A program made the translations under genes and the position numbers. The notes under the pieces were generated by a model. It was not told the origin of the DNA. It saw nothing but the letters and a program-made list of their open reading frames with translations, and did no database searches. 30,859 nucleotides of DNA from a virus (taxonomy: Duplodnaviria; Heunggongvirae; Uroviricota; Caudoviricetes). Location of the stretch: the IMG/VR virus record IMGVR_UViG_2740892488_000014; one strand, written 5' to 3'. This document shows, piece by piece, positions 1 through 30,859 of this stretch (positions are counted from its first letter, which is position 1; the number at the start of each line of letters is the position of its first letter).

Positions 1-543
<543 letters not shown>

Positions 544-1784
544 ATCACAGCCTGTAAGGGCAATGGCGAGTAAGAGTACTGAGTATTTTAATCTCATGAA
601 TTCCCTTTAGAGTAAGGATTGGTTTTTAAGACGCGGTCTGTAATCAGTCCCGAGAGCTACAGTAAACAACGCTGAGCACTGAACGCATCACAGGTAAGGT
701 AAAAGGTGATATCGGCAAAGGCTGTGAAACCTTTAATTCAACAGATGGGAACGGTATGCGCAGGATCCTGTAACGACGCTCCCAAAACCGGAAACCTGTA
801 AGGCATGTTTTCGCTGCTGAACTTAATATACGAACCTGCACTATCATGAACATATTTTATATCGTTATACCCCGAGTGATTGTGCCCGGCAATGGATAGT
901 GTCCTGGAGGAACTATTTCTACTGTAAAAGGTAGATATTTAATTTCAGTTTTGAATTATTCCCTGCTGTTAATAACAATGGCTGTATATGGCACCGAGTA
1001 GGCATTTTTTCGCTTACTGAAGGGCAGCTGTGAGCGAGGAACAGACTTTCCCTACTTCGTTGAGAGTACACCTAGTACAATCAAGGCTAAATGATAAAAA
1101 TATACAAAATATCATATTTATGATATATATAATGGCATTAATCTTATTCTTGGATTACGTTGAAAGGGTAATATTATATTTGTGTAACATAGTTTAGATA
1201 ACAATGCCGTTATGGGGGGGGAAAGACATTTCAACATATTAGCTTTGTATCTAACGCTCATGTAGATCTCGATTTTGAACTTAAAGAACAATTATTTTTT
1301 AGAGAGCAAGGTATTTTTGGGGAACAAAAACATAAAGTAATGGAGAGAGGAGAATGTATCAAAAAATCATCGATTTAATTTAGATTGTCCGTATAGTTGG
1401 GGGTAAGTCGAATCGCTGGGCTACATGGAATATTGTGTCAAGTAAAAATATATTTCAATCTTGCAATAACCGATTGTTGAAAATAATGTCAAATCTTAAT
1501 GGTGAATGGGGAGAATATAATAAACATGAGTCGATATTATGCAAATGGATTTAAATATTTTATACCCGAAGACATAGGGTTTCGAGAGTTCGATGAGACT
1601 ACTTTGAATGCTTTCGAATTTGCTGGCTAAAACATATAGGTTATATCTTACATCTGTTTGTAATGGAGCGTAGATGCGACAAGCTACACCATAATAATCA
1701 TATTATGATATATTGTTAAGTTGTTATGGCATTAAATAAAATTATGTCATTTTGTTAACCAAGCAAGAATCAAAGGACTTTTAG

Positions 1785-2099
1785 ATGGGTACGGCATTAA
1801 TTTCAAGCTTTATTAGTGGTGCAATAGCTATAATCTCTATTGCTATATCTACTTATAATCAGAATAGAATAAACAAGCTCAATGAATCACTGGATGTAAG
1901 GAGAAAACATCAGTACTATATTGAACCGTTAATTCGCTCAGCTTCAGACTTACAAAGCCGTATTTATAATATATTAGAATTGGGGTTCATTGAAGAGTTT
2001 TATCATAATGGGAATAAGCGCCAACAAGATTATGTTATCAACAATACTGTTTTTTCTTTTTTTCCCAGTTTTTTGCATGGACAGAAGCTGCCCGCATAG
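1785..2099 (+). CDS. Hypothetical protein with an N-terminal TM helix; possibly the 5' part of a longer gene fragmented by homopolymer indels
   Basis: 104-aa ORF in the AT-rich island with a hydrophobic N-terminus LISSFISGAIAIISIAI; it ends in a region of T5/T7/T6 runs. Confidence 0.3.
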   Translation: MGTALISSFISGAIAIISIAISTYNQNRINKLNESLDVRRKHQYYIEPLIRSASDLQSRIYNILELGFIEEFYHNGNKRQQDYVINNTVFSFFPSFLHGQKLPA

Positions 2100-2136
2100 A
2101 CATTCAATACCTTAGCCTAGAAAAAAAATAAAAAAA

Positions 2137-2352
2137 ATGAGGGAGTTTATTAGATTACAGAACAATATTAACTCATTAATCCAAACAGACGTCTTTGGTC
2201 AGTATTTTATGTTTTTCATAGGAGAGCAGAGAGCTATTGCAGAAAAGATGCTGATATCAACAGATACTGGATTTGATTGCATAGGTTACGGCAGTTTCAC
2301 AAAGGAAAATTGCTTTATCAATGAGCCATTTTTTTTTAGATTTAAACAATGA
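2137..2352 (+). CDS. Hypothetical protein; possibly the middle part of the same fragmented AT-rich gene
   Basis: 71-aa ORF that immediately follows the A8 A8 runs and ends in a T9 run. A further 41-aa ORF follows at ~2363..2489. Confidence 0.25.
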   Translation: MREFIRLQNNINSLIQTDVFGQYFMFFIGEQRAIAEKMLISTDTGFDCIGYGSFTKENCFINEPFFFRFKQ

Positions 2353-2672
2353 AGTGATAAATATGACAAGAGATATCGGAATTTATAAAGAAAGGCTAAT
2401 CAGAATACAGCACGCGTTAATCGATTTAATTAATTTTCTTGATCCTGGCATGATTCGATTTGACGGAAAAAAATATGGAAAAATATAACCCAGATGATTC
2501 GTATCAAGGTAAGTTGCTATATGTATCAATTTAATTATGGTTGGGTGAAATTTATGTTAATAGTAGCGGAGGGTTAGTTAAAATATGCTCTCAGTGATTT
2601 TTGGATAGTTCTTTTATTTATCATTGAAAGTAAATATGTATAGCTTCAAGATTTACAAGTGAATCTGTTTAT

Positions 2673-2706
2673 TGACAGTCCGCTTATGGCACAGAGCGGA
2701 CTGTCA
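2673..2706. terminator. Perfect 12-bp inverted repeat TGACAGTCCGCT-N10-AGCGGACTGTCA; candidate intrinsic terminator or protein-binding palindrome
   Basis: Both arms read directly from the sequence. A TATTAAATTT tract follows on the + strand. Confidence 0.35.
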
Positions 2707-2904
2707 TATTAAATTTGGCTCCACGCCATAGATGTGTCAGCTCATATCTTATCTAATACACACAATAACTTTCTCATTCTTGGAGAATTATTTTTTTAAG
2801 GGTAGGTGTTGACGTTAGAGCAAAAGAATGGTGATTTTTTTGATGTGTATTACGTTGGAACTGATGGGAATAACTATCTGTTTTCAACGCACTGCTAATT
2901 TATC

Positions 2905-2926
2905 AAGGCCCTTTGATCAGGGCCTT
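2905..2926 (-). terminator. 8-bp stem hairpin AAGGCCCT-ttgatc-AGGGCCTT about 25 nt downstream of the minus-strand 2-TM gene; possible terminator
   Basis: Inverted repeat read from the sequence. No clear U-tract follows it. Confidence 0.3.
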
Positions 2927-2950
2927 CGAAAGACTGTTGGACCGAGAGAG

Positions 2951-3557
2951 TTACTTGCGTTTAAAAAGGTATTTTGTCACGACCAGCACGAGGCCGAATA
3001 CCTCTGTCAAAGTACCGCCCATGTACAACTGTAGTGTTAAATCCTCAAATTCCAGCTTACCTGCGCCGTCGGCAATAAATACACCATTCATTATCAGAAG
3101 TTGGAAAGCAAGGATAATCAGGAACCATTTCCCGTATCGTTTTTTTAGAGCGATTTCTGCTTCAAAATCTTTGTTGTTGAGTTGTTTGCGCTCATGCTCG
3201 GTATCAAGTGAATTCACCTGTTTCACAGATGTGAACTCGGTCAAGATTTTACTCTCAGTACGGGTGACTTGTTGAGAGGGTGTAGCAGTTGGAATTCTTT
3301 TGCTAGACGCAGCTACAGCCATTTTGCGAGCTTCGGCAGCTCTTTTTCTGGCTATTCCGCGAATACGGACAGCCGTTTTTTTTGGGGGCGTGCGAAACCT
3401 TTGGCTGAGGTGAAGCTTCGTCAGGAGACTGAACCGGAGTTTCATCGTCCTCCGGCTCAACCTCTTCTGCTAACTGACGGTGTAGGTTGAGGGAATCCTT
3501 CAGTCTGCGTGCTACTTCCTGTTTGAAACGGCTGTTAAAATCGTCATCCGATGGCAT
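2951..3557 (-). CDS. ~201-aa protein with a charged/acidic N-terminal region and two C-terminal TM helices, encoded immediately downstream of ImmA; frameshifted here in a homopolymer
   Basis: ORFs 3303..3557 and 2951..3460 (both minus) are consecutive parts of one reading frame. They join if the T8 run at ~3376-3383 (A8 on the coding strand) is read as 7: ...HAPKK|TAVRIRG.... The TM segments are WFLIILAFQLLIMNGVFI and LTEVFGLVLVVTKYLF. Confidence 0.6.
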
Positions 3558-3566
3558 TTTAAAGCG

Positions 3567-4056
3567 TTACCCCAACCTCAAGTTCTTTAAACGATAAGTC
3601 ATCGCATCGTCAGATACGCCAAAATAATGCGCCATTATATAACTTGGTTGACCGTCAGCGTGCAGTTTTCTGACCTCATCTACCGGCATCAGAAGTTCTG
3701 CTGCGAACTTGTTTGCAAAAATTTCATCAGGATGCGTTCCGGCGCTTGCGGTTTCGCCACGTAAATCAACGTACTCATATTCATCGCTATGCGATGCTTG
3801 CCGGGCGATGTAATGCCCCAACTCATGCCCACATGAAAAAACGTTGACGAACTTTGTTGTCATCACTGTTTAGAAAGATCGCTGGATCTTGATCTTTTTG
3901 TTTAATCAGTGCGCCAGAAACTTTCCCAGGAAGATCGGTAATAAAAACATCTAATCCCATGTCGTGAGCAATTTTCGCTGGATCAACAGGGAAACCACGC
4001 CCGCACCAGAACGTGTCCAGCACTCGCCGGGCGTGCTCTCTTGGGTTGGTAGCCAT
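3567..4056 (-). CDS. ImmA/IrrE-family (COG2856, M78-like) Zn-metallopeptidase with a HEXXH motif; frameshifted here in a homopolymer
   Basis: ORF 3823..4056 is an N-terminal domain of the kind found in ImmA anti-repressor proteases. ORF 3567..3866 carries HELGH plus a downstream E, i.e. the catalytic domain. The two join as ...VRQRFSCGHELGHY... if the 6-nt run at ~3836-3841 is read as 5. Confidence 0.8.
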
Positions 4057-4130
4057 AGCTCCTCCAGTTACTGCATTACGATTATTGGTTGAAATATAGA
4101 CAGCATGTTCCGTACCACATTCCTGTAAAA

Positions 4131-4145
4131 GTGCAAATTCTGCAC
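4131..4145. promoter_or_regulatory. Palindrome GTGCAAATTCTGCAC about 75 nt upstream of the ImmA start; candidate operator
   Basis: An inverted repeat GTGCA-N5-TGCAC read directly from the sequence. A related motif GTGCAAATAGTGCAG occurs at 4897..4911. Confidence 0.35.
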
Positions 4146-4432
4146 TTCTGGTACGATATTAACTGTTAGTAGTAAAGTCTTCCAGATAAATCACTTTAAA
4201 ATCTTGTGAATTGCTTGCTTTTTACGCTGTATTGTGGATGGTTCAATGTTTCCAGTAAAAACATACATGATAATCATGAGTTTAGTGTTTTTTTAGGCGT
4301 CTATATGTTTCTGGAAAATACAGGTCTAACCTGATCTTATCGTTGAGATTTTTTGTACTCAGTATGCGTGAACGATTCGACCAGGTGACTGTGTACGTGA
4401 AGAAGACCGCCCTTAATATTTTAAATGTGCAA

Positions 4433-4448
4433 CCCCTCAGAAGAGGGG
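4433..4448 (-). terminator. Rho-independent-type hairpin CCCCTC-agaa-GAGGGG directly downstream of the minus-strand HTH gene
   Basis: GC-rich 6-bp stem with a 4-nt loop, 7 nt after the stop at 4455. An A/T-rich tract follows on the minus strand. Confidence 0.5.
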
Positions 4449-4454
4449 CTACTC

Positions 4455-4688
4455 TCACTTCTGCAGTATCTCGCCAATACCTGCCAGATTCTCGTCCATC
4501 TTGTCACCGTTTTCGATAAGGATGGAGTTGAGCCGATTCAGTTGCATAGCAATTTCAAGTTTGATTAAGGTATCCACCGATACACCAGTTTCTTTTGCTA
4601 ACTTAGTAAGAGCCGCAGCTCGATTGGCTAAATTAAAATCATCGAACTCATAACGACTTCTGCACGGCTGGTTGCCTAACGTACCCAT
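4455..4688 (-). CDS. Small (77 aa) protein with a helix-turn-helix-like segment; candidate XRE/Cro-like regulator partner of ImmA
   Basis: The segment LTKLAKETGVSVDTLIKLE has an HTH-like pattern. It is co-oriented with ImmA and 400 bp upstream of it, with its own terminator. Confidence 0.45.
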   Translation of the reverse strand: MGTLGNQPCRSRYEFDDFNLANRAAALTKLAKETGVSVDTLIKLEIAMQLNRLNSILIENGDKMDENLAGIGEILQK

Positions 4689-4896
4689 AGTGATTCCTCA
4701 TGATATAAAGACCCAACAATATAAATTACCAGGCACATCATAAGATAGGGTTCCAGCCCATATTTTCAAATATTTGCAAGTATCACCGTTCAGTCTAAAA
4801 AGTTGGATGATGATTTAACGAGCCATAACAAAACCCTGCCTCGGAGGTTTTTTTCTTTTTTATAGAACTCAGCGGCGTGAAAACGAATAATAAATT

Positions 4897-4911
4897 GTGC
4901 AAATAGTGCAG
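4897..4911. promoter_or_regulatory. Second copy of the operator-like motif GTGCAAATAGTGCAG, about 20 nt upstream of the 4933 gene start
   Basis: 12 of 15 positions match the palindrome at 4131..4145. Confidence 0.3.
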
Positions 4912-4932
4912 TTTTTATTATTCGAGGTAATT

Positions 4933-5574
4933 ATGAAAACCTTCTATGAGGACTGGCCTGAAACTTTCGTTAGCCGGTTAGATATGTTACGGGCGTTGGA
5001 TGATCGCGGTTCGACCCGGAGGCTCTATCTTGAACGGACCGGGGCAATATTTGACGCTCTGGCAGAAGAGATACGTACAGTCGTTGCCGGGCATCCTGAA
5101 ATCGACGTGAGTGAACTTGATATCGGGCCGCTGTATCGCTATTACAAACGTGGAGAAAAGGGGAATCCGCTGGCTGACTTACTTATTGAGTTGGCTCCAC
5201 CAACTTGTGAACGGGTTCGTATATCTCCTGAAGTGTACATAATCCCGTATCTGTTTTTTGCACTGTTGATAGCGCAAGGCGCTGACAACGATGCCCGCGA
5301 TTTTTTCAATATGATGATGCGACCGTTAATCATCGCCTACCGTTTCAAACAACTGGCGCGATACCTGGGAACAAAGGGCGGAGGACGACCACAGCACAGA
5401 TTAAAAAGCGAAGCCATTGAACTGGCTGATCGTTTTTTTACTGAAAACCCGACAGCGCCATTATCGCGTGGCGTGCAATACATATCCGGTATTTTTGTGG
5501 CGAAATACTCTGACCCACCTGCAGCGTCGACGATTAGAAAATGGTTAATTCCAATTTACAGGAGTGATAAATAA
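4933..5574 (+). CDS. Hypothetical protein, 213 aa, no family recognised
   Basis: Long ORF with a good SD, GAGGT 5 nt before the ATG at 4933. The track ORF 4897..5574 uses a GTG upstream. Codon usage resembles the flanking genes. Confidence 0.7.
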   Translation: MKTFYEDWPETFVSRLDMLRALDDRGSTRRLYLERTGAIFDALAEEIRTVVAGHPEIDVSELDIGPLYRYYKRGEKGNPLADLLIELAPPTCERVRISPEVYIIPYLFFALLIAQGADNDARDFFNMMMRPLIIAYRFKQLARYLGTKGGGRPQHRLKSEAIELADRFFTENPTAPLSRGVQYISGIFVAKYSDPPAASTIRKWLIPIYRSDK

Positions 5575-5581
5575 TGACCAT

Positions 5582-5610
5582 AAACGGTTTAATCCCCTAT
5601 AAAACCGTTT
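5582..5610 (+). terminator. Inverted repeat AAACGGTTT-N11-AAACCGTTT 8 nt after the stop of the 4933..5574 gene; weak terminator or binding site
   Basis: 9-bp arms read from the sequence, followed by AATAAAATT. Confidence 0.35.
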
Positions 5611-5667
5611 AATAAAATTCACGACGTGAATATAATTGTTCATTATTCCCTCATTGTATTTGGCGTT

Positions 5668-5699
5668 ATGACAAATGCCATAAAATACTGTATAAATAT
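5668..5699 (+). promoter_or_regulatory. Rightward sigma70-like promoter (-35 ATGACA, 17-nt spacer, -10 TATAAA) overlapping the left half of a LexA box that is split by the ISL3 insertion
   Basis: Joining 5699 to 7593 reconstitutes TACTGTATAAATATACAGGT, i.e. CTGT-N8-ACAG with the TA-rich centre of the E. coli SOS-box consensus TACTGTATATATATACAGTA. The -10 overlaps the box. Confidence 0.6.
5692..5699. repeat. Target-site duplication ATAAATAT, left copy
   Basis: An identical 8-mer directly flanks both ends of the ISL3 element. ISL3-family elements make 8-bp TSDs. Confidence 0.8.
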
Positions 5700-5727
5700 G
5701 GGTCTTCCCCGATCATGGTGGGAAGAC

Positions 5728-6948
5728 TCAGTACGCCATATTCAGTTTCCCATAGTGGAACATAACTCCCAGTTTAAAGCGTTCCCGGTTTCGGTATCCC
5801 CTGGCCTTTATCCTCAGCAGTCTGATCTTGCTGTTCAGCGCCTCCGCATTTCCATTCGAGACGCGATGACGCATTGCATTCAGTATTCCGTATAACCGTT
5901 TTTTAATGGTTTTCGCTGCGTTTTTCATCATCGGCACATCACATTCAGACGCCAGCGATATCCACTGCAACCAGTCATTCCTGCGTTCTGTGCTCCAGGG
6001 GCGATCCCAGATATTTTTTGCCAGCTCTTTCAGTGTCCAGCACTGGCTTGTCTGTTGCATCTGTTCCCGCAACCACATCAGCTTTTCCTGCCGGGACTCA
6101 GTCATCCATTTGTCGCTGTACTGCCACAGGAAGCGGGTACCTTTGGCCTGACGACGACTTTCAACAGGGAGGTGCGGATGTTCATTCTGGCGGGTTTTAT
6201 CAACCACTTCGCCCAGTTGCTTCGCCACATGGAAGCGATCGAAGGCGATTTTCTCGACCGCATTGGGTAAATGGATACGCGCTGCTCTTATATAGCCCGC
6301 ATTCATGTCCATCGACAGTGTTTTGATGGCCAACAACTGACTGTCAGTAAGCGAACGGAGATAGCTGGCAAGACTCTCTGTGCCACGATCATCGGTTAAT
6401 GCCAGTGCCCGCCCGTCGCGATCAGATACCACGGTTATATACCTATGCCCTTTTTTAAAGGCGACTTCGTCTACATTCATATGACGCACTGATAAAGGCT
6501 TTTTAATCCGCGACAGGCCTCGCTTAACCGCGCGGGTCATGATGCCGTCAACGGCATTCCAGCTAAGTTTAAGTTGTTTTCTGACCGCATCAACGGTGCT
6601 GATTTTAAGCCATGAGAGCACGAACGATTCGAACAGCAGAGTGTACCGACTGCCGGAACCTGCCCACGGTACAGGCAGAGTCTGGCAGCCATGCTCCGGG
6701 CACATAACGCGGGGAACATCGGCTTCTACTAATGTCATGAACTGGCAGGTATCAAGGTGGCGCCATTTACGATGTCGGTGATCGTGAACAGAACAGGATT
6801 TCCTGCAGGTCGGACAGGTTAACTGAGTATTTTCAGCAATTCCGACTGTAACAGTAACGGAACCTGCATTTTCATCGAGGGTAAGGGATTTAACCTGCCA
6901 TGGTGCAGTCAGGTTAAGGATATGGGCATAGAGGGATTTTTCGTCCAT
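5728..6948 (-). CDS. ISL3-family transposase, 406 aa
   Basis: N-terminal Zn-ribbon (CPTCRKSC...CPEHGC) plus DDE domain, typical of the IS204/IS1001/IS1096/IS1165 (ISL3) family. Confidence 0.95.
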   Translation of the reverse strand: MDEKSLYAHILNLTAPWQVKSLTLDENAGSVTVTVGIAENTQLTCPTCRKSCSVHDHRHRKWRHLDTCQFMTLVEADVPRVMCPEHGCQTLPVPWAGSGSRYTLLFESFVLSWLKISTVDAVRKQLKLSWNAVDGIMTRAVKRGLSRIKKPLSVRHMNVDEVAFKKGHRYITVVSDRDGRALALTDDRGTESLASYLRSLTDSQLLAIKTLSMDMNAGYIRAARIHLPNAVEKIAFDRFHVAKQLGEVVDKTRQNEHPHLPVESRRQAKGTRFLWQYSDKWMTESRQEKLMWLREQMQQTSQCWTLKELAKNIWDRPWSTERRNDWLQWISLASECDVPMMKNAAKTIKKRLYGILNAMRHRVSNGNAEALNSKIRLLRIKARGYRNRERFKLGVMFHYGKLNMAY

Positions 6949-6966
6949 ATAATTTCATTCTGAAGC

Positions 6967-7485
6967 TTACTTTAAACTGATATTATTATTTTTTGCCCAC
7001 TTTCTTAATCTTCCATTAGCGTTGGCGTAAGGCGAAGATGTGTTAAATGAGATCATTCTCCCCATCGTCCATTTTGTGTACCATGGTCTTCCATACAAAA
7101 TATCATCGGTACGATCATTAATAAGGTTCACAATCTCATTTTTTACAGTCTGAAGTTCAGCTACTAACAACTCATAACTTAACTCACTGTAATCTGAGTA
7201 AAATTTTTGAGCAAGAAGGCCAAGCTGATTCCATTTATAGCCAGTTTCCGGAAAATCGACAGGCAGACCTTTAGCATCAGAAGCGATCCACTTTACAACA
7301 AGAGCATTCCATCCAAGCAGATACGAAACGAGATCACGAACACTCATCTCCGTTCCTTTGGCGTGTCCGTCCATTGATTTATCTGAAGTAATTTCTGGTG
7401 GGATTGTGTTGAGGTAACTAATTAATTTACTAAAATTTTTATCAATAGCTAAAAGCAGTTCAGCTTTTGTTTGCGGCACACTCAT
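6967..7485 (-). CDS. ClbS/DfsB-family (DUF1706) four-helix-bundle protein, 172 aa, carried as passenger of the ISL3 element
   Basis: Length and motifs such as ...KAELLLAIDKNFSKL..., ...DFPETGYKWNQLG... and ...YGRPWYTKWTMGRMI... recall the ClbS colibactin self-resistance family (from memory). It has its own SD GAGGG. Confidence 0.55.
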   Translation of the reverse strand: MSVPQTKAELLLAIDKNFSKLISYLNTIPPEITSDKSMDGHAKGTEMSVRDLVSYLLGWNALVVKWIASDAKGLPVDFPETGYKWNQLGLLAQKFYSDYSELSYELLVAELQTVKNEIVNLINDRTDDILYGRPWYTKWTMGRMISFNTSSPYANANGRLRKWAKNNNISLK

Positions 7486-7584
7486 AAGAATTCCCTCTCA
7501 TGTAAAAAGAGACACCATAAAGGTACTGTGTGGTGTTTGAAAATCGCTCAATTATGTACCACCCACCACAACAGGGGAAGACCC

Positions 7585-7598
7585 ATAAATATACAGGT
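7585..7598 (+). promoter_or_regulatory. Right TSD copy ATAAATAT plus right half ACAGGT of the split LexA box
   Basis: See the reconstruction under the promoter feature at 5668..5699. Confidence 0.6.
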
Positions 7599-7618
7599 TG
7601 TGGCATTGGGGGGAAGAC

Positions 7619-7798
7619 ATGAATATTCAAGAATCTATAGGCGAACTACCGGAAACATGCCGGGCTGTTATCAAGCGTAAGGACGGACACATCGTTGGTG
7701 TGCGTGTTCTGACCGATGATGAGCGGATTGCCAGCCTGATGGCGTTTCTCGAGTTGGCAGAAATAGCTGGATATACTATTACACCCCCTGACGCGTAA
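7619..7798 (+). CDS. Small protein (59 aa) of unknown function, first gene downstream of the disrupted LexA-controlled promoter
   Basis: ATG at 7619 with a purine-rich SD GGGGGGAAGAC. The track ORF 7598..7798 uses an upstream TTG. No family recognised. Confidence 0.55.
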   Translation: MNIQESIGELPETCRAVIKRKDGHIVGVRVLTDDERIASLMAFLELAEIAGYTITPPDA

Positions 7799-7875
7799 AA
7801 CACGGTATAATATCGGTGCTGGATTGAACACCCGGCATCATTTTCTGAACACTGCCGCGCCACCTGGAGTTAACC

Positions 7876-8472
7876 ATGGCGCAGCATTCATTTATCAGGG
7901 TATCCGGCGGTTCGCTAATACCCGCGACACCAGACACGCAACGCTGGTTGACTGAACGAGTCAAACCAGGTGCTGTTGTGTATGCAGATTTCAAACAGGC
8001 GCGTAATCCCGCGTTTCATCGTAAATTTTTCTCACTTCTCAACCTGGGCTTTGATTACTGGCATCCGTCCGGAGGGGCTATTTCTCCTGCGGAGCGCGAA
8101 CTGGTTCACGGCTACGTTAAGTTACTGGCGTATTACGGTGGACACGGTGATGTCATGGCAGAGCTGGCTGATCAGTATCTTCTCGATGAGTCGGAAAAGC
8201 GCGCGGGGAGTATCAGTGCGGTGAAGTCGTTCGAGGCGTTTCGCGCATGGGCGATTATGGAAGCTGGGTTTTATGACGTTCATCAGATGCCAGACGGCAG
8301 TTTGATGCGCGTACCTCGTTCAATCTCGTTTGCAGCGATGGACGATCTTGAGTTCGGTCAACTGTATTCAGCCGTTTTAGATGTGCTGTGGAATTATATT
8401 TTGTTCCGCACATTTGCCTCTCAGGAGGCCGCTGAAAATGCCGCCGCGCAGCTGCTGGATTACACATCATGA
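7876..8472 (+). CDS. Phage nin-region protein, NinB-like/DUF1367-type, 198 aa
   Basis: N-terminal pattern ...VVYADFKQARNPAFHRKFFSLLNLG... resembles lambda NinB ...VVTIQERNRSLDQNRKLWACLGDVS.... It sits immediately upstream of a YbcO-like gene and Q. Confidence 0.5.
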   Translation: MAQHSFIRVSGGSLIPATPDTQRWLTERVKPGAVVYADFKQARNPAFHRKFFSLLNLGFDYWHPSGGAISPAERELVHGYVKLLAYYGGHGDVMAELADQYLLDESEKRAGSISAVKSFEAFRAWAIMEAGFYDVHQMPDGSLMRVPRSISFAAMDDLEFGQLYSAVLDVLWNYILFRTFASQEAAENAAAQLLDYTS

Positions 8473-8762
8473 AAAAAATCGACCTGAGAAAAGCTGCACG
8501 CAGTCGCGCTTGTACTGTGCGTATCCCCGGTGTGTGCAATCACAATCCTGAAACCAGCGTACTGGCTCATTATCGTCTCGCCGGAACGTGCGGCACAGCC
8601 ATCAAACCTCACGATATGCAGGGCGCTATCGCCTGCAGTGCGTGTCACGATGCCATCGACGGACGTACAAAAACGGATTACGAGCACGACTCATTGTTGT
8701 TGATGCACGCTGAGGGAGTTTTCAGAACACTGGCTATCTGGCGCGATGAGGAGTTTATCTGA
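8469..8762 (+). CDS. ybcO: YbcO-like (DUF1364) putative phage nuclease, 97 aa
   Basis: DLRKAAR..C.VRIPGVCN.NPETSVLAH.RL.G.CGT..KP.D..A.IACSACHD.ID.RT is collinear with E. coli DLP12 YbcO. Its ATGA overlaps the upstream gene. Confidence 0.8.
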   Translation: MKKIDLRKAARSRACTVRIPGVCNHNPETSVLAHYRLAGTCGTAIKPHDMQGAIACSACHDAIDGRTKTDYEHDSLLLMHAEGVFRTLAIWRDEEFI

Positions 8763-9433
8763 TGAGTAACGAGTATTTATTGGAATATACCCGCATAAAA
8801 CTGCGCGCTGCATTGCGGGATTTGTCTGGTGGTTCTAAGGGGCAACTGGAAGCATTGTGTGAGCACCCACCGGCAGACAAAAACGCATACCCACGCAAAC
8901 ATATTCACCGTGTGCAGCTGGAGGACCGGACCGTTGATGCTCTGGTTACGCCAGTTTACGCTCTGGAAAGTTTCAGCAGACGTCGCCCCGCGCCGCCGAT
9001 GAGTGATTTTGAATTTGCTGATTCATCCTGGCGGCGTTCTGTGAACTCGCTGGATGCAAGTCAGCAAGCGTGGTTGCGTTATTGCTACGGTGGTAACCTG
9101 GCATTCAAACACCAAACAGCTATTTGTGAGGCTGTCTGGAGTCGCTATAAAGGAAACATCCCCGCGTCAACTCAGAGAAAAGTAGTTAAGCGCCTGCTTT
9201 CGTTGGTGTGGTTGTCCGTGCAGGCGGTCGCAGCAGCAAATAAACGCGAGGATTTTAAGGAGATGGCCGGATCTACCCTAGCAGGAATGCTGTCGGTTTC
9301 TCGTTCCACCTGGTGCGAAACATACTCCCTGCACTGGGTAGGAATGAAAGAGGCGGTGAGAGCACTTGATGAAGTGGCACTTCTTGCAACTTTGCATCAT
9401 TATCAGAACCATTTAGACGACGTTTGCGTATAA
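8762..9433 (+). CDS. Phage late-gene antitermination protein Q (Phage_antitermQ family), 223 aa
   Basis: Size, position (last nin-region gene before the lysis genes) and sequence features of the antiterminator-Q family, with a PR'/tR'-like promoter region downstream. Confidence 0.8.
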   Translation: MSNEYLLEYTRIKLRAALRDLSGGSKGQLEALCEHPPADKNAYPRKHIHRVQLEDRTVDALVTPVYALESFSRRRPAPPMSDFEFADSSWRRSVNSLDASQQAWLRYCYGGNLAFKHQTAICEAVWSRYKGNIPASTQRKVVKRLLSLVWLSVQAVAAANKREDFKEMAGSTLAGMLSVSRSTWCETYSLHWVGMKEAVRALDEVALLATLHHYQNHLDDVCV

Positions 9434-9436
9434 TGC

Positions 9437-9500
9437 TTGCAAAAACGAACAAAATAGGCCATATTTGACGCTAATTTGGTATGTTGCCAAATTTCTAAGA
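9437..9500 (+). promoter_or_regulatory. Candidate late promoter PR' with qut region (TTGACG-17-CAAATT or TTGCAA-17-CATATT)
   Basis: The -35/-10 arrangement resembles lambda PR' (TTGACT-17-TAAATT), placed between Q and a hairpin and upstream of the lysis genes. Confidence 0.4.
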
Positions 9501-9501
9501 A

Positions 9502-9526
9502 CCTCGCCACGGCGGGGTTTTGTCGT
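9502..9526 (+). terminator. tR'-like intrinsic terminator (CCTCGCC-ac-GGCGGGG followed by TTTTGTCGTTT)
   Basis: GC stem plus U-tract about 10-40 nt downstream of the candidate PR'. This is the classic Q-modifiable terminator position. Confidence 0.55.
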
Positions 9527-9545
9527 TTCTGAATCAGGAAAAATC

Positions 9546-9929
9546 ATGTCTGAACCTCTAACCGCTGGCGTTGCTGCTGGCTCGGCGGGGGTGACGTTTG
9601 CTGCGTTATTTCCTGAGGCAACACCTGCAGTGATGATCTGTGCGCTGGCAGGCGCAGCTCTCTATGTGTTGTCGTCCGGGCAGCATCGATTCTGGAAGCA
9701 GGTTATTTTCGCACTCATTTCGTTTGTTGGCGGTGTGTATTGCGCTGAGACAGCGTCAGCCATCATTACCGGTATTCTGAACGCGGTGCTGAGTCACCTG
9801 AACCCTCCCGTAACAGTAAAAGTCTCTCCCGCCATTGGTGCACTGGTTGCATCAGTAATCAGCGTTACATCACTGTTGCGGATCATGTCACAAGCTCGTT
9901 TATGGAAATCAGATAAGGGGATGAAATAA
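9546..9929 (+). CDS. Holin (multi-TM small membrane protein, 127 aa)
   Basis: First gene after PR'/tR', three hydrophobic segments, SD AGGAAA; the track ORF starts at 9465. Confidence 0.7.
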   Translation: MSEPLTAGVAAGSAGVTFAALFPEATPAVMICALAGAALYVLSSGQHRFWKQVIFALISFVGGVYCAETASAIITGILNAVLSHLNPPVTVKVSPAIGALVASVISVTSLLRIMSQARLWKSDKGMK

Positions 9930-10189
9930 TGACCCTGCACTCTGTCCTCATCAATGCCAATGCAATTATTTGTCTGATGTTGGCACTACGGTTGATGTTT
10001 TTTCAAAAAACAGGCCGCTATCGTTTTTTTCATCTCACTAACTGCTTACCTCGCGATTCTGTCTGCTGCGTGGATAGCCCTACGAATTTTTTTACGGGAA
10101 ATATACGCAGGTTGATCCCGCAGAGTTCTTTCTCAACCTCACCATCTGTATTGCTGTCTGGCGGGCACGAGGGAATATTTCAAAAATAA
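9929..10189 (+). CDS. Small membrane protein, possibly a second holin or antiholin; likely frameshifted at a T7 run. With T6 it would be 61 aa ending at ~10115 with two TM helices
   Basis: ATGA overlap with the holin gene. The N-terminal TM is VLINANAIICLMLALRLMFF. Removing one T at ~10024-10030 continues ...GRYRFFISLTAYLAILSAAWIALRIFLREIYAG*. Confidence 0.45.
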   Translation: MTLHSVLINANAIICLMLALRLMFFQKTGRYRFFHLTNCLPRDSVCCVDSPTNFFTGNIRRLIPQSSFSTSPSVLLSGGHEGIFQK

Positions 10190-10202
10190 CAGGAGACAGG
10201 TA

Positions 10203-10682
10203 ATGACGGATCCTAAATGGCTAATCGAGGCTCGAAAAAACCTCGGCATTCGGGAAATGAAAGGGAAGCAACATGCTGCAGAAATTGTGCAGTACTGGAA
10301 AGATATCAAACGCGGCGGCATTAAGGATGACGAAACACCGTGGTGCGCTGCTTTCACCGGGGCAATGCTGGAACGTGCGGGTATTCGCTCAACGCGTTTT
10401 GAGTCTGCGAATTCTTATCTCGATTGGGGTAATGAACTGAAGGAACCCGCCTATGGATGCATTGCTATTCTGTCTCGGTCTGGCGGTGGTCACGTCGGCT
10501 TTGTTGTCGGGAAAAATGCCGCCGGGGATTTAATGATTTTGGGGGGCAACCAGGCAGATGAAGTAAATATCAAAGCTTTTCCTCGTTCCCGCGTAACAGG
10601 CTACCGCTGGCCAGCAGGTCAAACGGATGTTCCACAATCACTTCCATTGGTGAATGCTGAGAAATCTATCTCAGAAGCGTAG
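10203..10682 (+). CDS. Phage endolysin of the TIGR02594-type (NlpC/P60/CHAP-like) family, 159 aa
   Basis: Position after the holin genes; conserved ...GIREMKGKQHAAEIVQYW...DDETPWCAAF...GGHVGFVV... pattern typical of Gifsy/lambdoid-prophage endolysins. Confidence 0.7.
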   Translation: MTDPKWLIEARKNLGIREMKGKQHAAEIVQYWKDIKRGGIKDDETPWCAAFTGAMLERAGIRSTRFESANSYLDWGNELKEPAYGCIAILSRSGGGHVGFVVGKNAAGDLMILGGNQADEVNIKAFPRSRVTGYRWPAGQTDVPQSLPLVNAEKSISEA

Positions 10683-10689
10683 GTAAAAC

Positions 10690-10884
10690 GTGAAAAAACT
10701 TCTCTTAGCTGTCGCGTTCTTCACGCTGGCAGGCTGCACACATTCGACATACACCGAAGCGACTCGCGCTGACGGCAGCAGTATTAAACACGTGATGATC
10801 GCGCCGGGTACGAAGATTACTACTGCGAACGGTGGTTGTATTGATTCAACCGGGGCAGAGGCTTCATGCCTTGGTGGAAAATAG
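10690..10884 (+). CDS. Small lipoprotein (64 aa; signal peptide plus lipobox LAGC); candidate spanin component (o-spanin/Rz1-like) or lysis-associated lipoprotein
   Basis: MKKLLLAVAFFTLAGC... directly after the endolysin. No partner i-spanin ORF is evident. Confidence 0.55.
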   Translation: MKKLLLAVAFFTLAGCTHSTYTEATRADGSSIKHVMIAPGTKITTANGGCIDSTGAEASCLGGK

Positions 10885-10904
10885 GGTAATTTACTTTAAC
10901 GAGA

Positions 10905-10929
10905 GGCCGCCTTTTTGTTTTAAGGCGGC
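10905..10929. terminator. Hairpin GGCCGCCTT-tttgtttt-AAGGCGGC between the convergent lipoprotein and moron genes; candidate bidirectional terminator
   Basis: 8-9 bp GC-rich stem with a T-rich loop. Confidence 0.45.
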
Positions 10930-10943
10930 ACACATTCAACAGA

Positions 10944-11204
10944 TTAAGGTAACTGATTTGACCATTTTGTTGCGCGCCAGTTGTTCTGAACCATAATCTT
11001 CTGAAGTATCTCATCTGAAGGCTCTGCTTCGCCGCTTAGCCATTCTCTTAAAGTTGAACAATTTAGATAAGAGGAGTTCGCACGATAAAAAGATACGATG
11101 GCGTCCTCTGATAACTTCTCAGGAAACTTTTTTGGGTCAGCTTCTTTTAATATTACGCTCATTAAGGCTTCAATTTTTTCTCTGTTCATTTTTTGCGTTC
11201 TCAT
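10944..11204 (-). CDS. Hypothetical protein (81-86 aa) encoded antisense to the late operon in an AT-rich segment; a moron-like insertion
   Basis: The only plausible ORF in the AT-rich 10.93-11.33 kb segment between the lysis and packaging genes. No family recognised. Confidence 0.4.
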   Translation of the reverse strand: MRTQKMNREKIEALMSVILKEADPKKFPEKLSEDAIVSFYRANSSYLNCSTLREWLSGEAEPSDEILQKIMVQNNWRATKWSNQLP

Positions 11205-11557
11205 GGTTGTTGTTTTTCTGTAATGATATCAATAAGTTCAAGATATATACATATATGGAAAACTTGTTCGGTAGTCTATCGATACAGCACAAAAGGATGG
11301 CTCGCTGCCAAAGTGAAAGCTTACGCTGATAATCAGATACACAAAGCTGATGTATGCAAACAAGTACGCCGCGAGGCTACAGTTGAGTTTGATGAACCTG
11401 ATGCGAGCCCCTAATTCCTGTCCTGAAAGGGAGATAGCCCCCTGGTCGCGGGTCCTTTCCGAAATCCAAAACACCGAGGGTCGGTAGACGCGCAAAAACT
11501 CGCTCGTTTTTAGTATTTTTTCATTTTGGGTATTTCCGGTTCCGGTGAGGATTTTTA

Positions 11558-12124
11558 ATGGCAAGTCAGGCTGAGGTTGCAGCACATTTACTGCTATCTG
11601 ATCGTCGTCTGCGCGATCTCGCAAAACTTCCGGGAGCACCAGTCCCACAAGGACGTGGTGATTGGGAGCTAGACGCATGGCGCCATTTTTATATTCGTTA
11701 TCTCCGGAGCAATAGACGCGACACAACTAGTAATGACGAACCGGAAGCGGGGGACAATTCTCCCGAAAAAAATCGCGAGCAGTGGCTGAAAAATGAGGAA
11801 CGACAGGAGCGAATCCTGATGGCACGAGTAAAACGCCGCATTCTCGCTAAACGCTACGCGCCAATTGAATTAATTAGCGTCGCTGTATCTCGCGTCGCCG
11901 TTGAATTACGTACCCGCGTCGAGTCGTGGCCACCACGCCTGAAAAAGGTCTGGCCGGAGATGCCGCAAGAGGCGAGCAGTGTATTACGAGAGGAGCTGGC
12001 GATAGCCTTAAATGAGTTGTCAGACATACGAATCGACTTCAGCGATTACGATGTCAGCGATATCGAACGCGATCTCGACAGGGTTGAATCCCTTGCGCGT
12101 GACGATACCGATGACGGGTGTTGA
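11558..12124 (+). CDS. Putative terminase small subunit, 188 aa
   Basis: Position immediately upstream of, and overlapping, the gpA-like large terminase. It has a basic N-terminus and an acidic C-terminus. Functional call is by synteny. Confidence 0.6.
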   Translation: MASQAEVAAHLLLSDRRLRDLAKLPGAPVPQGRGDWELDAWRHFYIRYLRSNRRDTTSNDEPEAGDNSPEKNREQWLKNEERQERILMARVKRRILAKRYAPIELISVAVSRVAVELRTRVESWPPRLKKVWPEMPQEASSVLREELAIALNELSDIRIDFSDYDVSDIERDLDRVESLARDDTDDGC

Positions 12125-13974
12125 GTGGGCTGATAAATATTTTTATCTCCCTGAGGGCTCCAGCCACATCGCTGGGCACTGGACGACTCAGCCGGTCCAG
12201 GTAGTGATGCTCAATATGATGACGAACGACGCGATAAAAATCGTGTCTGTTCGCAAATCAGCTCGTCTCGGTTATACAAAAATACTCGTCGCGGCGCTGC
12301 TCTATTTCGCTGAGCACAAAAAACGTAGTGCCGTGGTCTATCAGCCTATCGATGACGAATCGGATGGATTTGTCGCCGACGAGGTTGACCCCGCTATCGC
12401 CGAAATGCCAGTGATTCAGAAAATTTTCCCCGACTGGGATAAAAGCAACGAGCGTAACAATCTCCAGCGTAAAGAAATGAGCGGCGCGATTCTTGATTTT
12501 CGCGGCGCGAGTGCACCAGGAAATTTCCGGCGACTAACGAAACAGGTTGTCGAGGGTGACGAAGTTGACGGCTGGCCGCTGGAAGTTGCCAAAAAAGGCA
12601 AAGGCGAGGGCTCGCCCATCGAACTGGCGCTCGTTCGAATTAAAGGGGCAGCGTACCCGAAGGCGATTTTTGGTTCGACGCCGACCGTTACCGGCAAAAG
12701 TCATATCGAAATGCTCGAAGACGCTGCCGATCTGACGTTTCGTTTTTACCTGACATGTCCGCATTGTGGCGAGGAGCAGGTCCTGGTATTTGGTTTCGAC
12801 GGTATCGAATACGGCCTCAAATGGGATAACAGCCTGCAGACCAATGAGGCGAAATCGTCGTCCGCGTATTACCAGTGCTGCCACTGCCCGGAACATTTTT
12901 TACTATCGCGATCTCGAAAAAATGGAGTTCGGGGGGCGCTGGATAGCCGAGGACTGCACCTGGACCCGAGACGGCATTCATTTTTTTGATCATGACGGTG
13001 GCGTCGTTCGCGCGCCGAAACACGCTGCGATCGTGATAAACGCCCTGTATTCACTAAACCTCGATGGATGGGGCGAGATTGTCAGCGAGTGGCTGAAAGC
13101 GAAAGGCGACCCGCTCAAGGAAAAGACGTTTCATAACACGACGCTCGGCGAACTCTGGAGCGACGTGGCCAGCGAGCAGCTGGAGCACGATATTCTGGTT
13201 AATCGCCGGGAAAAATACGCCAGCCAGGTTCCTGACGGTGTTGTTTATATAACCGGCGGCATCGACTCTCAGACGTCCGGGCGCTACGAGTGTTATGTGT
13301 GGGGCTGGGGAGCCGAGGAGGAGTGCTGGCTGATTGATAAAACAATCGTCCTCGGTCGCTACGACGAGGAGGACACGCTGCAGCGCGTCGACGGAGTGAT
13401 TCGCAAACAATACCGGCGCAGCGACGGGACCACAATCGGCGTCAGTCGCTGGGCGTGGGATACCGGTGGTATAGATGCGCAGGTCGTTTATAACCGCTCG
13501 CTGAAACTCGGTCCGCTGTGGGTCATTCCAATCAAGGGCGCGAGCTCATACGGCCAGCCGGTCGTAAATATGCCTCGTACCCGTAACGCGAATAAAGTGT
13601 ATTTGTCGTTGATTGGGACAGATACAGCGAAAGACCTGCTCGCAATGCGCCTGCAGCTGGAACCCGACTCCAAATCGGCGACACCAGGTGCGATTCATTT
13701 TCCCAACGACGACGAAATATTCAGCACGACAGAGGCAAAACAGCTCGTCTCCGAGGTTCTGATCCCGAAACTCATTAACGGTCGCGTCGTTTATCGTTGG
13801 GACAACCAGGGCCGGCGAAATGAGGCGCTCGACTGCTGGGTGTACGGACTGGCAGCGCTGCGTATCAGTAAAATTCGTTTCCAGCTCAATCTCGAGACGC
13901 TCGCTGAGCAACGGAAAAAATCACAAAACAAACTGTCTCTCGAGGAGATGGCCAGAATGCTCGGAGGGAGCTAA
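12012..13974 (+). CDS. Terminase large subunit, lambda gpA-like; frameshifted in this sequence at a T6 run (~12896-12901)
   Basis: ORFs 12012..12989 and 12766..13974 are collinear with lambda gpA (...VEWAD.YYLP...KSAR.GY.K...CPHCGEEQ...TRDGI...NTTLGE.W...GIDSQ...YE..VWGWG...IPIKGAS.YG.PV...GTDTAK...RNEALDC.VY.LAALRIS). The junction ...PEHF|YYRDLEKMEF... needs T6 read as T5. The true start may be the internal ATG near 12051. Confidence 0.9.
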
Positions 13975-14207
13975 TGACGTCGCGCGAGGTTTTAACAGAA
14001 CGACTGCTGGAAGCGGAAATCGCTCTGCACAAATTATTAACGGGTAAATCGACCGTGTCGCTGTCTCACGGCGATTCAGCAGGAAATAACCGGAGCTATC
14101 AATACTCGCAGGCGAGTATTGAGCAGCTCCGAACGTACATTATCGAGCTGAAATCACAGCTCGGTCTGAGTACGGGACGCCGTCGGCCCGTGGGAGTTCG
14201 ATTATGA
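13974..14207 (+). CDS. Head-tail joining protein, lambda gpW-like, 77 aa
   Basis: Collinear with lambda W (...ALH.L.TGK....S.GD.......S...L..YI.EL..Q.G....RR.P.G...); ATGA overlaps with neighbours. Confidence 0.8.
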   Translation: MTSREVLTERLLEAEIALHKLLTGKSTVSLSHGDSAGNNRSYQYSQASIEQLRTYIIELKSQLGLSTGRRRPVGVRL

Positions 14208-15778
14208 CTGCTCCGCAGCAGCTGCTCGGGCCTGACGGTAAAACGCCACTACGCCGTTACGCGGGGTATAACGGCGGCGGTCCCGGTTTCGGTGGCCAGC
14301 TGATTGACTGGAACGCACCACAGCAGAGCGCCGACGCAGCACTGTTGCCGAATTTTTATCGCGGTAACGCGCGAGCAGACGATCTCGTTCGCAATAACGG
14401 CGTCGCGTCGAACGCCGTGCAGCTGCACCAGGATCATATCGTCGGCAATCTGTTTAAGTTGAGTTATCGCCCTAACTGGCGTTACCTCGGCATATCTCGC
14501 GAGGACGCCAGGGCGCTGGCGCGTGACGTCGAGGTAGCGTGGACTGAATACGCCGAGGACCCTCACTGCACGATTGATATCGAGCGGAAACGGACGTTCA
14601 CAATGATGATCCGCGAGGGCGTGGCTACTCACGCTTTCAACGGTGAAACCTGCGTACAACCAGTCTGGGAGAGTAGTGCCGGCAGCGTTTTTCGGACGCG
14701 ATTCAAAATGGTCTCACCGAAACGGATTCGAAATCCGGGTTACGCAGCTGACACTCAATTTCGCCGCGCCGGTGTTGATATCGATAAAAACGGGGCCGCG
14801 GTCGGGTACTGGATAGCCGAGGATACTTACCCTCTCGGCGGAGTCGGTAAATGCCGGCGTATCCCAGCACAGCTCAGCAGCGGCAGACACGCATTCATCC
14901 ACATATTCGAGCCGCTCGAGGACGGACAGACCCGCGGGGACAATATTTTTTACAGCGTCATGGAGCGCCTGAAAATGCTCGACACACTGCAGCAAACACA
15001 ACTGCAGAGCGCCATTGTGAAGGCGATGTATGCCGCGACAATCGAATCAGAGCTCGACAGCCAGCAGGCGTTTGAATATATCGCCGGCGCGGGTACTGAT
15101 ATCGACTCGAACCCGCTGAATTCGTTTATTCAGAGTTACGTGACGTACTACAACGGCGCAAATATCAAGCTCGGTGGTGTGAAAGTTCCCCACCTGCATC
15201 CCGGCGACAAACTCAGTTTACAGACCGCTCAGAATGCTGATGCTGGTTTTAGTTCACTGGAAAAATCACTCCTGCGTTACGTTGCAGCTGGCGTTGGCGC
15301 GTCATACGAAGAACTTAGCCGGGACTACAGCCAGGTCAGTTACTCCAGCGCCCGGGCCAGTGCTAACGTCAGCTGGCGATTTTTCATGGGGCGTCGACGT
15401 TTTATCGCCGCGCGACAGGCGTCGCTGATGTTCTGCTGCTGGTTTGAAGAGGCGCTGGCACGCGGAATTATCACCCTGCCACGCTCAGCTGTCCGGTCGT
15501 TTTATGAGGCGCGGAACTCCTGGACGAACGCGCTCTGGATCGGCGCTGGTCGCATGGCGATTGATGGGCTGAAAGAGGTTCAGGAGAGCGCCATGCGCAT
15601 CACAACTGGCCTCAGCACGTATCAGAACGAACTGGCGCTGCAGGGACAGGATTACGAGGAGGTTATGGAGCAGCAGGAATACGAAATTCAGCGCCGGCGT
15701 GAAATGGGGCTGAGCGAACCGTCATGGTCTGTATCTCACCCCTCAAATACCAACGATAACGGCTGGGGAGGTAACTGA
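14204..15778 (+). CDS. Portal protein, lambda gpB-like, 524 aa
   Basis: Strong collinearity with lambda B (YNGGG.GFGGQ...QSADAALLP...GNARADDLVRNNG...YRPNWR.LG...FYSVMERLKMLD.LQ.TQLQSAIVKAMYAATIESELD...GAGRMAIDGLKEVQES.MRI..GLSTY..ELAL.G.DY). Confidence 0.95.
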   Translation: MTAPQQLLGPDGKTPLRRYAGYNGGGPGFGGQLIDWNAPQQSADAALLPNFYRGNARADDLVRNNGVASNAVQLHQDHIVGNLFKLSYRPNWRYLGISREDARALARDVEVAWTEYAEDPHCTIDIERKRTFTMMIREGVATHAFNGETCVQPVWESSAGSVFRTRFKMVSPKRIRNPGYAADTQFRRAGVDIDKNGAAVGYWIAEDTYPLGGVGKCRRIPAQLSSGRHAFIHIFEPLEDGQTRGDNIFYSVMERLKMLDTLQQTQLQSAIVKAMYAATIESELDSQQAFEYIAGAGTDIDSNPLNSFIQSYVTYYNGANIKLGGVKVPHLHPGDKLSLQTAQNADAGFSSLEKSLLRYVAAGVGASYEELSRDYSQVSYSSARASANVSWRFFMGRRRFIAARQASLMFCCWFEEALARGIITLPRSAVRSFYEARNSWTNALWIGAGRMAIDGLKEVQESAMRITTGLSTYQNELALQGQDYEEVMEQQEYEIQRRREMGLSEPSWSVSHPSNTNDNGWGGN

Positions 15779-17086
15779 TGCCGTGGAACAATTTTCCGCA
15801 CCTCGCCGCCAGGGCGTTCAATCAACCGCTTTTGCTGGAGCCCACCTACGCGCGGGTATTTTTTTTCGGCGCTGAGCGACCGGTTCGGTACCGGGCGACT
15901 GATTGATACAGCGTCTGGAGAGGTAATGAACAGCGACGAAATGAACGCGCTCGCGATGGGGTGGGACAGCAGCGAGCGAACACGCCAGAAATCGTATCGC
16001 GTGGAGCGTGGTATAGCCGTTCTGCCGGTTACCGGGACGCTGGTTCATAAATTGGGTTATATCAACCCAGTTAGCGGGATGAGCGGTTACAACGGAATCG
16101 CAAAACGCCTGCAGCAGGCGATTTCTGATCCCGATGTAAGAGGGGTCCTGCTTGATATTGACTCCCCTGGCGGTGAAGTCGCCGGCGCGTTTGATACTGC
16201 TGATTTAATCGCCCGGGCGCGAGAGCAAAAACCTGTGTGGGCGCTGGCCAGCGATACGGCCTGCAGCGCTGCCTATTTGCTGGCGTCAGCGTGTTCGCGC
16301 CGGCTGATAACGCAGACAGGCACAGTTGGTTCAATCGGTGTCCTGATGGCTCACCGCTGCGTCGAAAAAGCGCTGGAGATTGCTGGCGTCGACGTGACGC
16401 TGATTTACGCCGGCGCGCACAAAGTTGACGGGAACCCGTATTCCCAGCTGCCAGGCGACGTTCGCGACGAATTCCAGCTGAGTATTAACAGCACGCGCGA
16501 GCAGTTCGCGCAAAAAGTCTCGGATTATACCGGGCTGAAAAAATCCAGGGTGCTGGCCACGGAAGCTGCAGTATTTATCGGCGCGGACGCGATTAAATCT
16601 GGTCTCGCTGATCAACTCGTTAATTACGCGGACGCTATCGCAGTGATGGCCGACGCACTGAAACCAAAAATGGAGCGCTTTATGTCTGGTACAGAAACCA
16701 CGGCGGAGACCACGACCACAGAACAAACCGCGACCACGACTACTGTCGCGCAGGTTGAGTTTAACACGGAGCAGATTCGCGCGGACGCCGCATCAAGCGA
16801 ACTGGCGCGTGTGATGGCCATCATCAATTGTCCCGAAGCTGTTGGGCGCGAGGCGCAGGCAAAAGCGCTCGCTGGCGTCCCCGGGATGACGGTCGGGCAG
16901 GCGCAGGTAGTCCTCGCTGCAGCACCTAAAACGGCGCAGGCGCGGACAGAAACGGCGCTCGATACACTAATGAGCACTGAATCACCAGCGACTATTCAGG
17001 ATGCTGGCAGTACTACGGCAACAGGAACAACCGCAAACGTCTCGATGCTGGTTGCTGCAGGGCGTTCAATTTTAGGGGATGAATAA
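15778..17086 (+). CDS. Head maturation protease/scaffold, lambda gpC-like (S49/ClpP-like; Nu3-like scaffold nested in the C-terminus); frameshifted at a T8 run (~15859-15866)
   Basis: The ATG at 15778 overlaps the portal stop. The first 27 codons match lambda C (..PH.A..AFN.PL.LEP.YARVFF), then the frame is lost. ORF 15926..17086 continues the gpC homology (...LPV.GTLV...GYNGI..RLQQA.SDP.V.G.LLD.D.PGG...SIGV.MAH...GNPYS.LP.DVR...). T8 read as T7 gives ...ARVFFSALSDRFG... Confidence 0.9.
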
Positions 17087-17415
17087 TGACTACAGAAACG
17101 TATAGCCCGGACGATTTTATTCTTGGGCCTGACCTTGTTGTCACGACCGTCGGTCATTTTCAGGGCGGGATCAACGTACCCCGGCTGACACCGATTATGC
17201 TCGACGCTACTGTCGGGACGTTTAAGGTTTGGGACGGCTCAGTCGGTAAAGCTATTGGCCTCACTGCCACCGCAGTTAATACTGGCTCCAGTTCTGCAGA
17301 CTGCTCGTACTATAAATCAGGCTCGTTCCGTTACACGGCGATTAACTGGGGTACGGTTACCGACGTAGCTAAACGCAAATCAGCATTTGCGGGTACGCCG
17401 ATCAGCGTCGGCTGA
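17086..17415 (+). CDS. Head decoration protein, lambda gpD-like, 109 aa
   Basis: Collinear with lambda D (...P.MLD.....L..WDG.......L.A....S....FYKSG.FRY....W......KR.AFAGT.IS..). Confidence 0.85.
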   Translation: MTTETYSPDDFILGPDLVVTTVGHFQGGINVPRLTPIMLDATVGTFKVWDGSVGKAIGLTATAVNTGSSSADCSYYKSGSFRYTAINWGTVTDVAKRKSAFAGTPISVG

Positions 17416-17434
17416 TAGCAAAAAACTCAAAACA

Positions 17435-17457
17435 AGCCGCCTCCGGGCGGTTTTTTT
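17435..17457 (+). terminator. Intrinsic terminator-like hairpin (GCCGCC-tccg-GGCGG followed by T7) between the decoration and capsid genes
   Basis: GC stem followed by TTTTTTT. It probably works as a partial terminator or RNA 3' stabiliser, since capsid genes lie downstream. Confidence 0.55.
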
Positions 17458-17473
17458 ATAACAGGATATATAA

Positions 17474-18509
17474 ATGAGCGATTCGTTTACTACGTCAGAA
17501 CTGATTACCGCGACACAGCAGGTATTTAAGTTCAATCCGTTGTTTTTAAAGCTGTTTTTCCGTGAGACCTACACGTTTACGAGCGAAGAGGTTTTTCTGG
17601 ATAAAATCCCGGGAAAAGTGAACATGGCCGTGTACTGCGCGCCGATGATCACCGGCAAAGTTGACCGCACTCGCGGCTATTCAACGAACCATTTCAAACC
17701 GGGTTACACGAAACCCAAGCACACGATCAATCCGAATATGAGCATCAAGCGCGCAGCCGGTGAGCAGATTGGCCAGCCGGAAACGCCGGTCGAACGTCGT
17801 GCAAAAATCATCATGCAGAACCTGCTTGATGAGGAACTGAGCATCAGCCAGCTCGAAGAGTTCCAGGCGGTACAGGCTGTTCTGTACGGTAAATACACTG
17901 TTTCCGGCAGCAATATCGAGACCTATGAGATCGACATGAGCCGCAGCGCGACGAATAACGTCACTCAGTCCGGTTCGACAGCCTGGTCGACTCAGGACGC
18001 GGAAACGTATGACCCGAGCGACGATATTGAATCCTACGCGGACCTCGCCTCCGGTGCGGTTAACGTGATCATCATGGATGGTAAAGCCTGGAAGCAGTTG
18101 AAGCGTTTTAAAAAATTCTGGACGGCACTGGATACGCGCCGTGGCTCAAACAGCCAGCTCGAGGTCGCGCTGAAAAACCTGGGCGACGTTGTCAGCTTTA
18201 AAGGCTACTACGGCGACACTGCGCTGTTTGTCTACAAAGGGCAATACCTCGACCCGGTAACAGACACTGAAACGCGTTATATGCCGGATAACACGATGAT
18301 CCTTGGCAACACAAAAAAACCGCGGGCTCCGCACTTATGGCGCAATTCAGGACGAAGACGCGCTGAAAGAGGGTATTTCCGAAGCGACGCGCTATCCAAA
18401 AGTCTGGACCACTACCGGTGATCCGGCAGTGACGCAAACAATGACGCAATCCGCGCCAGCAATGGTCCTCACGGACGCCGACGCGTTCGTTGTCGTAAAA
18501 ATCGCGTAA
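17474..18509 (+). CDS. Major capsid protein, lambda gpE-like; frameshifted at an A7 run (~18313-18319)
   Basis: ORF 17474..18421 matches lambda E from the N-terminus (...FKF.PLFL.LFFRE.Y.F...V.L..IPG.VNMA.Y..P...PGY.KPKH..NP.M...). ORF 18303..18509 continues it (...RGLRTYG.IQD.DA..EGI....RYPK.W.TTGDPA...). A7 read as A6 joins them. Confidence 0.9.
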
Positions 18510-18543
18510 GAGTCGAAAGGCTCTTTTTTGTTAAGGAATCAAC

Positions 18544-18963
18544 ATGAGCACAAAAACAGAATTGCTGGCGCGTATTGACGATCTGAGCGCTCAGCTCGGT
18601 CGCGAATTACCGCGCAGCGGGACTATTGCGGAACTGGAATCAATCGTTGCCGGCGCTGAGTCAGAGCTCGATATTCTGAACGAGCAATCCGGTGACGCGG
18701 GAGGCATCGAGATTACAGTGAATACTGCGTCCGGGACCGATAATGAACTCGCTCAATCAATCGCGAGCGCTATCGTTTCACAGTCACAAGAGCAGGAGCT
18801 CGCACCGGCTACGCGCCGCGTCAAGTTGCGTAACACGCTGGACGTTTATCACTACGTGAACGGGCGTCGCGTTCGCGAGATTGTTGCCGCAGGCCGTGAA
18901 ATTGTTGTTGATTCACCGGAGGTCGCAGACCTTATCGCAGCTGATCACGTTTACGCTCTATGA
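18544..18963 (+). CDS. DNA-packaging/head-assembly protein, lambda gpFI-like, 139 aa
   Basis: Position and loose N-terminal similarity to lambda FI (M..K.EL.AR...L..QL.R.....GT..EL...VA....ELD). Confidence 0.65.
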   Translation: MSTKTELLARIDDLSAQLGRELPRSGTIAELESIVAGAESELDILNEQSGDAGGIEITVNTASGTDNELAQSIASAIVSQSQEQELAPATRRVKLRNTLDVYHYVNGRRVREIVAAGREIVVDSPEVADLIAADHVYAL

Positions 18964-19472
18964 GCTACTACGATGACCTCCGGGCCGGCGACGAGGAGAT
19001 GATCCGTGAGTGGGGACGGCCCGTTAAATTACGCGGTAAAACCGACCCCATTATCGCTATTTTCAACGAGCCTTACGCGCGCGTTGACGTTCCTCACGCT
19101 GGTTTTATTACCGGTACAGTAACGAGCCTGACGGCGCTCTCGGACGACGTCGCTGGCGTTGTTGCGCGTGACGTCGTCCAGGTTCCAAAGCAGCGCAGCA
19201 TCGAACCTGACGGCTCTGTTACCTGGTCTGGCTGGACCGATTACGTGGTTAAAGAGCCTCAACCTGATGGCACAGGGCTCACGAATATTTTTTTTAGAGC
19301 CTCACACGTCCAGCGAAAACAGCGAGTATTCAAAATACTAAGTGGGACCTCGGTCCCACTTAAGGGGGAACCGTGGCCGATTTACGTAGTAACGCGCAGA
19401 TGTTCGATATCGATGTTTCGGCGCTGGAGCAGCTCAGAGTCGAAATCAGCGCGACGCAACATCAAATGTTAA
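18960..19472 (+). CDS. Head-tail connector, lambda gpFII-like; probably frameshifted at a T8 run (~19288-19295). With T7 the gene ends at 19341 (127 aa)
   Basis: Collinear with lambda FII (...VIRGVFDDPEN.../...IIAIFNEPYAR...). The corrected C-terminus ...GTGLTNIFLEPHTSS... parallels lambda ...GGSCHLWLGRGV...; the uncorrected ORF runs 131 nt into the next gene. Confidence 0.65.
   Translation: MSYYDDLRAGDEEMIREWGRPVKLRGKTDPIIAIFNEPYARVDVPHAGFITGTVTSLTALSDDVAGVVARDVVQVPKQRSIEPDGSVTWSGWTDYVVKEPQPDGTGLTNIFFRASHVQRKQRVFKILSGTSVPLKGEPWPIYVVTRRCSISMFRRWSSSESKSARRNIKC
19341..19361 (+). other. Perfect 9-bp stem hairpin AGTGGGACC-tcg-GGTCCCACT between the FII-like gene and the first tail gene, directly upstream of an SD AAGGGGG
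   Basis: Read from the sequence. No U-tract follows it. Confidence 0.4.
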
Positions 19473-20053
19473 TGGTATACAACAGGGCGCTGAACCGAAC
19501 TGCAAAACATATGCACCGAATTTCAGCAGGAATGATTTTGACTGCACTGGCAGCTAAAAATCATAAGGCCGTAGATAAACGAATCAAGCCGTTCATTAAG
19601 CGCCGTAATTTTACAAAAGAAGGGGCAGGAGACCTGAGCAGCGCCAAGCTCTGGTACGGTCTGAATGATTTCCGGGTATCTGAGCTAAAGGGGCGATTAC
19701 AAAATCCACGGAGGCAAAAACAGCCTCGCGATCTTGAGACCGGCCTGTTTTTGAAAACCAAAAAAGGCGCTAGAGGGGCAACTTTTACACCCAAAAGTGC
19801 AGGGCTGGCGATGATGAGTTGGCCCGATTCATTCGTAGCGAAACGCTACGGTGCGAAAAGTGTCTGGATTCGACTGGATCGCGGAGGAATCGAAGAGGCT
19901 CGCGTACCTGTGCACGACGCGCTGGAGGATGCTATCGATGATTATATTTTTGAAAACATTGGCCCTGTTTTTATGGGCTTTTTTGAGAAAGATTTGCGCG
20001 GTCGCGTGAAAGGTAATGTCCACGTAGACCCAAAAACAGGTAAACGATTATGA
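19373..20053 (+). CDS. Hypothetical virion protein (226 aa) at the head-tail junction; possible tail completion/adaptor
   Basis: GTG start with strong SD; sits between FII-like and tail-terminator-like genes; no family recognised. Confidence 0.5.
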   Translation: MADLRSNAQMFDIDVSALEQLRVEISATQHQMLMVYNRALNRTAKHMHRISAGMILTALAAKNHKAVDKRIKPFIKRRNFTKEGAGDLSSAKLWYGLNDFRVSELKGRLQNPRRQKQPRDLETGLFLKTKKGARGATFTPKSAGLAMMSWPDSFVAKRYGAKSVWIRLDRGGIEEARVPVHDALEDAIDDYIFENIGPVFMGFFEKDLRGRVKGNVHVDPKTGKRL

Positions 20054-20586
20054 GCGGACTGGATGCATTTGACGAATATCTTGATCGCGTTAAAGGCGCG
20101 GTTTTACAAATACCGTTCATCAAAACATTCGGAATTTATCCGGAAATTCCGGCTGGATTTGAAACGCCAGCTCTGTTCCTGGAAATCAGCAACTGGTCAC
20201 AGAGTGACGAATCGGTTCCAGGCTCAATTCAGTCAGTCGAGCTGTCGTGTAATTTGTATTTGCTGCGTGAATTTGCAGCTGATCAGTACGGACTGAAATC
20301 GCAGAATGCAGCGCTCTATATGACGAGCTGGATCAATGGGCGAATGTTCGGTCCCGGAACTAAACCGGCAAAATTCAGCGACGCGGAACCGTGCGACTGG
20401 ATTAAAAACGGGCAGTCAGTCGGTTCGCATTCAGTTCAGTGCGTGTCGTTCACGCAGGTTGTAGGCGTTGGTCCAGATATTTTCGATTATCCCTCACAGG
20501 GGACCCTGAAAAATATATACGTCGGAATAGCACCAGATATCGGCGCAGAACATGAGGGCGACTATTATGGCCCAATCGGACGATGA
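20050..20586 (+). CDS. Putative tail terminator/completion protein (lambda gpU / P2 gpR-like), 178 aa
   Basis: The segment ...PALFLEISNWSQSDESVPGSIQSVELSCNLYLL... parallels lambda U ...PAVAVYLTGAEYTGEELDSDTWQAELHIEVFL...; position is just before the baseplate genes. Weak. Confidence 0.4.
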   Translation: MSGLDAFDEYLDRVKGAVLQIPFIKTFGIYPEIPAGFETPALFLEISNWSQSDESVPGSIQSVELSCNLYLLREFAADQYGLKSQNAALYMTSWINGRMFGPGTKPAKFSDAEPCDWIKNGQSVGSHSVQCVSFTQVVGVGPDIFDYPSQGTLKNIYVGIAPDIGAEHEGDYYGPIGR

Positions 20587-21469
20587 ATATGCTGCAGCGG
20601 AGAACGCGCGCAGGCTGCGTGACGCAGTTAAACGCGGCACGATAGCTGCAGTTAAAATGAATCCTCCACGCTGCCGAGTCTCATTTGGTGGCGAACACCA
20701 GTCAGGCTGGCTGCAGTGGTTTACTCACGCCACCTCAGAACGCGTCGACTGGAGCGCACCATCAGTGGGCGATCCCGTTACTGTTGTTTCTGAGGGTGGG
20801 GATACGCGGAACGGTGTAGTTATGCTCGGGCTGCACATTGACGACAAAGCTCCGCCAAGCAATGACCCCCATGATCATGTCACTGCATACTGTGACGGGG
20901 CTACGATGACGTATAACACAAAAAATCACACTCTGACATGGCAGGGCGTACCGGACGGCGTGGTAAAAATACTCGGTGAGTCTGAAATAGAAATATTTGG
21001 ACGCGCAGATGTTACTATTAATAGCGAAAATGTAGTTAATATCCATGGTGGGAAATTAATTAACGCAGACGCTGATATTATTAATGTCACAGCGACAGAT
21101 ACAATTAACGCACATGCTGATTTAGTGAACGTTATAGCAACGAGTTCTGTTAGTGTTACTGCTGCGAACAGAATATCGCTGACAGCTCAAACAATCAGCG
21201 CGTGGGCTCCGGGTGGTATAACACTAGCTGGTCCAACGCATATTACCGAGACATTAGTAGTAGATAAATTAGCGACATTCCGTAACGATATTTCTGTCAC
21301 TGGAGATAACGGTGGAACAGGTAATATCACAACTCGCGGTAGTGTGTTAGCAGGGCAAGAGGTGCAGGACCGACAAGGCACAATAACTGAAGTCCGCACA
21401 ACGTATAACGGACACACTCATATATGTCCGGACGGGGAAACTCAACAACCGAACCAACCAATGGCGTAA
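20567..21469 (+). CDS. Baseplate hub/spike protein, P2 gpV-like, ~300 aa
   Basis: N-terminal ...RCRV..GG....WLQW.TH......W.APSVG..V.... matches P2 V. The C-terminal beta-helix repeat region ends in a conserved ...HTH.CP.G apex motif. Confidence 0.85.
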   Translation: MAQSDDEYAAAENARRLRDAVKRGTIAAVKMNPPRCRVSFGGEHQSGWLQWFTHATSERVDWSAPSVGDPVTVVSEGGDTRNGVVMLGLHIDDKAPPSNDPHDHVTAYCDGATMTYNTKNHTLTWQGVPDGVVKILGESEIEIFGRADVTINSENVVNIHGGKLINADADIINVTATDTINAHADLVNVIATSSVSVTAANRISLTAQTISAWAPGGITLAGPTHITETLVVDKLATFRNDISVTGDNGGTGNITTRGSVLAGQEVQDRQGTITEVRTTYNGHTHICPDGETQQPNQPMA

Positions 21470-21471
21470 AG

Positions 21472-21813
21472 ATGCTTGGAATGGACCGTAACACCGGTAA
21501 ACTTTTATCGGGGACTGATCACATTCGTCAGTCTATCGTTGATATTTTAACGACCCCGCTGGGGACGCGTGTAATGCTGCCGGAATATGGCAGCAAATTA
21601 TTTGATCTTGTTGATAATCCCACAGATCCGTCGCTTGCTATGCGAATAATCATGGAAAGCGCTGGCGCAATAGCACGATGGGAACCACGCGTCAGAATTG
21701 ACAGAATAAATGTGTTAGCAGTGGATATCGGGAAAATAACAATATTAATTATCGCAACAGATATCGAAACACAACAGCGATTAGAGTTTAATAATATGGA
21801 GCTGATATTTTGA
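21472..21813 (+). CDS. Baseplate wedge protein, P2 gpW / T4 gp25-like (GPW_gp25 family), 113 aa
   Basis: MLGMDRNTGKLLSG.DHIRQSIVDILTTPLGTRVM.PEYGS.LFDL.D.P matches the P2 W signature. The track ORF starts upstream at 21424, overlapping V. Confidence 0.85.
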   Translation: MLGMDRNTGKLLSGTDHIRQSIVDILTTPLGTRVMLPEYGSKLFDLVDNPTDPSLAMRIIMESAGAIARWEPRVRIDRINVLAVDIGKITILIIATDIETQQRLEFNNMELIF

Positions 21814-22730
21814 TAACATCAACAGTTCAGAATTCGATAGTGAAAACTATTGATATGAGTCTGCTGCCGCCGCCAGCATTCGTTAAAACCCCGTTATTTT
21901 CAGATGTTAAATCTAATCTACTGTCAGAGCTGCAGATATTATATCCACAATTTAACGCACTCCTGGAGTCAGACCCGGCCGTTAAACTGCTGGAAATAGT
22001 TGCATACAGAGAAATCATTATTACAGCTCGGGTAAATCAGGGGATGCTCGCTGTATTGCTCGCGTTTGCAAAGGGGAGTGACCTCGACCAGATTGGCGCT
22101 AATTTTGACTGCCTGCGGCTGTTGATAACGCCAGCTAATCCCGATGTAATTCCCCCGACTGAGGCTGTTTACGAGAGTGACGACGAGTATCGACACCGAA
22201 TACAGCTATCATGGTATGCGCGGAATACTGCCGGCAGTACGAACGCCTATAACTATTTCGCGCTGTCGAGTGATCCCGACGTTCTGTCAGCTCAGGCGTA
22301 CGGCCCGCCGGTGACCCAGCCTGGATACGTCGATATGTATGTCTTGTCGCGAACCGGCGACGGCACTCCGCCTCAATCACTACTGAATACAGTGAATGCG
22401 GCCCTGTCTCCTGACGATACTCGACCGCTGACTGATTTCGTGACTGTAAAACCTGCGTCGAACCTGAATTACCGGGTTGAGGCCGTTATCGTAGCCGGGC
22501 TCGGACCCGACCAGAACGTTTTGCTTAACGGTGCTCAGAGCGATTTGGCGATATATGTGGATACGCAACATAAAATCGGAGCGACGGCAGCTCTGTCAGG
22601 AATTTACGACGCGATACATCGTGACGGCACTGAACGTGTGATTCTGATATCGCCAACAGAGGATGTGATCGCTGGCGTCGGGCAGGCTCCGTACTGCACA
22701 GAAATCAAACTCAGCGTGCAAATGGGGTAG
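21810..22730 (+). CDS. Baseplate assembly protein, P2 gpJ-like, 306 aa
   Basis: Collinear with P2 J (...EP.VKLLE..AYRE...R.RVN......LA.A.G.DLD.IGAN....RL.ITPA......PT.AV.ESD..YR.RIQ...). Confidence 0.9.
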   Translation: MITSTVQNSIVKTIDMSLLPPPAFVKTPLFSDVKSNLLSELQILYPQFNALLESDPAVKLLEIVAYREIIITARVNQGMLAVLLAFAKGSDLDQIGANFDCLRLLITPANPDVIPPTEAVYESDDEYRHRIQLSWYARNTAGSTNAYNYFALSSDPDVLSAQAYGPPVTQPGYVDMYVLSRTGDGTPPQSLLNTVNAALSPDDTRPLTDFVTVKPASNLNYRVEAVIVAGLGPDQNVLLNGAQSDLAIYVDTQHKIGATAALSGIYDAIHRDGTERVILISPTEDVIAGVGQAPYCTEIKLSVQMG

Positions 22731-22732
22731 CC

Positions 22733-23359
22733 ATGACAAGTCAAAGCGTACTGCCTCCGAACGCAATAACCCCTGAGAGGGCGCTTGAGGTTGTTTTATC
22801 TCACGTCGGCGATCTGCCTGGCGATATTCGAATTATTAAAAATCCCGATTTGTGCCCTGCAAATCTGTTGCCGTGGCTGGCGTGGGAGTACGCGGTCACC
22901 TACTGGAACCCCGACTGGAGTGAGCAGCAAAAACGCGAAATTATTAAAGCAGCTGCGTGGCAGAATAAGCACCGCGGAACGCGTGGAGCTGTTGAACGAG
23001 CGTTATTAACTGTTGGCTTTGAGAGCAAAATGAGAGAGTGGTTTGAAGCCACGCCCAGGGACGACCCGTATACATTCGCAATTAAAATATATCTGCTAAA
23101 AAGCATGGGGTTAGATTTAGAACTATTGAATACATTTATTGCACAAATATTTGATGCAAAAAATTGTCGTTCCTTATTAAAAGAAATAAATTTCGAAACG
23201 GGTGTCGATGGTGAGTTTTTTATAGCCGGTACACCTTACGCGAAAATAGGCGTAAACGTCCCAGCAGACGGCGACGGCGGTGTAAAAATTAACGGCGGGC
23301 TATATATATCGGGCTCACCAATTGTTAGTTTAAATGTGGAGATAGGGCCAAATGGCTGA
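22733..23359 (+). CDS. Baseplate/tail-formation protein, P2 gpI-like, 208 aa
   Basis: ...NPD.CPANLLPWLAW...W...W.E..KR..I......H..GT.GA..R... matches P2 I. Confidence 0.85.
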   Translation: MTSQSVLPPNAITPERALEVVLSHVGDLPGDIRIIKNPDLCPANLLPWLAWEYAVTYWNPDWSEQQKREIIKAAAWQNKHRGTRGAVERALLTVGFESKMREWFEATPRDDPYTFAIKIYLLKSMGLDLELLNTFIAQIFDAKNCRSLLKEINFETGVDGEFFIAGTPYAKIGVNVPADGDGGVKINGGLYISGSPIVSLNVEIGPNG

Positions 23360-24536
23360 AAATAAAATTTACGCAGTACTGACAGACCGTGGCGCACAAC
23401 TTGAAGCCGCTGCGCTGGCATCGGGTGTACCCGTGGTGCTGAATAAATTCGTTATTGGCGACGCAAACGGAAACGACGACGTAACACCGGACCCGGCACG
23501 AACTGCATTAATTCACGAGACGTATCGTGGGGATATTAAATCCGCAGAAAATAGCGGTAACCAGGTTATCTTTACACTTTACGTACCGCCAGACACTGGG
23601 GGCTATACTATCCGTGAGGTGGGGATATTAACAGATAAAGGCGAGCTGTACTCTGTGGCGCGCTCGCCGGACATTTTAAAACCTACGGACAGCAACGGTG
23701 CGCTGATTTCAATCACGTATAAATACACACTCGCGGTGTCCAGCACATCTACGGTTAATGTTGTAGTATATGACAACTACGTAACTCCCGAGGAAGCTGA
23801 CAAAAAATATTTGCAGATAAGTAAAAACTTATCTGAAATTCCCGCAAATGGTGAAACTGCTCAGCAGGCTGCGCGGAAAAATATTGGTATAGATGGGGAC
23901 GTTGCATATAGAGATAAGGGTAATGCATTTACTCATCCAAATACTTTTAAAGATGATGTGATTTTTGAAGACGTTTTATCCTCTAAAAAACAAATAAATA
24001 TAAACAAACCGGGCACTGATTTGACGTTGTTTTCATTTGCTGGTTTATCAGATGTGTCGGGCGATTATTTAGATTTTTCGACCCGTGGAGAAAACAATCA
24101 GAAGGTTTTTTATAGATTACGCGGAGTTCACTATGATGGCCTGGTGTTACTGTGCGGCGGGCAGACGTATAAATACTGGAATGAGGCTAATCTTAAACCG
24201 GTTAAAACGATTAACGGGGAGTCGCCGGATGAAAATGGCAACATAGATATAAGTCTTTCACCGGACCCATCACCGGAAATAGGTGTTGTTGGCGCGGTTG
24301 GTACTTATGCGCTTGTCGCTATTAATCATGCACCACAAATACTCCCGGGCTCCATATGGGCTGGAGGGGATTTATATTACGCTAGTATAAATAATACCGG
24401 TTCATATAACACGGATATTGCCACAAAACCATTTTATGACACACCACTTATTGGCTCATGGCGAGCCATGGCGTATTCACCCGGTGGAGTCGGTGATATT
24501 GGGACTGCCTGTTTTTTAGCTATTAGGATTGCGTAA
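23352..24536 (+). CDS. Tail fibre protein, P2 gpH-like: conserved N-terminal attachment domain with an AT-rich, divergent C-terminal receptor-binding part; 394 aa
   Basis: The N-terminal ~150 aa match the P2-like fibre N-domain (...G.P.....F.VGDG.G.......GL.HE..R..I.........I..L..PP..GG...RE.GL.D..G.L..VA......KP). GC content drops sharply after ~23.8 kb. Confidence 0.8.
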   Translation: MAENKIYAVLTDRGAQLEAAALASGVPVVLNKFVIGDANGNDDVTPDPARTALIHETYRGDIKSAENSGNQVIFTLYVPPDTGGYTIREVGILTDKGELYSVARSPDILKPTDSNGALISITYKYTLAVSSTSTVNVVVYDNYVTPEEADKKYLQISKNLSEIPANGETAQQAARKNIGIDGDVAYRDKGNAFTHPNTFKDDVIFEDVLSSKKQININKPGTDLTLFSFAGLSDVSGDYLDFSTRGENNQKVFYRLRGVHYDGLVLLCGGQTYKYWNEANLKPVKTINGESPDENGNIDISLSPDPSPEIGVVGAVGTYALVAINHAPQILPGSIWAGGDLYYASINNTGSYNTDIATKPFYDTPLIGSWRAMAYSPGGVGDIGTACFLAIRIA

Positions 24537-24925
24537 TGATAAGCGTTGATTCATTTAGAAAAATAACAAACCCTGTTTTTAATGACGAGCATGGGTTATC
24601 TATAAATATTATTTGCGATATTGACGGGATTGGAAACGACATTCCATTCACCGCAATGAAAAATGATTGCGAGGAACACGGTAGGGTTTTATATGAAAGA
24701 GCGCTGAGCGGGGATTATGGGAGCATTTCTAAATTTGTAAAAAAAGAGCAGACGCAAAAACTCCAGACTACATTACGGACTGTTGGCGATCTGTCAATTG
24801 AGGCATTCTCAATTCAGTGTGCAGTAGATGCCGGAACCGCATCTGACGCGCAAATCGAAAATTTGGCCGAGCTTAAAGAAGCAATAGCGACGCGAATTGG
24901 TGAAAATAGAGAAGGAATAAAATGA
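24536..24925 (+). CDS. Putative tail-fibre assembly/chaperone protein, 129 aa, AT-rich
   Basis: Position directly downstream of the fibre gene, with ATGA overlaps at both ends. It shares the low GC of the fibre C-terminus. No strong family signature. Confidence 0.45.
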   Translation: MISVDSFRKITNPVFNDEHGLSINIICDIDGIGNDIPFTAMKNDCEEHGRVLYERALSGDYGSISKFVKKEQTQKLQTTLRTVGDLSIEAFSIQCAVDAGTASDAQIENLAELKEAIATRIGENREGIK

Positions 24926-26425
24926 GCGTAACTAATTTTTTACACGGTATTCGCACGCTCGAATACGACGACGGCACAAAAGAGATCAACACAGTAGATA
25001 TTTCCGTGATTGGGATTGTTGGTACTGCTCCCGATTCCAGCTACCCAACTTGTGCATCACTATTATGGGGATCAGAGCTCGCAGACAATCTTGTTGAGTT
25101 TTCGACTGTCATGCCAGGGGCCGACGGAAACAACTGGATTGTTGAAATTGTTGATTTGGGAATTAACGGGAATGTAGCAACTCCAGGATACAGCACACTG
25201 CCCGACGGTTCGAGAAAATTAACAATGATCACGGACGGTGCCATGACCCCGTCAAAAATGTACGATCAGAACCAGCAGTATAAAGAAGGACTCCAGATTG
25301 GAGAATATATTAACGTCACATTCGGTGGTGATCACGCAGGAACGGGGACTGTATTCGCGCTCCCCCCAACAAATTTATCCGGTGGTAAAGACGAATCGTT
25401 CAAATATAATGTTCCGACGTTAATTGCAGGCAGTCAAAAAAAAAGCTGGATTGCTCGGTGGGTCTGGAACCCTTCCTCCCGCTGTATCTGAAATACTAAA
25501 TCAGGAGGATGCCATTATTGTTGTTGTCCGCGTCGAAGAGGACAGCGACGAAACAAAAATGCGGCAGAACGTCGTTAACGGGATTAACGCATTGTTGACG
25601 TCTGCGCAAATAAATCAAGTAACGCCGAGAATTTTAATCGCTCCAGATTATAGTGCTAACGATTATATTGCAGAACAACTTGAAGTGGTGACAAATAAAT
25701 TACGAGGCGTTGGATATATCGATTCACCGCGAGGCGCTACGCCTGCTGACGTTGTAAATCGTCGTCAGAGGTACGGCGGCAGAATGGAAATTCTGCGCCC
25801 TCGTGTTTATTCTACGAGTGATGTTAGTGGTTTATCTCGTCCGTATTCAGCTATCGCTGCTGGTTTACGAGCCAGAATTGATAACGAAAAAGGGTTTTGG
25901 TGGAGCAAATCGAATCAAAATATCTACGGAATTACAGGACTCGAACAAGTCGATGATTTTATAATCGGTGAAACGAACTGCACAGCAAATCTGCTGAACG
26001 CCAGCCAGGTCAGCACAATTATTCGCTATGATGGATTCAGACACTGGGGTAACTATCTGTGTAGCCTCAGTCCCCAATGGTCCTTTGAATGCGTTCGTCG
26101 GACAGCTGACGTAATTGAGGATTCAATAGCCCGGGCAATGATGACCGATTTTATTGATCGCCCGATAGACCTGCACCTCGGAACAGACGTTGTAGAGTCG
26201 ATAAACGCGTATCTGCATAAATTAGAGGAGCAGGGCGCGATTAACGGAGGACGGGCGTGGTTAGATGAAGAGTTAAATACAAAAGAAAGTCTGGCCGCTG
26301 GTAATCTTTATATTAATGTTGACTTTGGACCGAAATCCCCGGCACAAACAATTACGTTAATGTACCGCATTAATAATGATTACACAGTTGAAGCTCTGGC
26401 CTCTCTTTTTAAAGAAACAGTCTAA
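24922..26425 (+). CDS. Contractile tail sheath protein, P2 gpFI-like, with an extra ~130-aa insertion domain; frameshifted at an A9 run (~25436-25444)
   Basis: ORF 24922..25491 matches the sheath N-terminus (HG....LE...GT..I.TV...IG.VGTA.D). ORF 25424..26425 is collinear with the rest of P2 FI (...RILG.P......LRA.ID.E.G...S.SN....G.TG......LL...GV.T.IR.DGFR.WGN...). A9 read as A8 joins them. Confidence 0.9.
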
Positions 26426-26442
26426 TAATCTGGAGAATTGAT

Positions 26443-26955
26443 ATGGCAGATAGTAACACCTATCGTGCATTTGCGTTGTTCGTCCAGGGAGAACGAGTTT
26501 TAAATTGCACTGAATACACTCCCGTCGATATGAAAATAATCGAAGATGATTTTAAGACGGGCGCTATGGATACAGCTATCACTCTGGACGGGGGAATGGA
26601 GAAAATGTCAGCCAGTTTTAAAGTCTCTGGCTCCGATTCTGGTGTGATGGGGTATTTGGGATTAATACCAGGTGCTAAAACAAGGTTCGAAATTCGAAGT
26701 GCATATACTGACAATTACGGTGTCAATTTTGAACGTATTGATACATATGAGGGGCTTATTACGGCGATTACTGATGACGCGCAGGGGACTGATTCAAAAT
26801 CAGCAGTTGGGCAATCAGTAACGATTGCGCCGAGCTATTATAAACGAGTTCAAAATGGAAAAATTATTTACGAGATTCATCCTGCAAAAATGAAACGAGT
26901 AATTAATGGTGTTGACGTTCTTGCGGGCGTTGCTCGTATTCTCCATGTATATTAA
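26443..26955 (+). CDS. Tail tube protein, P2 gpFII-like, 170 aa
   Basis: Position after the sheath; C-terminal ...EI....KM..VNGVD.L... pattern is shared with P2 FII. Confidence 0.8.
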   Translation: MADSNTYRAFALFVQGERVLNCTEYTPVDMKIIEDDFKTGAMDTAITLDGGMEKMSASFKVSGSDSGVMGYLGLIPGAKTRFEIRSAYTDNYGVNFERIDTYEGLITAITDDAQGTDSKSAVGQSVTIAPSYYKRVQNGKIIYEIHPAKMKRVINGVDVLAGVARILHVY

Positions 26956-26967
26956 AAGGCAAATAAA

Positions 26968-27249
26968 ATGGAATCATTATTAGACAGTATGACTATTACG
27001 CTCTCTCGCCCGTTTATTATTAAGGGGGAGAGCCGCGATACAATTACTATTCGCGAACCAAAATTACGCGACCGCATTATGTTCAGTAACGATAAAAGTG
27101 GTCTTGAAGAGCGGACAGCGACAATGCTGGCGCGCCTGGCAAATCTGGAGCGTGAGGATTTATATGCACTGCCTGCGTGCGATTACGATCAAATGGAGGC
27201 CGCATTTAACGAACTGGTAAAGCCTCCGAAAGACCGACATCAGATATAG
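26968..27249 (+). CDS. Tail assembly chaperone, P2 gpE-like, 93 aa
   Basis: Position between the tube and tape-measure genes; the ...TLSRPF...TITIREP..RD... pattern fits the Phage_tail_E family. Confidence 0.8.
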   Translation: MESLLDSMTITLSRPFIIKGESRDTITIREPKLRDRIMFSNDKSGLEERTATMLARLANLEREDLYALPACDYDQMEAAFNELVKPPKDRHQI

Positions 27250-27380
27250 TTATTCTGATTCCGTTTATTGCGAAAAAACTTGCCATCCCGCCCGATACGC
27301 AAATGGACCTGCCGTACCGGGTTTTTAATTTCTATGTAAACGAGGTCATGAAAATCGATGGCTATTTCTCAAAACTTTAA
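26968..27380 (+). CDS. Predicted gpE+E' fusion made by programmed -1 ribosomal frameshifting near the 3' end of E (analogue of lambda G/GT); E' extension ~27222..27380
   Basis: The -1 frame is open from 27210 to a TAA at 27378-27380, overlapping the tape-measure start. A correctly phased heptamer G_GTA_AAG lies at ~27216-27222 (lambda uses G_GGA_AAG). The extension reads ...IVILIPFIAKKLAIPPDTQMDLPYRVFNFYVNEV... Confidence 0.5.
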
Positions 27381-28997
27381 AACGCAGGTTGTATTCGGTG
27401 GGCGAATAGACCCGTCGTTTCGTCGCGGTACAACAGAACTCAATGATGCGATTCGGCAGACGTCGTCTACTGTCGGGAAATTAACGAAAAGTCAGGATAA
27501 ATTAAAAGACAAAATCGCAGCAATGAAACTGGCAGGTAAAGACGTTTCTGATTTATCTGCTCAGTATCAAAAGCTGGACCGTCGAATAAAAGCGACAACG
27601 CAGGACCAGGAGGCGCTGAATACTCAACTTGCTAAAAAACAGCGGCTGGAGAAGTGGACGGGTCGCGCAAAAGGAGCTGCAAAATGGGGCGGACGAGCCG
27701 CCGCAGGTGCGGTGAGGGCTACGGGGCGGGGTATCAAATGGGGGACACTTGGCGCGGCAGGGCTCATTGGCGGTGCTGCAGCTGGTGCGCTGGCAATGAA
27801 TGCAGAGACGTCAGAAAAACTCGGTCTGGCGAAGTCCTACGGCGTTGGCGTCGAAAAATACGCTGCGTGGGAAAATATTGGTAAAGCCGCGGGCCTGAAC
27901 GGCGAAAATATCGGGGATTTGTCTGAAGAACTTACAAATAAAATCGGCGAAATCGGAAACGAAAAAAGCCTGAATCCCATGTTATTTCAAATTGGCCTGA
28001 CGAAAAAACGAATGGCTGGCTGGGATCGGGAAAAACAGTTTAATGAGGTTATGCGTCGCATCTCTGAAATGAAAGATGAGAAGCAAGCGGCGAGCCTCGC
28101 TGACCAGCTCATGGGGGGCGAGGCTAATAAGATCATGACGTATATGAAGGCGACGGGTAAAAGCTGGGAACAGACAATGTCTGACGCGCAAAAGTCGAAT
28201 TTGTTAACAAAAGAGGGTGCGGAAGGGGCGGCGCGTGCGCATGTATCAGTGACAAATCTGTGGGGCTCTATTACGTCGGGACTTGCAGATACACTCGGTA
28301 AAATCGGGGGGGAACTCGCGCCGACGTTTGACTCAGTACGTGAAACATTTACATCCTGGTTTAAGGATAATCAGGGTGGTTTTGTCAGCACAATTACTGA
28401 GTGGGTAAAACCAGAAAATATGAAAAAATGTGGGATGGCATCGTCAATTTTGGAGAAGGTTGCGTCAAATTCGGGAAGATTATATGGGCTGTCGTAAAGA
28501 AACTGGAGTGGCTTATTCCGGATGAAAAATCAGATGAAGAACAGAAAACTTATAATGACGAATATAATCGGGCATATCAAGAGTTTATGGATTCGGGAGG
28601 TAAATATTCACCGAACGCTGGATTGACTGCTGATAATATTGCGAAGGCAAAAGCCGAAGAGGCTGTCGAAAATATGCGGCATCCAGAACGGCAAGAACAG
28701 GCAAAATCTCAGGCAGAATCAATGCTCGCGTTTGTTAATCCATTATCCGGGATGGTAAATAAAAATACCGCGCCTGCAGCACTGGATTCGTCGACGTTAA
28801 ATATTGATACGTTGAAGCAGGCAGTCTCGACACCTGCGCCGGAGCAAAACAATAAAATCGAAATCAATATTGTCGGTGCGACAGATCCGCAGTCAATACA
28901 ACAATCTGCAGCGTCGGGGGTGCTCGATGGACTGAGACAGGCTGCGAGTTCGTACAATCGTGGCGCGATGTTTGATAAACCAGCTGCGGCGGGGTGA
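27358..28997 (+). CDS. Tail tape-measure protein (~546 aa, short for a P2-like tail); frameshifted at an A6 run (~28423-28428)
   Basis: It has an N-terminal coiled-coil region and Gly/Ala-rich hydrophobic segments, and sits between E/E' and U. ORFs 27358..28497 and 28401..28997 join as ...ENMKK|MWDGIVNFG... if A6 is read as A7. Confidence 0.85.
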
Positions 28998-29422
28998 CAA
29001 TGAGTGATGCAATAAACGGTGCTGAGGATATCATGCTCGGCCTGGGTGATTTCATTTTTGCTATATCAACAGTAGCGTACAACAAACTGCAACGTAGTGA
29101 CGCCTGGCGCTGGGCTCAGCAAACACGATTCGGGAAAAACGACGCGTTGCAGATAACCGGACGACCGAACCCCACAATTACTATCGATGGAAAGATAAAC
29201 GCTTTATTTCTTGACGGGTGCGGCGTCGGCCTGTTGACAGATTTGCGAGCGCTCGGGAACACGGGAGAACCCCAGCAGCTAGTGCTGGGGACCGGGGAGG
29301 TGAAAGGGTACTGGGTGCTGCGAGAACTAACTGAAACGCAAAACAGCTTTTTGATGGGCGGAACACCTAAATCGCAGGACTTTTCACTCACGCTCGAATA
29401 TTATGGAGCTTCGCTAGATTAA
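28994..29422 (+). CDS. Tail protein, P2 gpU-like, 142 aa
   Basis: Collinear with P2 U (...LG.F.F........YQ.LQR...WR.......G......G...D.I...G......GG......L...A..G....L..G.G...G.FVI..I.ET.S.F...G.P....F.L.L). Confidence 0.85.
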   Translation: MTMSDAINGAEDIMLGLGDFIFAISTVAYNKLQRSDAWRWAQQTRFGKNDALQITGRPNPTITIDGKINALFLDGCGVGLLTDLRALGNTGEPQQLVLGTGEVKGYWVLRELTETQNSFLMGGTPKSQDFSLTLEYYGASLD

Positions 29423-29597
29423 TACAAAATCAAGCGCTACCAGAGCACTTAACAAGTATAAAAATAATAAAAAAAAACTACGAACATAAATGTAAAACAA
29501 CCTGATGGTATTTTTTTTTGACGCCGAAATACTAATACCTCTCCGACTACTAAAATTAATTCTCATTATGAAATCCTTTTAATTAATGGGGCCCCAA

Positions 29598-29811
29598 ATG
29601 ATTACATACACTACACGGGACGGTGACCGTCTCGATCAGATCTGCCTTGCGGTCTACGGGAGAGCGTCAAAAACGACAGAGACTGTTTTATATCAGGTTT
29701 CGAATTACGGCGTAACGGATATGTGTGCCGTGTTTCGTGCTGGAGAAAAAAATTGTTTTACCAGATATCGAACCAGAGCCGGTTAAAAAAGAAACGCAAT
29801 TATGGGATTGA
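29598..29811 (+). CDS. Tail protein X-like (LysM-like), ~71 aa; frameshifted at an A7 run (~29746-29752)
   Basis: MITYTTRDGDRLDQICLAVYGR....ETVL matches P2 X (M.TF.LQGDTLDAICVRYYGRTEGVVETVL). A7 read as A6 continues ...AGEKIVLPDIEPEPVKKETQLWD*, like the P2 X C-terminus ...GTAVELPDVQTAPVAETVNLWE. Confidence 0.75.
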
Positions 29812-29814
29812 TGA

Positions 29815-30859
29815 ATGAGTGATTACGTAAATACTGGCGTGGAGGCGTGGAAACCTAATTTTTATATATCTGCTGATAATAAAAACATCACGGATAAAAT
29901 AAGAAAAGGTTTGATCAATATCACGCTGACAGATTACGGCGGCTCCAGTAAACAGACAGACGAACTCCGCGTAGCAATAGTTTCTGAAACTCTGAAAATT
30001 CCGGCCCGCGGAGTAAAAATCAGTATTGGGCTCGGTTTCGGTAATCAGATAATTGATAAAGGGATATACATCGTTGACGGTGCTAGCAGTGGCGGTGAAC
30101 CCCGGGTAGTTGATTTCACAGCAAAAGCGGCTCCGATGAACGCAGCAAAAGGATCTCCGACAGTTCAGAGCAAAAAGACTCGTTCCTGGAGCGACGTCAC
30201 TGTCAGCGATATCGTTGCGACAATAGCGAGCGATAATGGGCTAAAACCACGCGTATCAAAGCGGTTTGCAGACAATGTTATCACGCAACTCGATCAGGTC
30301 GGCGAGTCAGATATGCACCTGATGTCGCGGCTCGCAACGAGATTCGATGCGGTGAGTAAACCCGCGGGCGGGTACTGGATATTCCTGCCGCGCGGCGCGG
30401 GCGAATCTGTTAGCGGTGCTCCGCTCCAGCACTACACGCTAACTCGTCGTGATAACTCCAGCTGGGGCTATTCGAGAAATGGACAAAGTGGCGATAGTGG
30501 TAGCGGTGGCGAAAATCCGGAACCGACGTATCTGATTAAATATCACGACACAGCAACTGGGCAGATCAAAGAATTGCGGACAAGGTAGTGGCGGCGATCC
30601 TGTCATTGAATGGCCGGCAGTTGAGCCGTCGCTCGACGCAGCGAAAGAAGCTGCACCAGGGCTCAAGGGCGGTGCAGCTAAAAAAGAGTTCTCTATGACG
30701 TACACGACGCCAGCGACGCTCGATTTAGTGTCGCTGACAGCAGAATGCAAAGTCACAACTCAAGGTTTCGGGACCGAGGAGGACCGGGACTGGACTATCA
30801 ACACACTGAGTCTGACGCTCGCTGAAAACGGTTTTTCGGTTCGGCTGTCTCTGGAGTAA
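29815..30859 (+). CDS. Tail protein D-like (P2 gpD / Mu gpN DNA-circulation family), ~348 aa; frameshifted near 30555-30586, not in a long homopolymer
   Basis: ORF 29815..30588 matches P2 D through most of its length. The +1 frame from 30536 to the TAA at 30857-30859 gives the conserved D C-terminus (...GFGTEEDRDWTINTLSLTLAENGFSVRLSLE). Confidence 0.85.

Follow-up and report, generated by a model that had tools for sequence, protein, structure and literature searches.

In the window, a 30,859-nt stretch of DNA that is a lambdoid E. coli prophage, a short M78 (ImmA/IrrE-type) zinc peptidase gene is followed by the gene for a small protein with two predicted transmembrane helices (2-TM protein, Table 1). 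This pair is probably a self-contained toxin–antitoxin/abortive-infection module of RosmerTA type, a piece of cargo that occupies a variable slot in the prophage. The closest comparison is with the RosmerTA pair of Gordonia phage Kita, tested by Ernits et al. 2023: RmrT_D5 (gp33, YP_009301394.1) is toxic and causes rapid membrane depolarisation and permeabilisation, RmrA_D25 (gp32, YP_009301393.1) neutralises it partially, and the system defends against Bas54 and Bas59 (PMC10440598). The existence of this tested homologue contradicts the statement in the initial annotation that no characterised system has an ImmA plus 2-TM pairing. For the E. coli pair, toxicity, neutralisation and anti-phage activity are properties that we infer by homology.

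Table 1 Features of the peptidase/2-TM region, in window coordinates.
Feature	Position	Strand	Remarks
Membrane protein gene, RmrT_D5-like predicted toxin	2951..3557	-	Frameshifted at 3376
Last ~82 nt of the toxin gene	2952..3033	-	Isolated copies occur as remnants at other loci
Short M78 (ImmA/IrrE-type) zinc peptidase gene, RmrA-like predicted antitoxin	3567..4056	-	Frameshifted at 3836
Upstream non-coding region	4057..4318	-	Moves together with the pair in E. coli and E. whittamii; contains the 4131-4145 palindrome
Near-palindrome GTGCAAATTCTGCAC	4131..4145	.	Possible operator, 74 nt 5' of the start codon of ImmA
77-aa gene (WP_000536919.1, phrog_5550)	4455..4688	-	Adjacent, separately exchangeable module
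Conserved hairpin, arms CGAATAATAAA / TTTATTATTCG	4884..4924	+	Just 5' of the RBS of the divergent 213-aa gene

The peptidase and 2-TM genes named in the initial annotation are real, but neither is an open frame in the window, where each is broken by one extra base. An extra A (A6 vs A5) splits the peptidase gene into ORFs of 77 and 99 aa, and an extra T (T8 vs T7) splits the 2-TM gene into ORFs of 84 and 169 aa. A 5.1-kb comparison with E. coli SK1144 shows no substitutions but nine single-base homopolymer indels, eight of which are insertions in A or T runs; intergenic DNA and the adjacent 232-aa gene are hit five times. The adjacent 11.9 kb contains six further gaps relative to the reference and just two mismatches. 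Because all nine differences from the reference are homopolymer indels, the two frameshifts are most likely sequencing errors. An unlikely reading is that the module in the window is a decayed pseudogene pair, with both genes truly frameshifted and no current function. Both ORFs are indeed interrupted, joint loss of toxin and antitoxin is a viable decay route for such a module, and the prophage has insertion sequences, yet nine homopolymer indels alongside no substitutions fit systematic read error and not evolution, and both the reference and the matching genomes listed have annotated, intact genes for the 162-aa (WP_000224749.1) and 201-aa (WP_001138663.1) proteins. If the frameshifts are real, the module is dead in the window copy. 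The cassette is found in a prophage of 454 of 5426 complete E. coli genomes (~8%), with many human isolates among the matches listed; both proteins are intact, at 162 and 201 aa, in more than 400 complete genomes. IS insertions are also present elsewhere: in five E. coli genomes, disruption of the toxin by IS1 was considered and rejected, as the IS1 copies sit downstream of the toxin gene.

The intact peptidase carries the M78/COG2856 zinc-peptidase domain with an intact HExxH that is a feature of RosmerTA (Pfam Peptidase_M78, E 7.7e-18, 64.9 bits against a cutoff of 22). Residues H77-E78-x-x-H81 (HELGH) and the downstream E111 are invariant across the protease clade. Among PADLOC models, the best match is capP (E 2.4e-25), of which positions 3-151 of 242 are covered, followed by 15 RmrA models with values down to E 5.8e-12. 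The alignment to the RmrA profiles extends over the peptidase part alone (positions ~145-291), and the N-terminal Xre-type HTH that many, though not all, RmrA proteins have fused to the peptidase is absent from the 162-aa protein. The validated Kita RmrA likewise matches capP best and then RmrA over the peptidase part alone, and the fused HTH is therefore not required for function. The 2-TM protein, in turn, begins with a charged, largely disordered and hypervariable N-terminal region and ends in a two-helix hairpin that is nearly invariant (family alignment A1). Hydropathy places TM1 at ~143-164 and TM2 at ~174-194, both flanked by positive charge on the cytoplasmic side, and the AlphaFold model contains helices at residues 4-32, 65-83, 119-164 and 173-199; the N-terminal region is predicted to be cytoplasmic. 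The 2-TM family comprises 713 representatives and matches no Pfam, NCBIfam or PADLOC model. Many of its members are short (57-110 aa), with very short N-terminal regions.

The homology to RosmerTA is clearest for the peptidase, which shares 43% identity with Kita gp32 in a 157-aa alignment (E 1e-41). Profile A1 of the toxin aligns with Kita gp33 over 77 columns that include both TM helices (hhalign probability 52%, E 1.5e-4), and in an hmmsearch of the ORFs of 57 loci the toxin profile retrieves gp33 at 18.7 bits (E 2.9e-4). A motif, T-x-x-E-V-x-G-L...T-x-x-L-F-K, is common to the E. coli toxin family and gp33. Judged from these profile scores by themselves, the toxin homology to RmrT_D5 is moderate, and it leans on synteny with the 43%-identical protease: the order of the protease and toxin genes is the same in Kita, where the two genes overlap. 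Both pairs are phage-borne cargo, and both combine a short HTH-less M78 peptidase (178 aa in Kita, 162 aa in E. coli) with a small toxin that has an acidic/disordered N-terminus and a C-terminal two-helix membrane hairpin. In contrast, the Kita toxin is shorter (119 aa vs 201 aa) and lacks both the conserved N-terminal helix and the hypervariable basic middle region of the E. coli toxin; the host phylum also differs, and the likeness of the toxins is seen with profiles only. None of the PADLOC RmrT models matches the E. coli or the Kita toxin, and because PADLOC has no model that recognises either, the pair lies outside curated definitions. Canonical RosmerTA (Millman et al. 2022) is likewise a two-gene operon of an M78/COG2856 antitoxin and a variable toxin whose fold is unknown, and it occurs in both defence and mobile settings. 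However, its PADLOC RmrA models span 357-400 positions and many NetFlax D25 proteins have an N-terminal HTH, which the E. coli protease lacks. PanT_D11 of the Panacea system (PanA/PanT), the comparator for RmrT_D5 in Ernits et al., is also a small membrane-depolarising toxin, but its antitoxin (Panacea domain) is unrelated to the M78 protease. The peptidase-type toxin–antitoxin of the Rousset 2021 CRISPRi work was rejected as the same system, since it involves a different strain and different proteins.

A survey of gene neighbourhoods agrees with the expectation that the 2-TM ORF accompanies ImmA homologues in other genomes. In 22 of 22 loci, a short M78 gene lies directly 5' of a full-length 2-TM homologue; these loci include Leclercia, Buttiauxella and Gallibacterium, MAGs of Microbulbifer, Thalassotalea and Desulfuromonas, and viral contigs. 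The spacing from protease stop to 2-TM start is 9 nt in the window, as originally described together with the two C-terminal hydrophobic helices, and over the 22 loci it ranges from 12 nt apart to an overlap of tens of nt (~100 nt as called in L053). Five distant 2-TM representatives were sampled from the 713: four have a 163-183-aa Peptidase_M78 gene directly upstream, and in the fifth the overlapping upstream gene is cut by the contig end. Viewed from the protease side, the toxin family is found downstream in 20 of the 23 closest viral-contig homologues, with one exception cut by the contig end. Downstream of remoter protease homologues lie genes for different small proteins, which have a TM segment at the C-terminus and are often charged at the N-terminus; Mycobacterium phage Che9c is an example. 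The hosts of the pair extend from Gammaproteobacteria to the Desulfuromonas MAG, and actinophages carry it too. By this recurrence of gene order, the protease and 2-TM genes are a conserved two-gene operon, and the proposed role of the 2-TM protein as a membrane effector is plausible.

The pair is also found in sequence unrelated to the prophage of the window, namely next to an ars-type operon in Leclercia, following sucCD and on other phage contigs, and some of its flanks are devoid of recognisable phage genes. In the sister prophages L024 and L025, the same slot lacks the pair and holds an NsnA/PD-T4-2_A/GmrSD_N-like gene. A defence role, as had been suggested, is likely in view of the homology to Kita RosmerTA and of the defence genes that occupy this slot in sister prophages. 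The block common to the window and to loci L002 and L015 extends from 4318 to 2929, and the promoter and any operator presumably lie in its upstream non-coding part (Table 1). A second copy of the toxin-gene tail follows an LprI-like gene in L001 (8830-8907), and toxin-gene remnants of 25-28 codons occur in L024-L032. As indicated by these copies, the tail marks the right-hand boundary of cassette exchange.

The initial annotation also placed a 77-aa HTH-like protein in the cassette. The ORF is present at the proposed distance of ~400 bp upstream and in the same orientation (398 nt from the ImmA gene, a spacer with no evident conserved small ORF), but an HTH assignment finds no Pfam or fold support. 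No HTH was identified in the protein by Pfam, PADLOC or NCBIfam, the best Pfam match being a sub-threshold one to MerR (E 0.13). AlphaFold models the protein as a hairpin of two helices, for which Foldseek gave no PDB match below E 4, and a PDB sequence search returned designed repeat proteins and chance matches only. The homologues of the protein form 15 clusters, almost all from E. coli, and the protein may be ribbon-helix-helix-like. The idea of a three-gene cassette with an HTH partner is further weakened by the independent exchange of this gene, which is absent from L002 and L015, where the pair is present, and present in L024 and L025, where the pair is absent.

These observations bear on a different reading, in which the locus is a damage-responsive switch of the CBASS-associated CapH/CapP or the ImmR/ImmA type and the protease, once a signal arrives, cleaves a repressor, either the 77-aa protein or the prophage repressor, to de-repress the 2-TM effector or the prophage. 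We regard such a switch as highly improbable. A linked repressor is the classic substrate of ImmA-family proteases (bioRxiv 10.1101/2022.04.27.489752), and capP is the best PADLOC match of the E. coli protease; this match is, however, non-discriminating, as the validated Kita RmrA also scores best to capP. CapP and IrrE belong to the same peptidase superfamily as the E. coli protease but combine the peptidase with HTH and GAF domains, for which the 162-aa protein, with neither, is too short. Furthermore, CapH/CapP and DdrO/IrrE operate through cleavage of a linked HTH repressor, which governs an operon in divergent orientation. The E. coli pair comes with neither a conserved repressor nor a divergent defence operon: in none of the diverse contexts examined is an HTH gene conserved beside it, and the 77-aa gene, co-oriented, exchangeable and without an HTH match, is not the adjacent divergent repressor that CapH represents. 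The near-palindrome upstream of the protease gene would suit a switch. So would the prophage-type repressor, a 130-aa HTH protein; it is annotated without a peptidase domain, and because of this it would need an outside inducer. In L001, however, the immunity region lies ~10 kb from the pair, with the HTH repressor, a cro-like gene and a YdaT gene, and encodes an ORF6N-domain protein. We take the latter to be a plausible antirepressor. ImmA of ICEBs1 and phi105 is likewise an M78 anti-repressor-type protease on a mobile element, but it is described as acting on the HTH repressor ImmR to control excision, whereas the E. coli protease is ~10 kb from the immunity genes and moves with a membrane protein, also into sequence unrelated to this prophage.

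A shared operator had been proposed on the basis of two related motifs. Both sites are present, the near-palindrome upstream of the protease gene and a second copy, GTGCAAATAGTGCAG, at 4897-4911, but their recurrence is weakly above chance. With up to three mismatches allowed, the motif has four matches where 1.15 would be expected, and at least as many were obtained in 3 of 100 shuffles; for a 12-base core that was chosen post hoc, at least two matches were found in 2 of 100 shuffles. The second copy forms the loop of the conserved hairpin (inverted repeat I5, Table 1). In a five-locus alignment, the arms of this hairpin are conserved and the loop is variable at four positions among otherwise near-identical loci. 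The near-palindrome 5' of the protease gene is identical in L002 and is confined to the E. coli and E. whittamii copies; in a search 5' of the protease in all loci, it was absent upstream of more distant pairs. A consensus scan gave no sigma-70 promoter upstream of the protease gene, the overall counts of the promoter and terminator scan were not above those of shuffles, and Rfam gave no match on 2500-5700 at E up to 1.

For the RosmerTA-like module, the following mechanism is proposed. The 2-TM protein would be a small inner-membrane protein with its N-terminal ~140 residues in the cytoplasm and conserved polar residues in the hairpin. By homology to Kita RmrT_D5, the hairpin would oligomerise and depolarise or permeabilise the membrane, and by homology to Kita RmrA_D25, the short HTH-less M78 peptidase would keep the toxin harmless in uninfected cells. 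Some phage infections would release the toxin, such that cell death or growth arrest precedes completion of the phage cycle. Because the protease lacks a DNA-binding domain and no repressor gene consistently accompanies the pair, the most likely target of neutralisation is the toxin itself, whose cytoplasmic part the protease would bind or cleave, perhaps with help from ClpXP. In the wider Rosmer family, a delta-rmrA mutant was unobtainable (bioRxiv 10.1101/2022.05.11.491447), and rmrA is essential in three Pectobacteriaceae species, with clpX essential in those strains alone (bioRxiv 10.64898/2025.12.09.693261). For Kita, AlphaFold failed to model the antitoxin–toxin complex (PMC10440598).

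The protease could also act in the opposite sense, as an activator that, on a phage cue, cleaves an inactive 2-TM pro-form and frees the pore-forming hairpin. This has a small chance of being correct. A long, disordered and hypervariable N-terminus next to a near-invariant hairpin would suit an inhibitory or sensing region that can be removed, the proteases of the ImmA family are activated by signals, and the Kita 'antitoxin' neutralised its toxin partly. On the other hand, the full-length Kita toxin is toxic when expressed alone and protease co-expression lowers this toxicity (PMC10440598), rmrA cannot be deleted or is essential in the wider Rosmer family, and the many family toxins of 57-110 aa have little N-terminus to remove.

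With the protease as antitoxin, the pair opens no new category, being related to the known and tested RosmerTA of Kita. From the link to Kita, the toxin is predicted to depolarise membranes, the protease to act as its antitoxin and the pair to protect against a narrow range of phages. Pfam, NCBIfam and PADLOC annotation is lacking for the large toxin family, and the PADLOC models applied match the protease of the cassette alone. The pair offers a clean system for the control of a non-transcription-factor partner by an ImmA-type protease. A more tentative idea, which we hold with well under even confidence, is that a widespread, short, HTH-less Rosmer-like branch neutralises its toxins post-translationally, through the action of the M78 peptidase on the cytoplasmic region of the toxin, perhaps with ClpXP, and without repressor cleavage. 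If this is true, it would be the first known case of an ImmA/IrrE-family protease that directly cleaves or partners with a membrane protein, and in enterobacterial toxins the hypervariable N-terminal linker would be an evolving surface for phages or phage-sensing.

The initial annotation had placed a 77-aa open reading frame (ORF), an M78 peptidase gene and a third gene on one strand of the window, and this placement was confirmed (see table). The third gene, which encodes a protein with two transmembrane (2-TM) helices, begins 9 nt past the peptidase stop. Neither gene of this pair is a single open frame in the window: the peptidase is split into ORFs of 77 and 99 aa and the 2-TM gene into ORFs of 84 and 169 aa. 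Aligned to the reference copy in E. coli SK1144 (L001), positions 544-5699 show no substitution; the differences are 9 single-base indels, all within homopolymer runs (1214, 2050, 2057, 2121, 2130, 2329, 3376, 3836 and 4848; eight are insertions in A or T runs). The peptidase is broken by A6 for A5 at 3836 and the 2-TM gene by T8 for T7 at 3376, and five other indels hit the neighbouring 232-aa gene. The following 11.9 kb differs from the reference by 2 mismatches and 6 gaps. Because homopolymer-only indels without substitutions are the pattern of read error, not decay, the assembly looks unpolished and its frameshifted genes are to be distrusted. The reference and the listed matching genomes carry annotations of the intact proteins, of 162 aa (WP_000224749.1) and of 201 aa (WP_001138663.1), and these forms were used for all protein analyses.

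Features of the window and of compared loci
Feature	Position	Strand	Remark
IS3-family transposase fragment	31-513		rve domains
232-aa gene	1785-2488	+	fragmented; L001 11091-11789; WP_000536231.1, phrog_5606
2-TM gene	2951-3557	-	201 aa
M78 peptidase gene	3567-4056	-	162 aa
Near-palindrome, first copy	4131-4145		upstream of peptidase
77-aa gene	4455-4688	-	WP_000536919.1
Terminator-like hairpin and T-run	about 4833-4860		~40 nt upstream of next hairpin
Hairpin	4884-4924		11-bp arms
Near-palindrome, second copy	4897-4911		hairpin loop
Block 1: divergent 213-aa gene			BLAST boundaries
Block 2: 77-aa block	about 4832-4319		BLAST boundaries
Block 3: protease/predicted toxin	4318-2929		BLAST boundaries
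Insertion not in reference	5700-7584		between 213-aa and 59-aa genes
ISL3-family transposase	5728-6948	-	within insertion
DUF1706 passenger gene	6967-7485	-	within insertion
Persisting end of 2-TM gene	2952-3033		~82 nt
Toxin-end remnants	L001 8830-8907; L024 5005-5084, 8732-8812; L026-L032		often right after LprI-like gene
Alternative cargo	L024 2976-7008
IS1	L097 526-1223		E. coli AVS0193
Short M78 protease, then different small membrane protein	L091 2450-3626; L061 2917-3812		P2-like phage NC_070905.1; Mycobacterium phage Che9c

Relatives of the 2-TM protein were encoded at 9 loci in a one-genome-per-species scan (Escherichia whittamii, Leclercia, Buttiauxella, Gallibacterium, Microbulbifer and four metagenome-assembled genomes, Thalassotalea and Desulfuromonas included), and a viral-contig scan gave 13 further full-length copies. 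The proposed association with ImmA homologues is borne out: at 22 of 22 loci the co-oriented gene immediately upstream is an M78 homologue, and the spacing ranges from a 12-nt gap to an overlap by tens of nt (in locus L053, as called, about 100 nt). With a cut-off of E <=0.001, an exhaustive profile search returned 713 representatives of the family, 182 of them at E <=1e-10; most are 100-170 aa long. Five of the 713 were sampled; a 163-183-aa Peptidase_M78 gene is immediately upstream in four, and the overlapping upstream gene of the fifth is cut by the contig end. Starting from the protease, the closest viral-contig homologues are followed by the same family in 20 of 23 cases, one exception being cut by a contig end. 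Downstream of remoter homologues lie genes for other small proteins, with a TM segment at the C-terminus and often a charged N-terminus (Mycobacterium phage Che9c, for example), which suggests that swapping of TM-toxin partners is common in the short-M78 branch. The flanks of the pair differ wholly from locus to locus: prophage ends beside integrases, phage contigs with tail or portal-like genes, an ars-type operon, or a position after sucCD. Since no HTH gene recurs near the pair among the loci examined, the conserved unit is two genes, not the three-gene cassette with an HTH partner that had been put forward.

The 77-aa gene is separable from the pair. It is absent in E. whittamii (L002) and in L015, which hold the pair at 95-98% DNA identity, and present in two loci (L024 and L025) where other cargo replaces the pair. 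BLAST boundaries delimit three separately exchangeable blocks. In the sister prophage L024, the slot holds a gene matching PADLOC NsnA (E 4.6e-41), PD-T4-2_A and Pfam GmrSD_N, together with three unknown genes. Their products are a 204-aa protein, a membrane protein of 242 aa and a protein of 182 aa, judged HEPN-like by eye alone from its R-x4-H motif. At such junctions the final ~82 nt of the 2-TM gene persist as a remnant and look like a recombination anchor for cargo-cassette swaps in this prophage family. The HTH-like assignment of the 77-aa protein was not upheld: its best Pfam match is MerR at E 0.13, and a PDB sequence search gave nothing meaningful. In the AlphaFold model (mean pLDDT 80), a disordered N-terminus precedes a helix at 17-34, which a G-V-S turn separates from a single long helix at 38-76. 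Foldseek returned no match below E 4, and the non-significant matches include Arc, CopG and VapB-type proteins. Two helices joined by a G-x-S/T/N turn are a usual mark of the ribbon-helix-helix fold, and likeness to this fold is a lead, not a result. The N-terminus is possibly strand-forming, as in ribbon-helix-helix proteins, the long C-terminal helix is the best-conserved part, and the family (15 clusters) scarcely occurs outside E. coli.

Both copies of the motif are present, but they recur hardly more than expected by chance. E. whittamii has an identical palindrome upstream of its protease gene, but all more distant pairs lack it there. The second copy is the loop of a hairpin with conserved arms, and this loop differs at four positions among otherwise nearly identical loci. 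A common operator, possible for the E. coli copies, is therefore not supported. The hairpin stands directly before the ribosome-binding site of the 213-aa gene, with its 3' arm extending into GAGG, and this region may serve to control translation or transcription.

Window positions 2700-5600 are matched in 454 of 5426 complete E. coli genomes, chromosomally without exception; a single match spans at least 80% of the query in 410 of the 454, and identity reaches 99% or more in 414 of the best matches. In L001 this stretch is part of a lambdoid prophage and falls between replication genes and the DUF1367, DUF1364 and antiterminator Q genes, with the prophage HTH repressor, a cro-like gene and a YdaT gene ~10 kb away. 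Left of position 544, the match to the reference prophage ends. In five genomes IS1 lies directly downstream of the 2-TM gene, with both genes of the pair intact. The 232-aa protein has a hydrophobic N-terminal segment and a weak PADLOC match (E 1.8e-5) to RTasTM, a membrane protein associated with DRT; its gene may be further cargo of the defence type.

Neither Pfam, PADLOC nor NCBIfam has a match for the 201-aa protein. By hydropathy and the AlphaFold model, it has a helix at the N-terminus (4-32), two disordered stretches flanking a weak helix, a long helix (119-164) continuous with the first TM segment and, at 173-199, the second TM helix. Both cytoplasmic ends are flanked by positive charge, so the N-terminal ~140 residues are predicted to face the cytoplasm. 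Among 21 relatives, the C-terminal hairpin (L-T-L-Q-L-Y-M-G-G-T-L-T-E-V-F-G-L-V-L-V-V-T-K-Y-L-F-K-R-K) is nearly invariant; the middle part is hypervariable, both in length and in sequence. The protease consists of a Peptidase_M78 domain alone (Pfam E 7.7e-18; PHROG family "metallo-protease"), and HExxH and a downstream Glu are invariant across its clade. A tblastn search with the Che9c protease led to gp32 of Gordonia phage Kita, which is 43% identical to the E. coli protease (E 1e-41). The genes for Kita gp32 (178 aa) and gp33 (119 aa) overlap; their products are the antitoxin RmrA_D25 and the toxin RmrT_D5 studied by Ernits et al. 2023, whose supplement confirms the accessions (PMC10440598). 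The profile of the 2-TM family aligns with gp33 over a stretch that takes in the two TM helices and the juxtamembrane helix (hhalign E 1.5e-4, probability 52%; hmmsearch 18.7 bits). The C-terminal region of RmrT_D5 localises to the membrane, which the toxin depolarises and permeabilises, and its expression immediately stops translation, transcription and replication; RmrA_D25 neutralises it only partially, and the pair protects E. coli against Bas54 and Bas59 (PMC10440598).

In PADLOC, capP is the top model for the E. coli protease, followed by many RmrA models over the peptidase part only. Kita RmrA gives the same pattern, so the capP match is no argument for a CapP-like role; the CapH/CapP and ImmR/ImmA models of the initial annotation fail because the domain content does not fit and the repressor partner is missing. 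RosmerTA is defined by a zinc-peptidase antitoxin and an adjacent variable toxin, an arrangement that the E. coli pair shares; the optional HTH fusion is absent from its protease, as from the tested Kita system. By homology, the membrane protein would be the toxin and the protease the antitoxin. The lack of a DNA-binding domain and of a conserved repressor in this branch points to control at the toxin protein, whose cytoplasmic region would be within reach of the cytoplasmic protease, through either binding or cleavage. In Rosmer systems more widely, an rmrA deletion was unobtainable (bioRxiv 10.1101/2022.05.11.491447), and in transposon screens rmrA is essential, with clpX essential only in Rosmer-carrying strains (bioRxiv 10.64898/2025.12.09.693261). 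The E. coli pair is most likely a new enterobacterial module of the RosmerTA kind, with predicted toxin and antitoxin roles; its toxin family is large and unannotated.

Follow-up and report, generated by a model that had tools for sequence, protein, structure and literature searches.

The ISL3-family insertion sequence in the window, the whole 30,859-nucleotide stretch of viral DNA analysed here, bears the signature of a target specificity and is not a single accident, as more than 150 other LexA boxes have been hit as well. Judged from the sequences of these sites, the clade of ISEc53, ISKox3, ISCfr12 and relatives very probably has LexA operators as its target and leaves their 8-bp spacer duplicated, and the insertion described here would follow that specificity. 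The features around it are the following (aa, amino acids; IS, insertion sequence; TSD, target-site duplication).

5581-5611, + strand: AT-rich hairpin TAAACGGTTTAAT-N5-ATAAAACCGTTTA after the upstream gene, a possible terminator before the SOS promoter region (inverted-repeat search; conserved in relatives).
5609-5636, + strand: TTAATA-16-TATAAT, a sequence that agrees with a promoter at 10 of 12 positions and lies some 50 bp before the box (promoter scan; consensus match only).
5668-5696, + strand: promoter-like site ATGACA-17-TATAAA of the initial annotation, overlapping the left half of the box (read from the sequence; ATGACA conserved in relatives).
5686-5699, + strand: left half of the split LexA operator, TACTGT plus spacer and first TSD copy ATAAATAT, the latter at 5692-5699 (sequence read, script, empty-site junction).
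5700-7584, - strand: ISL3 insertion sequence, ISEc55 of the ISEc53 family, 100% identical to the fimB copy of ST131 clade C.
5700-5722, + strand: IRL, the terminal inverted repeat at the 3' end of the transposase gene, GGGTCTTCCCCGATCATGGTGGG (sequence read, repeat search, script).
5728-6948, - strand: ISL3 transposase, 406 aa, with zinc ribbon, HTH and DDE domain (open reading frame and domain matches).
6967-7485, - strand: cargo gene for a four-helix-bundle protein of the ClbS/DfsB family (DUF1706), 172 aa, 18 nt upstream of the transposase gene.
7562-7584, + strand: IRR, the terminal inverted repeat at the cargo end, CCCACCACAACAGGGGAAGACCC (sequence read, repeat search, script).
7585-7598, + strand: right half of the split LexA operator, spacer and second TSD copy ATAAATAT (7585-7592) plus ACAGGT (sequence read, script, empty-site junction).
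7609-7618, + strand: GGGGGGAAGA(C), ribosome-binding region of the 59-aa gene, with a 9-nt likeness to the IS end (present in empty-site genomes).
7619-7798, + strand: 59-aa gene directly downstream of the box, phrog_340, a candidate SOS-induced small regulator or antirepressor (open reading frame, PHROG).
7876-8472, + strand: DUF1367 gene, NinB/Orf-like by PHROG, overlapping the YbcO gene (open reading frame and domain match).
8469-8762, + strand: YbcO nuclease gene, overlapping both neighbours (open reading frame and domain match).
8762-9433, + strand: antiterminator Q gene, overlapping the YbcO gene (open reading frame and domain match).

When the element and one copy of the repeat are removed in silico, the sequence TACTGTATAAATATACAGGT results, which is the sole CTGT-N8-ACAG in the reconstructed window, while no such box was found when the window was scanned with the IS in place. 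It agrees with the textbook LexA consensus TACTG(TA)5CAGTA at 17 of 20 positions (a comparable match occurred in 0 of 100 shuffles), and its spacer ATAAATAT is 100% A/T. The initial annotation had taken the TSD to be the N8 of a LexA box and had expected relatives without the IS to show that box intact. Both could be confirmed: the natural empty site, as read across the junction, holds a single copy of the 8-mer and reads TACTGTATAAATATACAGGT like the reconstructed one, many genomes, EC958 and JJ1886 among them, contain the reconstructed 1008-bp empty site at 100% identity, and 80% or more of it, with TACTGTATAAATATACAGGT intact, is covered by 419 E. coli genomes, most of which are ST131. The distance from the end of the box to the ATG of the 59-aa gene is 20 nt in the empty site. 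CTGT and ACAG are also kept at six loci with about 75%-identical homologues of the 59-aa protein, where the flanks diverge and where one locus has a 2-bp deletion in the box spacer. By motif and conservation, the box is a genuine-looking LexA operator.

The element itself was delimited by sequence reading and a script to 1885 bp; the span of 5668-7620 given initially is wider, as it also takes in the flank that resembles a promoter and the beginning of the start codon at 7619. Its two terminal inverted repeats are 23 nt long and identical at 19 of 23 positions, and it is bordered by the 8-bp direct repeat ATAAATAT. The transposase matches the Pfam domains PF01610 (DDE_Tnp_ISL3, 1.3e-58), PF13542 (2.9e-12) and PF14690 (3.3e-10) as well as NCBIfam NF033550 (transpos_ISL3, 6e-98, above the cut-off). 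With these domains, the inverted repeats and the 8-bp TSD all present, the element belongs to the ISL3 family, as had been claimed. It shares 1885 of 1885 bases with the fimB copy of EC958, JJ1886 and others, which is annotated as 'ISL3-like element ISEc53 family transposase' plus ClbS/DfsB, ISEc53 family being the PGAP name. The fimB element of ST131 clade C has been named ISEc55 (PMC7671891), and the element in the window is a second ISEc55 copy in an ST131 chromosome. The association of a ClbS-like gene with an ISL3 transposase has been noted before (bioRxiv 10.1101/2025.11.17.686825). Roughly one in three complete E. coli genomes carries copies of the ISEc53 type, and copies of the ISKox3 type are found on more than 1400 plasmids in PLSDB.

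The flanks of other copies were searched with internal inverted-repeat sequence only as the query, which yielded 214 unique flanks from prophages, plasmids and Enterobacterales genomes. CTGT lies exactly at positions -12 to -9 from the IS end in 159 of these (74%), i.e. in 92% of the flanks from viral contigs, 79% of those from other genomes and 46% of those from IS-expanded symbionts, against a background of 0.43% (binomial p from 1e-46 to 1e-153 across the groups). The flank logo reads A-T-A-CTGT-ATATATAT, and the mirrored consensus is TACTGTATATATATACAGTA; the information content is higher at -12 to -9 than in the AT-rich spacer, and conservation reaches the TA outside CTGT, like the LexA consensus. 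Both CTGT and ACAG are present in 23 of the 27 complete copies with an intact 8-bp TSD, and in these 23 the TSD is exactly the N8 spacer. The 8-mer varies between sites and is identical on both sides of each copy, and as flanks and TSDs differ among the copies, these do not go back to one ancestral locus. Genes reading outward beside the copies belong to the SOS genes and encode DinI (12 cases) and Peptidase_S24/UmuD-like proteins (11), and further such neighbours are SulA, YdjM, SymE, a colicin, Hok and PurT (the yebG neighbour). On pUM146, for example, TACTGT-ATATACAT / IS / ATATACAT-ACAGCA precedes dinI-like-umuDC, and on the IncX3 plasmid pNDM5, TACTGT-ATATGCAT / ISKox3 / ATATGCAT-ACAGCT precedes a 79-aa gene and an S24 peptidase gene. 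IRR points toward the adjacent gene at 35 sites and IRL at 25, which is not a significant difference.

The specificity is strong but not absolute, since the fimB copy occupies the degenerate site GTGT-ATATATAT-CCAT, where only 5 bp are duplicated, and since about a quarter of the flanks, mainly from Symbiopectobacterium and Sodalis, lack an exact CTGT. The variants ATGT, GTGT and TTGT occur in its place, and symbiont genomes that harbour dozens of copies show many insertions at degenerate sites. Matches in Chryseobacterium, Arthrobacter, Vagococcus and Chloroflexota were considered as hosts with other LexA motifs, in which LexA-guided and intrinsic targeting might be told apart, and rejected as uninformative, as the contigs have 51% GC or are tiny and probably represent enterobacterial contamination or mislabelling; a Devosia match has a variant inverted repeat and no box. 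Open-access full text contained no literature linking ISL3, ISKox3 or ISEc53 elements to LexA or SOS boxes.

Within ST131, no fewer than three independent insertions into this box have taken place, all at one base pair and with the identical TSD ATAAATAT. The insertion as in the window occurs in 13 genomes, the same IS is found inverted at this site in 7 genomes, e.g. MNCRE44, and a 1316-bp ISKox3-like relative sits at the same base pair in AVS0247. The full prophage is retained in the 13 and the 7 genomes, and apart from this site the operon was free of insertions, in its promoter as in its coding sequence, in the ST131 prophage genomes. About 5% of the ST131 genomes with this prophage carry a disrupted box, through at least three separate events, which suggests an ongoing and possibly selected loss of prophage SOS inducibility.

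The mechanism that we propose is that members of the clade, which have the common end GGGTCTTCCC...TGGTGG, transpose into LexA-operator sequences of the type (TA)CTGT-N8(AT-rich)-ACAG(TA). Two strand transfers would occur at the borders of the 8-bp spacer, so that the spacer would be duplicated and the CTGT and ACAG half-sites would come to flank the element. A transposase dimer may read both half-sites directly, as is suggested by the symmetry of the target together with the lack of an orientation preference.

ISL3 elements are generally said to prefer AT-rich targets and to generate 8-bp duplications, and with an entirely A/T spacer it could be argued that a loosely AT-preferring element landed once in the AT-rich centre of a LexA box, its interest being confined to the local effect. 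The initial annotation treated the insertion as a single event and thereby implicitly took this view. Three independent insertions at one base pair, CTGT in exact register in 159 of 214 unrelated flanks against the 0.43% background, and the higher information content of -12 to -9 compared to the spacer make such an accident hardly conceivable, and it cannot be revived by way of a single ancestral locus, which the differing flanks and TSDs exclude. It is also very improbable that insertion is random and that copies silencing SOS promoters survive because they are beneficial or neutral. Silencing the SOS trigger of a prophage could plausibly benefit the host, and the sites hit belong to non-essential genes, but selection at the level of expression cannot impose base-pair precision such as a TSD equal to N8 in 23 of 27 intact copies; moreover, both orientations are in use, and the same operon in the ST131 prophage lacks insertions elsewhere in its promoter or coding sequence. 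There is practically no chance that CTGT and the 8-mer belong to the element itself as parts of longer inverted repeats, with no LexA box involved. A 35-nt inverted repeat (5688-5722 and 7562-7596) does take in both, but this apparent extension arises because the target itself is palindromic, IS-free genomes hold the complete box with a single 8-mer, and the 8-mer differs by site yet is identical on both sides of each copy.

Another proposal shares the claim of LexA-box targeting and differs in mechanism only, namely that the transposase is recruited by operator-bound LexA or needs DNA shaped by it. The sites hit are real SOS-regulon operators, the TA outside CTGT is conserved in agreement with the LexA consensus, and protein-dependent targeting has precedents, as Tn5053-type 'res hunters' need resolvase and Tn7 needs TnsD/TnsE. 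On the other side, insertions are found where LexA should bind poorly (GTGT...CCAT in fimB; the ATGT, GTGT and TTGT variants) and at many degenerate sites in symbionts whose genomes harbour dozens of copies, and strand transfer would take place between the half-sites, where, considering the known LexA-DNA complex, a LexA dimer is expected to obstruct. We regard guidance by LexA as unlikely; the sequence data fit either direct reading by the transposase or recruitment by LexA, and cannot separate the two.

Regarding the local consequence of LexA-operator targeting, the box is the only one in the whole prophage of about 42 kb. The prophage repressor (130 aa; EC958 L001:1924-2316) has an HTH_3 domain only and no S24 self-cleavage domain, and it is neighboured by YdaS-like and YdaT-like proteins. 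Gifsy-type phages with an HTH-type repressor rely on LexA-controlled antirepressors (Lemire et al. 2011, PMC3121763), and as the repressor here is likewise a short HTH protein that lacks the self-cleavage domain, the box is most likely the SOS input of the prophage, as in those LexA-controlled modules. The insertion splits this sole box, to which LexA could then no longer bind as a dimer, and it places 1.9 kb between the promoter region and the operon of the 59-aa, DUF1367, YbcO and Q genes. The initial annotation had named these downstream genes correctly, as domain and PHROG matches show, and its statement that the insertion parts the operator halves and any upstream promoter from them is borne out by the layout of the sequence. 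The insertion probably removes the DNA-damage inducibility of the prophage, and the case for this loss of SOS control is stronger than initially made, because the LexA box is single and the repressor has an HTH domain only.

Two promoter-like candidates lie near the box, the scan-called one at 5609-5636 and the uncalled one at 5668-5696. The latter, proposed initially, is kept in relatives as far as its ATGACA is concerned, but its TATAAA (5691-5696) lacks the conserved final T of a -10 element and for this reason was missed by the promoter scan, which gave 5609-5636 instead. An outward promoter of the element had also been considered. The promoter scan found no convincing one within the IS, both orientations are natural at this site, and the orientation numbers across sites (35 vs 25) show no bias, so that evidence for it is lacking. 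A rather unlikely alternative to the loss of SOS control is a de-repression, in which a phage or IS promoter would constitutively express the module from the 59-aa gene to Q, or the IS genes. The left junction retains the whole promoter-like region without the operator, the phage promoter would read the clbS-like and transposase genes in sense in inverted copies such as that of MNCRE44, and a weak promoter-like sequence in the IS (TTGAGG-16-TAAAAT, 7409-7436, + strand) faces the module. However, transcripts would have to cross 1.9 kb with two terminator-like hairpins on the + strand (6030-6046 and 6587-6599), constitutive Q or antirepressor expression is expected to be lethal or curing while the 13 and 7 genomes retain the full prophage, and the absence of an orientation bias speaks against it as well.

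The motif GGGGGGAAGAC before the ATG at 7619, which had been noted as resembling the IS terminus, was considered as a targeting cue derived from the inverted repeat and rejected. It is native to the phage, as it is found in IS-free genomes, it sits in the ribosome-binding region, and it is not conserved, as relatives read GGGGGAAAT instead. Among 207 flanks of other copies, 7-mers resembling the core of the inverted repeat were not enriched (1 seen vs 1.8 expected), and the resemblance is a coincidence.

The 59-aa product is a candidate for an SOS-induced small regulator or antirepressor. Its family phrog_340 has no assigned function in PHROG, the protein has no Pfam or NCBIfam match, and it shows no similarity to known antirepressors. 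No more than seven close and 16 distant homologues were found, and tblastn against phage genomes gave just one identical phage and two weak Stenotrophomonas matches. A profile search against the PDB returned nothing credible, and Foldseek with the AlphaFold model, which is of good quality (pLDDT 87), gave no PDB match with an E-value below 0.8. BLASTP produced no alignment with GftA of Gifsy-2, and hhalign gave a probability of 2.9%. A domain search of the operon from the 59-aa gene to Q detected no DinI domain.

Site-specific insertion sequences are known, but the open-access full-text literature yielded no report of one directed to the operator that a global stress regulator binds. If LexA-operator targeting is confirmed, one SOS-controlled gene is rewired each time one of these very common elements transposes, and the genes affected include prophage induction modules, umuDC and its plasmid analogues (error-prone polymerase), dinI, sulA and colicins. 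Such targeting would account for the ISKox3-umuD arrangement that recurs on blaNDM IncX3 plasmids and for the clbS-like transposon at seemingly unrelated places, and it would offer a natural marker of functional LexA boxes as well as a simple system in which a single-protein DDE transposase reads a 16-bp palindrome. A more far-reaching and doubtful idea is that the ISEc53/ISKox3 clade acts as a dedicated editor of the SOS regulon, with a transposase homing to LexA operators and possibly cued by the SOS state or by bound LexA. Prophages and conjugative plasmids are rich in LexA boxes, which would thereby provide the element with safe landing sites and vehicles for its spread. ISEc55 might then protect its host twice against genotoxin-triggered induction, by a cargo that neutralises colibactin and by an insertion that cuts the link from SOS to the induction module, for which the window would be an example.

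The ISKox3-umuD adjacency on IncX3 blaNDM plasmids, a recurring map feature in the literature, ISEc55 in fimB and the pair of clbS-like gene and ISL3 transposase all involve the same elements as described here. None of the respective reports ties the insertion sites to LexA boxes; those of the clbS-like/ISL3 pair were described as 'near otherwise unrelated genes' (bioRxiv 10.1101/2025.11.17.686825), and no open-access full text was found that mentions ISKox3 and LexA together.

On the side of the prophage, the nearest LexA-controlled antirepressor systems are Gifsy-1, -2 and -3, Tum of phage 186 and AntC of N15. The Gifsy phages share the short non-cleavable HTH repressor with RacR/YdaS/YdaT-like neighbours and the location of the single LexA box, which is not in the immunity region but lies between Q and the replication genes (compare the Gifsy-2 map and PMC3121763). 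A small ORF follows the box, and a terminator-like palindrome precedes it, as is likewise the case for the Gifsy LexA boxes (PMC3121763). [quoted passage not shown]

Among mobile elements, IS1397 and ISKpn1 (IS3 family) and IS621-type elements are similar in that nearly all copies are found at one class of short repeated palindromes and at a fixed position, but their target is a structural or extragenic repeat (REP/BIME), whereas here it is the operator of a global transcription factor and the transposase is of the ISL3 type. The 'res-site hunters' Tn5053/Tn402, and Tn7 with TnsD at attTn7, are comparably aimed at a protein-binding or conserved functional site, often on plasmids, so that horizontal spread is favoured; they use dedicated targeting proteins or a site-bound resolvase, while the present element encodes one transposase only. 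Parallels in target geometry are seen in IS10/Tn10 (NGCTNAGCN) and IS30 (24-bp palindromic hot spot), in which a multimer of the transposase recognises a symmetric target, makes staggered cuts around the centre of the dyad and inserts the element in either orientation. Their consensus has no known host function, whereas for the elements described here all 20 positions coincide with a LexA box and the bases that confer specificity immediately flank the duplicated 8 bp.

The element that splits the putative LexA box is itself an already known insertion sequence. It is 100% identical to the copy in fimB of ST131 clade C, which has been named ISEc55 (PMC7671891) and is listed as 'ISEc53 family' in NCBI annotation. 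Pfam and NCBIfam both identify the 406-aa ORF of the element as an ISL3 transposase. Re-reading of the element, its repeats and its flanks showed that the initial annotation had described the sequence at 5668-7620 accurately, with the following features:

5700-7584: ISL3 element, 1885 bp
Element ends: imperfect 23-nt inverted repeats, GGGTCTTCCCCGATCATGGTGGG and the complement of GGGTCTTCCCCTGTTGTGGTGGG
5692-5699 and 7585-7592: direct repeat ATAAATAT, flanking the element on both sides
6967-7485: ClbS/DfsB-family (DUF1706) ORF, same strand as the transposase ORF
7619-7798, plus strand: 59-aa gene, followed by DUF1367, YbcO and antiterminator Q up to 9433

After removal of the element and one copy of the repeat, TACTGTATAAATATACAGGT is obtained, which is the sole CTGT-N8-ACAG of the reconstructed window and matches the textbook LexA consensus TACTG(TA)5CAGTA at 17 of 20 positions, a level reached by no shuffle of the region. 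The expectation that IS-free relatives should carry an intact box had a clear outcome, as the 1008-bp reconstructed empty site is found with 100% identity in EC958, JJ1886 and many further genomes, the EC958 junction reading ...AATACTGTATAAATATACAGGTTG... At least 80% of this site is covered in 419 complete E. coli genomes, for the most part of ST131.

The box has been hit more than once. The window-type junction is common to 13 genomes (S65EC, S103EC, AR_0081 and others), the same IS lies at the same place in reversed orientation in 7 genomes (MNCRE44, KE54 and others), and AVS0247 carries a different ISL3 relative at the site, a cargo-free element of 1316 bp that is 94% identical to ISKox3. 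All three insertion types have the junctions ...CTGTATAAATAT-IS-ATAAATATACAG..., identical to the base pair. Judged by these junctions, at least three independent insertion events have occurred within a single 20-bp site, and the window holds one of these hits on the prophage's sole putative SOS operator.

As far as can be read from its insertion sites, the ISEc53/ISKox3 clade of ISL3 is LexA-box specific. Two public collections were searched with a pattern taken from the interior of the inverted repeat only (GGGTCTTCCCYKRTYRTGGTGG), so that the flanks were unable to bias the outcome. This recovered 214 distinct flanks of 24 nt, which come from prophage contigs and the genomes of Erwinia, Pantoea, Rahnella, Yersinia, Providencia, Klebsiella, Kluyvera, Phytobacter, Scandinavium, Symbiopectobacterium and others. 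In 159 of the 214, CTGT occupies exactly positions -12 to -9 relative to the end of the IS, and most of the remaining flanks are one base off. The flank logo is A-T-A-C-T-G-T-A-T-A-T-A-T-A-T, followed by the IS; mirrored, it gives TACTGTATATATATACAGTA, which agrees with the LexA consensus at all positions.

Flanks with exact in-register CTGT, by source
Viral contigs: 92%
Other genomes: 79%
IS-swamped symbionts: 46%
Background: 0.43%

Both half-sites, CTGT and ACAG, are present in 23 of the 27 complete copies whose 8-bp duplication is intact. Copies with unequal flanks come mostly from Symbiopectobacterium, where a half-box is still seen on each flank, as expected from recombination between copies in different boxes; exact CTGT is found in only 46% of the flanks of this symbiont. 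Candidatus Symbiopectobacterium contains dozens of copies, many with unlike 8-mers on the two sides (loci L079, L090, L091, L107, L127, L130, L131, L147, L148, L167, L169 and L187), and these flanks suggest genome rearrangement via recombination of copies from different LexA boxes. Further hits occur under the labels Chryseobacterium sp. 18061 (L128), Arthrobacter mobilis (L141), Vagococcus (L176) and a Chloroflexota MAG (L164). They lie within sequence of 51% GC or on contigs of 1.4-1.7 kb and point to contamination or mislabelling of public assemblies, not to real cross-phylum spread.

The genes that point outward from the IS ends are members of the SOS regulon, with DinI (12) and S24 peptidase/UmuD-like proteins (11); other such neighbours are SulA, YdjM, SymE, a colicin, Hok and PurT (a yebG neighbour). 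In pUM146, for example, the element lies within TACTGTATATACATACAGCA, upstream of dinI-like-umuDC, and in an IncX3 blaNDM-5 plasmid ISKox3 lies within TACTGTATATGCATACAGCT, upstream of a small gene and a truncated umuD-like gene. Clade members differ in a single cargo gene, which is placed between one inverted repeat and the transposase gene (loci compared with window 6967-7485: L105:2813-3214, L112:4656-5105, L099:1442-1792 and L077:5662-6012).

Cargo variants of the clade
ClbS-like protein (window 6967-7485): 1885-bp form
FosA-like glyoxalase-family protein: 1761-bp form
GNAT acetyltransferase: 2600-bp form
SH3-domain protein: 1684- and 2109-bp forms
Cargo-free: 1315-1316 bp

The target is a perfect dyad whose spacer is exactly the duplicated 8 bp, and both IS orientations are used without bias (35 vs 25). 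In the simplest model, a transposase dimer would read both CTGT/ACAG half-sites, prefer an alternating A/T spacer and connect the two ends of the element to the edges of that spacer. That CTGT-N8 is part of the element could be rejected, as the full box with a single spacer is already present at empty sites and this spacer varies by site. Selection after insertion was rejected as the cause as well, since it cannot account for the base-pair register. Guidance by LexA, whose consensus the logo matches, is unlikely: the use of degenerate sites, with the fimB site, ATGT and GTGT variants among the insertion sites and many near-match sites in the symbiont genomes, argues that the transposase reads the DNA itself and would not need bound LexA. 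The well-known ST131 ISEc55 insertion in fimB is atypical of the clade. Its target in EC958 (L072:1440-1500 and 3386-3445, compared with K-12 fimB, L202) is GTGT-ATATATAT-CCAT, which has one near half-site only, and 5 bp (ATATA) are duplicated, not 8.

The EC958 prophage (~42 kb) is located between yecA and the tRNA-Leu/Cys/Gly cluster. Lambda-type repressors sense RecA via a self-cleavage domain. The presumed repressor of this prophage, a 130-aa protein whose gene is followed by YdaS-like and YdaT-like genes, has an HTH_3 domain only and therefore lacks such a domain. The box struck by the IS is the one good LexA box in the whole prophage; the sole other candidate, a weak LexA-like GACTGTTTCTTTAAAAAGAG with 7 of 8 core bases at the border of the tail sheath and tube genes (L203:18663-18682), is probably due to chance. 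Upstream of the putative box there are a terminator-like hairpin and promoter-like sequences, and its end is 20 nt from the 59-aa gene, with overlapping DUF1367, YbcO and Q thereafter. The half-sites are kept ahead of homologues of ~75% identity in further E. coli prophages, where the adjoining bases differ. One prophage relative (L197:2440-2470) has a box with a 2-bp spacer deletion (CTGT-ATATAT-ACAG, N6), which should inactivate the operator too and would be a second, IS-independent route of box loss. The prophage also encodes an ImmA/IrrE-type metallopeptidase (Peptidase_M78) and an adjacent opposite-strand 201-aa protein of unplaced family, with the LexA box ~1.6 kb further downstream (L001:11755-12858, ~window 3570-4056 and upstream). 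In some elements, repressors are cut by ImmA-type proteases, and so this could provide another induction route. A 262-aa ORF6N-domain protein is encoded past the replication genes and before the box (L001:7520-8308). This domain is often found in antirepressor-like proteins of phages; the prophage scan found no LexA box ahead of the gene.

This layout parallels the Gifsy phages (PMC3121763; Gifsy-2 map). Their repressor is non-cleavable and is inactivated by a small antirepressor, which is itself under the control of a LexA box located between the replication genes and Q. No relation of the 59-aa protein to GftA or to any solved structure could be detected. By analogy, the box would be the SOS input of the prophage, and its splitting with a 1.9-kb insert should then abolish damage-inducible expression of the module, which is the uncoupling that the initial annotation had proposed. 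Constitutive read-through or IS-driven expression is the minority alternative, and no supporting evidence was found for the suggested outward promoter of the IS. Of two candidate promoters, the scan favours TTAATA-16-TATAAT at 5609-5636 on the plus strand to the ATGACA-17-TATAAA of the initial annotation. GGGGGGAAGAC before the ATG, taken for an IS-terminus-like motif, belongs to the phage itself and lies where ribosomes would bind; relatives lack it and have GGGGGAAAT instead, and it is no general feature of insertion sites. The initial observation is confirmed and its interpretation partly supported; the LexA-box specificity of the clade, the main result, goes further.

IncX3 plasmid maps commonly show ISKox3 next to umuD, and a 2025 preprint describes a clbS-like gene that accompanies an ISL3 transposase 'near otherwise unrelated genes' (bioRxiv 10.1101/2025.11.17.686825). 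In the open-access literature, ISfinder not included, we found no link between ISEc55/ISKox3-type elements and LexA boxes, no paper on ISKox3 together with LexA and, among the results listed, no joint mention of ISL3 and a LexA box. The kind of behaviour is already known, since target-specific ISs exist: IS1397 and ISKpn1 insert at REP sequences, and IS30 and IS10 use symmetric hot spots. Tn7 and the res hunters of the Tn5053 type are other target-specific transposons. Within the same literature, targeting of a global regulator's operator by an IS appears to be new.

Follow-up and report, generated by a model that had tools for sequence, protein, structure and literature searches.

An ISEc53 copy with a clbS-like passenger gene in a prophage LexA box, and the target sites of ISEc53 and ISKox3

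The element, its boundaries and its relatives

The window analysed here, a 30,859-nucleotide stretch of a Caudoviricetes virus record (IMGVR_UViG_2740892488_000014), contains a complete, 1,885-bp copy of the ISL3-family insertion sequence ISEc53 at positions 5700-7584. Two genes lie on its minus strand, a 172-aa clbS-like passenger gene (6967..7485) and, after an 18-bp spacer, a 406-aa transposase gene (5728..6948). The terminal inverted repeats at 5700-5722 and 7562-7584 both start with GGGTCTTCCCC and are identical at 19 of 23 positions. The passenger-distal repeat (IRR, 5700..5722) reads GGGTCTTCCCCGATCATGGTGGG, an end also found in ISKox3, and the passenger-adjoining repeat (IRL, 7562..7584), which reads GGGTCTTCCCCTGTTGTGGTGGG as the reverse complement, shares 92% identity with its counterpart in ISKox3. 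Identical copies of the octamer ATAAATAT adjoin the element on the left (5692..5699) and on the right (7585..7592); they form the target-site duplication, of which the empty site has one copy. The transposase matched the Pfam profiles PF01610 (DDE_Tnp_ISL3, 1.3e-58), PF13542 (2.9e-12) and PF14690 (3.3e-10), each scoring above the gathering threshold, and its Zn_ribbon_ISL3 and HTH_Tnp_ISL3 domains precede the DDE domain. This domain set, together with the imperfect inverted repeats, the A+T-rich 8-bp duplication and the mobility of the element, places it in the ISL3 family, as the first-pass annotation of this DNA had proposed.

The same prophage without the insertion allowed the boundaries to be fixed exactly. 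When the flanks of the window copy were joined through a single ATAAATAT, the resulting sequence proved to be present, uninterrupted and at 100% identity, in 419 E. coli genomes (EC958 among them), which places the passenger gene inside the mobile unit and the inverted repeats at its very ends. Two genomes, S65EC and AVS0947, share the insertion seen in the window. Copies annotated as ISEc53, which interrupt fimB in ST131 strains or lie on pUTI89-type plasmids, are 100% identical to 5700-7584 over the 1,885 bp. The use of the name here rests on these annotated copies and on a preprint that names the fimB element ISEc53; a fimB-interrupting ISL3-like element with two coding sequences had been described in 2011, and later work calls it ISEc53. 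The copies in fimB (E. coli ST131/EC958 and Nissle 1917) and in pUTI89 have the same two genes, inverted repeats and length, and the window copy differs from other ISEc53 copies solely in its insertion site, a prophage LexA box. The element is thus a complete ISEc53, and its detection is correct but not new; as the rediscovery of a known element, it adds little.

Of the 5,426 complete E. coli genomes, 657 carried ISEc53, at up to nine places each. Copies were located at fimB, pUTI89, sbmC, dinD, the prophage and other sites, always with a length of 1,885 bp, and the window copy is evidently active. At a threshold of at least 99% identity, the whole element was found in 724 E. coli records and the passenger module in 723, so that other copies carry the same passenger and the gene does move with the element, as had been anticipated from the single copy.

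The closest comparison is ISKox3, a 1,316-bp ISL3-family element common on IncX3 and IncF plasmids, which is 84.5% identical to ISEc53 over positions 1-1249, covering the IRR and the transposase gene, and also matches it over the last 25 bp, at the IRL. ISKox3 lacks the passenger, leaving approximately 43 bp between the transposase start and the IRL compared to approximately 611 bp in ISEc53. The G+C content is 37.6% in the passenger gene and 50.4% in the transposase gene. ISEc53 consists of an ISKox3-like backbone in which a low-G+C clbS-like module of about 610 bp takes the place of about 40 bp between the IRL and the transposase gene. ISKox3 is routinely drawn beside umuD on IncX3 NDM plasmids.

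The clbS-like passenger gene

The passenger product (WP_000115885), named a four-helix bundle protein in RefSeq, had been read in the first-pass annotation as a ClbS/DfsB-like (DUF1706) protein, and the profile search bore this out. Residues 1-165 aligned with positions 1-166 of the 166-position PF08020 profile (E 3e-54, 183.9 bits against a cut-off of 24.2). The protein is sequence-identical to PDB entry 5COF (chain 5COF_A), deposited as an uncharacterized protein. It matched ClbS (PDB 6ANR) over the full length with an E value of 1e-55, 89 of 166 identical residues (54%) and one 1-residue gap. With no gap in the alignment over residues 1-103, LVSY55LLGW of the passenger aligns with LVSY55LIGW of ClbS, in which Tyr55 is the residue that Tripathi et al. 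are said to have identified as catalytic in 2017. At the sequence level, the identical solved structure and the 54%-identical characterized enzyme settle membership in the DUF1706/ClbS-DfsB family, and a four-helix bundle is the probable fold. We call the protein ClbS-like rather than ClbS because its gene lies inside an insertion sequence in a prophage and the window has no clb genes. ClbS, the cyclopropane hydrolase that protects colibactin producers from their own toxin, belongs to the same Pfam family and is encoded last in the pks (clb) island, whereas the window gene is an orphan, IS-borne and low in G+C. The DfsB or sibling lethal factor entries (PDB 5CIV, 5COG and 5COM) share the DUF1706 family with the passenger but are remote from it (E 1e-18 to 1e-20), and the role proposed for them is that of a secreted killing factor.

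The arrangement of the gene was also as first described, between the IRL and the transposase gene, co-oriented with the latter and provided with its own Shine-Dalgarno sequence. This sequence, GAGAGGGAA, lies at 7491-7499 in the minus-strand leader (7486..7561), 6 nt upstream of the ATG. A promoter scan of 5500-7900 found no minus-strand promoter upstream of the passenger, its total hits falling below the shuffle mean, and a scan of the whole element found no LexA-like box that would indicate an SOS-regulated passenger. In some ISEc53 copies the gene is interrupted by IS1 or frameshifted, indicating that the passenger is not always maintained.

The proposal that the passenger provides mobile resistance to colibactin or another genotoxin is plausible. 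The protein would most likely work in the cytoplasm, opening the cyclopropane warhead of colibactin by hydrolysis, and pks-negative hosts would gain resistance to colibactin from competing pks+ bacteria. In Silpe et al. 2022, all twelve ClbS and ClbS-like proteins assayed, at 25-80% identity, were protective against colibactin. The homologue table there lists WP_000115885, and the proteins assayed include a 172-aa E. coli protein, "E. coli 69" (QDM73539), an accession that does not appear among the 15 members listed of the 362 in the cluster of the passenger protein. A 2025 preprint (bioRxiv 10.1101/2025.11.17.686825) describes a "clbS-like transposon" with clbS-like genes beside a single ISL3 transposase, located on plasmids and on ST131 C1/C2 chromosomes; its evidence is a population-genomic association, for which it asks for experimental work. 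The orphan ClbS-like proteins of pks-negative bacteria in the former and the transposon of the latter represent the same idea and very probably the same gene. The boundaries of the element, the comparison with ISKox3 and the LexA-box target are given in the present analysis and do not appear in the accessible text of either source.

Two other roles for the 172-aa protein were weighed. It could be a precursor of a DfsB-type sibling lethal factor, or a hydrolase or binder for another electrophile or stress, rather than a colibactin-resistance enzyme. Pfam DUF1706 does extend to a Paenibacillus "sibling bacteriocin" (5CIV), yeast IRC4 and a conjugative-transposon protein, the preprint likewise raises another role, and the low G+C content (37.6%) suggests a foreign source with no relation to the pks island. 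Nevertheless, the passenger is far closer to ClbS, over its full length and with Tyr55 aligned, than to the DfsB-type proteins, and the protection given by every ClbS-like protein assayed in Silpe et al. 2022, down to 27% identity, also speaks for the resistance enzyme; we consider another role unlikely. The gene might alternatively encode an accessory factor for transposition or target selection, as would suit its co-transcriptional placement upstream of the transposase gene and its presence in essentially all ISEc53 copies. We give this almost no weight, since ISKox3 has no such gene and is nonetheless mobile, with an 8-bp duplication and a CTGT-N8-ACAG target (47 of 54 left and 29 of 30 right flanks), the enzyme family has no role in DNA transposition, and ISEc53 copies exist in which the passenger is disrupted. 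A colibactin hydrolase carried as cargo remains our preferred reading of the passenger.

LexA boxes as targets of ISEc53 and ISKox3

The sequence at which the prophage was interrupted corresponds to a LexA operator. In the reconstructed pre-insertion target, TACTGTATAAATATACAGGT, the duplicated octamer forms the spacer of a CTGT-N8-ACAG site, taCTGT-ATAAATAT-ACAGgt, which is intact in EC958. The insertion has split this site, leaving the left half-site CTGT at 5688..5691 and the right half-site ACAG at 7593..7596, and no intact CTGT-N8-ACAG is now present in the window (0.15 expected by chance). The LexA consensus, or SOS box, is a CTG-N10-CAG palindrome (PMC2994835). The prophage, a lambdoid one of ST131-type E. 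coli, had no other LexA box, and the element inserted into this one.

To examine other insertions, the flanks of 159 copies of ISEc53 and ISKox3 were tallied as a sample, the E. coli set comprising 3,126 places and the plasmids 1,796. CTGT stood directly 5' of the duplication in 85 of 103 unique left flanks (83%; background 0.5%), and ACAG directly 3' of it in 49 of 52 unique right flanks (94%; background 0.4%). Among the 35 unique complete sites, all with perfect 8-bp duplications of 90% A+T, 30 had the form CTGT-N8-ACAG, agreeing with TACTGTATATATATACAGTA at a median of 17 of 20 positions. Both elements contributed to this pattern, ISEc53 with CTGT in 16 of 22 left flanks and ACAG in 9 of 11 right flanks, and ISKox3 with 47 of 54 and 29 of 30. 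The logo of the targets reproduces all 20 bp of the LexA consensus, with TA on the flanks and alternating A and T in the spacer. As CTGT precedes and ACAG follows the duplication in most unique flanks, the target of ISEc53 and ISKox3 is the LexA box CTGT-N8-ACAG. The possibility that CTGT and ACAG are parts of the element ends was ruled out, since the uninterrupted site already has both. Strong as it is, the specificity has exceptions, and a minority of sites has only one good half-site, for example GTGT-ATATATAT-CCAT in fimB, CTGT-ATGCATAT-ATAT in a tra region and variants with CTGG or ACAC. Genes beside the sites hit include sbmC, dinD, dinI-like/umuDC, UmuD-like, DinB-like and small phage genes, and some sites lie directly upstream of dinD, sbmC or umuD-like genes. 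[quoted passage not shown] IS1397 and ISKpn1, of the IS3 family, insert into REP/BIME palindromes; they likewise use a short, recurrent palindromic motif of the host at a fixed position within it, although both the IS family and the motif differ. No report of an insertion sequence that targets LexA operators, ISEc53 and ISKox3 included, was found in the literature searched, and the two candidate papers mention the terms together in passing.

The transposase may read the motif directly or may be guided or gated by LexA. In the latter account, bound LexA would recruit the transpososome, or would occlude the site until SOS cleavage. The agreement of the logo with all 20 bp of the consensus, down to the TA flanks and the AT spacer, and the many hit sites adjoining sbmC, dinD, umuD-like and other SOS-type genes are in keeping with a role of LexA. 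On the other hand, some targets (fimB, the tra region and those with ACAC or CTGG) have only one good half-site and should be bound poorly by LexA dimers, and the cuts are symmetric to the base, as expected of a dimeric transposase reading a palindrome. Guidance or gating by LexA is a serious contender but the less probable of the two. Far less probable still is an origin of the enrichment in selection after random insertion, by which only such insertions would have survived. Insertions in intergenic operators are indeed less harmful than insertions in genes. Yet selection cannot explain why the register is exact to the base, with the 8-bp spacer duplicated every time, nor why the sole CTGT-N8-ACAG of a prophage of approximately 29 kb was hit, and it does not account for the insertion within the coding sequence of fimB, where the site is a box-like (AT)4.

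Possible consequences for SOS control

The explanation as a whole, an ISEc53 copy that targets LexA operators and carries a ClbS-like, probably colibactin-hydrolyzing cargo, is one in which we have high confidence. Parts of it have precedents, as ISEc53 is already recognized as the fimB-disrupting insertion sequence of pandemic ST131, and the clbS-like cargo has already been proposed as mobile colibactin resistance and linked to clonal expansions. We are evenly divided on a wider reading, in which ISEc53 and ISKox3 form a LexA-operator-specific clade of the ISL3 family that rewires SOS promoters, perhaps gated by LexA cleavage, with the ISEc53 cargo probably neutralizing colibactin. If this is true, each insertion would destroy an operator and rewire a promoter under SOS control, whether in a chromosome, a plasmid or a prophage, and LexA cleavage during DNA damage could gate the availability of targets. 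ISEc53 would then couple LexA targeting to a cargo directed against colibactin, a DNA-damaging trigger of SOS and of prophage induction.

Such a LexA-homing clade would be a natural, sequence-specific agent for rewiring the SOS regulon. The insertions hit translesion-polymerase operons (dinI-like/umuDC) on resistance plasmids, chromosomal SOS genes and SOS-controlled prophage switches. LexA targeting would explain where the very common ISEc53 and ISKox3 are located and predicts future insertion sites, and it would provide a workable model for asking how a DDE transposase recognizes the binding site of a repressor or is directed there.

At sbmC and dinD the element is oriented so that transcription from the de-repressed SOS promoter would run into its clbS-like and transposase genes. 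In the prophage, direct reading of the sequence suggests a pre-insertion sigma-70 promoter at 5668..5696 on the plus strand (ATGACA, 17 nt, TATAAA), which is absent from the hits of the consensus scan. The LexA box contains the -10 element of this putative promoter, and the promoter now faces into the insertion sequence. A 59-aa phage gene (7619..7798, plus strand; phrog_340, function unknown) formerly lay directly downstream of the box and may have been under LexA control; it is followed by DUF1367, YbcO and antiterminator Q. As the element is oriented in the window, the gene block with antiterminator Q is separated from the putative LexA-controlled promoter, and the insertion may blunt SOS induction of the prophage.

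Structure, mobility and distribution of the ISEc53 copy

The complete insertion sequence occupies 5700-7584 (1,885 bp), exactly as proposed in the first-pass annotation. Its ends are set by imperfect terminal inverted repeats at 5700-5722 (IRR) and 7562-7584 (IRL), which share 19 of 23 bases and each open with GGGTCTTCCCC, and by a perfect 8-bp direct repeat, ATAAATAT, at 5692-5699 and 7585-7592. The 406-aa transposase ORF (6948..5728, minus strand) matched Pfam DDE_Tnp_ISL3 at 1.3e-58 along with HTH and Zn-ribbon domains, bearing out the assignment to the ISL3 family. Separated from it by an 18-bp spacer, the 172-aa passenger ORF (7485..6967, minus strand) matched DUF1706, the ClbS/DfsB family, over its full length at 3e-54. 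The passenger is co-oriented with the transposase gene and has its own Shine-Dalgarno sequence, GAGAGGGAA, 6 nt 5' of its ATG, both as the annotation had described; a promoter scan found no convincing promoter belonging to the passenger.

Complete E. coli genomes were searched for the empty site, in which the two flanks are joined by one copy of the 8-bp repeat. In 419 genomes, ST131 strains EC958 and JJ1886 among them, this site was uninterrupted at ~100% identity; S65EC and AVS0947 showed the occupied arrangement seen in the window. The search returned 499 places from 474 matching records, so the site is split in at most ~25 genomes. The insertion is thus recent and polymorphic, and the boundaries fixed by the empty site enclose the passenger within the mobile unit, as first suggested; neither a lack of DUF1706 homology nor a gene outside that unit was found. 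The element, with its ISL3 (DDE) transposase, moves as one 1,885-bp unit that includes the clbS-like gene. This unit is 100% identical in the fimB copies of ST131 and 99.9% identical in pUTI89-type plasmid copies. Of 5,426 complete E. coli genomes, 657 held it at ≥80% coverage, at up to 9 places per genome, and it also occurred on >200 plasmids, some of them from Klebsiella and Enterobacter. The passenger module alone (6949-7584) matched 723 records at ≥99% identity versus 724 for the whole element, making the passenger a constant part of ISEc53. In some copies the clbS-like gene is broken by IS1 or IS1203 or is frameshifted (search matches H1, the KE54 chromosome, and H31, plasmid NZ_CP059839; gathered locus L159, ETEC-2265), which indicates that the cargo is not always maintained. 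A copy at 97.6% identity was also found in a proteobacterial MAG (L007), and one with a 13-bp deletion in a gut metagenome.

The observation is thereby confirmed, and the first-pass interpretation is supported; because the window element proves to be the known ISEc53, the finding is not new, and the interpretation is already in the literature. Totsika et al. (2011) described the EC958 fimB insertion, nearly identical to that of Nissle 1917, as a single unit with 23-bp imperfect inverted repeats that encodes a conserved hypothetical protein along with an ISL3-like transposase. Later work named this element ISEc53 and placed the transposase, the ClbS/DfsB protein and a DinI-like protein together on pUTI89. 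A November 2025 preprint (bioRxiv 10.1101/2025.11.17.686825) found, both on plasmids and in ST131 C1/C2 chromosomes, clbS-like genes adjoining a single ISL3 transposase, called this a 'clbS-like transposon', tied it to clonal expansions and called experiments still necessary.

The ClbS-like passenger and its origin

The passenger has exactly the sequence of PDB chain 5COF_A, an entry labelled 'uncharacterized protein'. Its second-best PDB match is ClbS (6ANR, E 1e-55); matches to DfsB-type entries, namely 5CIV ('sibling bacteriocin'), yeast IRC4 and a CTn5 protein, fall well behind at E 1e-18 to 1e-20. Pairwise, 89 of 166 residues (54%) are identical to ClbS, and the alignment has one gap of a single residue. 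It runs without gaps through residue 103, which aligns Tyr55 of ClbS, said to have been found catalytic by Tripathi and colleagues in 2017, with Tyr55 of the passenger in the motif LVSYLLGW. The window contains no clb genes, and the passenger is for this reason named ClbS-like rather than ClbS. Silpe et al. (2022) listed the exact passenger protein, WP_000115885, among ClbS homologues at 53.6% identity to ClbS; one member of their tested set, QDM73539, a 'DfsB family' protein of 172 aa from E. coli, may be the ISEc53 passenger or a close variant. Because it resembles ClbS and the tested homologues were uniformly protective, the passenger is quite probably a cytoplasmic colibactin-cyclopropane hydrolase guarding pks-negative hosts.

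Comparison with ISKox3, a passenger-less ISL3 relative of 1,316 bp, bears on how the gene was acquired. ISKox3 is 84.5% identical to ISEc53 positions 1-1249 (IRR and transposase gene) and 92% identical to its last 25 bp (IRL), whereas the interval between transposase gene and IRL is ~43 bp in ISKox3 and ~611 bp in ISEc53. The G+C content of the passenger (6967-7485) is 37.6%, against 50.4% for the transposase gene (5728-6948) and a window average of 47.8%. Given the shared ends and transposase, the extra interval and the low passenger G+C, ISEc53 appears to have arisen from an ISKox3-type backbone by gain of a foreign gene in the interval separating IRL from the transposase gene, and the composition suggests capture from a donor lower in G+C.

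Insertion at LexA boxes

Reconstruction of the window target gave TA-CTGT-ATAAATAT-ACAG-GT, with the duplication corresponding exactly to the 8-bp spacer. The LexA box consensus is CTG-N10-CAG (PMC2994835), and the target is, as judged from its sequence, a LexA (SOS) box. The pUTI89 copy lies in TA-CTGT-ATATACAT-ACAG-CA, directly upstream of a dinI-like/umuDC operon. All copies of the shared IRR end, GGGTCTTCCCCGATCATGGTGGGAAG, were gathered from genome, metagenome and viral collections, and some E. coli records were added; this search pattern contains no flanking sequence, so the flanks are unbiased by the search. Among the 159 ISKox3 or ISEc53 copies, CTGT stood directly 5' of the duplication in 85/103 unique left flanks (background 0.48%) and ACAG directly 3' in 49/52 unique right flanks (background 0.40%), and 30 of the 35 unique complete sites with a perfect 8-bp duplication read CTGT-N8-ACAG. 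ISEc53 alone showed CTGT in 16/22 left flanks and ACAG in 9/11 right flanks. The per-position majority of 32 complete sites, TACTGTATATATATACAGTA, equals the LexA 20-mer consensus, with a median agreement of 17/20 across complete sites. Insertion therefore generates 8-bp duplications and is centred on LexA-box palindromes. The possibility that CTGT and ACAG are part of the element ends was rejected, as both are present in the empty site and belong to the target. No intact CTGT-N8-ACAG is left in the window (0.15 expected by chance), nor is there any other credible LexA box, indicating that the element occupied the only such site in ~29 kb.

Exceptions retained one good half-site, as in fimB (GTGT-ATATATAT-CCAT), a tra-region ISKox3 site (CTGT-ATGCATAT-ATAT) and sites carrying CTGG or ACAC variants. 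A transposase dimer could read the palindrome directly, or LexA itself could recruit or gate the transposase; the use of half-sites makes direct reading more likely. At the ST131 fimB junction of EC958 (L005), only a 5-bp direct repeat is present (GTGT-ATATA|IS|ATATATAT-CCAT), in agreement with Totsika et al. (2011), and two gut metagenome contigs (L093, L112) carry all of ATATATAT at the fimB left flank. The allele in ST131 seems to derive from an 8-bp duplication by loss of 3 bp in the (AT)n run. At several loci the left and right 8-mers differ with CTGT or ACAG kept on each side (L010, L033, L039, L045, L047, L055, L060, L067, L068, L070, L088, L090, L093, L098, L109, L112, L128); either assembly joined different loci across the repeated element, giving chimeras, or copies at different LexA boxes recombined with one another. 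Exact ISKox3 ends on short contigs assigned to Arthrobacter (L010), a Chloroflexota MAG (L011) and Vagococcus (L013) probably reflect contaminating or mis-binned sequence, not the real host range.

Among the papers searched, none joined ISKox3 with LexA, or ISL3 with 'LexA box' and 'target site'. Eight papers mentioning both ISL3 and LexA appeared irrelevant by title and by their one or two occurrences, and the two likeliest were incidental co-mentions; 24 papers have placed ISKox3 beside umuD without comment. The LexA-operator specificity of ISEc53 and ISKox3 is strong and apparently undescribed. It would bear on the rewiring of SOS-controlled genes by very common elements on resistance plasmids, chromosomes and prophages, and is open to direct test.

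SOS genes beside the insertion sites

SOS genes immediately adjoin the insertion sites, with the element found in both orientations relative to them. They include sbmC in M16807 and Seattle 1946, dinD in M1/5, dinI-like/umuDC on plasmids, and many ORFs resembling UmuD (Peptidase_S24), DinI, GyrI, DinD (Bro-N) and DinB (IMS). Small phage proteins of unknown function also recur (phrog_3893 and phrog_450, and phrog_340 in the window). Members of the phrog_3893 (79 aa, N-terminus MPRxxDI) and phrog_450 (N-terminus MPERYRYP) families lie directly downstream of ISKox3-struck LexA boxes on viral contigs (L125, L132, L133, L137, L140, L141, L148 and others) and are probably SOS-controlled phage genes.

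Insertion would destroy the LexA operator. A plausible promoter at 5668-5696 of the window (ATGACA, 17 nt, TATAAA) has its -10 element inside the LexA box; it would remain on the left and now point into the element, antisense to both genes. In the opposite orientation, as at sbmC and dinD, transcription from the orphaned SOS promoter would enter the clbS-like and transposase genes. The struck box precedes a block at 7619-9433 containing the phrog_340 gene, DUF1367, YbcO and antiterminator Q, which are now 1.9 kb from the promoter, a separation that might uncouple them from the SOS response. The lambdoid prophage also carries an ImmA/IrrE (Peptidase_M78) gene. We speculate that the small phrog_340 gene is an SOS-controlled anti-repressor or early switch, in which case the prophage may respond less strongly to SOS induction once the element has inserted.

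Follow-up and report, generated by a model that had tools for sequence, protein, structure and literature searches.

The segment described here lies at positions 7619-9433 of a viral DNA stretch of 30,859 nucleotides (IMG/VR record IMGVR_UViG_2740892488_000014), the whole of which is called the window. It probably serves a complete temperate phage of E. coli ST131 as the block that receives the SOS signal and controls the late genes, the phage being integrated at tRNA-Leu near yecA; the probability of this model as a whole is estimated at about 0.8. The phage combines lambda-like head genes and a P2-like contractile tail with an immunity region of the Rac/Gifsy type. Judged by homology and gene order, the block appears to hold an antirepressor module of the LexA-controlled Gifsy type and adds a member to a known class. 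In the window this module is cut off from its promoter by a copy of ISEc53.

Genes of the Segment and Late Control

Four co-directional, tightly packed ORFs make up the segment. The preliminary description had listed them as a 59-aa gene, a NinB-like gene, a YbcO-like gene and Q, which is borne out by the ORFs and by Pfam and PHROG matches. The segment and the region downstream are organized as follows.

7619-7798, + strand: 59-aa putative antirepressor, homologue of the GfoA/FsoA family (PHROG 340), separated from its promoter by ISEc53
7876-8472, + strand: DUF1367 protein, homologue of Gifsy irsA (STM1020/STM2620) (PF07105, E 6e-78; PHROG 319, NinB/Orf-like)
8469-8762, + strand: putative nuclease of the YbcO family (PF07102, E 3e-40), its start overlapping the DUF1367 stop
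8762-9433, + strand: Q-type late antiterminator (PF06323, E 3e-38; PHROG 304, E 9e-77)
9434-9531, + strand: spacer between Q and the holin gene
9437-9465: candidate late promoter TTGCAA-17-CATATT, read by eye and below the scan threshold
9498-9521 plus tail: terminator, a 10-bp G+C-rich hairpin with U tract (z = -3.4)
9546-30859, + strand: late operon, several ORFs of which are split by homopolymer indels

The irsA gene was identified through primer pp644. Gene ends overlap between DUF1367 and YbcO as well as between YbcO and Q, and the interval from the 59-aa gene to DUF1367 has no predicted intrinsic terminator (z = 0.03). The terminator between Q and the holin gene is as expected for a Q-antiterminated late leader, and the succession of Q, a leader with a terminator and a holin gene at 9546 is that of lambdoid Q-dependent late control. 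The late operon encodes two holins, an endolysin, terminase, gpW, portal, S49 protease, decoration protein, major capsid protein, FI, head-tail joining proteins and a P2-like set of baseplate, fibre, sheath, tube, tape measure and U/X/D proteins. Prophage decay was considered as the cause of the split ORFs and rejected: all differences between the window and its relatives are one-base changes in A or T runs, i.e., homopolymer indels, and the splits are therefore most likely assembly errors.

A LexA Box Split by ISEc53

Upstream of the 59-aa gene, the two halves of a LexA box are found on either side of an insertion sequence.

5668-5699, + strand: left remnant of the SOS promoter, now pointing into ISEc53, antisense to the transposase gene
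5668-5673 and 5691-5696, + strand: -35 element ATGACA and -10 element TATAAA, with a 17-nt spacer
5688-5691: LexA half-site CTGT, left of ISEc53
5692-5699 and 7585-7592: copies of the 8-bp target duplication ATAAATAT, flanking ISEc53
5700-7584, - strand: ISEc53, ISL3 family, 1885 bp, with terminal inverted repeats GGGTCTTCCCC
5728-6948, - strand: ISEc53 transposase gene (PF01610, DDE_Tnp_ISL3, E 1e-58, plus ISL3 HTH and Zn-ribbon domains)
6967-7485, - strand: clbS-like DUF1706 passenger gene of ISEc53
7585-7598, + strand: right side of the split box, i.e., ATAAATAT, ACAG (7593-7596) and the last box positions GT (7597-7598)

The window contains no intact LexA box (0 matches to CTGT-N8-ACAG, with a chance expectation of 0.15 per 30-kb window). 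The element, annotated as ISEc53 in RefSeq, sits exactly between CTGT and ACAG, and the 8-bp spacer is duplicated. Taking out ISEc53 and one duplicate copy in silico restores the box TACTGTATAAATATACAGGT, which is matched exactly in IS-free relatives and there overlaps the -10 element of the promoter. The promoter hexamers themselves were spotted by eye and were not listed by the automated promoter scan. TACTGTATAAATATACAGGT is the sole CTGT-N8-ACAG in 44 kb of an IS-free locus (L004) that comprises host flank and most of the prophage. The box is also kept upstream of 75%-identical homologues, where the neighbouring bases vary. The gene starts 22 nt past the ACAG half-site (21 nt between), and no dinI ORF lies in this interval. 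A promoter with a LexA box had been proposed to feed straight into Q; this stands for the IS-free state, in which the promoter is the nearest one, is co-directional with Q and has no predicted terminator in between, but not for the window, where the box is no longer intact.

The locus is uninterrupted in 414 of 439 genomes, with the IS in the orientation of the window in 14 and in the opposite orientation in 10; about 6% of the sequenced carriers (25/439) have the antirepressor switch cut by an IS. Since the antirepressor gene has been moved 1.9 kb away and lacks its promoter, the prophage of the window is most likely no longer SOS-inducible. A weak outward promoter candidate within ISEc53 (7409-7436) could still drive the 59-aa gene. 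A hybrid promoter at the junction of ISEc53 and its flank was also considered and rejected, as no convincing -35/-10 pair was seen by eye. Further upstream, an A+T-rich 10-bp hairpin without U tract (5581-5611; z = -2.55) was not called by the terminator scan, and a second promoter-like site is present at 5609-5636.

Possible Read-Through of the SOS Transcript Into Q

To the left of the promoter lies a variable island, which in relatives separates the replication genes from the antirepressor module and holds other cargo such as GmrSD and SMEK_N.

598-5574: variable accessory island
1785-2488: 232-aa gene, frameshifted in the window
2673-2706: strong hairpin with a 13-bp stem
2951-3556, - strand: 201-aa gene
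3567-4056, - strand: ImmA/IrrE M78 peptidase, CapP-like (CapP match E 2e-25)
4455-4688, - strand: 77-aa gene
4933-5574, + strand: 213-aa gene, its start inferred from S65EC; the ORF opens at 4897

No Rfam family was matched in positions 1-12000 of the window.

This island bears on the question whether the LexA promoter is the main promoter of Q too, in which case SOS induction would both lift repression and license late transcription. Such a double role, in which the 8-9 kb of accessory DNA would shield Q from the early rightward promoter, is compatible with the model preferred here and is possible, though we consider it rather doubtful. It is consistent with the lack of a predicted terminator between the 59-aa gene and DUF1367 and with the overlapping gene ends further on, as well as with the three minus-strand genes and the 13-bp-stem hairpin that lie on the path from the replication genes; moreover, in Gifsy phages the LexA promoter is immediately preceded by a terminator (PMC3121763). 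However, in an undamaged infected cell LexA would keep Q off, so that another route to Q would be needed. A promoter-like site is also present at 5609-5636. Early expression of Q would also risk lysis ahead of replication, and gftA alone is enough for induction of Gifsy-2 (PMC3121763). A literature search for evidence that SOS transcription extends as far as Q in Gifsy phages gave nothing usable.

The 59-aa Protein and the Repressor of Related Prophages

The suggestion that the 59-aa protein is antirepressor-like gains support from its similarity to two tested antirepressors, GfoA of Gifsy-1 and FsoA of Fels-1, of which it is a homologue on the basis of profile and pairwise alignments. In a profile search it matches PHROG 340 at E 1.6e-20, as do FsoA (E 1.1e-26) and a GfoA homologue (E 7.6e-21); this family is annotated as 'unknown function'. 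BLASTP gives 33% identity over 51 aa to GfoA (E 6e-10), of which the protein lacks about 20 N-terminal residues, and 41% identity over 39 aa to FsoA (E 3e-8). BLASTP against GftA gave no match; in an alignment, the core residues R15, G23, R29, L31, D34, E35, F43 and G51 are common to both proteins. The identity of FsoA was settled via primers le154 and le162 (Lemire 2011, Table S1). Searches of Pfam and of PDB sequences (E up to 1) with the 59-aa protein gave no match, and a search of 5.8 billion proteins returned only seven clusters, all from Escherichia. Only with the PHROG profile did the family of this protein come to light.

In related prophages the presumed partner of this protein is present outside the part covered by the window. 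It is a repressor of 130 aa with HTH_3 as its only domain and no Peptidase_S24, and it is 33% identical to GtgR over the full length (E 5e-23) and 29% identical to GfoR (E 4e-11). Repressors of the GtgR/GfoR type have been shown to escape cleavage and to be inactivated instead by antirepressors under LexA control (Lemire et al., 2011; PMC3121763).

FsoA is not needed to induce the phage that encodes it, and the repressor on which it acts is a foreign one (PMC3121763); membership of PHROG 340 is therefore no proof of a role in induction. This lends some support to the idea of an SOS-induced moron, in which the 59-aa protein would serve another purpose, such as that of a host-directed inhibitor or a factor in prophage crosstalk, and the phage would be induced otherwise, e.g., by ImmA/IrrE, for which the M78 peptidase gene at 3567-4056 would be at hand. 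We consider this improbable. The repressor belongs to the GtgR/GfoR type, whose inactivation has been demonstrated to proceed by antirepression, and the ImmA gene is missing in relatives (L010-L013) in which LexA box, 59-aa gene and Q are all retained. As a gene of the variable island that resembles the defence-system protein CapP, ImmA/IrrE was rejected as induction protease.

The Early Arm in Relatives and the Left End of the Window

The left end of the window is formed by another insertion sequence.

1-543, + strand: 3′ part of ISEc52 (IS3 family), 99.6% identical to the annotated ISEc52
31-513, + strand: ORF for the C-terminal part of the ISEc52 transposase, inside this copy
544-597, - strand: first 54 nt of lprI (LprI family), cut by ISEc52, as determined by alignment to S65EC locus L003

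The start of the window falls within this ISEc52 copy, which cuts lprI in the accessory island. Positions 544-9499 align to 8948-1 of S65EC locus L003, with the lprI start at 8895. The statement that no early genes lie to the left is correct for positions 1-5600, where no int, cI, cro or O/P genes were found. Their absence is an effect of the window boundary, which lies inside ISEc52. Prophages in S65EC, 22270, 23366 and MNCRE44, whose identity exceeds 99.8% across the DNA they share with the window, have a left arm with a tyrosine integrase at tRNA-Leu, a DUF4224 xis-like gene, the HTH repressor, a cro/YdaS-like gene, YdaT, replication genes and a DnaB-type helicase. ISEc52 is present in the same lprI/ORF6N part of the island in three genomes, all with the full left arm, and the exact ISEc52/lprI junction was not present as one piece in any of 5,426 complete E. 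coli genomes. In the strain of the window, DNA to the left of ISEc52 may have been deleted; the repressor and the early region are known from the relatives.

These findings do not bear out the proposal of a stripped-down, tailocin- or GTA-like element wired to SOS without repressor, integrase or replication genes, as an early region with repressor and integrase lies to the left of the segment in the four relatives, which is the refuting condition set in the preliminary description. That the segment belongs to a minimal particle element whose Q and late genes are switched solely by LexA cleavage is very unlikely: early genes are indeed absent from positions 1-5600 and the LexA promoter is contiguous with Q in the IS-free state, but all relatives examined carry the full arm (int, xis-like, repressor, cro-like and replication genes), the first gene encodes an antirepressor homologue, which is sensible only if a repressor is present, and terminase, portal and a full head module are there.

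Proposed Mechanism and Its Probable Loss in IS-Cut Lineages

For the preferred model of a complete temperate phage, the following sequence of events is proposed. In the IS-free state LexA would sit on TACTGTATAAATATACAGGT and so cover the -10 element of a promoter of the sigma-70 type. Upon DNA damage LexA would be removed and the 59-aa protein made. By homology to GfoA and FsoA, the latter may bind the short, non-cleavable GtgR/GfoR-type repressor and take it off its operators, which would turn on the early genes. The SOS transcript may run on into DUF1367, YbcO and Q, as it could reach Q because no terminator lies between. Q would then let RNA polymerase pass the terminator and transcribe the genes for lysis, head and tail. 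In the window, the LexA operator is destroyed by ISEc53, with the promoter left behind and reading into the element.

The prophage at leuZ/yecA in ST131 would thus have a Gifsy-type induction route by way of LexA, an antirepressor and a non-cleavable repressor, which is clarifying rather than new. Lineages with the IS-cut switch probably cannot induce the prophage on DNA damage, as caused for instance by fluoroquinolones or colibactin.

Insertion of the ISEc53 Clade Into LexA Boxes

A by-product of more weight than the antirepressor result is the targeting of the LexA operator by an IS. In a census of the ISEc53/ISKox3/ISCfr12 clade, CTGT was found at -12 to -9, i.e., 8 nt outside the element end, in 77 of 95 distinct flanks (81%), while 19% deviate. 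CTGT and ACAG lie 8 nt outside both ends in 42 of 50 complete elements. The flank consensus, tACTGTaTaTAtAT, is the LexA-box consensus. Flanks for this census were picked by IS-internal sequence only, replacing an earlier sample that had been ranked by flank similarity and was biased. Named insertion sites include the promoter regions of umuD/dinI-like genes, sbmC and hokE; at least one site, ST131 fimB (GTGT-ATATATAT-CCAT), is not a LexA box. It can be taken as essentially shown that LexA boxes are the usual target of ISEc53, ISKox3 and ISCfr12, whose insertion duplicates the spacer of 8 bp. No description of this was found in the searchable literature on ISL3, ISEc53 or ISKox3 in connection with LexA or an SOS box. 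The clade itself is widespread in enterobacteria; ST131 and resistance plasmids of the IncX3 and IncF groups often carry it.

Whether this clade is an as yet undescribed, dedicated LexA-operator-seeking transposon (TACTGT-N8-ACAGTA), guided by its transposase or by bound LexA and making its cuts 8 bp apart between the half-sites, is in our view an evenly balanced question. As the target motif is the LexA operator, each insertion severs an SOS gene from its operator or promoter, and on that reading prophage antirepressors, umuDC, sbmC and hokE would be uncoupled from LexA or from their promoters. The LexA protein may take part in the targeting, and the insertions may be adaptive. If confirmed, this would be a natural case of a transposon aiming at the binding site of a global regulator. 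The SOS regulon, with the error-prone polymerase operons of plasmids among its members, could readily be rewired in this way, and the frequent annotation of ISKox3 and ISEc53 beside umuD would be explained. If true, ISEc53 would blunt damage-triggered prophage induction in ST131 in two ways, by cutting the switch and through its clbS-like colibactin-resistance gene.

Comparison With Known Systems

The order LexA box, dinI, gftA/gfoA, irsA (DUF1367) and then Q is found in Gifsy-2, in Gifsy-1-like loci and in coliphage mEp237. As for GfoA/GfhA of Gifsy-1/-3 and GftA of Gifsy-2, the antirepressor gene of the present phage is located away from the immunity region, to the right of the replication genes, with an irsA/DUF1367 gene immediately downstream and Q further on. 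Likewise, the LexA box overlaps the promoter in IS-free relatives, although it is split in the window, and the repressor is short (130-138 aa), of the same family and without S24 domain. Unlike the Gifsy loci, the module has no dinI between box and antirepressor gene and no clear upstream terminator; about 8-9 kb of accessory genes separate the antirepressor gene from the replication genes, the tail is P2-like and contractile, and the operator is split by an IS. The 59-aa protein is 33% identical to GfoA and about 20 residues shorter at the N-terminus. The dinI gene accompanies the Gifsy loci and is not required for antirepression (PMC3121763).

Another member of the protein family is FsoA of Salmonella phage Fels-1 (PHROG 340; 41% over 39 aa), which has been found experimentally to inactivate a GtgR-type repressor (PMC3121763). 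Its gene belongs to the early-left operon, which is controlled by a cleavable repressor of the phage itself, in contrast to the LexA control proposed here. Homologues in ASU11 and KPP5665-2 have an fsoA-like placement without LexA box. In mEp237 (mEp237_048/049/050), a cultured lambdoid phage of E. coli, a terminator is followed by the LexA box TACTGTATAAAAACACAGTA, dinI, a gfoA homologue, DUF1367 and then Q. This phage has dinI and a near-identical GfoA, whereas the 59-aa protein is a more distant member of the family. Tum of coliphage 186 has 146 aa with a DinI-like half and occurs in a P2-like genomic context. Tum and AntC of N15 resemble the present module in logic, in that a LexA-repressed antirepressor couples a non-cleavable repressor to SOS (PMC3121763).

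With regard to the insertion sequences, ISEc53, ISKox3 and ISCfr12 make 8-bp duplications, like other elements of the ISL3 family, in which these are AT-rich. Like the REP-targeting IS1397 and ISKpn1, they choose a short palindromic motif of the host, but unlike in the REP-targeting elements, the motif of the ISEc53 clade is the operator of a global repressor, LexA.

A Putative Antirepressor Gene Upstream of Q

The region 7619-9433 contains four co-directional ORFs, preceded by the insertion sequence ISEc53 and followed by a holin gene. The ends of the DUF1367, YbcO and Q genes overlap.

Features from ISEc53 to the holin gene
5700-7584: ISEc53 (RefSeq annotation), ISL3-family, 1885 bp
5728-6948, minus strand: ISEc53 transposase gene
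6967-7485, minus strand: clbS-like DUF1706 (ClbS/DfsB) passenger gene of ISEc53
7619-7798, plus strand: 59-aa gene, with the ribosome-binding site GGGGGGAAG in front
7876-8472, plus strand: DUF1367 gene (PF07105, E 6e-78; PHROG 319, annotated NinB/Orf-like)
8469-8762, plus strand: YbcO-family gene (PF07102, E 3e-40)
8762-9433, plus strand: Q antiterminator gene (PF06323, E 3e-38; PHROG 304, E 9e-77)
Start at 9546: holin gene, after the hairpin on the Q side

On the 3′ side of Q, at 9498-9521, is a G+C-rich hairpin of 10 bp that has a U tract (z = -3.4). The order of Q, hairpin with U tract and holin is the usual layout of Q-dependent late transcription, with Q and, as read from the sequence, a terminated late leader both present.

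Searches of Pfam and PDB with the 59-aa protein returned no match, and its close relatives were found in Escherichia only. The protein matches PHROG 340 (E 1.6e-20), as do FsoA (E 1.1e-26) and a GfoA homologue taken from IMG/VR (E 7.6e-21). Gifsy repressors stay uncleaved on induction and are inactivated by small antirepressors, i.e., GfoA, GfhA and GftA, together with FsoA of Fels-1 (Lemire et al., 2011, PMC3121763). The primer table of that study defines fsoA as the Fels-1 ORF MNSQQMM...EEISNVG and also gives the ends of gfoA. The 59-aa protein is 33% identical to GfoA over 51 residues (E 6e-10), with which it has a C-terminal GY-x-(I/V)-TPP motif in common, and 41% identical to FsoA over 39 residues (E 3e-8). 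In an alignment including GftA, R15, G23, R29, L31, D34, E35, F43 and G51 are kept. The preliminary description had suggested that this protein could be antirepressor-like, and homology to GfoA and FsoA, the match to PHROG 340 and the shared gene position all argue for that assignment.

A LexA Box Split by ISEc53

ISEc53 is flanked on both sides by the 8-bp duplication ATAAATAT (5692-5699 and 7585-7592). To its left are ATGACA (5668-5673) and, after a 17-nt spacer, TATAAA (5691-5696), with CTGT at 5688-5691; to its right is ACAG (7593-7596), with the start codon of the 59-aa gene 22 nt on (21 nt between). In-silico excision of the IS and one copy of the duplication yields TACTGTATAAATATACAGGT over the -10 element. 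Exactly this box is present in phage record ON470624 and in strains 22270 and 23366, and it is the sole CTGT-N8-ACAG motif in 44 kb of the IS-free relative L004, a locus that takes in host flank as well as most of the prophage. Of its 20 positions, 17 agree with the E. coli consensus, a score that the functional boxes of Gifsy-2 and mEp237 also reach. Among loci with a 73-76% identical 59-aa protein, CTGT and ACAG are invariant while the neighbouring bases vary. In the IS-free state, a LexA operator can thus be recognized over the promoter of this GfoA/FsoA-family gene.

One relative, L012 (CP122768.1, at ~7963), has lost 2 bp from the (TA)n spacer of its box. The resulting CTG-TATATATA-CAG leaves 10 nt instead of 12 between the CTG and CAG triplets, i.e., CTGT-N6-ACAG. 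Unless it is compensated or an assembly error, this deletion should prevent LexA from binding, so that the antirepressor would be made constitutively.

In the window itself, a search for CTGT-N8-ACAG over the whole length gave no match. The SOS-box promoter earlier proposed to feed 7619-9433 is present in the IS-free state, where the operator covers the promoter, but in the window the box is split by ISEc53. The operator is gone and the antirepressor gene now lies 1.9 kb from the promoter; the prophage has therefore probably lost its SOS inducibility. The remnant promoter on the left retains half an operator and reads into ISEc53.

Relatives of ISEc53 of 1316 bp lack the clbS-like passenger gene. 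Such genes reportedly protect against colibactin-triggered prophage induction, so that cargo and insertion site of ISEc53 would act in the same direction, which may be a coincidence. Colibactin is described as an inducer of prophages (Silpe et al., 2022, PMC8907063), and a clbS-like gene beside an ISL3 transposase has been reported as a transposon in ST131 C1/C2 chromosomes (2025 preprint, 10.1101/2025.11.17.686825).

LexA Boxes as Insertion Targets

The unexpected result is the target choice of the IS, not the antirepressor module. Among 439 complete genomes having the LexA promoter region of the 59-aa gene, this region is uninterrupted in 414. The IS is present in the window's orientation in 14 genomes, one of these with a 95%-identical ISL3 variant; in 10 (e.g., MNCRE44; 10127-12011 in locus L001) it is inverted, with position and duplication unchanged. 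Both orientations at one LexA box, in different ST131 genomes, point to independent hits or to inversion in place, and led to the inspection of other sites of the IS.

Members of the LexA regulon include umuDC, sbmC, hokE and dinI. On an IncF plasmid, ISEc53 lies in CTGT-ATATACAT-ACAG, immediately ahead of a dinI-like gene and umuD. Chromosomal copies were found in boxes adjoining sbmC, adjoining hokE and in other prophages, examples that are biased by having ranked high through flank similarity. Sites were therefore resampled by IS-internal sequence only. Three relatives of ISEc53 (84-88% identical) sampled in this way are each located in CTGT-N8-ACAG with a duplicated spacer: ISKox3, which on IncX3 precedes an S24 peptidase gene, ISCfr12 and an ISL3 copy of IncFIB.

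In the same resampling, a 26-mer from the IS end gave 103 metagenome and 33 viral-contig loci. CTGT occurs at exactly -12 to -9 in 77 of 95 distinct flanks (81%), against a chance expectation of 1 in 256 for one fixed position, and most of the others are one base off. The flank consensus, tACTGTaTaTAtAT, is the left half of the LexA-box consensus. For complete elements with both flanks, CTGT and ACAG are situated 8 nt outside both ends in 42/50, and the 8-bp duplication is identical in 32/50; the mismatched duplications may stem from recombination between copies or from chimeric metagenome contigs. The clearest off-consensus site among those examined is fimB::ISEc53, a well-known hallmark insertion of ST131. 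Here (S65EC; 2817-4701 in locus L063) the element is inserted at GTGT-ATATATAT-CCAT, which is no LexA box, and the duplication, within an (AT)n run, is 5-bp or ambiguous.

Altogether, the flanks indicate that the ISEc53/ISKox3/ISCfr12 clade inserts between CTGT and ACAG of LexA boxes, duplicating the 8-bp spacer. ISEc53 would have destroyed the SOS box because LexA boxes are its target. A literature search of incomplete coverage found nothing linking ISL3, ISEc53 or ISKox3 to a LexA/SOS box, and this targeting is probably, though not certainly, novel.

The Complete Prophage in Related Genomes

The window's DNA is of the E. coli ST131 type. In the near-identical prophages of strains S65EC, 22270, 23366 and MNCRE44, the same prophage extends leftward beyond the window's segment.

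Left arm in the relatives, in order
1: tRNA-Leu, tyrosine integrase, DUF4224 xis-like gene
2: Gp157-family gene
3: 130-aa HTH repressor facing a 76-aa YdaS/cro-like gene, then YdaT
4: two replication genes, DnaB-type helicase, four small genes
5: accessory island of 8-9 kb with ORF6N, LprI, an ImmA/IrrE-type peptidase and several unknowns
6: 59-aa gene, after the accessory island

The claim that the prophage has no repressor, integrase or replication module is contradicted by this arm of the relatives, and the element is not a minimal tailocin- or GTA-like one. The window's left end falls within a copy of ISEc52 (1-543, IS3-family), with lprI cut 54 nt past its start, and the window therefore shows only the island. 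The window's own strain may have kept or lost the left arm, as this exact ISEc52/lprI junction occurs in none of 5,426 complete E. coli genomes. Five of these have ISEc52 at other points of the same island, and three genomes with ISEc52 in the same lprI/ORF6N part retain the left arm. The record ON470624.1 (Escherichia phage vB_EcoM-705R4, 27,112 bp, GenBank 'complete genome') begins with host yecA and ends at the ImmA gene within the accessory island; rather than the genome of a whole phage, the record is a prophage prediction that has been truncated.

The island (598-5574; 1-7850 in the relatives L006-L013), which separates the antirepressor module from the replication genes, is a variable cargo hotspot. 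In the window it carries a CapP-like M78 ImmA/IrrE peptidase (E 2e-25), then a 201-aa unknown; a 232-aa protein has a weak DRT-associated match. Relatives have GmrSD_N or SMEK_N genes instead, and the island is probably a defence island.

Compared with the near-identical genomes, the window has 19 single-base differences, e.g., at 3841, 12901, 25444 and 28428 (21 gap positions, two of them listed twice). Each of the 19 alters the length of an A or T run of 5-9 bases by one base, and there are no substitutions. Assembly errors, rather than decay or pseudogenisation, are therefore the most likely cause of the split ORFs, among which are ImmA, terminase and sheath.

Proposed Induction Route and Path to Q

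The 130-aa repressor of the ST131 prophage contains an HTH_3 domain but lacks an S24 peptidase domain. It is 33% identical to GtgR over its whole length (E 5e-23) and 29% identical to GfoR (E 4e-11), consistent with a GtgR-type repressor without a cleavage domain. By the Gifsy precedent, SOS would remove LexA, after which the 59-aa protein would bind the repressor and free the early promoters. The transcript from the LexA promoter may run on to Q, as a terminator scan predicts none between the 59-aa gene and DUF1367 (fold z = 0.03).

Some support for this path to Q comes from the way the island upstream, between the replication genes and the LexA promoter, is laid out: it contains three minus-strand genes and, between convergent genes, a hairpin at 2673-2706 with a perfect 13-bp stem (7 G-C pairs). 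The hairpin is likely a bidirectional terminator that would block read-through towards Q from the early-right operon. The LexA promoter cannot be the sole route to Q, because LexA would keep Q off when the phage infects an undamaged cell. Some 55 bp ahead of the SOS promoter is another promoter-like site, TTAATA-16-TATAAT (5609-5636, 10/12 matches), with the palindrome ATTCACGACGTGAAT in its spacer. Diverged relatives keep the ATTCAC-N3-GTGAAT arms of this palindrome; the palindrome may act as an operator for some regulator, and the site as a LexA-independent route to Q.

Comparison with Gifsy-Type Loci

In Gifsy-2, Gifsy-1-like prophages and coliphage mEp237, the order is LexA box, dinI, antirepressor, irsA (DUF1367; identified via primer pp644) and then Q. 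The 59-aa gene occupies the position of the antirepressor genes in these phages. In contrast, family members in Fels-1, ASU11 and KPP5665-2 are found in early-left operons, with no LexA box ahead of the gene. The module would work like the Gifsy-type LexA-controlled antirepressor locus, with which it agrees in homology, position, repressor type and, in the IS-free state, operator; dinI is absent and the upstream terminator is not clear-cut. By most defining features the module can be regarded as a member of this Gifsy-type kind, which, as an answer to the question raised by the preliminary description, is an ordinary result.

Follow-up and report, generated by a model that had tools for sequence, protein, structure and literature searches.

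Probable late operon of a lambdoid temperate myovirus prophage of Escherichia coli with a lambda-type head and a P2/R-pyocin-type contractile tail

Described relatives and identity of the element

The R2 pyocin gene cluster spans PA0615-PA0628 (PMC1250226). By locus-tag numbering its order is collar-V-W-J-I-H-chaperone-sheath-tube-E-T-U-X-D, and it lacks head, portal, terminase and neck proteins. In phage P2, V-W-J-I-H-chaperone is followed by FI-FII-E-E'-T-U-D, and X is found beside L and the lysis genes. ECO1230-10 (Jilinvirus) and VP882 (Hapunavirus) combine a lambda-type TerL-W-portal block and an Hc1-Neck1-collar neck with a P2-type tail in which U-X-D are consecutive. Hafnia phage yong2 and Citrobacter phage Chris1 contain the same parts under lambdoid cI/cII/Q regulation, but their tail order differs, sheath-to-D preceding W-J-I-H. 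All four phages carry X between U and D, as does R2 pyocin (PA0626-0628), and all four have a single fused protease-capsid gene. The layout of a lambda-type head followed by a P2/R-pyocin-type contractile tail is established, widespread and of an already known kind.

Here we analyse positions 11558 to 30859 of a viral DNA stretch of 30,859 nucleotides, the whole of which is called the window. Gene families were assigned by Pfam, PHROGs and PDB sequence matches, together with a table of identities to lambda, P2, phiCTX, Mu, ECO1230-10, yong2 and Chris1. From 11558 to the window end all virion genes are contiguous on the + strand, within a single co-oriented block that runs from a Q antiterminator and lysis genes to gpD. 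Against Escherichia phage vB_EcoM-705R4 (ON470624.1) the region shows zero substitutions; over the aligned length of 23,276 bases there are 0 substitutions and 11 homopolymer-length differences. The latter and an ISEc53 insertion, upstream and outside the virion module, distinguish the window from this phage. At least 80% of the region is present in 442 of 5,426 complete E. coli genomes, and the chromosomal site of the prophage adjoins yecA. vB_EcoM-705R4 and the yecA-adjacent prophage of many ST131-type E. coli share gene order and a gpD frameshift with the window. The region is very probably the late operon, encoding the virion, of a temperate lambdoid myovirus that resides in E. coli as a prophage and is deposited as vB_EcoM-705R4. 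No particle, transcript or protein data for this element were found in searchable papers.

Head, neck and contractile tail genes

An earlier note on this DNA had read it as lambda-like packaging and head genes followed by a myovirus tail, and Pfam and PHROGs bear out this gene content and order (Table 1). The described collinearity of TerL, W, portal, C, D, E, FI and FII with lambda holds: W, portal, S49 protease C, D, E, FI and FII were recognised by Pfam families above cut-offs (7/7) in lambda order, and lambda A to FII (A, W, B, C, D, E, FI, FII) belong to the same families, with 35-64% amino acid identity for A, W, B, C, D and E. Unlike in lambda, TerS is not recognisably Nu1 (marginal pairwise match, E = 0.009; no Pfam match), and FII is closer to myovirus Hc1 proteins: of the proteins compared pairwise, ECO1230-10 Hc1 and not lambda FII matched it best. 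The head proteins gave no match to P2 or phiCTX, a P2-type head being absent, and no ogr gene was seen, with a Q antiterminator upstream instead; neither the P2 head nor the Ogr-type late control of Peduoviridae as whole phages was thus found.

Table 1. Features of the virion gene block, with coordinates in the window
Feature	Position	Strand	Evidence
Terminase small subunit (TerS), 188 aa	11558..12124	+	PHROG 57 'terminase small subunit', E = 3e-39
Terminase large subunit (TerL), lambda gpA type	12111..13974	+	Pfam GpA_ATPase 2.5e-46, GpA_nuclease 5.2e-64; 43% aa to lambda A
gpW head-tail joining protein	13974..14207	+	Pfam gpW 6e-16; 35% aa to lambda W
Portal, lambda B family	14204..15778	+	Pfam Phage_portal_2 7.7e-91; 64% aa to lambda B
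Prohead protease + scaffold, lambda C-like	15778..17086	+	Pfam Peptidase_S49 2.1e-37; 56% aa to lambda C
Head decoration protein, lambda D-like	17086..17415	+	Pfam HDPD 3.8e-07, above cut-off; 40% aa to lambda D
Stem-loop + T-run between D and E, GC-rich, terminator-like	17434..17453	+	Consensus scan, 8 pairs, TTTTATAACA tail
Major capsid protein, lambda E-like	17474..18509	+	Pfam Phage_cap_E 1.5e-59; 56-58% aa to lambda/N15 capsids
Stem-loop + T-run directly 3' of E, terminator-like	18508..18525	+	Consensus scan
DNA-packaging protein FI	18544..18963	+	Pfam Packaging_FI 1.1e-08; PHROG 92, 4e-31; 32% aa to lambda FI
Head-tail joining FII (head closure Hc1)	18960..19341	+	Pfam Phage_attach 2.8e-11; PHROG 82 'head closure Hc1', 1e-25
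Perfect stem-loop	19339..19362	+	11-nt arms 19339-19349 / 19352-19362, 100% complementary
orf226, predicted Neck1 / tail-completion protein, distantly lambda gpZ-like	19373..20053	+	
orf178, tail terminator, R2-pyocin collar PA0615 homologue	20050..20586	+	Profile vs PDB 6u5f_A
Baseplate spike gpV, 300 aa	20567..21469	+	Pfam Phage_base_V 3.2e-12; PDB P2 gpV 3qr8, phage baseplate protein 4s37
Baseplate wedge / sheath initiator gpW (gp25-like)	21481..21813	+	Pfam GPW_gp25 1.5e-16; PDB PA0617, 8e-20
Baseplate gpJ	21810..22730	+	Pfam Baseplate_J 2.4e-20; PDB PA0618, 1.7e-58; 41% aa to P2 J
Baseplate gpI	22733..23359	+	Pfam Tail_P2_I 3.2e-37; PDB PA0619
Tail fibre gpH, 394 aa	23352..24536	+	Pfam Phage_tail_fib (N-terminal domain) 4.9e-30
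Probable tail-fibre assembly protein, 129 aa	24536..24925	+	PHROG 1795 and 1141 'tail fiber protein'; otherwise position
Tail sheath, 500 aa once corrected	24922..26425	+	Split by +A at 25436
Tail tube	26443..26955	+	Pfam Phage_tube 1.5e-21; PDB PA0623
Tail assembly chaperone E (26968-27249) with E' extension (27207-27378)	26968..27378	+	Pfam Phage_TAC_7 1.7e-15
Tape measure, 546 aa once corrected	27358..28997	+	Position between E/E' and U, and size; PHROG 3654, function unknown
gpU	29000..29422	+	Pfam Phage_P2_GpU 2.9e-31; PDB PA0626 'ripcord'
AT-rich U-X spacer with small minus-strand ORF	29423..29597	.	Sequence; homopolymer indels 29469, 29511
gpX, LysM-like 'glue' protein	29598..29811	+	Pfam Phage_tail_X 1.9e-15; PDB P2 tail protein X 2ltf, PA0627
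Baseplate hub gpD	29815..30859	+	PHROG 52, 2e-74; PDB pyocin R2 hub 6u5h_C, 2.8e-21

The two genes downstream of FII, which the earlier note had left as unassigned adaptors, can be given putative neck functions. A profile built from five orf178 homologues matched 6u5f_A ('Collar PA0615') over its full length (E = 2.8e-16; single sequence E = 0.019). The product of orf226 appears distantly gpZ-like through a link that is only transitive, a direct hhalign comparison with lambda Z having yielded none; lambda-type homology would thereby reach one gene further. Homologues of both genes are present in yong2, Chris1 and ECO1230-10. The predicted neck is composed of FII (head closure), the gpZ-like Neck1 and the R2-pyocin collar homologue. 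Unlike in lambda, no gpU/gpV siphovirus tail comes after the gpZ-like gene. The tail-half proteins gave no tblastn match to lambda 1-20000, so a non-contractile lambda tail was not found, and profile searches returned contractile tail families from V onward, not a siphovirus tail.

Pfam families were matched for the P2-like tail set V/W/J/I, sheath, tube, chaperone E, U and hub D. The V, W, J, I, H, sheath, U, X and D proteins are 30-41% identical to their P2 counterparts, tube and E being matched by profile only, and the order of the genes is that of P2. The E'/T overlap geometry is also that of P2: the -1 frame of E' stays open over 57 codons and stops 20 nt into the tape-measure gene. Neither an XXXYYYZ heptamer nor the T6G site was present in the E/E' overlap, the lack of T6G being a difference from P2. 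The only candidate slip site for the predicted frameshift is G GUA AAG at 27214-27220, which is kept in W284, a relative of 93% identity. Further differences from P2 are the position of X between U and D, the replacement of the completion proteins R and S by Neck1 and the PA0615-like collar (no GpR or tail_S Pfam match in window proteins), an additional sheath domain of ~120 aa and a tape measure of 546 aa versus 815 aa. The length of the tape measure would predict a short tail. This gene gave no match to P2 T and no significant Pfam match (one below cut-off); it shows 34% identity to the equivalent yong2/Chris1 genes and a weak match to the ECO1230-10 tape measure.

Several tail genes carry variable parts. 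The N-terminal sheath insertion described earlier is real, but its length is about 115-125 aa (residues ~44-157 relative to P2 FI and PA0622) and not ~130 aa; the inserted hypervariable domain covers residues ~38-166 (nt 25033-25419). The C-terminal part of gpH is replaced in relatives, and no nucleotide alignment with W284 extends past its N-terminal domain. The product of the gene after gpH is 44% identical over 55 residues to the tail fibre assembly gene of yong2. The U-X spacer is a cargo-gene (moron) slot in relatives, occupied in W284 by a minus-strand Imm_superinfect gene. The start codon of gpV is ambiguous (20552 or 20567).

From collar to D the gene order is identical to that of R2 pyocin, which, unlike this element, has none of the head, portal, terminase and neck proteins. 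Pyocin chains (PA0615, 0617, 0618, 0619, 0622, 0623, 0626, 0627 and hub 6u5h_C) were matched in PDB; for collar, W, J, I, sheath, U and D no other solved structure matched better, and tube and X also match such chains. The earlier note had called the tail Mu-like on account of X, and the gene is indeed located between U and D, where its neighbour is the hub gene; in P2 it adjoins a head-completion gene. This order is that of R2 pyocin, ECO1230-10, VP882, yong2 and Chris1, and a Pfam tail-X domain is missing from Mu gp43. Baseplate genes come first, as in P2 and R2 pyocin, while the Mu order starts with the sheath. Comparison of the whole module with SfV and Mu by tblastn of the structural regions gave no SfV match at E <= 0.01 and for Mu a single 39-residue V fragment (E = 0.008), which is not credible as a match; no DNA_circ_N domain was detected by Pfam in window proteins. 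A hybrid of the SfV or Mu kind with a Mu-type tail is refuted at the sequence level by the missing matches and the gene order, and we give it next to no probability. The mosaic of a lambda head and a P2-like tail in one operon stands; the label Mu-like does not.

On gene content the element would be placed with the lambdoid/Jilinvirus/Hapunavirus-type myovirus modules in everything except the fused protease-capsid gene, in place of which it has separate C, D and E. Protein identity to the group of ECO1230-10, yong2, Chris1 and VP882 is only 22-54%, and a long sheath is held in common with yong2/Chris1 (46% aa).

For virion assembly we propose that the lambda-type terminase fills heads, which W and FII would close, while tails would form separately on a D/U/X/V hub around the tape measure and be capped by collar and Neck1; heads and tails would be joined through FII. 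A Q-dependent late promoter could drive transcription of the whole block, and stem-loops after D, E and FII probably tune relative mRNA levels.

The head-tail junction and module exchange

The hairpin that had been reported to mark the junction exists, with 11-nt arms. It lies directly 3' of the FII stop codon and 10 nt 5' of the orf226 start, and has no T-run or U-tract on the + strand; the 30.9-kb window holds one other perfect inverted repeat of this kind. Relatives conserve the hairpin, a single compensatory change (A-U to C-G) and one G-U pair being seen among them; covariation is weak, the observed value being reached in 51 of 500 shuffles. Relatives L031 and L036 have a different hairpin at this site, with a T8 tail in L036. 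As a module joint the hairpin is ruled out: identity to W284 is unbroken across it, and the one head-exchange breakpoint mapped, that of L036, falls inside the 3' end of FII, where nucleotide homology starts at ~19261, about 80 nt upstream of the hairpin.

Relatives were surveyed in 80 IMG/VR loci that encode a relative of orf226. Nearly all of those extending far enough downstream contained baseplate and sheath genes, and lambda V and U had no match in the 80 loci. Heads were either lambda-type, with E identities between 32% and 100%, or of the fused protease-capsid type; a separate C/D/E head was present in about 30 of the 80. In W284 identity is uniform at 93-96% from TerS to J, straight over the head-tail boundary. 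The baseplate and tail of L036 are 72-92% identical (amino acid identity V 91%, I 92%, J 89%, X 87%, U 85%) behind an unrelated fused protease-capsid head (TerL 26%, portal 23%). Since the L036 tail is this similar behind an unrelated head, the element is to be regarded as a module mosaic in the evolutionary sense. In this lineage the head-tail combination is old and stable, although relatives have exchanged head modules with one another.

Two unrelated neighbours, a lambda-like head remnant beside an R-type tailocin, could also give such a map. In gene order the tail block follows the R2 pyocin cluster, which has no head, from the collar onward, and GC content is unequal between the halves (head 51-58%, tail 42-53%). 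However, the genes share one strand and overlap or directly adjoin each other without a regulatory gap, FII, Neck1 and collar would together make up a whole neck, and the halves have diverged in step in W284. This order of head, neck and tail is also seen in myoviruses that have been isolated and form plaques, and in the 80 viral contigs. We hold this reading to be extremely unlikely, and an R-type tailocin is ruled out by the complete set of head and packaging genes that immediately precedes the tail genes on the same strand. The halves do not come from different contigs, since they are contiguous in 442 complete genomes, which also excludes an assembly chimera. One virion module of head, neck and tail is thus the reading kept here.

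Interrupted reading frames and the gpD frameshift

The earlier note took the virion genes as intact and overlooked seven homopolymer frameshifts and a mutation in gpD. Seven virion genes are not intact in the window, owing to single-base indels in A/T runs: +T at 12896 splits TerL, +T at 15859 breaks C, +A at 18313 splits E, +T at 19288 lengthens the FII frame, +A at 25436 splits the sheath gene, a missing A at 28423 splits the tape measure and +A at 29746 breaks X. The 546-aa tape measure of the earlier note is thus obtained only after indel correction and is not an intact ORF here. Indels were called against phage record L001, which is identical to the window apart from them, and RefSeq genome L010.

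These indels, which are really present in the window sequence, could reflect a prophage in decay, slipped-strand mutation having inactivated TerL, C, E, FII, sheath, tape measure and X. A 189-aa truncated sheath ORF identical to that of the window is found in other assemblies (protein-database cluster P0040, 107 member sequences), so the A-run change recurs and real slippage is possible in principle; moreover, the prophage already has one genuine inactivating mutation (gpD) and an upstream IS insertion. Against this, there are 11 indels and 0 substitutions relative to L001. All 11 differences fall in A/T runs, 10 of the 11 are +1, and the proportion of changed runs rises steeply with length (5 nt, 1/82; 6 nt, 4/37; 7 nt, 3/8; 8 nt, 3/3), so that the indels look like assembly errors. 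L001 and L010, aligned base by base, have shorter runs at all indel sites, and the affected genes are annotated as intact by RefSeq in both and in L002. Genuine decay of these genes is unlikely in our judgement; the seven interruptions are most likely homopolymer miscalls, i.e. artefacts.

The gpD mutation is of another kind. A +A at 30582, also present in L001 and L002, stops gpD at 257 aa, the intact allele, found in AR_0089, encoding 347 aa; the frame switch was mapped by comparison with yong2 D. A 60-nt probe of the intact allele matched exactly in 69 genomes, and about 364 genomes differed from it at one or more positions, which was taken as the +A allele. The +A is a real frameshift and gpD a pseudogene in this lineage; the common, mostly ST131-type form of the prophage is therefore probably unable to build tails.

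Identity of the prophage and state of its reading frames

Positions 7585-30859 of the window align without a substitution to Escherichia phage vB_EcoM-705R4 (ON470624.1, L001). The sequence is already deposited; its annotation is that of a myovirus, with head genes named after those of lambda. The "phage" record extends into yecA and so represents a prophage region, not a packaged genome; in strain AR_451 the end of the element likewise adjoins yecA. Among 5,426 complete E. coli genomes, 442 contain no less than 80% of the flagged region, which is chromosomal in all cases. The literature search returned one paper naming ON470624.1, a CRISPR spacer survey, and no paper on a lambda-like head with a P2-like tail or on an ST131 prophage at yecA. 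The prophage is widespread and belongs to an already known architectural class, the layout of lambda-type head and neck plus P2-type tail defining classified phage groups. Its value as a discovery is small; the practical value lies in the probable frame errors, the gpD allele and the assignment of the neck genes. Relative to the phage record the window carries an insertion of about 1.9 kb with an ISL3-family transposase (ISEc53) and a DUF1706/ClbS-DfsB family passenger gene. Window positions 1-9000, this insertion included, are covered to at least 80% in 14 complete genomes.

The only differences between the window and L001 are 11 single-base indels, every one in an A/T run (Table). A second, independent reference, the E. 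coli genome AR_0089, differs from the window at the same sites. Three of three runs of 8 nt were altered, as were 3/8 of 7 nt, 4/37 of 6 nt and 1/82 of 5 nt; no G/C run was affected in this comparison. Because the rate climbs with run length and substitutions are absent, the seven breaks in virion genes probably reflect homopolymer sequencing error, not decay. The gene list and order of the earlier note are correct, but it had assumed intact frames, and with seven virion genes broken by probable miscalls the window should not be taken at face value. All protein work was done with the intact frames of L001, mapped back onto window coordinates. The sheath change also yields a 189-aa truncated ORF that is found in a public protein collection as cluster P0040, with 107 members; other assemblies therefore show this run-length call too.

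Table. Coordinates of features in the window
Feature	Position	Remark
A/T homopolymer changes	3836; 4848	one base each
Insertion relative to phage record	5699-7585	transposase and passenger gene on minus strand
Upstream holin (about 9929-10200)	10024; 10087	indels vs L001; frame-shifted twice
TerL	12896	indel vs L001; interrupted, one-base change in A/T run
C	15859	indel vs L001; interrupted, one-base change in A/T run
Stem-loops bracketing E	17434-17453; 18508-18525	GC-rich, with T-runs, coding strand
E	18313	indel vs L001; interrupted, one-base change in A/T run
FII	19288	indel vs L001; interrupted, one-base change in A/T run
Hairpin arms	19339-19349; 19352-19362	perfect complementarity
orf226	19373-20053	neck gene
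orf178	20050-20586	neck gene
gpV	20567-21469	300 aa
P0040	24922-25491	truncated sheath ORF
Sheath insertion	25033-25419	sheath residues 38-166
Sheath	25436	indel vs L001; interrupted, one-base change in A run
E'	27207-27378	-1 frame ORF
Tape measure	28423	indel vs L001; interrupted, one-base change in A/T run
U-X spacer	29423-29597	AT-rich
Other indels vs L001	29469; 29511	A/T runs
X	29746	indel vs L001; interrupted, one-base change in A/T run
CRISPR spacer match	29908-29941	gpD nt 94-127
gpD	30582	extra A

Lambda-type head and pyocin/P2-type tail

The head and packaging block is of lambda type, as the earlier note had proposed. Pfam, above curated cut-offs, recognises the gpA ATPase and nuclease families in TerL, followed by gpW, the lambda-family portal, the S49 peptidase, the lambda D decoration family, the E capsid family, FI and the FII head-tail attachment family; TerS is recognised by PHROG 57 only. 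Identity to lambda is 43% for TerL, 35% for W, 64% for the portal, 56% for C, 40% for D, 56% for E and 32% for FI. No match to the head proteins was found in P2, phiCTX or Mu. Four identical records aside, the phage collection has its nearest capsids in lambda-like phages and N15 (~57%). The capsid gene E is bracketed by two stem-loops; as candidate terminators these rank above the hairpin flagged previously.

Downstream, the predicted P2-type contractile tail genes are confirmed by Pfam and by matches to PDB sequences. Pfam finds V, gp25-like W, J, I, a tail-fibre N-terminal domain, both sheath domains, tube, the E-type chaperone, U and X, and weakly the D hub; the E' extension and the tape measure are not recognised. 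Identity to P2 tail proteins is 30-41%. The best match among solved structures is an R2-pyocin chain for the collar (PA0615), W (PA0617), J (PA0618), I (PA0619), sheath (PA0622), U (PA0626) and the D hub (6u5h_C). Pyocin chains are also among the matches of tube (PA0623) and X (PA0627), and V best matches P2 gpV. This gpV is longer than that of P2 (211 aa), and its repetitive C-terminal extension, ending in H-T-H-I-C, resembles by eye the metal-binding tips of P2-type spikes. The E' ORF overlaps the start of the tape measure as in P2, and the sequence of the E/E' overlap contains no canonical slippery heptamer. The tape measure, identified by position only, has 546 aa after frame correction, as previously estimated, and is shorter than all eight comparators (591 to 904 aa). 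A shorter tail is a reasonable inference from its length; scaled by 546/815 from the ~135 nm tail of P2, it would measure roughly 80-90 nm.

The position of X had been called Mu-like. It is indeed not P2-like: X adjoins the head-completion gene L in P2 and phiCTX, whereas here it lies between U and D. Mu, however, has a sheath-first gene order unlike that of the window, and its gp43 shows only DNA_circ_N in Pfam. By tblastn, Mu gave no credible match to the module proteins (sole hit a 39-residue fragment of V, E = 0.008), and SfV, the comparison proposed in the earlier note, gave none at E <= 0.01. Mu-like and SfV-like affinities are rejected on tblastn, the Pfam content of Mu gp43 and gene order. 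The order U-X-D is common to ECO1230-10 (Jilinvirus), VP882 (Hapunavirus) and the lambdoid myoviruses yong2 and Chris1. The R2 pyocin spans PA0615-PA0628 (PMC1250226), and by locus-tag order its collar-V-W-J-I-H-chaperone-sheath-tube-E-T-U-X-D is the order of the window.

In the mechanism we propose, Q-dependent late transcription would read a single block of about 22 kb, and lambda-type cos packaging would fill D-decorated E capsids, which W and FII would close. A pyocin/P2-type tail would assemble on a D/U/X/V hub and be capped by the collar and Neck1, and the two halves would join after separate assembly.

The head-tail boundary and mosaicism among relatives

FII is of the Hc1 class (PHROG 82), and its best pairwise match among the proteins compared is Hc1 of the myovirus ECO1230-10, ahead of lambda FII. 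The two genes that follow had been described as unassigned adaptors. The orf178 profile matches PDB 6u5f_A over its full length (E = 2.8e-16), so that at the level of sequence the protein is clearly homologous to PA0615, the R2-pyocin collar. The orf226 family gave no match to lambda gpZ by direct hhalign, and orf226 none to PDB sequences by phmmer and profile search. With orf226 assigned as Z-like and orf178 as PA0615-like, lambda-type collinearity would extend through the Z-like gene. Both neck genes are thus assigned, and the real switch in homology from lambda to pyocin/P2 type is placed, on predicted homologies, between orf226 and orf178, near 20050.

The earlier note had set this junction at a hairpin that follows the FII stop codon (19341) and precedes the orf226 ribosome-binding site. 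The perfect inverted repeat is real; its role as a marker of the junction is not upheld. As a recombination joint it is rejected, since identity to W284, an E. coli prophage relative, is uniform across the site and the breakpoint in the related viral contig L036 lies upstream. The window copy is likewise rejected as a canonical plus-strand intrinsic terminator, for it lacks a T-run on that strand; a terminator scan flags the site on the minus strand only. The stem is kept in close relatives, where one A-U pair has become C-G by a compensatory change and one pair is G-U. L031, a further relative, and L036 carry other GC-rich hairpins at the same spot, that of L036 followed by T8. More distant relatives are mostly without a stem-loop there, bar short weak candidates. 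Covariation is weak, the observed value being reached in 51 of 500 shuffles.

W284 occupies another chromosomal site, and its genes run in the same order. From TerS through J, head-tail boundary included, the two prophages are a uniform 93-96% identical; the interruptions lie elsewhere, at FI and the U-X spacer, in the fibre tip and chaperone, in the sheath insertion and midway through the tape measure. We surveyed 80 IMG/VR loci with an orf226 relative. Baseplate and sheath genes occur in nearly all loci with enough downstream DNA, and lambda V or U in none of the 80. Two kinds of head are found: lambda-type with separate C/D/E (E identity 100% down to 32%) and a fused protease-capsid of yong2/Chris1 or ECO1230-10/VP882 type. 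L036 combines a fused-type head with baseplate and tail proteins 72-92% identical to those of the window; its nucleotide homology starts at about 19261, in the 3'-terminal part of FII. This shows a head swap directly. GC content is 51-58% in the head and 42-53% in the tail. Judged from these comparisons, the module is a mosaic in the evolutionary sense and neither a recent nor an unusual hybrid. The core of the earlier reading stands, without its Mu-like label, its hairpin role and its intact genes.

In the window the only ORF of the U-X spacer is one of 50 aa on the minus strand. In the same slot W284 carries, also on the minus strand, a gene for superinfection immunity (Pfam Imm_superinfect; L011 19526-19786), and the spacer looks like an insertion site for cargo genes (morons) within the tail operon. 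The W284 prophage, near yodB, also has a shorter fibre gene and, after gpD, an additional gene (L011 21050-22057) whose product has a prophage tail-fibre N-terminal domain; in the yecA prophage a lipoprotein gene takes that position.

Sheath insertion and gpD frameshift

P2 FI aligns to sheath residues 3-43 and 158-495, and pyocin PA0622 from residue 154, so the insertion amounts to about 115-125 residues. The N-terminal insertion noted earlier is confirmed, at a size somewhat below the ~130 aa then given. A confident structure model shows it as a compact, separate alpha/beta domain. There are 1,099 sheath homologues at E <= 1e-20, and in Enterobacteriaceae a sheath of such length is common. 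Between prophages the insertion is 27-43% identical and the sheath core 66-89% (43% vs 89% for W284 and the relative L018, 32% vs 85% for the relative L025), other virion genes of these prophages being 93-99% identical. We offer as a speculation, on balance doubtful, that the insertion would be surface-exposed and under diversifying selection or frequent cassette exchange, driven perhaps by glycan binding at the cell surface or by evasion of a sheath-recognising host defence, and, separately, that the structurally conserved stem-loop after FII would be a dedicated RNA element setting the head-to-tail expression ratio of Q-driven late operons.

gpD stops at 257 aa, compared with 347 aa when intact, at an extra A (GGACAAGG vs GGACAGG); the remainder continues in the +1 frame up to the window end. 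In AR_0089 gpD is intact at 347 aa; SK1144 and SA186 are further strains with the intact gene. A 60-nt probe for the intact allele matches exactly in 69 genomes and at 95-99% in 364, this band being the +A allele on the rows inspected. The frameshift is a genuine mutation. P2 cannot do without its hub protein, and with gpD frameshifted in most strains, the common form of the prophage is, from its sequence, probably unable to build tails. This bears on any induction or electron microscopy of particles. A CRISPR array of E. coli LR-46 (NZ_AP027537.1) holds a 34-nt, 100% match to gpD, which suggests that this spacer was acquired against this phage family.
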